Positions 1-36,264 of a stretch of 36,264 bases of DNA are shown piece by piece. Where the stretch lies: contig JALJEE010000608.1 of assembly GCA_023231475.1 (NCBI GenBank), positions 1-36,264 of the forward strand, written 5' to 3'. Each line of letters starts with the position of its first letter. Within the stretch, counting starts at the first letter, position 1. Source of the stretch: Seison nebaliae. Lineage: Eukaryota. The notes under the pieces are model-generated. The model searched no databases, had not been told where the DNA came from, and saw nothing but the letters and a program-made list of their open reading frames with translations. A program made the position numbers and the translations under genes.

Positions 1-190
1 GATTTCGTCACCGTTTTTAGATTATTTCGGACTCTGGAAAAATTTGTGAACCTAAATTTTACTTATTTTTCATTAAACGGTGATTTCGTCATCGTTTTTA
101 GAGTATTTCGGTGATTTCGTCACCCATTTAGCTGTATTTCGATGATTTCGTCACCCATTTAGCTGTATTTCGGTGATTTCGTCACCAATT
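1..190. repeat. 31-bp tandem minisatellite (GTGATTTCGTCACCCATTTAGCTGTATTTCG), truncated by the window start
   Basis: Units at 80-110, 111-141 and 142-172, a partial unit from 173, and a further copy at 1-30. The best-preserved units carry the inverted core GGTGA-TTTCG-TCACC. Confidence 0.9.
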
Positions 191-819
191 GATAAAAAAT
201 TTTTTATAATTTGCTTCATGTTTATGGAAATAAATATAATAAATTGACTTTAATTATCACTGGAAACTTTGGAACCTACATATATATACATAATGTATGT
301 AATGATGTATAAAATGCATTGTATATTATAATCATAATGTATTATTCAAGCGCCCTCGAATACATCGTAGATTGATCTTCTCGTTCAATTATATAATTTT
401 CTTTATCCGAAATGAATTTTAATAAATACAATAGGTTTAACCCCCAAAAAATTACGCAGATAGGAAAAATAAAGTTAAGAAGACGTGTTAATATTTTTAT
501 CTTTACAATATTGTTAGTCGAAAATTGTTGGTCGAATTATTATCAATATTCCGTTCTTCACATTATCATCAAATAAATTAACCAACCAACCAACTTCTAA
601 CATCCATGATTGCTATTAGTTCAGATTTTACAACATTTCGTTGTTATGGGGAGATTGAGATGCCTTATCGTGTTTTAACCGAGAGCGTTACGGTTTACAG
701 AATTCCTACGGTTCTCATTGAAAAGGTTCGTTGTTTCTTCCATCCTATTAACCAAGATAATTATTGGAAAGAATATAATCCGAAAGAACGTAAAAGAGAT
801 AAAGTAAGAATAAAATTTT

Positions 820-901
820 CGCTGCGAGAAGGATTTGAACCTGCGCGGGGAGACCCCATTAGATTTCGAGTCCAACGCCTTAACCACTCGGCCATCGCAG
901 C
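820..901 (-). tRNA. tRNA-Ser(CGA)
   Basis: Minus strand reads GCTGCGATGGCCGAGTGGTTAAGGCGTTGGACTCGAAATCTAATGGGGTCTCCCCGCGCAGGTTCAAATCCTTCTCGCAGCG. It is 82 nt with a GCTGCGA/TCGCAGC acceptor stem, CGA anticodon, long variable arm, A and B boxes, G discriminator and a downstream TTTT. One T-stem mismatch. Confidence 0.95.
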
Positions 902-1083
902 ATCCAAATTACGAGAGTTCAATTAAATGAATCGCAATGGTAACATAGTAATACGTATGAAAAAGTTTTTACCACGATAAATTATCTTTTTATTCTTTTT
1001 ATTATTTATATTTAATGTTATATATAATTTATTTTTAGTTGTCATTCACTCCAAAATATTTGATTCAATTTATTTTTATAAGT

Positions 1084-2782
1084 TTAATCGTTGTTTAATA
1101 AACTATAATCAGATTTAGTGTCAGTATGGGCAATAGATCGATTAAAATCGAAATTTGCATGTTTTGAAGCCAAACTACCTAATGGCAGAATGGCAATATT
1201 TGTTACATTTTGGTTTTGTGGAGGGGAAGTTTTGGTAATCTGGGGGAGATTATTTGCCAAAGATTTATTATTTGGTTTCGTTTCGAGTTTTGGATTCAAC
1301 CTTAATGCTTCAATTGGCAGTACTCTCCTTCGTCGTTTTGGTAATTTCGATCTTGCTTTCATATGAGAATAATACATTGCAAAATTTGATACGATAACTG
1401 GAACAGGTAAGGCGATACACAATACACCTACTACTGCACATACACCTCCAACTAACATGCCTGCTGCTGTTTTTGGAACCATATCACCATATCCAACTGT
1501 GGTAATTGTAACGATAGCCCACCATAAACCGATTGGTATACTTTCGAAATTATTGTTTGGATTATATTCGCTTCTTTCCGCATAGTACATTAATGACGCA
1601 AATATTACAATAAAAATAGCACCGAAGAAGACTAATAATGTCAATTCTTTCATACTGGCGTGGAAAGTGTGTATGAGAATTTTTAAACCAGAAGAATGTC
1701 TGGTCAATTTCAACAATCGCATTATTCTTAATATGGAAATGAATTCGATCCATTCCTGTTTCGTTTGTTCCGTTAACTTTACTATATAATCTGTGTAAAA
1801 TGCAACGGTTGCCACTACATCCATGATGTTGATTGGTGACGTAATAAATTGCCATTTATTGGGCGCGGCAAGTAGACGTATAATAATTTCAAAAAAGAAC
1901 CAAGCATTGCATACAATTTCGATGTAGAGGAACACATCATGTGGAACACTGTTATTTTGAGCGATAGTCCATCCTATCCTTTGTTGCTCTTCCGAATAAT
2001 TTTTATTGTTCGATTTATCATATTCTGTCACATTAGTAATTGGAGATGGAATTTTAAAATATGTTACATTACTGATATTCGTGATACGTAAACTTGGATG
2101 AGTTTTAAGACAAAATGAGAATATAGATAATATAATAAATAAAACACTTATGATTGATATTGTCTGGACAAAAGAGAAAAATTAGAGAATTTTAAATTAA
2201 AAAATGAAAAAATCGATGAACTTTAGCAGTTTTCGATGACGATGGTTCCTCAAATAATTGCCATAATATTGGTTTATATCTTTTGTACCAAGGTAATTGA
2301 CCAGAAAGATATCGATTATCATCTTCCCAACCAAACTTTTTTGCAACATCTTCATCAGTTGGTTTCTCATAATCCAAGTCCATATCTTCCAAAACTGATA
2401 AGGTTTCCTGTGTGTTTCTGTGTTGTGTATAAGTCATCCAACAACATGGCTCGACTTGATTAGCGTCAAGGCCCCAAAACTCGAGTTCCTCTTCAAATAA
2501 TGGTCCACAAACATCAGTGGGGTAATGTAATTTTCCAGTTCGATAATAATTCAAGATCTAAAAAAGAATTAAAATCATTTGATTAAAGAAGTGACGAATA
2601 ACTTGCGCAAATACTCCAGGATGACGATCGAAGAAATATTCATTGAGAACCGGATCGAAATTAGCTAAGTTTTCTGTTAATCTGGAAAGTCTAGTGGCTG
2701 GTATTTTTTTAAGAGTAAGTTTGTAAGATTCATGTCGAATCCCTCCCACGTTGAGAACAACTCGATTATCGTTATCCGACAT
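1084..2782 (-). CDS. Shaw: Shaw/Kv3-family voltage-gated K+ channel, paralog 1 (about 531 aa; exons 2782-2603, 2557-2222, 2163-1084)
   Basis: T1 domain ([13 protein letters not shown]...[41 protein letters not shown]), S4 ([13 protein letters not shown]), pore TTVGYGD and S6 PVPVIVSNF. Introns 2602-2558 (GTTATT..TAG) and 2221-2164 (GTTCAT..CAG) restore the frame. Confidence 0.96.
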
Positions 2783-5700
2783 TAGTATGTGATTTGAAAT
2801 GAATGTCGATTGTTTTTATTTAATCTTTTATTTCGTTCACAAACATTGATTTGGATACACTTCCAGCAAAGTGTGTACTTTTTAGCAGTTAGGAAATATA
2901 ATTTGTATAGGATTTGGATGGGTAAAATGATATGAATAAAAAGAGGAACGGATTCGTTGAATAAGTTTTATAGATGAACCAAATAGATAATATTTGATTA
3001 ATATATTGGATGTTCGTTCAATAGTTTGAAAACATAATAGCGATGAAACAAAATGATGCGATAGATCATATTATTTAACTACATATTAATCTATTAAAAA
3101 AGCGGAGAAATTTATAATTGCTTCCAGGCATCAATATTGATTATAATTCAAAAAAATATTTTCATAATTTATTGGTCTGAAGATAATCGTCTATAAAAGA
3201 TAACTTTATGTTAATACTTCTCCCACAATAATAGTATAACAATTAGAACTAAACAATTTCTAATAACATATGGATGTAGTAATTGAAGGGAAGTTGATGA
3301 AGCCATAGTCGAAAACTTAATTGTTTGGATGGAATAAGAAGAATAGAATTAAGATCATCGTTGTCATAATCACGACGATTATAAATGAAATAAAACAATA
3401 ATTAATCATATTATCATGACACAAAACAAGTCGATATAGATAAGATGTACAATAAAAAAATGTTGGGAAAAGGAAAATTATATGATCATCATTAAACAAT
3501 ATGACTTAATATCAATGGAAATGATTTATGATAATCATTATTTTTATTAGCACTATATTCCAATTTTTATCTATAATTCTGTCGATATTAGCAGAAATAT
3601 TGTTTTGACAATATTTGTGAAAATAATTAAAAAGAAGAACAACTGTTACGAACTCCGACTTCTATTATTTAGTACTACAACCAGTAGTTACATCTAGTTC
3701 AGTCGATGACAAATTCTTATTCTTCAAAAGAACTACATAAATTTCATACACTGCATGGTGACGAAAGTAGAATTACTCATTCTTTTTGTTTATGTCTCAC
3801 AATCCTAGCGAAGTGGTAGGAAATGACATGATTACATTCTGTGTTTAAAGCGACACGAGATAAAATTTGGGTGCGCAAACGAAACTGTGCCCGAAAATTT
3901 TAACGAAATTATAAAAACTACCAAGAGCCATGACCAACTGACATACATTGCGTTCTACACATAACACCTAAATCATTTATGATACACCGTCATTCTCTCA
4001 TTCTTCACTACTAATCGCTTCATCATTTCTATCATTCTTCGGAAAACAATTTAATGGAAATTTCCAATTACAGCAATAAAATACGGGAATTTTCTATGAA
4101 GGGGAATGATTCTATGAAAAATTTTAATTCTTTAAAAATTCGTGTTCAATTTGTTCTTTTTTCATTCTTTCTATTCTCACTTTTTAATAAGTTTCGATGA
4201 TTTTAAGTTCTGAATGTCAATGCATTAATCAAATTTACATCACATGGAAATAACGAAAGTGCCAATGAATTAGCATTTCCAGTTGATGTTAATTAATTTC
4301 TTTTTGCATTAATTACTATTTTGGTAGTTACTAAGATCGAAAATAATAACAACTTACTTCTATGAAAATTTGTTTTTATTGGTAAGAATAATCAAATTGG
4401 AGTTGTTAGATGGAATAGTGAAACTATTAAACATTCACTTTTAAGTTTCTAATGAGCGAAGGTAACAACAGATTTTCCTCCACACTTTCGTAGCTACTTT
4501 ATGTCACATAATTTGATTAGTTTTTTTTTCTCATAATTTATGATATAACATCTATTTACTTTATGGTTATAGTTATTAATACATGATGTGCATGCACTTG
4601 CATCAATTGCTATATTAAATTGGCTCGTTGCTAACGAAACCACCTAATTATTCTATGTGTTCAAAAAATTTTTGACGGTAAGAAATTGACTAAAAATTAA
4701 GTGATGATGATGATCATATTCTTGGGAATAAGAGAAAGGTAATGAATTCTCCATTTCTTTCATAAATATAAAATACTCGAAATAAACCGGTTACATCACT
4801 TATCATATTAGTGTAACTAAAGACCTGAGATCAGTTATTAAATTTTAAACGAAATGTTTTTATTTCATTAAATTTTGTTATGTTTCATAAACAAACCAGA
4901 ATATACTTGTCGAAGGAATATGGAGATCGAATTATATGAAGTAAGAATTATGAAGGTTCTTAGGTATTGGGTGGCGATAAGTACATGTTTGCTAGTCGAG
5001 AATTACAAGTGGAAATTAAGAAATTTAATTAATTTTCAAGGGAATTAATTTCTGATAAGAATTTTGCCAAACGGCATGTAATATTGGTATTTCCTCAAAT
5101 ACCAATGGATGAACAACATTTTTTATTTCATCGACAAATGTGAAGATTAGTTATCGATTTTTTTCCTTTTCGAACTTAAAAGCTTGTTGGAATTATCGAT
5201 CACATTTCCAGTAGCTGTTTATCAAGTATATGAGAATTATGTCCGTATGATATTTCAAAGTTTATGGATGGCAAATTTCCTTTTCATCCTTCAGAATCGT
5301 CAAATTATTAGTGTACTAATAATGAAGAAAGAATTCTTCCCAATTTTATTGCAATAAATCGATAGTTACTTTTTCCATGTTTTCTTTGATTTTAATTGTC
5401 CGACTAATTCATTGCAGATTCAGATAAATATTGTTTCATCGATTTGTTTTAACACGGATTGAACTGGGAGAAATATACAACGAAACTCGGGACTTGAAAT
5501 TGCTGTAGAAGATCGAGGAATCTAAAATGTGTTGGATTATGGGAAATGGTAAATGTGCTTATTGATATGAATGCACATAAAATTCATGAGATGAAATGCA
5601 TAATACATTCCAATGAACTAAATGTTTATTTACCAGATTTTTGAATAATTTTTAATTCATAAAAACAACAATAAAAAATATTATTTGTTTGGAACATTGA

Positions 5701-8700
5701 CGTGTCGTCCGAGTTTGGCGGAAAATAATTCAGCAGGTATTTATACGAAGCTTAATAGTTTGTCTTCTTAATCAACTTTTCATTTCTTGGATGAAAAATT
5801 GAACTTAAATTCTCTAAGGTAATAAAAGGTCTACCGTGATGTTCCAATGTTATACCAAGTTAATGCAAATAATGTTGCCATGAATGTAACTTCATATTAT
5901 GCATTTTCAAAGAAGTTAGTTTTGTAAAGAATCTTTTACTATTATGCACCGAAGTGATGATGATGATCTCTTAGGTTATTTTTAAAGTTTGGAATTCAAA
6001 TATTTTCATTTATCTAAACTGTGAGTCTCATATTTTTATCTATATAATATCATTCTGGAAAACTGAAATTAGTTAATACTTTTACACAGTCGTTATCCAT
6101 TTCACTCACAATGGTCATTAGTCAGTCGTAGTGCATCTTTTTGAATATTAAGTCCCATAGAGCTTCGAAGACATTTTGTTAGATAACTCGAGATTGTGAA
6201 ATTGTCGTTAGATAATTTTAAGTTATTTGTCTAATAAAGTTTTTCTTCGAATGGAAAAAGGACAAAAGAATATTCACACTGAATGTTTAAAAATAGAATA
6301 TCATCTTTGTGCAATATAATAGTATAATTGTGTTAAGGAAGAAGTATTGCATTGAGAAAGTATTATTCAATATATGATGTCATGTTCTCAATTAAATATT
6401 GATCTCATTTGCATAAGATGTGCAGAAAGACAGATGTGTGCAAATGAAACATTCTTCCGGTTCGTCGAAAACTGCAGCATTTATTCTCTTTCAAAATTTA
6501 CATTAACTAAATACCAAATTAATTATGGTGTTACTTATTAACTTAATAATCAGAATGCAAGTAAACTTGAATAAAAAAACGAATAATTATAGAGTAATTC
6601 CTTTTACTTCTCCTTTCTCTTCTTCCAATAAAATTGAGTGAAAAGTAAAGAAAAAAAGAATGAACAATGTTATATAACAACACAAAATACACAATATTTT
6701 CTCTTCACTTGTACACTAGAATAAGTTTCTAGTTTTTTTGTACATTTCCCCTTTATCTAGCGAAGAAGTTGTTCTCGACTTCACTAGACTGGCAACTATA
6801 TTGACGACGAGAGAGTCAACTGGAAGTTATGTAAAAGAAATCTAATGAATAATATTATGAGGAAGATCGAAAAGAATAAGATACAAAGTATTAATATGTG
6901 CAGAATCCATGTACATCTTAAAATCAATACTCGACCCCTTACCAATATTTACATATACTGAATTAAGTGAGAGAAAGGTGTTCCAACTGGTAATGTTTAA
7001 AGAGGTACGGTCGATCACAATAGACGTATGGTTTCGATAAAGCTATATGGAATATTTTGATAAACTAATAGAATAAGAAATGATTGAGTAGCATATGTTG
7101 GGAATAGTATGTTAAGGATACACATTTATATATTAAGTCGACGTCGACCGTAGAGGCACTTGCATCGACAATCGAAAGAAATAGACAGATAGGAAAACTA
7201 TTATGGTTGAGACTGGCACCTATAGATATGATTGTAGGTTGTGAGTGTAAATGTGATTGGCTTCCCGAAATATGGAAGCATGTATATATGAAGAAATATT
7301 TATGTCTATTTTACACTCTGCCAATTCTATGCATCAGCAATTAATATCTCTATTTCTCCTGATGAATTTAACTTGGGTAATCATACAATAAATTTTATTT
7401 AGCATACATCCCTCCAAGATGACGAAATATGAAGCTTATAAATTATCGTCTTTTCTTTTCTTCCTTTCTTCTGCTTCACCTTTCCGTCTCATATAAGTCT
7501 TCTCAATGAAATATCAGAGGTTTCACCAAATCCTCTTATTTATTTCATCCATTTCACATTCAACACCAAATGTGAAGCTGTAAATTGTTTGATGAATATT
7601 AATTTCAGTCGGAATACTACGAATAACCATTTTAATCGAACGAAAACTTTCCTTCCTTTATCTTTTTATCCTTTACATCACAACGAATTTACTCCAATTA
7701 CTTAGAAACTTTATCAAATTTATTTCATTATGTCATCATTTCCAACGAGTAATCTATCTCTCACTCATTGACAAAATGGAAACTTCTTGAAACTATTTCT
7801 TGTATAATCTTCTTCTTCTTCTTCGTCTTCTTCTTCTTTTTGAGTTGTGAAAGGAGTTCCATCATTTCTCCAGGCACATTTGGTGGAGCAGATAAAACTT
7901 TTCGATTCAACAAGTTCTTTTATTGTTCTGCTTCCCATTTTTTCTGTCCCATCGACTTTCGTTTTGTCTTCTACAATTATTCTCCCATCCTTTATATTCC
8001 ATATAATGGAATTTATTCAATTGTATCTTCTTAGCAGTCTTGATCAATTATAGTTATCGATATTGATCGAATTTCTACTCATTTCGAATTTCAACATATT
8101 GTTCTTTTCCACTCGAGGAAATATGAATGAAACGAATAAATATTTATATTGATCGGACAATTTCATATTCTAGTTCAATACAAAAAAATAGAGAATCAAT
8201 AAGAAATGTATAATGCGAAATGTTCTCCTAAATTATAATATTAGCAGCACAGGAATATTGAAATTCCAAAGGAAGTGCGCATATAAATCAATAAGGAATT
8301 CGTTTTTCTTTTCCTACACAGAAATTGTCGTAATAATTTTATTGTGAAATATGTGATGCATAATAGAAGAGGAGAATAGTATATGATGGGAAAACGTACA
8401 AATTACCTGAAAAAGGAGAATTGTGAATATACAATCGAATAATATACCAAAGGGAAAAGATCATAAAGTTAAGATTGATTTTATTCAGAAGCAAACTAGG
8501 AACACTTCTCGCAGATTAATAATAATTGTTAGATTTATCGCATTATCGATAATCAGATGTCATATGTCATATAAATAAACAATTAATAAACTCGGTTGAA
8601 AGGAGTTTTTTTTATGGGAGAAAGTTGAAATAACAATAATTTAGCAGTTTTAAAAAGTGGAAATTACTTTTTCTCTTGTTATTCTTATCGATAACATAGC

Positions 8701-11700
8701 AGGATATTTGTTGCTATTTTTCCGCTATTTTCAAATGAGTATTGAAATAATTATGTTCATATGGTTGGAGGTCGGATATACACGTATATGGAATGATGTG
8801 CCCATTCTCCGAGACGTATTCGAAGATAGTACACCATTGGAGTATTAGGGACAATGGAGTATATGTCAGGATTGTATGTTCATATGAAATTATAGCAGGT
8901 TATGTTAAAAATTAATAAATAGAAGAGTAATTTTATAATTATAAGCGAATTTTCTTTTATTATTCCATCACTAAAACTGATATAAATAATTGTAATGAGC
9001 ACAAATTCTATAAAGAAGTAAAAAAAAAGGAGAATAAGGAAAGGAAGAAATAATATAAAAATAGCTTACGTATAATTATAGTAAACCTAAACAACAAAAA
9101 AAGACCTATATGGTCCTCCTTATTTGTATGCGTGTGTATGAGAAGGGAAGCTCTTCTACGTCCTTATTTAATTATACGCAAAATTTATGTGGGGGGAAAT
9201 GCACCATATCTTCCTATGTGATATAATATGCTTATTTTTTTATCTAGAACACTGTGTTGTTATATTTTATTCTCCAAAATTTCTTTTTCGTTCTTCCCCA
9301 ACATTTCATTTACAATTATATTGCACAAATTCTCCATTCTTTCACTCCTAAATTATTTATGATTACATGTACATATGTCTATGGCCGTCCTACAGGAGTT
9401 ATGTACAAGTATAATCGCATATGAATAAACGATATATCGACTGCACTTTAGTAGGTGCACGTGAGAGACGGTTCTGTCTGTGTATGTTATGTGTAAGTTG
9501 TATGATATGAATAGTATTTCTTTCCTTCTTTTTAATATATTGTTAGTTATTCATCTCTATTACTATGACTGCCACTTTGTCGCTCTTTATATTCCATTAG
9601 TTGAGTGTAAAGACGAAGATGAAGAAGATGAGAATGGAAGAAGAATTGTTAAAATGGAAGTAGATATGATATTATCGGACACATACACATATGTGCCTGC
9701 TTATAATTATGATTATAGTGATGAAGATGACGATTGATGATAGAGAACTGCAACTACGAATCCGGTCCTCCATTGATGTCATAATATGTGTGTTGTTGAT
9801 GGGAGAAATGATGAAATTGTTTTGAGTCATACCAAATAATTTCTTCTACTTCGTTTTTTTTTGAGTGAAAAGAAAACTTCAGTTCTTTCATTTCTCCTTC
9901 GTCAAGCAATGGAATATCGTACAATAAATTGAAAGAATTTTATATATCATGGCTTTTGGAATGAGGAATGACTGTTAATGTAATGGAAATTACTGAATGT
10001 TATCTATTTCTCTTTAACGATAAGGCAAAAAGATCGATTATCATTTGAAATGATTTCATCATTCAAAAAGAAATTTTAACAACAAATGACGGGAGAATAC
10101 CTAAGATTGTGAAAGCGAAAAACTAATAAGATACTAATGATAGATTGAATAAAAGTAATGGAATGATGAATGATGGTAAGAGATTAAAAGTCTTTTTCCA
10201 AATTAGTTTTCAATTAACTGGATATTAGATAACAATAAAAGGCAAAAGAAAAAGTAATAGAAATGATATTTTTTCCAAAAGATATTAATTAATAATATCA
10301 ATTCCATTAGTTCCATATCTCATTCACTCACTTTCCCGACTCGTTATTAATTTCTTGTGTGCACCAAGTTATCGTGATCATTCTCTTCTCATTCCACTTA
10401 CCAACATCAAAATTATAGATTAAAAGTTATTAGTTATTGATGAAATAAATAACAACTCAACTAAAACTTTCATCCACATAGATTTTGTATATTGTCAAAA
10501 GTAGTATGCCATCTTCCCAGTAAAAGATATTCTTTCCAAGAATGGTTTCATGTCAATACCTTATAATACTTCCAACAGATCTATGTGTAATATTATCGAC
10601 TTCTATTGTATGAAATGTTAATCCAAATAGAAGAAGTTATATCGCAATTAACTTCATCTTCCTGCATTCTTTGCACATATCACTCTCCAGTTTATCCGTT
10701 TTTAAGACAGGCGATGCTCATTATTAGCATTTCACTTGGTTGATTGAAGTGGAATGATGATGGACAAAACGCAGAATTATGGAACTAAAATATTCCAATA
10801 TTAATGTCCCTACATTTCTGTTATCATTATATTTTTCTTCTCAAATATTTTGTTTCCTTTTTTGAAGGGAAAATTGGAGAAGGACTTTATTATCGATAGT
10901 GGGGCCATTCGGCAAGAAGTGAGAAGATATTCACTATTATGCACTAATTGTCCGGTATACGGTTTGATTGTGAGAGAAGAAATTTCGAACTCTCGATGTA
11001 TCGTGACAGAATAATAATTGAATTTTCCTTTTCAATCTATTATCTCACTTTTTATTCTGAAGTGATTTGTTAAACAATTCTTTCTTAATTAATTCACTCT
11101 TTATAGCACATTGAGCAAATATGTTTGTTGATGAGGAAATTGTAAATAACGATTTCATCAACTGTCTACTCTATTCTAAATTTGATTTTAAATGTATAAC
11201 GAATATGTTCATTGTTCACTTCATTGGAAATACTATTATTTCACACAAATTTCTTCGATTACGTGTTCTTCCAAACTATTATTAGTCATAGAAAATTTGA
11301 AAAATTCCCATATTATTATTGATCGACAATCTAACTTCACTTTTTATCTAACAAGTGAACCAGTTTTGTAAGTCTTCTATGGAAAAGTTATGAATAAGAG
11401 AAAATAAATATATTGTGATCCGACTATCCGATCAATACTTGATCGATCAAATTTTAGTCATGTTAATAATAATGTTACCATGTATTTATATCCAGAAGTA
11501 ATCTTTCAAGAAAATTCAGAAAAATGGTTATTTTTAATATATTTTTATGAAATACAAATACAAATCTGTGTTTATAAGTTTAATTGACTGTTATTAATAA
11601 TGATGGTTAAAAAGTATTAGCTTTTTAATATAGTAACGATTTTTTTTAACGTATGATTATTTTGTACAATATATTGAGATTTCCAACATTAGTAACTCGG

Positions 11701-14700
11701 TTAAATAAGTAGATGGGAGAATTGCAATTATTACGATGATAATTGTATCTGTTGATTCACATCGATTCACTTCCATGTTCATATCGTCGACCACTTGGAT
11801 AATCCTTCTTCAAATTGCTTATATTAAAATTATTACTTTAAAAAGCAATATTTGGAAGCATGATTGAACTCGTACGAAAGTGGTAGTTTCCGTCTGAACC
11901 TGTTCTTACAATATCCTGTTCCGCATGGAAGATCTTAACACTATATAAAGGAATTCCGGAAGGTAAAAGTAGAAAGATTAGATGCTATCATAATATAGTA
12001 ACTATATTTGTCATAAATCCAGAGGACAGATGACAAATCAATATCTCATAACGTTTAATTGCGACACAATTAATTGAGATTAGAATATAATACTTAAGAA
12101 AATTGTTTCGGAAGGATTAATGCTTTAGGTTGTAATATTCGAATATAGATTGTTAAAATTATTGGAAGGAAATACTTATTTCCAATGTCATTGGAGACCG
12201 ACGAACAAGCCGAAAACCCATTTCGATGGTAAAGAAAACAATAAAATATTGGAATATTTTAGAGTAATAAATAAAATGGCCTAAATTAATGGTTAATGCA
12301 TCTCCGAATATAAAAAATTAACGAGCTAATTGATTTCGTCGTATATTTGGTTGAATGAATTTTCCCAAGGCAAATTTTACTAGATATTTCAGACCTGCGA
12401 AGTATTTCATTTATTATTTAAGATTGATCCAGAAAAAAGATAAATAAATTATATAAAAAGTAAACAAACGTTAGAGCACAATATGATATATTATAAAAGA
12501 CTTAATAATAATTGGTATTAGGTATTAGAAATCAATTCCGATTTGGTTAATAGATATTATCGACGTATCTGAAGAGTTGAAATTCAATAATCTTCTCAAA
12601 AGGTAATATAAATCATTTTGCACATTCTTTTAGAACTTTTAGGTTTGAAGGACAATTCATCCAATTCACCTAACTCACTACCAATGCAATTCATTAACGT
12701 TAAAGAAAATATTATTTTAAGAATCTTTTTGAACATCCAGAAGATAATGGAAGAAGAGAAAGTTGAATTCATAAATCAGTTAGGTTGAATGATTGATCAT
12801 TCAAAGAATGTCTAACAAGATTCGATAGTATAATCTCTTACGTATAATATTTTGGTTAATTGAGAAATAATTATTGTAATTATCAATAGATTAGATATGA
12901 CATGATCGGAAAGTTTTAACCTTAAACAAATTGGAAAACAATTTTCTATGTTAATTGAATCTAATATAATGTGAATTTATTTAGGGAAAACGGAAAACTT
13001 TCTCACAAATCTTATTATTCTTCAGACAATAACCGAGGGAAAAAGGCCTATATTGACGGTTGAGACCTGTCAATTAGAGAAATGAGTAAAAAGTTCAAAA
13101 AGAAGAATGATTAAATTAATGTTGAAGTTGGAAATCAAATAAACTAATTGAATGAGGAGAATATGAAGATATAATGGAAGGAATGTTATTAGGAGTCCAA
13201 TTGCATCAGTTTTTATGGAAGCAAGATAATGATCATGTCTTAGTTGTCTAATTATAGGAGATGGTCCAATTTGCTCTTGTTCAAATAAGTAGAACTAATT
13301 TCCGATGGTTTGGTAATGATGATTCTATGAGAGAATGTTCTACTTTACATCTTCCTCCGCAAAAGAACGATATTTTGGAAAACAAGTTAATTCTTTAGAA
13401 AAGAAGAGAATATCTTTTTATTACTCTTCCACATTAGATGAAATAAGACTTTAGGCGTGCAAACCAAATTTCTTACAAATTATTGTATAACAAATGCACA
13501 ATAATAATAAAAAGGTAATCCAAAAAAAGGAATAAAAGTAATTTAATCCTACATGTACGTGTCTAATTGTAATGATAATATGCAATAATCATAATCAAAA
13601 TCATTCCAACCATATAGCAGAAGAAAGTAATAAGAACAATAACAAGAGTTTATGTGCACATACGTACGTACAGTATTCATACCAGTAGAATATTTCTTAT
13701 TTGCTTATTCTTATTTTTCATTCAATTAATATATTTCCTTATTTCCAATAAGTAACCAGAATTAATTTTTGTTATATTCCAGATTCCATTAAAGAAACTA
13801 TTAGGGAGAATTATTTCAATATCATTATATTCGTCAAATATAGAATATTACATAAACATATTCATCATCAATTGTTGAGAAAGAAAGAAAAGATTTCTTA
13901 TGTTATGGATATTGATTCAAGGTATTAATACAAATATATCGATAAATGAAGAAAGAAAGATATGATGATTGAATAATCATAATTTGTCGTAAGTTTAAAT
14001 AAAGTATATGATATCAATAATATGATGCCGTTGATACTTTATATGATTAGTATAATTCGATTAGTGAAAGTGTCGATTTCTCGTTCATTTTTAATATTAT
14101 GTTGAAAGAAGGGAATGAAAACATTTCGTCTAGTTGAACAACAAATGAAATTTTTTATTTCCCTTCTAATTTTTTCTTTGAATGATGAGCAGATGGAAAA
14201 CTGGTGAACTAAGAACCTTAGGAGGTTATCTGCACAAAATACATTTTATTAACATTTGTAGGACCGTAAGCGGTTAGTGGAAAACAGTAAGAAAAAATTT
14301 CAAATTGATACCTGTAAAATAATTGATATAAGGAAAGTAAATGTTACGAATCTTTCTAAATTTCGATGATGATTCCTATGTGAGATGTAGAAGGAATATG
14401 ATTAAGTTACAACTCTTGTTATAAAATTTCCTGTTGATGTAGCAAACTCAATTTTCTGTTGTTCACTCCGCTATTCTGTTTACATCAAATGATAATTTTA
14501 TTACGTCGATAGGCACGAATATTTCTCCATTTTATCTTGTTCCCAATTACTTTTTGCGTGTGCAAATAAATAGAAAATCAGCATACTAATATCTGATAAT
14601 ACTTTTCGTTCTTCATTTGTTTTCTTCTTCTTTCTCATTGTGTACATATTAGTTTCTTTTCAAAAGAAATGACCGAACATTTTTATGAAGACAAAAATAT

Positions 14701-14813
14701 CGAATTTCATTCCTTGATTAATATTTCCCATTTATTGATTAGATAATGATTGTTTGTTAAGAATAATCTTATTTCAGCGGCATACTAAATAATGAGTCAT
14801 CCATCATTATTCG

Positions 14814-16738
14814 ATGGCATCGGATTCAGATAATCGTGTCATATTAAATGTCGGTGGCATCCGCCATGAAACTTACAAAGCAACATTAAAAAAGATACCA
14901 GCAACACGTTTATCAAAATTATCTGAGAATCTTGCTAATTATGATGCACTTCTAAACGAATATTTCTTTGACAGACATCCTGGTGTATTCGGTCAAGTTA
15001 ATAAAGAATTTATTGTAAATTATTTATTGAATAAACTTCTTGTTAGGTATTGAATTATTATCGTACAGGAAAATTACATTATCCGACTGATGTGTGTGGA
15101 CCGTTGTTCGAAGAAGAACTAGAATTTTGGGGCCTGGATGCAAATCAAGTTGAACCATGCTGTTGGATGACGTATACACAACACAGAAATACACAAGAAA
15201 CATTGACAGTGTTAGATCGACTCGATTTAGATTCTGAAAAACCAACCGAAGAAGAGATCGCAAAAAAATTTGGTTGGGAAGATGATCGTGATTATCTGAA
15301 TGGAACGATGCCATGGTACAAAACAATAAAACCTAAAATTTGGCAATTATTCGACGAACCGTCATCATCACAGGCGGCAAGAGTTTGTGTCTTCTTTTTA
15401 CAATTCTATTATTTGATTATTGAATATTTATTCTACTTACAGGTTGTTGCTGGTATCAGTGTTCTGTTCATTGTTGTATCAATCTTATCGTTCTGTTTGA
15501 AGACGCATCCAGATTTGCGAGTTCCTCAATTAACTAATCGTACATTCCTTATTGATGGCAATAATACCTGGTCGTGGAAGATCGAGAAAGACACAACAAA
15601 ACCTCATGCCGTTTTCCTTTATATTGAGAGCATATGTAATGTATGGTTTACATTCGAAATAATTATCCGATTTATTGTTGCTCCATGTAAATTAACATTT
15701 ATGAAATCACCAGTGAATATTATTGATTTTGTTGCAACATTATCATTTTATATTGATTTACTCGTGTCCCGATTACAAATGAATCAGGATAATGAATTAT
15801 TAGAATTCATCTCAATCATTCGAATTATGAGACTATTGAAATTAACGAGACATTCATCCGGTTTAAAAATTCTTATTCATACATTCAAAGCAAGTATGAA
15901 AGAATTGACGTTATTGGTCTTCTTCCTCGTTATTGGAATCGTCATATTCGCTTCCTTAATGTACTATGCGGAGAGGACACAAGTTAATGAGAAAAACAAT
16001 TTTACAAGTATTCCCGTTGGCCTATGGTGGGCCATCGTTACCATGACAACCGTTGGTTATGGTGACATGGTACCCAGAACTTATTTGGGAATGTTAGTCG
16101 GTGGTGTTTGCGCCGTTATAGGTGTGTTGTGTATTGCATTACCAGTACCGGTAATTGTCTCCAATTTCGCAATGTATTATTCTCACACACAAGCGAGAAG
16201 CAAGTTACCGAAAAAACGCCGTCGTGTCTTACCGGTAGAAGCGGTGCGCCCAAAAACTATTCCGACAACGACCATATCAAACAAAATGTCAAAATTTGGT
16301 GGGAATACGAACAATAGTGCGAATAATATGGGAGTTGCTGCATTACCTCTCAAGATGTCGAATGCGATGCACAGAACTCCAATGATAATGCCATCAAATA
16401 CAAGTGGAGGTGCACCTCCATCAATTCATACGAATTCAAAGAAACATAATATTAATAAGAATAATGACAATAAATTAGAGAGTAAACGAAACTCGAAATC
16501 CGAAGGAAATCGAACGACAACTGGATTAGCTTCGGGTCTCCTATGTAATCCAGCCGCCACTATTAGTAATAAGAACAGTCAAGTTAAAGGATCGCCATTA
16601 ACATCGACATTACATGTGGAAACTGATGTTCGTACGGATTTTAAGATGGGAAATGAAACAACAAGGAAATACTCGACCAAAACTTTCAAGAATAATGAGA
16701 AAACTAATTCGAATGAACATCTCCTGGTAAAAATGTAA
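14814..16738 (+). CDS. Shaw: Shaw/Kv3-family voltage-gated K+ channel, paralog 2 (about 604 aa; exons 14814-14996, 15047-15382, 15443-16738)
   Basis: Same T1, S1-S6, TMTTVGYGD pore and PVP motifs as paralog 1. Introns 14997-15046 (GTTAAT..TAG) and 15383-15442 (GTTTGT..CAG) fall at the same codon positions as in paralog 1. Confidence 0.97.
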
Positions 16739-16875
16739 TTCCAAATTTCCATGTGATAATTACAATAAAAAAAGTTTTCAAAAAAAAGTCGATGTCCATT
16801 GAAGAAAATCTGACTAAAAAGATAAAATAAATGTGTTGGAAACTTGATTAACATCATTGGCAACATCATCCGGTG

Positions 16876-16913
16876 AATGAATTTGATGAATCGATTTTAT
16901 CATCAAATTCATT
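16876..16913. repeat. Perfect 14-bp inverted repeat (hairpin) downstream of Shaw paralog 2
   Basis: AATGAATTTGATGA (16876-16889), a 10-nt loop, then TCATCAAATTCATT (16900-16913). Confidence 0.75.
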
Positions 16914-17669
16914 TTGAATTTATGATAATATAAAAATTGATTCAAAAAGGTTTATTGATGTCAACAATGATTGATAATATGAATCTGGAGACATCTATTT
17001 CTCATAATTATTGCAATCTTGCCGATAATCTCGATAGTTCAATCAATAGAATTATTCATTTAGACTATCATTCTTCCTCGAATATACAAATTTCCAGTCA
17101 AATCAATATTCTCATCATTGTCAGAACCATCCAAAAAAATATATATATATTCATAATGCTGGTTGCGATATGGATGGATGGAATGCAAATCGAACTATTG
17201 TAAATGAATTCAAATCGTTTATTGTTTGAATTCTTCTTCTAAATATATTGTTTCTCATTCTCTATCTCTCTTTTCATTTTCCATTTGAAACCGATAAATC
17301 TTCATAATAATCTTTTTCAAACTTATTTCTCTATTTTCTTTTGAATTTCTGCTCTCTTTCTGGAAAAATAAAATCTTTAGATTCAAAAAATCATTTTCTA
17401 ACAACACAGGACACTCTTGACACTTTTAGAGAAATAATTCTTATTGAGATTATACGAAGGAAATACAGGTAGAAAGGGAAAGTTTCAAATCGATTGTTTA
17501 TTCGATTTATTTACATTTCCATCATTTCATGATCGCTGACCGTTTGGTAGTTGTGTGAAAAAAAAAATTAATTAGACAAGAAAAAAAAACATTCGATTAA
17601 ATTTTATTTTCAGTAAATAAATTTTAAATCATTCACTTCTCTTCTCAATGAAAATTAATTGATGAGAGA

Positions 17670-17954
17670 ATGTATAATTTTTCTTATGAGGATCATCGAA
17701 ACGATTCACAACGTCGTTCGCTTACCAATTCGATAGGTGACTTTGGTAATTTTTCAAGAAATATGTCAAGCGAAGGATCAACTTTGAAATTACAGGATTG
17801 GAACCGATTCTTCGAAAGGAGGAAACGATCAGGAAAAAACGAAGAAAATGATGAGAATAAATTGAAGGATGGTTCGTTCACCATCGATGCAATCATTATC
17901 CTTTCCATTATATGGATTCTTATCATTATTATTATTCTATTTTCTTTCTTGTAA
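17670..17954 (+). CDS. Hypothetical 94-aa tail-anchored membrane microprotein
   Basis: ATG-initiated ORF with a hydrophilic N-terminus and one very hydrophobic C-terminal segment (AIIILSIIWILIIIIILFSFL-stop). An acceptor-like TTTTCAG lies upstream at 17607-17613. No recognised homolog. Confidence 0.55.
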   Translation: MYNFSYEDHRNDSQRRSLTNSIGDFGNFSRNMSSEGSTLKLQDWNRFFERRKRSGKNEENDENKLKDGSFTIDAIIILSIIWILIIIIILFSFL

Positions 17955-17985
17955 AGATCCCAGTTTCCTCAAATTAATTAATAGT

Positions 17986-19540
17986 TCAAATTCTTCTCCG
18001 TTTCTTATTTGGATTGACAAATAAATCTTTATTTCCACCACCAAATCTTTTCGTCAGATTCTTCTCTAAACTCTTCTCGAATAATGGTTTCTCAATTTTT
18101 GTCGTATCTTCATTCGTCAAATGAGTATATTTAGTTTGACTTGCCTTACCAAAATTCTTCTTTTGCATTATTTGTGGCAATGTCGACTTGTCGAACAAAT
18201 CGTCCAATGTCGGTTCCATGGCATTTCGGTTAACAATCTCTTCTTCTTCATCCAGAAAGAAAGCACCACGATGATAATATTTTTGAAGGAACTTTATCTT
18301 TCCTTTCTTCTGAACATTTGTTCTCACTTTTTTAAAACCGATTCGATTCCGTTCTTCTTCTGTCATATCTCTCAATTCTTCTCGTTCTATTTTACTTCTT
18401 TCAATTTCCATCTCTTTCTCTCGTTCACGATTTATTCTCCCTAATTCACGTTCTCGCCATGCTGCTATTGATGCTTCATCATCTGAATCATCGTCCGTTA
18501 AAAAATCACATTGAACTTCAATTCCGTTTAATTTCAATGTTGTCTTCTCCGTCGTCAATTTTTCTTCTTCCTCCTTCTTAATTTTCACGACAATCGATCG
18601 CGTCTCCAACATTCGTGCTTTAATTCGTTGTTTCTCTTCTTTCTCCTTATTCTTCTTCTTCTCTTCTTCTATCTCCTTTTCCATCAATGTAATTCTTTCA
18701 CTCTTCTTAATGAAGACCGGTTTCATCTTTAAATGATTTGTTCCGTAAAAATGATTTGTAGAAGAATCTTCTTCTTCGTCTTCTTCTTCTTCTTCTTCAT
18801 CTTCGTCACTATCATCTTCTTCTTCAGATGATGATGATGATGATGATGACTCCACCAATTTTCCTTCTTCATCTGATTTATTTAATGTTAAATCTTTTGA
18901 ATTATTTTTCGATTCAATTAATTCTTTCCTTTGATTATCCATAACTTCCGAATTCAATTGTCGTATACGTGATTTCATCGGTTTAACTTTCACATTTCTA
19001 TTATCACTATCATTCTCATCCGTCTCATCCGTCTCATCTTCACTATTATCATCGTTATCAGAACTGGATTCTGATGATACATCTTCATCGTCATCATCCT
19101 CCACAATTTGTGGTTGTACACGTCGTCGTAGTAATCGTTGTGCACGAGGATCATTCAATTCAGCTTCTTTTACATTATCTAGATCAATTTCTTTCTCTTC
19201 TTCAACGTTCAAACGACGACGGACGTCGACAGAATCAAATGTCGAAATATAATTTTGATTTAATCCTTCAAATCTCTTCTTTGGAATCGATTTCTTTTCA
19301 TTATTCTCATAATCAATCTTCTTCAAACTTGTTCCTTTCTTCTCTTCTCCATCACCAATCGATTCAGGACCTCTATACCATCAGAATTATAAATGAGTGA
19401 ATAAATTATATTTAATTATAAAGAAAAAAAGTAATTAACTTTCCTGGAAAATATCGTTTTATTCTCACTTTCTTCATAGTGAATCCACCCTTGGGATTCG
19501 GCACCTGAATCGCACCAGCTGTTGATAATTGTGAACTCAT
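17986..19540 (-). CDS. MFAP1: Microfibrillar-associated protein 1 (spliceosomal B-complex factor, Spp381 family), about 495 aa; exons 19540-19440 and 19372-17986
   Basis: N-terminal STAGAIQVPNPKG..MKKVRIKRYFPGK and C-terminal AWRERELGRI..KGKIKFLQKYYHRGAFF..PTLDDLFDKSTLPQIMQKKNFG..QTKYTHLTNEDTT match MFAP1. Intron 19439-19373 (GTTAAT..TAG). Confidence 0.95.
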
Positions 19541-20630
19541 TCTTTCCGATTAATTGTGAAATAAGAAATCGAAATTGATATTGTTTTGATAAATTGCATA
19601 AATTAATTAATTATTTTAATCATTGTCGTTGCTTTGAATTTGAAAAAAATTGAATTTAAAATAATCTTCTGAGTCGTATAACGGTCGTTTTAATAAGTCA
19701 ATTCGAATTGAAAACTTAGAAGTTAAATTAATTAAATGAAACTGTCTTAACAAATAATCATATTAATATATATGACGAAAATAGAATAATTTAACTTAAT
19801 GTCGATTTTCAATGGTAACCTTTCTAATAATCAATAAGCTTTCCTCTTAAATTTAATAGTTAACTTACTAACATTTCAAACGAAATAAATTGGAAGTTGT
19901 AACTGAAATCTGAAATTTTTTGTCTATGAATAATTCCAATAATCATTCGCTATTTTATAGCAATTTTTCTTTTTTTTAAAGAATGAATTTGAAAATGCCC
20001 GATTATGTTATTTGTCAGTTTAGTTATCGGAGAGGAGAGATGTGGATGTCCAAGAAAATTTTGAAGACCTTCTACCCAATTTGGAGGGTGAAAGTTTAGG
20101 AATTTTTCCGAATAAAATTAGTATTAAATAGTTGATCGAAATGAAAAATTTTAAAAATTTTCTTCACAATCGATGAGGTTCTCCCCTAAAGCTTATGTTT
20201 ATCTCCAAATTTTTTTTTCTATATTTTATTGAATTGAGAGAATGAAGAAATGAGAATTATGAGAGAAGAATTCCGCTTAATGTCTATGTGTCCATGGAGA
20301 ATAGAGCAATTCTGTTGATGAGAAGAGATCAATTTGAATTGTTGCGCAGAATATCCAAAAATAAATGGAATCAGTTAAATTTGAAGATGATTCAATTAAA
20401 ATTTTCCTCTCTCATTCATTCTTCTCCTAATAATTTGACTTTTTTGAAGTTTTATCATTCTTCTTAGATATTCATTCATCAGAAGACGAACCACATCATT
20501 CCATTGTTATTATAAGAAGGTTATTGGGTGACAAATTGGAATCGGAGAAGGGAATTGTCGATTGATCGAACTATCGAATGATCATCAGACGAATAATGAG
20601 AAAGTATTGAAAAGGCATATTAAGATTATA
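19541..20630. promoter_or_regulatory. Head-to-head intergenic region between MFAP1 and CBP (probable bidirectional promoter and 5' UTRs)
   Basis: Inferred only from the divergent start codons at 19540(-) and 20631(+). No specific element identified. Confidence 0.4.
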
Positions 20631-23600
20631 ATGATGGCAACAGATCAGCAAGTGAAATGCAACGGTCCTTCTCAAACTAAAAGATTACGAGAAGAAGTTT
20701 CTAATTTATCGACACCTGTACAGCATCATACAAGTTTCATTTGTTATTTTATTAAAAAACTTTTTTAATTTCATTTATTTGGAAAGATGAAGTGATTGAA
20801 AATGGACAATATCATCCTCAGAACAATAGTTCATTTATTGCTCCTCCCTCTAACTATCAAGTACCTAGTCAATTATATCTGCAACTCGTTCAACAACAAC
20901 ATCCACAACAATTACATCCAAACTTTCATCCAATGAATTCGAATGATGTTCGAATAATGCAACAACAACAGCAACCAGGTACGACACCGGCTAATACACC
21001 TCATCAATTATCGAATAATTTTAATCAATCATCTCAATCATCATCAACACAGCAATCACAACAACCGATACCGGTACAACGACCACCATCTCGAATCCAT
21101 CAACCATTATCAAATCCACCGATTGACAATAATTCCAATGGTCCTCTATTGACATCCACACCAATTGCCAATATGAATAGTAACAATTCTGTGAAAAGCA
21201 ACAACAACAACGTGAACAATACGAATAGTGTAATGATGAATAATAATAATGGTCGACCGGCAAATACGGTAATGACAATGAATCAAGCACGATTATCTGA
21301 TCGTTTTCAAGAAGCGTTTTCACTCGTTCGACAATTGGTCCAGATAATTCATTCTCAGAAATGTTTATTAATTGACCGATCGAAATCAGTGAATCATTGC
21401 AATCAAGCATTTTGTCCACAGCTCAAAGATCTTCTCATTCACATGGAACAATGTAAACAGAGAACGAATTGTAATCGTAATCATTGTACATCTGTCAGAA
21501 GACTATTGTTACATTGGAGGACATGTAATGGACGTTGTGATGTTTGTGCTGTTCTAATGACACGTTCACACGAACACATATTAGCTCAACCTTATCAGCC
21601 GATTAATTATGGAAATAATATGAATAATATGACACCGCCACTCAGTGCACAACAACAGCAAATGAATGCCACAAATAACATCCATCAACGAACTACGAAA
21701 GACAGAACGCCTTCGATTCCCGCATTCGTTAAACGGAAAGACATTACTGAAATTAATGATAAGAAGTGGCATGCACATGTCAATATTGAAGCGCGAACTC
21801 ATTTGGTGAATAAGATCATTTCAACAATCTTCCCAGATAATTGTCAAATAATACCAAATGATGCACGACTACCAAAGATCATCAATTATGCCAAGGCTGT
21901 TGAGCATCGTGTCTTTTCGGAAGAAGGTGATCGTAATAATTATTTCCGGAGATTAGCCGAAACCATTTTCCGAATTAAACAAGCCGTTGTGGAGAAGAAG
22001 TCGAGTATCAAAAATGTTGATGATGTAAGGAAAGTGATTATTAATGATAATCCACCAAATCATCCAATACCAAATAATGATATAGATCAAAAAATGAAAA
22101 TTATCGATAATACCATACCATTATCTACTACCATCATTACATCTGTCTCACAAATCACTACCACATCTACATCTATCATTAATTCTAATTGTGATACTTC
22201 AGTCACCATCTCCACATCAGTCACAACCGTCTCCTCTACATCGATGGAGTTGACACCAGCCAAAACCACCACCGTTTCCAAGACAATAACGGGAATGAAG
22301 GAATTGACGAAGAAGATTGCTGATTTGAGTTTTAAGAAGAAAATTTTCTTGAAAGAAGTTATCATAAAACATTTCTCACCAATAATCGACCGTTTATTCA
22401 ACATGCCCGAATCTGATGAATTTCGAGAGCCTGTCAATTGGCAAGATTTGAAAATTCCTGATTATCCGAAAATTATAAAAAATCCTATGGATTTGGGAAC
22501 GATTCGGAAACGCATCTTCGATGGATATTATGAAACGCCAGATAAAGTGGTGGATGATTTATGGTTAACTTTCCACAATGCTTGGATGTTCAATCGAAAA
22601 GGTCAGAGAGTTTACAAGAAATGTTCGCGATTGGCTGAAGAATTCGAAATGATAATTGATGAACCATTAAAGAATTTAGGTTATTGCTGTGGTCGTGATC
22701 ATCAATTCATGCCACAAGTATTGATGTGTTATGGACAAAATATGTCTTGTTCAATACCGAAAGATGGAACATATTATTTATGGAAGAATAATCATGTTAA
22801 TCAAGAGAATTTGGCTAATGAGAATTATATGTTCTGTGCCAAATGTTTCGAAGCAATTCATTCACCTGTCATCGCTTTAGGTGATGATCTTTCACAAGCA
22901 TTAGTAGAAGTGAATAAAGACGAATTCATAAAGAAGACGAATGATCAAATGGAAAAAGAAGAATTTGTTTTTTGTAAAATTTGTGGACGACGTAGTCATC
23001 GAATTTGTGTTCTTCATCTCGAACAGATCGAAGGCTTCTACATTTGTAAGAGTTGTGTTGATGACAGACAAGTTAAACGGCAACGGAATGAATTCCGTGC
23101 TAGAGGTTTAACTCATTTATTATAATAAATTATTTAAAGATTTGAATAAATTATTTTAAGATTTACCAAAAACCGAATTGAGTTCATTATTAGAAAGAAA
23201 AGTGAACGAGGAAGCAAATGCCATTGAAGGACGTGTCATTATTCGTGTTCTATCGTCTGTTGACAAACATGTTGAAGTTAATTTGATTAGAAAAATTTAT
23301 TTTCTTTCATTCTTCTTCGAAAGGTTCGTCCATTAATGCGACAACAATTCCCACAATTTCCTTTAAAATTTCCTTATCGTGCGAAAGCGATCTTCGCTTT
23401 TCAGGAACATGACAATGTCGATATTGTTTTTTTCGCCTTATTAGTTCAAGAATATGGAAGTGAATGTCCCGAACCAAATTCTCGGTTATATTTCATTCGA
23501 TTTGTTTGCTCCTAATGATTATTTCCAATTCTCTTAGACGAGTATATGTCTCATATTTGGATTCGGTTCATTATTTTCGAAGGAAACAATATCGGACGAG

Positions 23601-25134
23601 TTTGTATCATAAAATTCTCATTCATTATTTGGAACATGTAAAATCATTGGGATTTCGATATGCTCATATTTGGGCTTGTCCTCCATCAGAAGGTGACGAT
23701 TATATTTTCCATTCGCATCCACCTGAACAGAAAACGCCAAAACAAAAACGATTATGTGAATGGTATATTACCATGTGTCTGATGGCACAATTACAAGGAG
23801 CGATAGTTTGGAAGAAGGACATCTCTCAATATTTGGAAGACAAAGAAAATCTCGCCACTAAAATGCCATATTTCGAAGGAGATTTCTGGCCGTCCACTTT
23901 AGAAGAATGTATCAAAGAAGTGGAGGATGAAAAGGAACGATTGAAGAAAGAGATGGATGAAGGTAATAATGGTTTTGATGATGATAATTCGCCCAACATG
24001 ATGAATTCGATGAATGATCAAAAGAAATTCGGGAGAAGTTTATCGAAGAGTAAAAAGAATAAAAAGAATTCATTGTCGAAGAATAGTCGTTCTGGTGGGA
24101 AGAAGCGACAAGCAGTTGTTCAATGTGATCTTAATTTGAAAGTGAAGAGTGTAGTGGAGAAACATGCTAGTGTCTTCTTTGTTATTTGTCTTATCGATCC
24201 GCCAAGTGCACAAAATCTCGGTCCCATTCGTGATCCTGATCCGACGATGCATTGTGACTTAATGGATGGAAGAGATGTTTTCTTATCGACTTGTCGAGAG
24301 AAGCATTTGGAATTCTCATCGTTGAGACGTACGAAATTTTCGACGATGTCATTATTGCAAATCATTGCTATTCAAAATAATCATGATAGTGCAAACTTCA
24401 ATTGTAACGAATGTAAAATTCAAATGAAAGATCGATTCCACTGTACCAAATGTGACGATTTCGATTTGTGTACTTTCTGCCATCAATATGTGAAGCATGA
24501 ACACAAATTGGAATTCTGTTCAATTCAAGCAAGTACGAAATCGTTGGCAGACAAGAATGAAGTACTTCATATGGCACAAGAAGCGATCGTCCATGTTGCA
24601 CGATGTAAAAATGCAAATTGTCAGAGACATCTCTGTAGTCAAATCAAGAAGATTATGCGACATAGAGAAGTGTGTAAGCGGAGTGAAGCATGTCATGCTT
24701 GTCGTCGTCTGATGTCGATAGTGAAGACGCATGCTGAGAATTGTCCATTGGAAGGAGATTCTTGTCCAGTTTTGAAATGTGCCGAACAAAAGGCGAAATT
24801 ACGTCGTACTCGAGCGGCGGATCAAGCCATTACTAGACGTCGAATGAAAGGAATGAATCAGTTAATGAAAGGTACATCGAGTCATAATAATAGTACGAGT
24901 ACAACGGCTAGTACACCGTCAGCAAGAAATTCACCGTCATATGGTGGAAATGGAAATGATTCGAAATATGGAACGAAAGAATCAGCAGAAGTTGTACATC
25001 AACAAATGGGGAAACAAAATCATTCGATGAAAAATAATCAGAGAAATAATAATGATATAAATAATAATAATAATAAAGGTGGAGGAACATTTATGAGAGA
25101 TAATAATAATAATGGCCGAAGTAAAGATATGAGA

Positions 25135-25174
<40 letters not shown>

Positions 25175-26040
25175 TTAAAAACAATAATAATAATAATAAT
25201 AATAATAAGCAATCATTAACTTCTTCATCATCTTGTAATAAACCAAATTTTATACAACATCCCAACAATAACAATAATAATAATAATAATAATAATATGA
25301 TATATAATAATCGTCCAATAAATAATAATTCTAATGGAATGATGGATGTTAGATCTCCTGGAATGAGTAATCATTTAAATCCAAATAATACTCATAATAT
25401 TCCAAATAATAACAACAATAATGGTAATCATATGAATGTCAATTTGAGTAATCAGATTGCGAATGGAAATATGAATTATTCTTCTATCAAAACACAACAA
25501 CAACCAAAATTCTCTCCGAATTTTTCTAATCAAGCTTATTATGCATCAAATCGAATGCCTCAACAGCAACAACAACAGCAGCAACAGCAACTGCATTCTC
25601 AGCAACAACCTCAACCACCACCACAACCATACGGAATATATCACCAGAAACCGAATTTTTCATCACCTTTTATAGGCCATCAGAATCCGATGAATTATGG
25701 GAACATGGGACAAATGCATGGGCAAAATCCATCGAGAATGATGGCTCCCAACAGTCATATGCAGGATAATCATCCCATCAGACCACAACAAATGGTGAAG
25801 CAGGAGCCGGGAATGTATGGCGTTCAACAAATGCCAAATCATCCTCATCATCCACAACCACCTCAAAACTATCCGACCCATCCACAAATGGTGAATAATG
25901 GTAATTCGATGATGATGAATGGGAATGCTTATAATTCTGGAATTTATATGAATAACACTAATAGTATGGTGAACAATGCAAATATGAAAACTAAAGTCAT
26001 CAATAACAACAACAATAATAACAACATGAATAACAAATAA
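20631..26040 (+). CDS. CREBBP: CREB-binding protein / p300 histone acetyltransferase, about 1733 aa; exons 20631-20733, 20787-23105, 23161-23276, 23324-23484, 23538-26040
   Basis: TAZ1, KIX (KKWHAHV..RTHLVNKI), bromodomain (IPDYPKIIKNPMDL..NAWMFNRK), RING/PHD, HAT (YLDSVHYF, HIWACPPSEGDDYIFH, RLCEWY, PYFEGDFWP), ZZ and TAZ2 occur in canonical order. Four GTT..AG introns (20734-20786, 23106-23160, 23277-23323, 23485-23537) give one continuous frame. Confidence 0.97.
25138..25296 (+). repeat. (AAT)n microsatellite runs encoding poly-Asn in the CBP C-terminal tail
   Basis: Twelve uninterrupted AAT at 25138-25173 plus further AAT/AAC runs, all in frame with CBP. Confidence 0.9.
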
Positions 26041-26065
26041 ATCAATTCAGTCATTCTTATTACTT

Positions 26066-26108
26066 TACACACATACACACATACACACACAAAACAAACA
26101 AACAACAA
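26066..26108. repeat. Interrupted (AC)n followed by (AAAC)n microsatellite in the CBP 3' region
   Basis: acacacatacacacatacacacacaaaacaaacaaac read directly from the sequence. Confidence 0.7.
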
Positions 26109-27016
26109 CTATTTATCTGAACTAATAAAATATATATATAAATTTTATTTATATTATTCCTTTCCTCAATCATTTCTACTCTTCCTTTTTATTCATCATT
26201 TTCATCTCGTTCCTTCTCCGTCTTCATCCACAAAAGCCCATCATTCACCAACTTCAATAAAAAGAAAATCGTTTCCAACTAATTCCCAAAATAACTAATT
26301 CGGTTATTGCATCGATTGTTTTATTAAATCGTCTGCAGAATATCTCATATTCTTTATTATTACAATTAAACTTTCTCTTCCTTTACACATCAACATTATC
26401 ATCACACACACTCTCCATCATTCGTATCAATTATCGATCTTCTCATTACTTCACTTCTTTTTCCCTTCTCGTTGTATTTTATTTTCTGTTCTCCACTTTC
26501 ATTTTCCTTCGATTTTGATTTCTCTCATTTCCGACGAGAATTCTGTCAGACATACAAACTACTTTCGTTAAAACTTCTTTCACATCATCATCATCATTAT
26601 CATCATCTTCATCACTACTATATGTTCTAGTTTAATTAAAATCAATATTATTCAACTGGAATTTTTGTTAAAGTTTCTTTCTTTTATGTTTCCTCTTTTT
26701 TTTCATATTCCTATTTCTTTTGGATTACAGAAATGAATTTTTTTTATTTTCTTCTTTCTTCTCGTAACAATGCTGAATTGTTATCGTTCATCGAAACTTT
26801 AAATAATCAATCATAACATCATAACCTGATGGTGTCTGAATCATCAAATTGGAAATATGTGATTTATATCAGCCATATTCTTCCAAAGCGTCCCCCCTTT
26901 TTTCACACTCTATATATATAATTTTCATATTTTAATTTATTTTTAATTTATTCTACTTATATTAATCTAATTAAATTATAATTATATTCTCGTCTCTCTC
27001 TACATTTTTCTTCCAT

Positions 27017-29655
27017 TCAATCAATAGGAGCAAATTCTCGACGATTTAGTTCGTATAACGTCTTCATTTCTTGCATCAGATCCTTTTCTTCCAACTCCAA
27101 TAATCGATTACCGTCGAACCACGATTTCAGCATTCCATCTGCCGATTCCTCATAATCAACAATTGAAACCAAATCGTTTTCTTCTATTTTTGTGTTGGCT
27201 TGAACGATCAATTTCCTTGACAATCGTTTTGCAATCACAATCTTTCTCCATTCCATGAACTTTTCGTTGACCGTTGAATATTTCTTGTACATAGAAATTC
27301 CTTCCTTCTTATCACCGATACTCTTGTACGTTTGTAATTTGACGAGGAAATCACTAATAGCCTTAAATCCTTTAGAGAGAATATCAGGAAGATTCATTCG
27401 AACACGAAGATCCGATTGATCTTCCTCGCCCTTTATCTCAACAATCTCTACTGCACCAGCTTCTAAAAGTACTTGTAAGATAACATATCTCGCTTGCATA
27501 TGAGCCTGTCGCCATCGTTGAGTTTCAGGAGTATAGTACTCCAATCCACAAAGACCAGCACGACACATACTCAACCAATTGTTAAAAATCAAATGATCCA
27601 TTTTCTCTGGAGCGATACCGAATAATCTGTTGGAGAAAATTTGAATAGAATTTGAATGACATTAAAATGAAACTTCAAAATATCTTTGTTCACACAAAGA
27701 TATAATCCCACACATTCTGCTCGACATTCTTCATAAGATGATGAAACTTCTCCGAACATTCCATCGTATCCTTCGCCTGAATTATAATAAGTAGTCACTT
27801 TCTCCTTTGTTAATGGATTAATTGTCGATTCTGCATCGAAATTAAATGTTCCATTCTTTAACTACGACAAAAACAATCAACAAATAAAAAATTTAATGTG
27901 TGAACTTTCCGGAATAATTTTCCCGTTCCATGACCCAACAATTCATGGAGACCCACCTGCACATCGAACGCTGGTATTCGATAGTCGGAAAATAATTCTT
28001 TCTCGTTCTCATCGATAAAAGTGATTCGATCTAAATCTTTTTCTTTCAACGAAGCTCCAATGACATTTCCGAGAGAAACATTTTTAAATCCTTCATTCTG
28101 ACGAACTTCATCGTCTGAAATCATCACAAATTATTAAGGAACAAATAATAAGAATGAGAGAATAACAATTGGGAATATTGATTCCTGCAGGAACACCACT
28201 ACCACCGAATGCCAATATATCTAACGACGTGAAATCGGGTTTAAGGAATCGATCTTTCTCATACTCCTTTGACCATGGCAATGTCGATATATATTTCTCC
28301 GCATTTTTTACTAAATCTCCAAATACTTTCGACCGTTCAGCATTCACCATTGAAACAAATCCTTCGAATTCTCCTCGTTGACCAGTCGGGTCGCGATATG
28401 TTTCAATAAATCCGATATAACTAATGAAAATTCCATTAAATCAATGAATATAATAAACACGAATAAATTATTTAACCTTTCTACTGACGGTCGAGTATCT
28501 AAAATCCAATTACGACTACCATCAATGTGGGCGACTAATGAACCGGTTCGGAACGATTCAATATATTTCTCTAACATTTCCTTTTGATAATCATTGGCAG
28601 AATTTTTCTAACAATTTCAAATTACATACGAAACATTTCATAATTCAAATATGGAACTTGTGCCTTTTCCAAAAAATCTGCACAACGTTTCATTAAAATA
28701 CAGTGATCGCCACGTACTATACGGAATTTCCTTTCTTTGAATTGTATCGGTGTAAATAAATCAAATCCATCAATATTTGCTATATATTCAACATAGGATA
28801 ATTATAGAAATTATTTAAATGCTCCAAAACTTTTTGTACTTCCTTGAGAGGCAATAATAATCTTTAATTCACCAGATGATCTATCTTTTGCTAATCTCGT
28901 ATTATACGGTTCAATGTGCTGTAATTGATGATAAATATAATTAATGAATTTGAGTACATGTAAATATTAAACTCTTTCACTCATAAACACTTTAGCTGCG
29001 TCTGCATCTTCTTCCGTGATATTGGAAGTCAAATAAGTAGTCGTGCCTTTACCATCATATCCTAATTGACGTTTAATCGGTTCTAACGAGAAAATGTCGT
29101 CCACAACCTCTTTTAATTCATTTTCTTCAAAAAGAACAACATCACGAAATATCTCCGTATAAAGTTTAAGATATTTTTCCTTTATCAAAATAATTTGAAG
29201 AAAAGAAAAATAATAATTTCAAAAACTTTTGGAATATTTGGAACAATCTTCGTATCGCCAAAACCTTTATAGTTCCCCATATAACATAAGACACCCGAAT
29301 AATAGAAGATTAATGCTTGGTATTCCTCTTCGGTCAATACTTCGCAACATTTCTTCTTCATCTCTTCCATTGACGACACCGATCGAAAAGTGGAGAACAT
29401 CAGCAAGAAAATGGCTGGTGATTCCACCGACGTCTACAGAGAAAAAAGAAAAGTTTTGAGAAAAGAAATTCATAAAAGAAATTGTCGAACTTGATACAAA
29501 GTGATCAGACTTCCATACCATGTCGCCTTCGCCATATAATGAGCATATTGTTTCTGCTTATTCGTCAAACGTTCAAATGCTTGTCTACAACTCAAAAAAG
29601 TGAATTTTGTATCTTTTCCCACTTCGAACAACGACATCTCATCCTCCTTATTCAT
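27017..29655 (-). CDS. DPP3: Dipeptidyl peptidase III (peptidase M49), about 726 aa, 10 exons (29655-29491, 29433-29227, 29179-28973, 28918-28831, 28779-28658, 28607-28477, 28420-28167, 28114-27906, 27861-27674, 27626-27017)
   Basis: Catalytic HELLGH and EECRAE motifs, plus [49 protein letters not shown] and [10 protein letters not shown]. Nine GTT..AG introns give a continuous frame. The start ATG is uncertain (29655 or 29637). Confidence 0.96.
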
Positions 29656-30326
29656 TATTTTATTAATTTCCAAATTGGAAAACTTTCTAAATTAAATTTT
29701 CAATGAATGTCGGAAAGAAAACGTGAATGGGAAAAATTGGTAGAAGACAAATAAACTGAAACGTTCCTAGATGATGTTTCACAGATGAGCCGGAACGAAG
29801 AAAGAGTTTTGAGAAATTTCTTATTAACATTGCAAACACAAAGCTTCTTTGTGAATTGTCCTAACATAAGAAAAATTTCAAATCATATTCCAATAACTAA
29901 CAATGTAAAATGAAATAAGCGAATTTTACATATTAGAAATTACTTTAAGAATTCTCAAATCAACTTATAACTGTTAGCAGTCAATTTTTAAGTACCTCAT
30001 ATTTTCTGGGTTTTGTCAGAATTATTATTATCGTTGATTAATTTAATTTTTCCTTGATTGTGAAATTGATTTTACCGAAAATAATTGATCTCGATCTATA
30101 GTTGATGGTTTTTTCAGTACTATATTCTTCTAATTCTTTTTAATTCGAAATACTGTGCAATATCTATTCAAATAAGTAATTGGCAGGTGAATAATAAAAT
30201 AAAGTTAAAAAAACTTACGATTGATGTTGGAAGATGATTTATTTTTTTCGGCAAGTTTAAATTTTATGTTTAAACTCAACTTGTGAATCTACCATCCATC
30301 GAAACTTCATTTCACTTTTCCATAGT

Positions 30327-32105
30327 TAGGTGTCCCGTGAATTGAGACACATTTTTCTCCACAACAGAGACAATATTGTTTCCTTTCTTTATTTCTTTTT
30401 TTTTTTTGCTGTAGATGTAAATCCCTATAGATAAATAAAAATTAAAAATTCACGACATTGGTCGTTGGTTATTAGTTCACGGCATCTTGCGATATGATTT
30501 TTGAGATTGTCGGGAAACAAGTATACGAAGGAGAATTCATCTATCTTGCATTGTACAACCGGGTAGGCTTCGGAAGAGTGTAATACGAACAGAAAAAGGA
30601 CAATGGAGACGTAAGAGGTAACAAATCGTTAAAAGAAGGAATAGGAAATTCTGAAGCATCCATCTTCTCTAGTAAGGAAAGATACTGGTTTATCAACAAA
30701 ATCGGAAACGGAAGAAGATCGACAATGGAGAACATAAATGCTCTTGAAAAGGAGCACTTACAACCTAATAAACTTCGAAATTCGAAGTTCGAATGTATCG
30801 ATTATATGCTCGATCTAAAGCGTACATTGATTTCATTGAAAAGGATATAGCTGCCTGTAGGTCGTAGAAATCGCAGCAAAAAGTATGAAACAACTTCATT
30901 TTTAGAGAAATCGGAAAGTATTTACAACGATGATTAAGTGAAAAGCTCTAATGAACTTGCATCTAATATGATCGACAGTTGCAGAACTCTTTTTCTTACA
31001 GTCTAAATAACAACCAAGAGATTTGCTGTAATTTCATTTATATTCATTAATCTCTTAATATTTCTGGAGGATCGATAATAGGAATATCTCTTTCATTCAG
31101 TTTAATATTCGTCAACAATTTAGATTTCGAATTATTACATTTTATGCCACATCTCACAAGTAGGGCTGGGGGAATCCATGATCCTTAAATGAAAAGGATA
31201 AGTAGGAGCCACAGTCATACTTAGGATCGATCCAACACGTCGTTTGAAGTCGATCCTTCTCAACTTGAAATATTTTATTGAAAATAACTTTAAATTTTAT
31301 CTAAACTGTGTATAATTTTCGACATTAATCTAATATTATAGTATGAAGTTATACATGTTAAAGGTTTATTTTTTAAGGGCTACAAGATGGTTTGATTTGT
31401 TTTGCATTTAAATTCATATTTTTTCTGACATTTCAGTAATTTTGTAAAAAAAATTACTTTTCTAAAATATGATTCTATTTTTTCTAAATTGTACTGAATT
31501 ATCAGAAAAACTTGTACACTGTACAAGTTATCCTATTTTCTTATTAATTTGCACCGAGGGGATTTGATTTTATAAATAAAAAAAAAAAAAAATCAGAGAA
31601 ATGAGTTGGAGAATATAAATTTGAAAATTTTCATGAGAAATGAAACTTGAATTAAATGTAATTACATTTGTAAATGTAGAACTCTGAACTTGGTGGCTGA
31701 ACGTTCAGAAATAAATACACTTTCAACAAAAAATTGGCTATTTTTCAAATTTTTTCACAAATAATTTATTTCTTATTAAAGATCGCTATTTATTAGATTA
31801 CACGTATCTAAAAGGACGATCGTTGGTTTAAAGAAAACCAAATTGAATATATGGATTGGCCCGCTAATAGTTCTGATTTAAATGTGATAGAGGAAATTTG
31901 GAGATCGTTGGCACGTTCGGTATATGAAGAAATGGTACCATTCGAGAGTGTGGAACCACTGAAAAGGAAAATTCAAAATAGTTGGAAAAAATTACCAGTT
32001 GAATTAATTCAAAAACTTGCTTCATCTTTTCCGAAACGAATGTCTTATGTTCTACAGGTACACGGTGATTTCGTCTCCCAAGAATTCTTTAATGTTTCAA
32101 ATTAA
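30327..32105 (+). mobile_element. Degenerate Tc1/mariner-superfamily DNA transposon relic (extent uncertain)
   Basis: Transposase C-terminus at 31801-32105. TIR-like TAGGTGTCCCGTGAATTGAGACAC at 30327 and stop-interrupted basic fragments near 30500-30850 may belong to the same element. I found no matching right TIR. Confidence 0.5.
31801..32105 (+). pseudogene. Tc1-like DDE transposase C-terminal fragment
   Basis: WFKENQIEYMDWPANSSDLNVIEEIW matches the Tc1 WPxxSPDLNPIEN(L/V)W motif. It is followed by the typical L..KI..W..LP...IQKL..SFPKR...V....G tail. A frameshift lies between HVSKRT and WFKEN, and the N-terminal part of the DDE domain is missing. Confidence 0.88.
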
Positions 32106-32484
32106 AAGGATGTTGAATAAGAGGTCGTGCTGGTTTAGTTTAATTCTAATGTATATTTATAATGATTATACAATCATCAATTTGAGATGAGTGAAAATAT
32201 GAAAAACAGAAATTAATTTATTTGAATTTTCGGAAGGTCTTTGTCGAGTTAATTCGTATTCCATCTTCTCTGAATCTTCTTGTGGCTAATACCATTTAAA
32301 TTAGGTTAAGTTTTATTCAGTTTACTTCACTTAAGTTATTGATTAATTTTAAATTTATAAAGAACTTATAAAATTTATGTAAATGGTTGGAAATAGTTAT
32401 GAACGAACGGAGTTTGGCACAAAAGAATGTTAAACTAACAATAACAATAGAAAAGAAACAGAATAGAATTCAGTTCGTTAGTGG

Positions 32485-34337
32485 TCAAAAATCAGAATAT
32501 GGATTTACTATTGCAGATTTAGTACGACTTCGAGTATTATAAGACTTTTTTATGGTTTCTATAGTAAATTTAAGAGTTATCTTGGTCAAACATAAAATAT
32601 AAAATAACTTTTTTTGGTTAATTTGTCGGTGGTGTGTTGTGTGGAAGATTTTGAATTATTATTCAATTCTTCAATACTAAACAAAGAAGACTCGTTTTCA
32701 TTCATTCTTTCTCTTATACTTTCCATCAGAGTTCGACTTTTATTGTGCGATATTAAAGTAGAACATTGTTCTGTGTTACTATTCTCTTCATCTAATAGTT
32801 TGAGATTGACATTCATAAATCTCTCAATACTCGTCATCAACACAATTAAATCTTTATCTTTAATTCTTGTGTTCATCTTCATCCATTGAACGAATCCAAT
32901 TCGAGAATTATCTATTCTCACCAATAATTCTAAAATATCAGAAAATTCCAAAATATTCTTTTTCTGTTAAAATGCCAATTATGAATTTTGTCTTGTTAAA
33001 TTTAACTTTTAAATCACACGTCACAAGTCTATTAATTCCTTCAATCTGATTTATTTTCGGATTATCTTCTATATTACAATCACTTAAATTCACTTTCTTC
33101 TTCTCCGACTTTGTTATTGAAGTTTTCGAAATTATTCTAGGACTTTTAGTTCGTAGAATGTCTGGAGGAATTATCCTAACAGTTTCTTCATCTACTAAAG
33201 TTTTAGTTATTGATGTTTCCATTGGCAATTCATCATTTATAGAATCCATTTGATTTATTCTTCTTATCTTTATCGAATCTCCTCGACAAGATATTTTACT
33301 ATTAACATTCTTTAACCTTTTAATAATGACATTTGCCGGTTTTCTGGTATTATTCATTTTTGTAACTGTTGAAGGTTTATAATATGATGGATTGAGTGAT
33401 TCCTATAAAGTATTTTATGAAAATAAAAAATGTCTAATTTTAACTGTTAATTTGGATGTATTATCTAATTCCGAATTATTTTCCATATTTAATTCATTCT
33501 TATAATTTTTCATTGATTTCAAATGAAAAGATGTTTCATTCTTCGTTCGATCGTTCAATAATTCTGTAGATGAATTTAATTTCCGCTTATTTTCTTTGCG
33601 CAATTCCATATCTTTCAATTCTGGATTAATGGTTCGCAGACGAAAAGTTGAAAGTGAAATTTCTTCAGATATCTTCAAAAATTTATTGAAACTTCAAAAA
33701 AATAACAAGAAAACTTCATTTTCATGACATTGACATATTCCGGATAAGGTTTCCGACGAGGACTCATCACATGAACATAATTCTTCATCAGATTCCTTTA
33801 TTTTGAATTGTAAATAAAAATCTTCTTATTAAATGTTCTTAAATTAACTTTAGATTTGGATGTATCAATATCTGACATTTGATCACTATTTATCGTGGAA
33901 TCTTCACTACTTTCTTCTTCCTCTGTAAATCTCATTTTTTTCGAATATATTTCATCATCATCTTCTGACGATTCTTCTAATTTATGTTTGAGGTTTTTCT
34001 TAATTTGATTTGATATATTCGATTTGATAATACTACCATCATCTTCTTTCTTACCTACCTCAACTTCACCTAATTCAGATGGACATACCACTGGTAACCG
34101 ATGTTCTACTCCCTCATCATCAGAAATGATGAGAATTCCAGTAGTTTCCTCGTCATTCAATTTAACATTCAATCCATTTGTCATTCGCAATTCGTAAATT
34201 TCTTCGATTCCATTTTTATTGTCCAATTTAAAGACGACATTTCTTCTGTCTAACCCATTTAGGTTACAGAAAACGTTTTCTCCACTTCCATCATCCCCTG
34301 CACCACGACCATCACCTTCTTCAATATTCAACATCAT
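32485..34337 (-). CDS. Hypothetical orphan protein, about 540 aa, 6 exons (34337-33849, 33795-33715, 33672-33445, 33402-33007, 32963-32609, 32558-32485)
   Basis: Four collinear minus-strand ORFs plus two short exons join into one stop-free frame using five 42-53 nt GTT..AG introns (33848-33796, 33714-33673, 33444-33403, 33006-32964, 32608-32559). The protein is charged and S/E/K/N-rich, with no family recognised. Confidence 0.75.
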
Positions 34338-35307
34338 AATTATGAAAGATAGTTGATAAATTCGATTAAGAAAAATTTTATGATTTTAATATATCTATAA
34401 TCGAAAAATAAAACAAATTGTAAGGGGGGAAATCTCATATTCTTCAATTATTTTCAATTATTTATTCATATTAAAGAATAACGGCAGAAGTGTCTTCTGG
34501 AGAAGTTTCTGGCCACTAATTGAATTACGCATGCAATTGATGGAAATTGTATTAAATTATGATCATATGAATCAGATATGATTGATAAAGATTCGTTAAA
34601 ATAGTTTTCACTGTATACCAAAATTTATTTTAAAAAACAACGACAATGAAATATTAAAATAAATTAAATTTCTAATAATATCCACAATTATTACACGTTA
34701 GACTAAACTGCATAATTCCGTTTCAAAACTGAACAATCCTGTTTTTTGATTGGATCAAATAAAAACGAAACATTTTTGCGCTTTTCTTATGTCGAATTTG
34801 AATTACTATAAATTTGAATATCTATTTTTCATTTTCCATTAATTTAATTTAAAGTTTTCCGTTAGAATTGAAAATTTTTTATTAGAAATTGTTTTTTCAA
34901 CAGCGCCAAGTTCCGAATAAATAATGGTTTGGAACGAGAAACGGACTCCCGGATTGGATATCTGGTTGAAGGTGTAAGTTCAAATCTCCCAGGAAATTGT
35001 ACAAATAGTATCAATAGAGCCACCTCAGAGTCTAGCGCTATATATTCCACTGAAAAAGAAACAGTTATTACTTCTTATAATTGAATATAATGTGAATCTT
35101 TTATATTAGATATGATATTAAATTAGACGTTCCAGTTCCAGTTGCAATTTGAACTAACTTGATAATCTGGAAACAATTATTCCATCAACGATTTCTTATG
35201 TCGATGTGGAATTATTAATGGATATTGCCATTTATTTTACTGTTCCAACTGTGGTTTTCATTACACGTTTATAATTATAAATAATTATAATTTCCGATAT
35301 GGTTAGT

Positions 35308-35541
35308 GTCTTCAAGGATGTATTATGGAATTGGAACAAATGCTGAGAAGATTCACTATTTTTATAACTCTGTTAATGTTGTTATGACTTAAATGATTTT
35401 ATCGTTTAACTGTCGTCCTCATTACAGAATTATAATTTTAATCTATTTTATTTATTTGCAGGTCTTCGATGATGTATTATAGAACTGACTTTAATACTGA
35501 GAAGATTCACAATTGTTCTAAAATTCTTGTTAATATTGTTA
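35308..35541 (+). repeat. Diverged direct duplication of about 78 bp (35308-35384 and 35462-35541)
   Basis: Shared blocks GTCTTC, GATGTATTAT, CTGAGAAGATTCAC and TGTTAAT(G/A)TTGTTA in the same order and similar spacing. Confidence 0.75.
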
Positions 35542-36188
35542 GAAGAATTACCTGGAACTACTGTTTACAAAATAATGTTTGATCGTTCTGGAAAGGATTA
35601 TGGTACCATTAAAACTGATATGAATTCGTATCTCTCGAACTTTATTCAATTTATTTGTTTACGTAAGTCAAATGGAATAATCGATTAAATGAATTGTTCT
35701 CTTTGTAAGTTACTGGAATTTGCAACTATTGAGGATATTCTCAGAAATTGTAAGCATAGTCAATATTAACGATCTATTATAATTTATAATTGAATAAATT
35801 AATTCTTTTCTTGATATGTTTGAAGGAAATTCATATTAATAAATCCAATTATATCATATTTCTTACATAATATTTCTTCTTTCTCAATTATCAAATACAC
35901 TTTGTTTAAACTTAATTGAATAAAATTCTTACAAATTCAATTCTTACACATATTAACTCTTCACTTATAACATTCATTTCCGTAAGCGATAACGAATTTA
36001 CAAATGCAATTTGATATCGAAAATTTCATCAAAAATCAAAACACTTTTCTTTCATCAGAAATCAAAATAAAATTCTATTATCGATCAATATTCAATTATC
36101 CATAACTTTTTCCCTATTGCGATCCGTTGGAATTTATTGACTTTTATTTATTAATTTAATATAATGGAAGTACTCAAATGTAAAATAT

Positions 36189-36261
36189 GGTTCGGTGGTG
36201 TAGTGGTTATCACGTCTGCTTAACACGCAGAAGGTCGCGAGTTCAATTCTCGCTCGAACCT
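36189..36261 (+). tRNA. tRNA-Val(AAC)
   Basis: GGTTCGGTGGTGTAGTGGTTATCACGTCTGCTTAACACGCAGAAGGTCGCGAGTTCAATTCTCGCTCGAACCT. Acceptor GGTTCGG/TCGAACC, anticodon stem TCTGC/GCAGA with AAC, T arm GCGAG-TTCAATT-CTCGC. Confidence 0.93.
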
Positions 36262-36264
36262 AAA

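Follow-up and report, generated by a model that had tools for sequence, protein, structure and literature searches.

GTT-initial 5' splice sites on a contig of Seison nebaliae: a donor code that may have been rewritten wholesale in an animal

Few RNA codes of animals are as conserved as the U1 5' arm and the GTRAG donor. Known rewrites of the donor are those of protists and fungi that are for the most part intron-poor; a change in U1 to match is reported, in the parts of the survey drawn on here, only in Entamoeba, in Mastigamoeba and, with caveats, in Physarum (bioRxiv 10.1101/2022.06.08.495308). Entamoeba, which is intron-poor, has GUUUGU(U) donors with a co-evolved U1 sequence, ACAAAC; positions +4 to +7 are strict, with 88-90% of donors reading GUUUGU, and pair well with the U6 ACAGA box (same source, in part). 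A first-pass annotation of the DNA described below also states that the GTT donors of Entamoeba retain a conserved +4 to +6. Two further systems are relevant. Certain atypical human 5' splice sites pair with U1 in a register shifted by one base (Roca and Krainer 2009, as cited in the consulted parts of PMC4856993 and PMC9311317), and donors have been divided into an AG//GU class favoured by U5 and a //GURAG class favoured by U6 (PMC9803359, PMC11732430, in part).

The species studied here, Seison nebaliae, is tiny and marine. Seisonidea are epizoic animals placed within Rotifera/Syndermata, and Seison nebaliae lacks about 35% of the metazoan BUSCO genes (PMC8351084, in the parts covered). The window, by which is meant the whole stretch of 36,264 nucleotides analysed here (GCA_023231475.1 JALJEE010000608.1:1-36264), has a GC content of 30.7% and contains two Shaw/Kv3 paralogues, MFAP1, CBP/p300, DPP3 and one orphan gene. 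Apart from CBP/p300, whose introns are given further below, these are placed as follows:

1084..2782, minus strand: Shaw/Kv3 channel paralogue 1 (Shaw1), 531 aa model with 2 introns
14814..16738, plus strand: Shaw/Kv3 paralogue 2 (Shaw2), NCBI SNEBB_002528, 604 aa
17986..19540, minus strand: MFAP1 (PF06991, E 1.7e-56), 495 aa model
27017..29830, minus strand: DPP3 (PF03571), NCBI SNEBB_002531, 761 aa, ten introns
32324..34430, minus strand: orphan gene, about 540 aa, multi-copy, five introns

The orphan gene has no Pfam match in its four exon ORFs, and an ESM Atlas search with its first exon returned no match. Rfam finds no snRNA gene in the window, either at the gathering threshold or at E<=1. 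Contigs from three public DNA runs reproduce the window from 14.5 to 30.5 kb with at most one difference in each long piece; over this interval they contain no splice joints and behave as DNA. The donors between 14.5 and 30.5 kb are therefore not assembly errors.

All 24 introns that could be located in the window start with GTT, 18 of them fixed by RNA and six by homology. The transcripts were taken from Additional file 2 of PMC8351084, which holds GMAP alignments of Trinity transcripts; these are genome-guided, having been assembled from STAR-mapped reads (PMC8351084, in part). At least 13 transcript rows have coordinates fitting the window, and the 7 distinct gapped alignments among them were used, with two DPP3 rows joined over their 56-nt gap. 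This gave 21 distinct gaps, for which every equivalent sliding placement was enumerated on both strands. Aligners enforce GT-AG ends but leave +3 free, and STAR mapping may likewise favour GT-AG, though not any particular base at +3. Among the alignments listed, 18 of the 21 gaps (42-70 nt) admit exactly one GT-AG placement each, and all 18 of these introns read GTT...AG. The other gaps (6, 9 and 12 nt) all lie in the multi-copy orphan gene and cannot be placed as GT-AG on either strand; lacking splice-like ends, they were rejected as introns and treated as indels. The alignments listed for 10 other contigs include 47 short gaps with a median length of 50 nt. GMAP labelled 40 of these as deletions and not as introns, as it did 17 of the 18 introns here (Fisher p=0.43, a comparison without a control). 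Such labels would hint at weak donors across the genome only if they follow from the probability rule of GMAP, and they carry no weight in what follows.

The six junctions without a transcript gap, together with one RNA-fixed control, were scored against 10 non-Seison homologues, the candidates being all stop-free GT/GC-AG placements in a hand-chosen window round each junction. The top placement was GTT in 7/7, out of 3-10 candidates each. A spliced aligner without any preference at +3 recovered the same six introns with at least two references each. It also called two extra introns in DPP3, which the transcripts contradict, and four in open CBP frames, each from a single reference, which were rejected as gap artefacts. 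Two further calls lie in the S1-S2 loop of Shaw1. One of these, 2087-2025, is 63 nt long, in frame and stop-free, starts with GTA and was called as an intron from 2 of 3 references; among the alignments listed no transcript row lies over this segment, and the loop is length-variable. It is a possible single exception to GTT. The introns, with a slash marking the exon boundary, are:

2558..2602, minus strand: Shaw1 intron 1, CAA/GTTATT...TAG, 45 nt, at aa60 in phase 0; transcript gap
2164..2221, minus strand: Shaw1 intron 2, AAA/GTTCAT...CAG, 58 nt, at aa172 in phase 0; homology, best of 3 placements
14997..15046, plus strand: Shaw2 intron 1, CAA/GTTAAT...TAG, 50 nt; homology, best of 5; in the NCBI model
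15383..15442, plus strand: Shaw2 intron 2, AGA/GTTTGT...CAG, 60 nt, in frame; homology, best of 6; in the NCBI model
17360..17402, minus strand: intron downstream of MFAP1, GTT/GTTAGA...CAG, 43 nt; transcript gap
19373..19439, minus strand: MFAP1 intron, AAA/GTTAAT...TAG, 67 nt; transcript gap
20734..20786, plus strand: CBP candidate intron 1, GTTTCA, with alternative donors at 20743 (GTT) and 20665 (GTC); left out of the count
23106..23160, plus strand: CBP intron, GAG/GTTTAA...AAG, 55 nt; homology, best of 8
23277..23323, plus strand: CBP intron, GAA/GTTAAT...AAG, 47 nt; homology, best of 10
23485..23537, plus strand: CBP intron, TCG/GTTATA...TAG, 53 nt; homology, best of 5
29756 GTTTAT (first intron, 29756-29687), 29490 GTTCGA, 29226 GTTTTT, 28972 GTTTAA, 28830 GTTTTG, minus strand: DPP3 donors 1-5; transcript gaps
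28657 GTTCCA, 28476 GTTAAA, 28166 GTTATT, 27905 GTTCAC, 27673 GTTTCA, minus strand: DPP3 donors 6-10; transcript gaps
33848 GTTAAT, 33714 GTTTTC, 33444 GTTAAA, 33006 GTTAAA, 32608 GTTATT, minus strand: orphan gene donors; 5/5 transcript gaps

The ten DPP3 introns (44-70 nt) all equal transcript gaps and all agree with the NCBI model, those of the orphan gene measure 42-53 nt, and the intron at 17360..17402 is probably non-coding or in a 3' UTR. At Shaw1 intron 2, one transcript alignment has 2222 as its last position and leaves 12 nt unaligned.

The first-pass annotation had listed 23 introns, all starting with GTT. Twenty-two are now fixed with the hexamers it gave, 16 by transcripts (Shaw1 intron 1, MFAP1, nine in DPP3 and five in the orphan gene) and six by homology score (Shaw1 intron 2, Shaw2 introns 1 and 2, CBP introns 2-4). 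The remaining one, CBP intron 1, is plausible, but its donor position is not fixed, and it was left uncounted because the alternatives at 20743 and 20665 share the phase of 20734. Two transcript introns that were not on that list (29756-29687 GTTTAT and 17402-17360 GTTAGA) are also GTT, extending the rule out of sample.

T follows 39% of GT dinucleotides in the window and makes up 52% of intron interiors, so that the chance of 24/24 GTT donors is 0.39^24 = 1.5e-10 on the former figure and 1.5e-7 on the latter; for the 18 RNA-fixed introns alone it is 7e-6. If introns are independent, the exact 95% lower bound on the GTT share is 0.86. The six genes, from five unrelated families, and the one non-coding intron agree. 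The loss of the GTRAGT consensus, as originally proposed, holds: +3 is T in 24/24 and a purine in none, and no donor is GURAG. Downstream, the counts are A12 T8 C4 at +4, A12 T7 G3 C2 at +5 and T11 A10 C2 G1 at +6. The description of these positions as degenerate is largely right, but +4 and +5 carry a weak A bias (12/24 each, p=0.03); T at +4 (8/24) and +6 (11/24) is no higher than background. G at +5 is rare, as had been said, but occurs in three of the 24 donors of the extended set rather than in two.

The exon side of the donors is also derived, from G to A at -1 (A19 G3 T2), a shift that the first-pass annotation missed; because the exon side has changed too, the observation is sharper than in that account. 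Against codon-position frequencies, A is found at -1 in 19/23 coding donors where 8.3 are expected (0/200,000 simulations), and at -2 in 17 where 8.7 are expected (p=0.0004; C in 3/24). Phase-0 donors after Lys, Gln or Glu use the A-ending codon in 11/11 (p=0.037). The A count over -3 to -1 averages 2.0, as against 0.95 in decoys, and the donor consensus is near AA/GTTAA. Beyond the intron, the first base of the 3' exon is A in 14/24 (p=0.02). The acceptors themselves are ordinary (TAG 12, CAG 7, AAG 5), and the 3' ends of the introns are T-rich, with a YTRAY-like motif in 13/24 at scattered positions, a count made without comparison to controls. U12-type introns, whose donor is RTATCCTT, were considered and rejected, that motif being absent from 24/24.

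Control introns were obtained by a Shaw profile search, which gave 80 metagenome loci and 79 aligner intron calls. Requiring that both references give the identical call and that each flank have at least 4/8 identical residues left 51 calls in 31 loci, or 48 unique introns after de-duplication; the set covers one gene family with many shared positions, without any acanthocephalan or named bdelloid. At +3 these read A28 G10 T7 C3 (purine 38/48), with G at -1 in 39/48 and at +5 in 24/48. The differences from Seison are significant at +3 (Fisher, 3e-13), at -1 G (2e-8) and at +5 G (0.002). The six GTT donors among the controls all follow CAG. Introns from loci below 40% GC are GTA in 14/14, with G at -1 in only 7/14, and GTT in Seison is thus not due to AT-richness. 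Three loci of 27-33% GC with introns of 49-64 nt (L004, L005 and L032) cluster with Brachionus calyciflorus with a FastTree support of 0.993 and would, from this placement, be rotifer loci. Their donors are GTA in 11/11 and GTT in 0/11, at four orthologous positions that are not independent, so that AT-rich, short-intron relatives are without the trait. Both Shaw intron positions of Seison (aa60 and aa172, phase 0) are present in control animal loci, where the donors are mostly GTA, GTG or GTC, and the ancestral introns have therefore been converted in place. The junction at aa172 reads AAA/GTA in the Brachionus-clade loci, and AAA/GTT and AGA/GTT in Seison. The A at -1 is partly an AT effect, given the 7/14 in low-GC controls and an aa172 junction that is already AAA/ in the Brachionus clade.

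The canonical U1 5' end, AUACUUACCUG (PMC4856993 Table 2, in part), cannot tell the Seison donors from decoy GTs. Its duplex energy is -1.8 kcal/mol on the donors and -1.83 on decoys, compared with -6.64 in control animals and -4.56 in low-GC controls, and in a fixed register the AUC for donors against decoy GTs is 0.52 in Seison, 0.90 in other animals and 0.82 in the Brachionus clade. The Seison consensus, MA/GUUAA, resembles MAG/GUAA displaced by one base. With wild-type U1 moved to the +1 register, the AUC is 0.72 in Seison, 0.49 in other animals and 0.66 in the Brachionus-clade controls. The best double change of U1 in the normal register is U6A+C9U (AUC 0.82), and when duplexes are left to fold freely, with all GT sites as decoys, the best single change is C8A (0.71; wild type 0.475). 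Against GTT-only decoys C8A ranks 5th, with variants at U2 scoring above it. These scans were fitted to the 24 donors and raise the AUC only to 0.7-0.85; their outcomes are leads only.

Taken together, the RNA-fixed junctions, the GTA donors of AT-rich controls and Brachionus-grouping loci, and the failure of canonical U1 to discriminate uphold the derived donor code proposed from the sequence, including the claim that AT-richness is insufficient. Extrapolating from this one contig, the code is very probably real and genome-wide in Seison nebaliae. As to how it is read, the sequence evidence leads us to favour, at about even chances, a derived GTT code, probably valid across the genome, that is likely read by the major spliceosome with a co-evolved U1 5' arm. 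This arm would pair with A/GUU and would carry AACU in place of the UACCU of other animals, a prediction common to both routes considered: in the normal register U6A with C9U, and in the +1 register C8A. U5 loop 1 may pair with the A-rich exon end, pairing of the U6 ACAGA box at +5/+6 would be largely abandoned, and the remaining specificity could come from intron definition, through short length (42-70 nt) and a G-poor, T-rich interior. The shift from G to A at -1 implicates U1 and U5 more than U6. Mismatches are usually tolerated in U1 pairing, and the invariant U at +3 thus suits a later proofreading step equally well. Set against an altered U1 is the report that most lineages with atypical donors, namely yeasts, Giardia, Trichomonas, Thecamonas and Mamiellales, retain a standard one (bioRxiv 10.1101/2022.06.08.495308, in part). 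A-rich exon ends on both sides of the intron fit a heavier reliance on U5 loop 1, which is described as a compensating arm in donor selection (PMC9803359, PMC11732430, in part).

A different reading keeps the code but makes U1 pairing irrelevant, U1 being either lost or unchanged and marginal, with donors set by U5 loop 1-exon pairing, by intron length, and either by a U6 G44-U(+3) wobble or by a pocket in a protein that requires +3 U (PRPF8, SNRNP27K, U1C). The excess of A at exon ends and at the start of 3' exons is as U5-type pairing predicts, the invariance of +3 looks like a check at the catalytic stage, and the extent of BUSCO gene absence is in keeping with this reading. We know of no loss of U1 in an intron-rich animal, which counts against that version; moreover, the other positions read by U6 are almost free of signal (+5 G 3/24, +4 T 8/24, +6 T 11/24), so that a U6 helix would have 2 bp. 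The literature offers some encouragement, in that U5 and U6 have compensatory roles, U6 G44 touches +3, and splicing in Cyanidioschyzon proceeds without U1 (PMC9803359, PMC11732430, in part); even so, we consider this reading unlikely, if far from negligible. An unchanged U1 might instead pair with all donors one base out of register (+1), with U5 and U6 then fixing the cleavage site; the register itself is established in human cells (PMC4856993, in part). The pairs would be -1A with U10, +1G with C9, +3U with A7, and +4A and +5A with the two pseudouridines, +2U lying opposite C8. Exactly these positions are enriched (-1A, +3U, +4A and +5A in 19, 24, 12 and 12 of 24), the donors form 5.1 shifted pairs on average and GTT decoys 4.1 (p=5e-5), and shifting the register moves the AUC in opposite directions in Seison and in other animals. 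However, the stabilising G-C pairs with U1 G11 and C4 are missing (-2 C 3/24, +6 G 1/24), free duplex energy equals that of decoys, A at -2 (17/24) is left unaccounted for and the Brachionus-clade controls also score 0.66, so that we regard it as improbable.

The two remaining possibilities leave recognition as it was. A small-sample or local effect, in a genome with an ordinary donor mix and a raised GTT share, would fit with the single contig, the GTA segment in frame in Shaw1 (2087-2025) and the genome-guided transcripts, but is very improbable in view of the concordance of six genes and a non-coding intron and of the lower bound of 0.86 for independent introns. The spliceosome works in trans, which also counts against a local cause. 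Still less probable is that GTT reflects the origin of the introns, in a mass recent gain driven by an introner element or by some process biased towards AT. Uniform lengths (42-70 nt, and the median of 50 nt for the 47 short gaps listed elsewhere) speak for it, but the introns share no interior sequence by eye, an introner is rejected by the presence of both Shaw positions (Shaw being the only gene compared) in other animals with mostly GTA, GTG or GTC donors, and AT bias is rejected by the 14/14 GTA donors of AT-rich controls and by p ~1e-7 for T bias alone.

Full-text literature searches, with most subscription journals outside their scope, found no description of GTT-dominated donors in Seison or any other animal. 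The covered parts of PMC8351084 treat intron span, with nothing found there on splice signals; a term search shows Seison to be absent from PMC10639083; the passage seen of PMC3464624 on bdelloid tubulin introns is without a donor table; and in the part seen of the lamin supplement of PMC10125929 the row is without a Seison intron sequence. Lineage-specific transformation of donors is known as a kind, and Seison is apparently the first case in an animal. We think it fairly probable that Seison nebaliae, before any other animal known, has had its 5' splice-site code rewritten wholesale: practically every major-class intron, the ancestral ones among them, would have been turned in place into A/GUU, and the near-universal U1 5' arm would have been rewritten, moved to another register or given up. 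An intron-dense animal with donors converted in place would directly test co-evolution of splice signals with snRNAs against loss of ill-fitting introns, and the case would also test U1 against a hand-over to U5/U6 as the determinant of donor identity. Gene finders trained on GTRAG would be expected to mis-score this genome.

The closest precedent for the Seison donors is Entamoeba. Both have GT-AG introns, in Seison presumably also U2-type, that are short and AT-rich, with a near-invariant U in place of a purine at +3. Unlike those of Entamoeba, however, the Seison donors are degenerate from +4 to +6 (GTTTGT 1/24; +4 T 8, +5 G 3, +6 T 11) and have shifted to A at -1, and they belong to an animal with intron-dense genes (10 introns in DPP3). 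With the shifted human sites they share -1 A, +3 U, +4 A and +5 A; those sites are rare exceptions with +6 G and -2 C, whereas in Seison the pattern is the rule, with +6 G in 1/24 and -2 C in 3/24. A strong exon-side and weak U6-side signal is that of the U5-favoured class, but here exons end in AA, not in AG, no donor (0/24) belongs to the U6 class, and +3 is always U. The non-GTRAG donor recalls U12-type introns, from which Seison differs in having RTATCCTT in 0/24. From the canonical MAG/GTRAGT of animals, Seison retains the GT-AG ends, ancestral positions and what looks like a pyrimidine-rich 3' end, but departs from it at +3 (purine 0/24 versus 38/48), at -1 (G 3/24 versus 39/48) and at +5 (G 3/24 versus 24/48).

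Two transcript isoforms differ at the first intron of DPP3 (29687-29756), which is removed in one and retained in the other, and the N-terminal extension of the NCBI DPP3 model hinges on this intron. Within the same gene, intron 28421-28476 has the donor AAG|GTTAAA, the sole case of a -1 G among the RNA-fixed donors; of the 18 introns with such donors, GMAP classed this one alone as an intron and the other 17 as deletions.

The orphan gene (32324-34430) is transcribed and spliced, and gaps of 6, 9 and 12 nt distinguish its transcripts. Its read depth is 2-5x single-copy, so it is probably a member of a small family. A Pfam search with the gene and an ESM Atlas search with its first exon each returned no match. 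Positions 30028-32900 form a high-copy repeat region, with read depth up to ~50x single-copy, inside which lies a DDE_3 transposase fragment (31812-32102; E 5e-5, under the Pfam cut-off).

MFAP1, a protein of the spliceosomal B-complex, is encoded at 17986-19540 with an essentially complete Pfam domain (profile 9-215 of 215). The CBP C-terminal region (24900-26040) is of low complexity and very Asn/Gln-rich. Two tRNA genes are also present:

819-902, tRNA-Ser(CGA) gene
36189-36261, tRNA-Val(AAC) gene

The Shaw/Kv3 paralogues (1084-2782 and 14814-16738) are divergently oriented, with 12 kb between them, and have two intron positions in common. Their clustering in the tree (support 0.986) suggests that the pair arose by duplication in the Seison lineage. 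Both genes match Rfam K_chan_RES, which probably reflects coding conservation. Among the control loci from metagenomes, the animal Shaw gene L078 (match 289-1160) contains two short introns of 44 and 48 nt, both with CAG|GTT donors carrying a +5 G; its branch in the tree is long, and its placement close to the Syndermata clade is weakly supported (0.705).

What the first reader, a model, noticed from the sequence alone, without database searches (positions are those of the whole stretch)
2221..33849. Exon ends are A-rich (AA|GTT) instead of AG|GT
Seen: the last exon base is A in 19 of 23 introns, G in 3 and T in 1. Typical ends are CAA|, AAA|, GAA| and AGA|, even where synonymous CAG, AAG or GAG would give the canonical -1 G. 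Established: -1 G pairs with U1 C9, and the uridines of U5 loop 1 contact the exon -1 to -3 positions. Inference: with no information at +4 to +6, specificity may have moved to exon A's pairing with U5 loop 1 or a U1 variant with U at position 9. Alternatively U1 ACUU could bind AA|GU in a shifted register. Caveat: A-ending codon bias explains part of this.
Basis: partly seen in the sequence, partly recalled or inferred. Interest (0 to 1): 0.7.

Follow-up and report, generated by a model that had tools for sequence, protein, structure and literature searches.

The report
Rotifer relative rewrote its splice donor
In the tiny marine animal Seison nebaliae every predicted intron in this stretch starts with GTT and most follow an exon ending in A rather than the usual G, likely because the U1 RNA that finds intron starts has changed its own sequence to match, though that RNA has not been seen.

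Summary
The window is a Seison nebaliae contig (NCBI names). Six genes carry 24 predicted introns of 42-70 nt; 19 match NCBI models, none is RNA-checked. The last exon base is A in 20, G in 3, T in 1 and C in 0, and +3 is T in 24 of 24. All 14 phase-0 exon ends finish in A, against 0.73 for synonymous A/G twins inside exons (P=0.015; 0.03-0.07 in stricter versions). Loss of the canonical -1 G is clear, but preference for A over G is only modestly supported. The -2/-3 A's are largely inherited Lys/Gln/Glu codons. Other animals keep G at the orthologous Shaw intron (10 of 10 loci). Bdelloid-like rotifer loci also show A at phase-0 ends but start GTA, so invariant +3 T is the sharper Seison trait. 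Best guess (0.38): a co-evolved U1 (A6, U9), as with Entamoeba U1. Rivals are drift, U5/U6 reading and a +1 register. No Seison snRNA was reachable. The scan noted GTT donors earlier on other DNA.

The parts
1084..2782 (-). Shaw/Kv3 potassium channel paralog 1, 531 aa, 2 introns
   Evidence: equals NCBI P0056; Pfam Ion_trans
2558..2602 (-). Shaw1 intron 1, phase 0, after Gln; -1 A, +3 T
2164..2221 (-). Shaw1 intron 2, phase 0, after Lys; -1 A, +3 T
14814..16738 (+). Shaw/Kv3 potassium channel paralog 2, 604 aa, 2 introns
   Evidence: equals NCBI P0051; exons abut at residues 59/60 of PDB 3kvt
14997..15046 (+). Shaw2 intron 1, phase 0, after Gln; -1 A, +3 T (orthologous intron has -1 G in 10 of 10 metagenome loci)
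15383..15442 (+). Shaw2 intron 2, phase 0, after Arg; -1 A, +3 T
17986..19540 (-). MFAP1 (spliceosomal B-complex protein), 495 aa, 1 intron
   Evidence: Pfam PF06991; PDB 5o9z_K
19373..19439 (-). MFAP1 intron, phase 2, in Lys; -1 A, +3 T
   Evidence: only frame-keeping candidate
20634..26040 (+). CBP/p300 acetyltransferase, 1732 aa, 4 introns
   Evidence: Pfam TAZ, KIX, bromodomain, RING, PHD, HAT, ZZ; homologs
20734..20786 (+). CBP intron 1, phase 1; -1 A, +3 T; boundaries uncertain (alternative donor 20743 has -1 T and +3 T; alternative acceptor 20792)
23106..23160 (+). CBP intron 2, phase 1, in Asp; -1 G, +3 T
   Evidence: top homology score
23277..23323 (+). CBP intron 3, phase 0, after Glu; -1 A, +3 T
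   Evidence: top homology score
23485..23537 (+). CBP intron 4, phase 2, in conserved Arg; -1 G, +3 T
27017..29830 (-). Dipeptidyl peptidase 3 (M49), 761 aa, 10 introns
   Evidence: equals NCBI P0001; all 10 junctions are also the top score against non-Seison homologs
29687..29756 (-). DPP3 intron 1, phase 2, in Gln; -1 A, +3 T (outside the conserved region)
29434..29490 (-). DPP3 intron 2, phase 0, after Gln; -1 A, +3 T
29180..29226 (-). DPP3 intron 3, phase 0, after Lys; -1 A, +3 T
28919..28972 (-). DPP3 intron 4, phase 0, after Arg; -1 A, +3 T
28780..28830 (-). DPP3 intron 5, phase 1, in Thr; -1 A, +3 T (weak homology margin)
28608..28657 (-). DPP3 intron 6, phase 0, after Gln; -1 A, +3 T
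28421..28476 (-). DPP3 intron 7, phase 2, in Ser (Ser in 20 of 33 homologs); -1 G, +3 T
28115..28166 (-). DPP3 intron 8, phase 1, in invariant Tyr (33 of 33 homologs); -1 T, +3 T
27862..27905 (-). DPP3 intron 9, phase 0, after Lys; -1 A, +3 T
27627..27673 (-). DPP3 intron 10, phase 2, in Lys; -1 A, +3 T
32485..34337 (-). Orphan gene, 540 aa, no relative among 1.84 billion representatives, 5 introns
   Evidence: NCBI P0049
33796..33848 (-). Orphan intron 1, phase 0, after Lys; -1 A, +3 T
33673..33714 (-). Orphan intron 2, phase 0, after Glu; -1 A, +3 T
33403..33444 (-). Orphan intron 3, phase 0, after Thr; -1 A, +3 T
32964..33006 (-). Orphan intron 4, phase 0, after Lys; -1 A, +3 T
32559..32608 (-). 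Orphan intron 5, phase 1, in Lys; -1 A, +3 T

Best explanation
Seison's predicted introns here all begin GTT and mostly follow an exon-end A, likely because its U1 snRNA has co-evolved, with a predicted A at position 6 (facing +3 U) and U at position 9 (facing -1 A, tolerating G by wobble). Shown: the donor pattern (purine at -1 in 23 of 24, A in 20; U at +3 in 24), the loss of +4 to +6 signal, and G at the orthologous site in other animals. Inferred: the U1 helix has moved towards the exon (about -3 to +3, five or six stacked pairs), and unchanged U5 loop-1 uridines would then take over the A-rich exon end at hand-over. The ancestral Lys/Gln/Glu codons would have switched G to A synonymously, helped by A-ending codon bias. 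Short intron length (42-70 nt) and the acceptor would supply the rest of the specificity.
For: +3 A, the best partner of a canonical U1, occurs in 0 of 24 donors, so something appears to reject it. With a canonical U1 C9 and almost no +4 to +6 pairing, -1 G should be favoured, yet it is used at 0 of 14 sites where it is synonymous. Three of the four non-A ends sit in conserved residues. Canonical U1 does not separate the 24 real donors from 686 unused GTs (duplex AUC 0.45); either single variant fails too (0.47, 0.42); the double variant gives 0.74 and a mean run of 5.2 stacked pairs, but it was designed from the consensus, so this shows sufficiency only. Inside exons, GTT after a purine is depleted (A 50 vs 70, G 25 vs 40) and after a pyrimidine is not (42 vs 41, 83 vs 80), as expected for cryptic-donor avoidance with a U partner. 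The orphan gene has A at 5 of 5 ends against 0.40-0.44 background. Precedent: Entamoeba and Mastigamoeba U1 changed to match their donors (10.1101/2022.06.08.495308, parts 1-4 read).
Against: No Seison U1, U5 or U6 was seen (no genome; none in the window). The A-over-G excess is modest (P=0.015-0.07) and rests on 14 sites. Bdelloid-like loci also have A at phase-0 ends with ordinary GTA starts, so -1 G may have relaxed before any U1 change. Most lineages with atypical donors kept a standard U1 (same preprint; PMC10581693 passages). The slight A excess at +5 (12 of 24, P=0.035) is not predicted, since it would face U1 C4. The exon-depletion z of about -3 stands against a spread of 2 over all 256 4-mers (ranks 7-14), and GGTA and CGTA are depleted too.
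Confidence: 0.38

Rival explanations
1. Relaxation and drift: the -1 G constraint was lost early in rotifers, and A-ending codon bias turned inherited CAG/AAG/GAG exon ends into their A twins. A is not preferred over G, and +3 U is a separate change in the machinery.
For: Homologs have Lys/Gln/Glu at the junction codons. A-twin usage is already 0.73. In bdelloid-like L053 the 2 unambiguous phase-0 ends (and 2 ambiguous ones, probably) are A where the bias is 119/131=0.91. Exonic GTT is depleted after G as much as after A. The homology-anchored subset is not significant (P=0.072).
Against: 14 of 14 A has P=0.015-0.029 under this model. The orphan gene has 5 of 5 A. C never occurs at -1 and T only at an invariant Tyr.
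Confidence: 0.25
2. U1 pairing matters little or is protein-assisted in these very short introns; the donor is chosen at hand-over. U5 loop-1 uridines read the A-rich exon end, and U6 (unchanged, by a G-U pair, or with an altered ACAGA box) reads +3 U.
For: U5 loop-1 pairing compensates weak U6 pairing, shown by suppressor U5 in S. pombe (PMC8163875 passages; PMC11732430 parts 1-2). GUUUGU can pair with a standard U6 ACAGA (preprint). Cyanidioschyzon splices without U1 (PMC10158995 passages). Information here lies at -2, -1 and +3.
Against: The described U5 class is AG//GU, with G at -1, and one model pairs -1 G with U5 C39 (PMC8283771 passages). An unchanged U6 does not explain why +3 A is never used.
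Confidence: 0.2
3. A canonical U1 binds one base shifted (+1 register): U10 pairs -1 A, C9 pairs +1 G, A7 pairs +3 U, and the two pseudouridines pair +4/+5 A. A rare human mode would have become the rule.
For: It needs no snRNA change and explains -1 A and +3 U at once. It is the best register for canonical U1 by pair count (5.17 real vs 3.56 for unused GT and 4.07 for unused GTT), and A at +4/+5 is 23 of 48 vs 0.30 (P=0.008, one of several post-hoc tests). The register is shown in human cells and by melting (PMC4856993 passages). The lead came from earlier scan notes.
Against: The anchoring +6 G is present in 1 of 24, +7 U is at background, -2 is A (18) not C (3), and the mean stacked run is only 2.4. 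With a canonical U1, ordinary GTA donors should still work, but 0 of 24 are seen.
Confidence: 0.13
4. One reading: U1 nucleotides 3-6 bind AA|GU four bases upstream of the normal register.
For: It gives the longest stacked run for canonical U1 (3.5 vs 2.4 for GTT decoys).
Against: Its further predictions fail: -3 U 2, -4 G 3, -5 G 4 and +3 A 0 of 24. Total pairs barely exceed decoys (4.79 vs 4.24), and it cannot explain invariant +3 U.
Confidence: 0.03

Closest known systems
Entamoeba GUUUGU donors with co-evolved U1 (ACAAAC), and the Mastigamoeba U1 variant (bioRxiv 10.1101/2022.06.08.495308; parts 1-4 of 9 read)
   Same: Near-universal U at +3 where most eukaryotes have a purine; a whole-lineage transformation of the donor.
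   Different: Entamoeba is intron-poor with a rigid +1 to +7 motif. Seison here has 4 introns per gene, little signal at +4 to +6 (+5 G in 2 of 24) and a changed exon-side base. Its U1 is unseen.
U5-class 5' splice sites AG//GUNNN (PMC11732430 parts 1-2; PMC8163875 and PMC11347140 passages)
   Same: Weak U6-side signal with information on the exon side; A at -2 and -3.
   Different: -1 is A, not G (G in 3 of 24); +3 is fixed U; it is the only class seen, not one of two.
+1 shifted U1 register at atypical human donors (Roca and Krainer 2009, not read; known through PMC4856993 passages)
   Same: -1 A, U at +3, some A at +4/+5.
   Different: The +6 G and +7 U anchor and -2 C are missing; in humans these sites are rare.
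Bdelloid-like rotifer loci L053/L056, L061, L064 (unnamed; sister to the Brachionus clade in the tree)
   Same: Introns of about 50-63 nt, weak +4 to +6, A at phase-0 exon ends.
   Different: +3 is A (once G) and never T in 14 unambiguous introns; G is common at phase 1/2 ends.

Membership tests
Major (U2-type) spliceosomal introns | GT...AG termini that restore the reading frame | tested here: met
   24 of 24; 19 equal NCBI models
Major (U2-type) spliceosomal introns | No minor-type donor (A at +3 followed by a C-rich run; motif recalled) | tested here: met
   +3 is T in 24 of 24; C at +5/+6 in 3 and 2 of 24
Major (U2-type) spliceosomal introns | Removed from RNA | not testable with these tools
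   No RNA holder listed; laid runs behaved as DNA
Entamoeba-type donor with co-evolved U1 | Near-universal U at +3 | tested here: met
   24 of 24; chance 1.5e-10 from base after GT in the window, 4e-7 from intron composition
Entamoeba-type donor with co-evolved U1 | Rigid +4 U, +5 G, +6 U in an intron-poor genome | tested here: not met
   +4 T 9, +5 G 2, +6 T 11 of 24; 24 introns in 6 genes
Entamoeba-type donor with co-evolved U1 | U1 pairing region changed to match | not testable with these tools
   No genome held; no snRNA in the window
U5-class donor AG//GUNNN | Exon-side information with weak +4 to +6 | tested here: met
   -2 0.51 and -1 0.79 bits against 0.21, 0.19 and 0.04
U5-class donor AG//GUNNN | G at -1 | tested here: not met
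   3 of 24; 0 of 14 at phase 0
+1 shifted-register donor | -1 A, +3 U, A at +4/+5 | tested here: met
   20 of 24, 24 of 24, 23 of 48
+1 shifted-register donor | +6 G and +7 U anchor | tested here: not met
   +6 G 1 of 24; +7 T 13 of 24, equal to background
+1 shifted-register donor | Rescue by suppressor U1 in the shifted register | not testable with these tools
   needs experiment

The most novel reading that the evidence does not exclude
Seison is an intron-rich animal whose main spliceosome flipped the near-universal donor on both sides of the cut (AG|GTA to AA|GTT) across the whole genome, through a U1 snRNA rewritten at positions 6 and 9, dragging exon-end codons with it.
Probability: 0.33. 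Interest if true: 0.85.

Novelty: new variant of a known kind. Interest (0 to 1): 0.62.

Why it matters
Donor signals are known to be rewritten together with U1 in intron-poor amoebae. An intron-rich animal would have had to shift a great many donors, including coding bases. Because -1 G is gone while -2/-3 A stay, Seison separates what U1 reads from what U5 and U6 read, which is the open question in the two-class donor literature. The test is cheap: find U1, U5 and U6 in a public assembly and count all annotated donors. It also matters in practice, since gene finders trained on AG|GTA would score these donors poorly.

Tried and rejected
No whole genome was held, so no genome-wide count and no snRNA search could be run. 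Rfam found no snRNA in the window. No RNA holder was listed. Three laid runs gave no intron-like joints and behave as DNA, and a fourth laid nothing; this says nothing about expression. The Seison CBP and MFAP1 annotations were not retrieved (one search returned only fish CBP and bromodomain proteins), so five junctions lack an annotation check. The Atlas look-up for L053 failed on a frame slip and was not repeated. Two further L053 Shaw introns were not resolved and two L053 introns had two candidates; all were left out of the count of 14. Five extra loci run through the spliced aligner gave some doubtful 30-33 nt introns and were not used. Annotation artefact was rejected: boundaries were chosen by frame and homology without motif weight. 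Minor-spliceosome introns were rejected because +3 is T. No clear branch-point consensus was seen (CTAA in 2 of 24). Literature searches listed no paper on Seison or rotifer donor consensus. The library lacks most subscription papers; bioRxiv supplements are closed; supplement 2 of PMC8351084 was not opened. Seison is in the species list of PMC10639083, but its main text does not mention it. Place look-ups in earlier findings were empty.
Full report
Identity. The last DPP3 exon matched one protein at 100%, named by NCBI as Seison nebaliae SNEBB_002531 on a 36,264-base contig. Both Shaw channels and the orphan gene carry neighbouring Seison names. Seison is an epizoic member of Rotifera-Acanthocephala with compact genes and about 32-34% GC (PMC8351084, passages). 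No whole genome was held, so all Seison counts come from this window.

Annotation. ORFs and Pfam gave two Shaw/Kv3 channels, MFAP1, CBP/p300, DPP3 and an orphan. For each junction I listed every GT/GC-AG pair that keeps the frame and, where homologs were held, ranked the pairs by protein similarity with no motif weight. All 10 DPP3 top candidates equal the NCBI model, with small margins for introns 1 and 5. The Shaw models equal P0056 and P0051, and the first Shaw2 junction joins residues 59 and 60 of PDB 3kvt. The orphan equals P0049 apart from the first Met. CBP introns 2-4 win on homology, MFAP1 has one candidate, and CBP intron 1 is uncertain. How the NCBI models were made is not known to me, and no RNA was available, so the junctions are predictions.

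The observation. In 24 introns of 42-70 nt, -1 is A 20, G 3, T 1, C 0; -2 is A 18; -3 is A 13; +3 is T 24; +4 is A 11, T 9, C 4; +5 is A 12, T 7, C 3, G 2. Phase-matched expectation for -1 A is 8.6 (P=2.4e-6), but this mixes in amino-acid identity. Homologs have Gln, Lys or Glu as the commonest residue at all 10 phase-0 junction codons tested, so the -2 A is largely the inherited part of the ordinary exon end. The fair test is the synonymous one: 14 of 14 phase-0 ends are A where interior twins are A in 834 of 1143 (P=0.015). It is P=0.029 in next-base-G context, and 10 of 10 with P=0.072 in the 16 homology-anchored introns. Phase 1/2 gives 6 of 10 A (P=0.13). Of the four non-A ends, three lie in conserved Ser, Tyr and Arg, and one (CBP intron 2) does not. 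So G is no longer the rule, and A is probably, not certainly, preferred.

Controls from other animals. A metagenome scan kept 80 of 300 Shaw loci. At the intron after the conserved Gln, 10 of 10 loci that have it end the exon in G, while both Seison paralogs end in A. Seven loci with a nearby phase-1 intron also have G. At the second junction 20 loci have an intron: G 13, A 6, C 1, with four of the six A's in rotifer-clade loci. +3 T occurs in 3 of these 37 introns. Many loci are near-duplicates and most are GC-richer (0.41-0.50), so this control is not composition-matched. L053, L061 and L064 form a clade (100/100) sister to Brachionus and relatives; I call them bdelloid-like, without a name from any call. 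In their 14 unambiguous introns +3 is never T. All 4 phase-0 ends among them are A (three are the same orthologous site), in a background of 0.91 A twins for L053, and G is common at phase 1/2. This counts against -1 A as a Seison invention and singles out +3 T.

An independent look. Shuffling synonymous codons within genes, exonic GTT is depleted after A (50 vs 70) and after G (25 vs 40), but not after C (42 vs 41) or T (83 vs 80). The purine share is 0.375 vs 0.476 (0 of 1000 shuffles as low, also in 150-codon blocks), the reverse complements are not depleted, and GTA and GTG show no such purine shift. This fits avoidance of cryptic purine|GTT donors. The z values of about -3 must be read against a spread of 2 over all 256 4-mers, and the test does not separate A from G.

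Pairing models (U1 5' end as printed in PMC9311317 and PMC4856993 passages). Canonical U1 pairs real donors no better than 686 unused GTs (AUC 0.45). The +1 register, a lead from earlier scan notes, explains -1 A, +3 U and a mild +4/+5 A excess (23 of 48, P=0.008, post hoc), but lacks +6 G (1 of 24) and does not explain the absence of GTA donors. A U1 with A6 and U9 gives about five stacked pairs and AUC 0.74, which is circular because it was built from the consensus. The motif alone is not sufficient: AA|GTT marks 16 real and 23 unused sites, so intron length and the acceptor must contribute.

Mechanism. Two facts argue for changed machinery: +3 A is never used, and -1 G is never used where it is free. 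A co-evolved U1 accounts for both and has a precedent in Entamoeba and Mastigamoeba, although several other lineages with atypical donors kept a standard U1 (10.1101/2022.06.08.495308, parts 1-4 of 9; PMC10581693 passages). U5 loop-1 compensation is established (PMC11732430 parts 1-2 of 7; PMC8163875 and PMC11347140 passages), though the register at -1 is disputed (PMC8283771 passages). I put the co-evolved U1 at 0.38, drift at 0.25, hand-over reading by U5/U6 at 0.20, the +1 register at 0.13 and the upstream register at 0.03; the first three can overlap.

Novelty. Nine paper searches listed nothing on Seison or rotifer donor consensus. Passages of PMC10125929, PMC11347168, PMC13161344, PMC10599564, PMC10639083 and PMC10158995 did not describe it, and supplement 1 of PMC8351084 had no hit for intron, splice or snRNA. 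Subscription papers and closed supplements could still hold it. The scan had noted GTT donors in other genomes: as a second class after non-G exon ends, and in Bonamia; these notes are unchecked. Verdict: a real, lineage-specific donor consensus, a new variant of a known kind, resting on 24 predicted introns, with the mechanism open and cheaply testable. Interest 0.62.

Noticed in passing
window, acceptors of the 24 introns: AAG acceptors in 6 of 24 (TAG 12, CAG 6), more than I recall for most animals; first base of the next exon is A in 14 of 24; no clear branch-point consensus.
   Followed up: partly
window 1084-2782 and 14814-16738: Two Shaw/Kv3 paralogs point away from each other across 12 kb with no clear gene between them. 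They share both intron positions, and both hit Rfam RF00485, the potassium channel editing signal.
   Followed up: partly
window 30377-31650: High-copy repeat: summed contig depth of 370-1870 against about 14-30 in single-copy genes, with many variants.
   Followed up: no
window 31812-32105: DDE_3 transposase fragment below the Pfam cut-off, in a multi-copy zone.
   Followed up: no
window 32485-34337: The orphan gene region has about twice or more the single-copy depth and a second diverged contig over 32930-33159, so it may be duplicated.
   Followed up: no
window 12000-13400: Broken frames that by eye resemble a decayed reverse-transcriptase element (motif recalled; two short ORFs there had no Pfam hit).
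   Followed up: no
window 820-901: A tRNA gene on the minus strand; a second tRNA lies near the right end of the window.
   Followed up: no
window 1-190: Several head-to-tail copies of a unit of about 30 bases, seen by eye.
   Followed up: no
coding sequence of the six genes: Runs of four A are strongly avoided relative to synonymous shuffles (z about -9, the most depleted of 256 4-mers).
   Followed up: no
L053 6-917 and 12725-13809: The bdelloid-like locus carries an intronless 260-aa gene that looks hydrophobic by eye and a three-intron ankyrin-like gene (label by eye) next to Shaw.
   Followed up: partly
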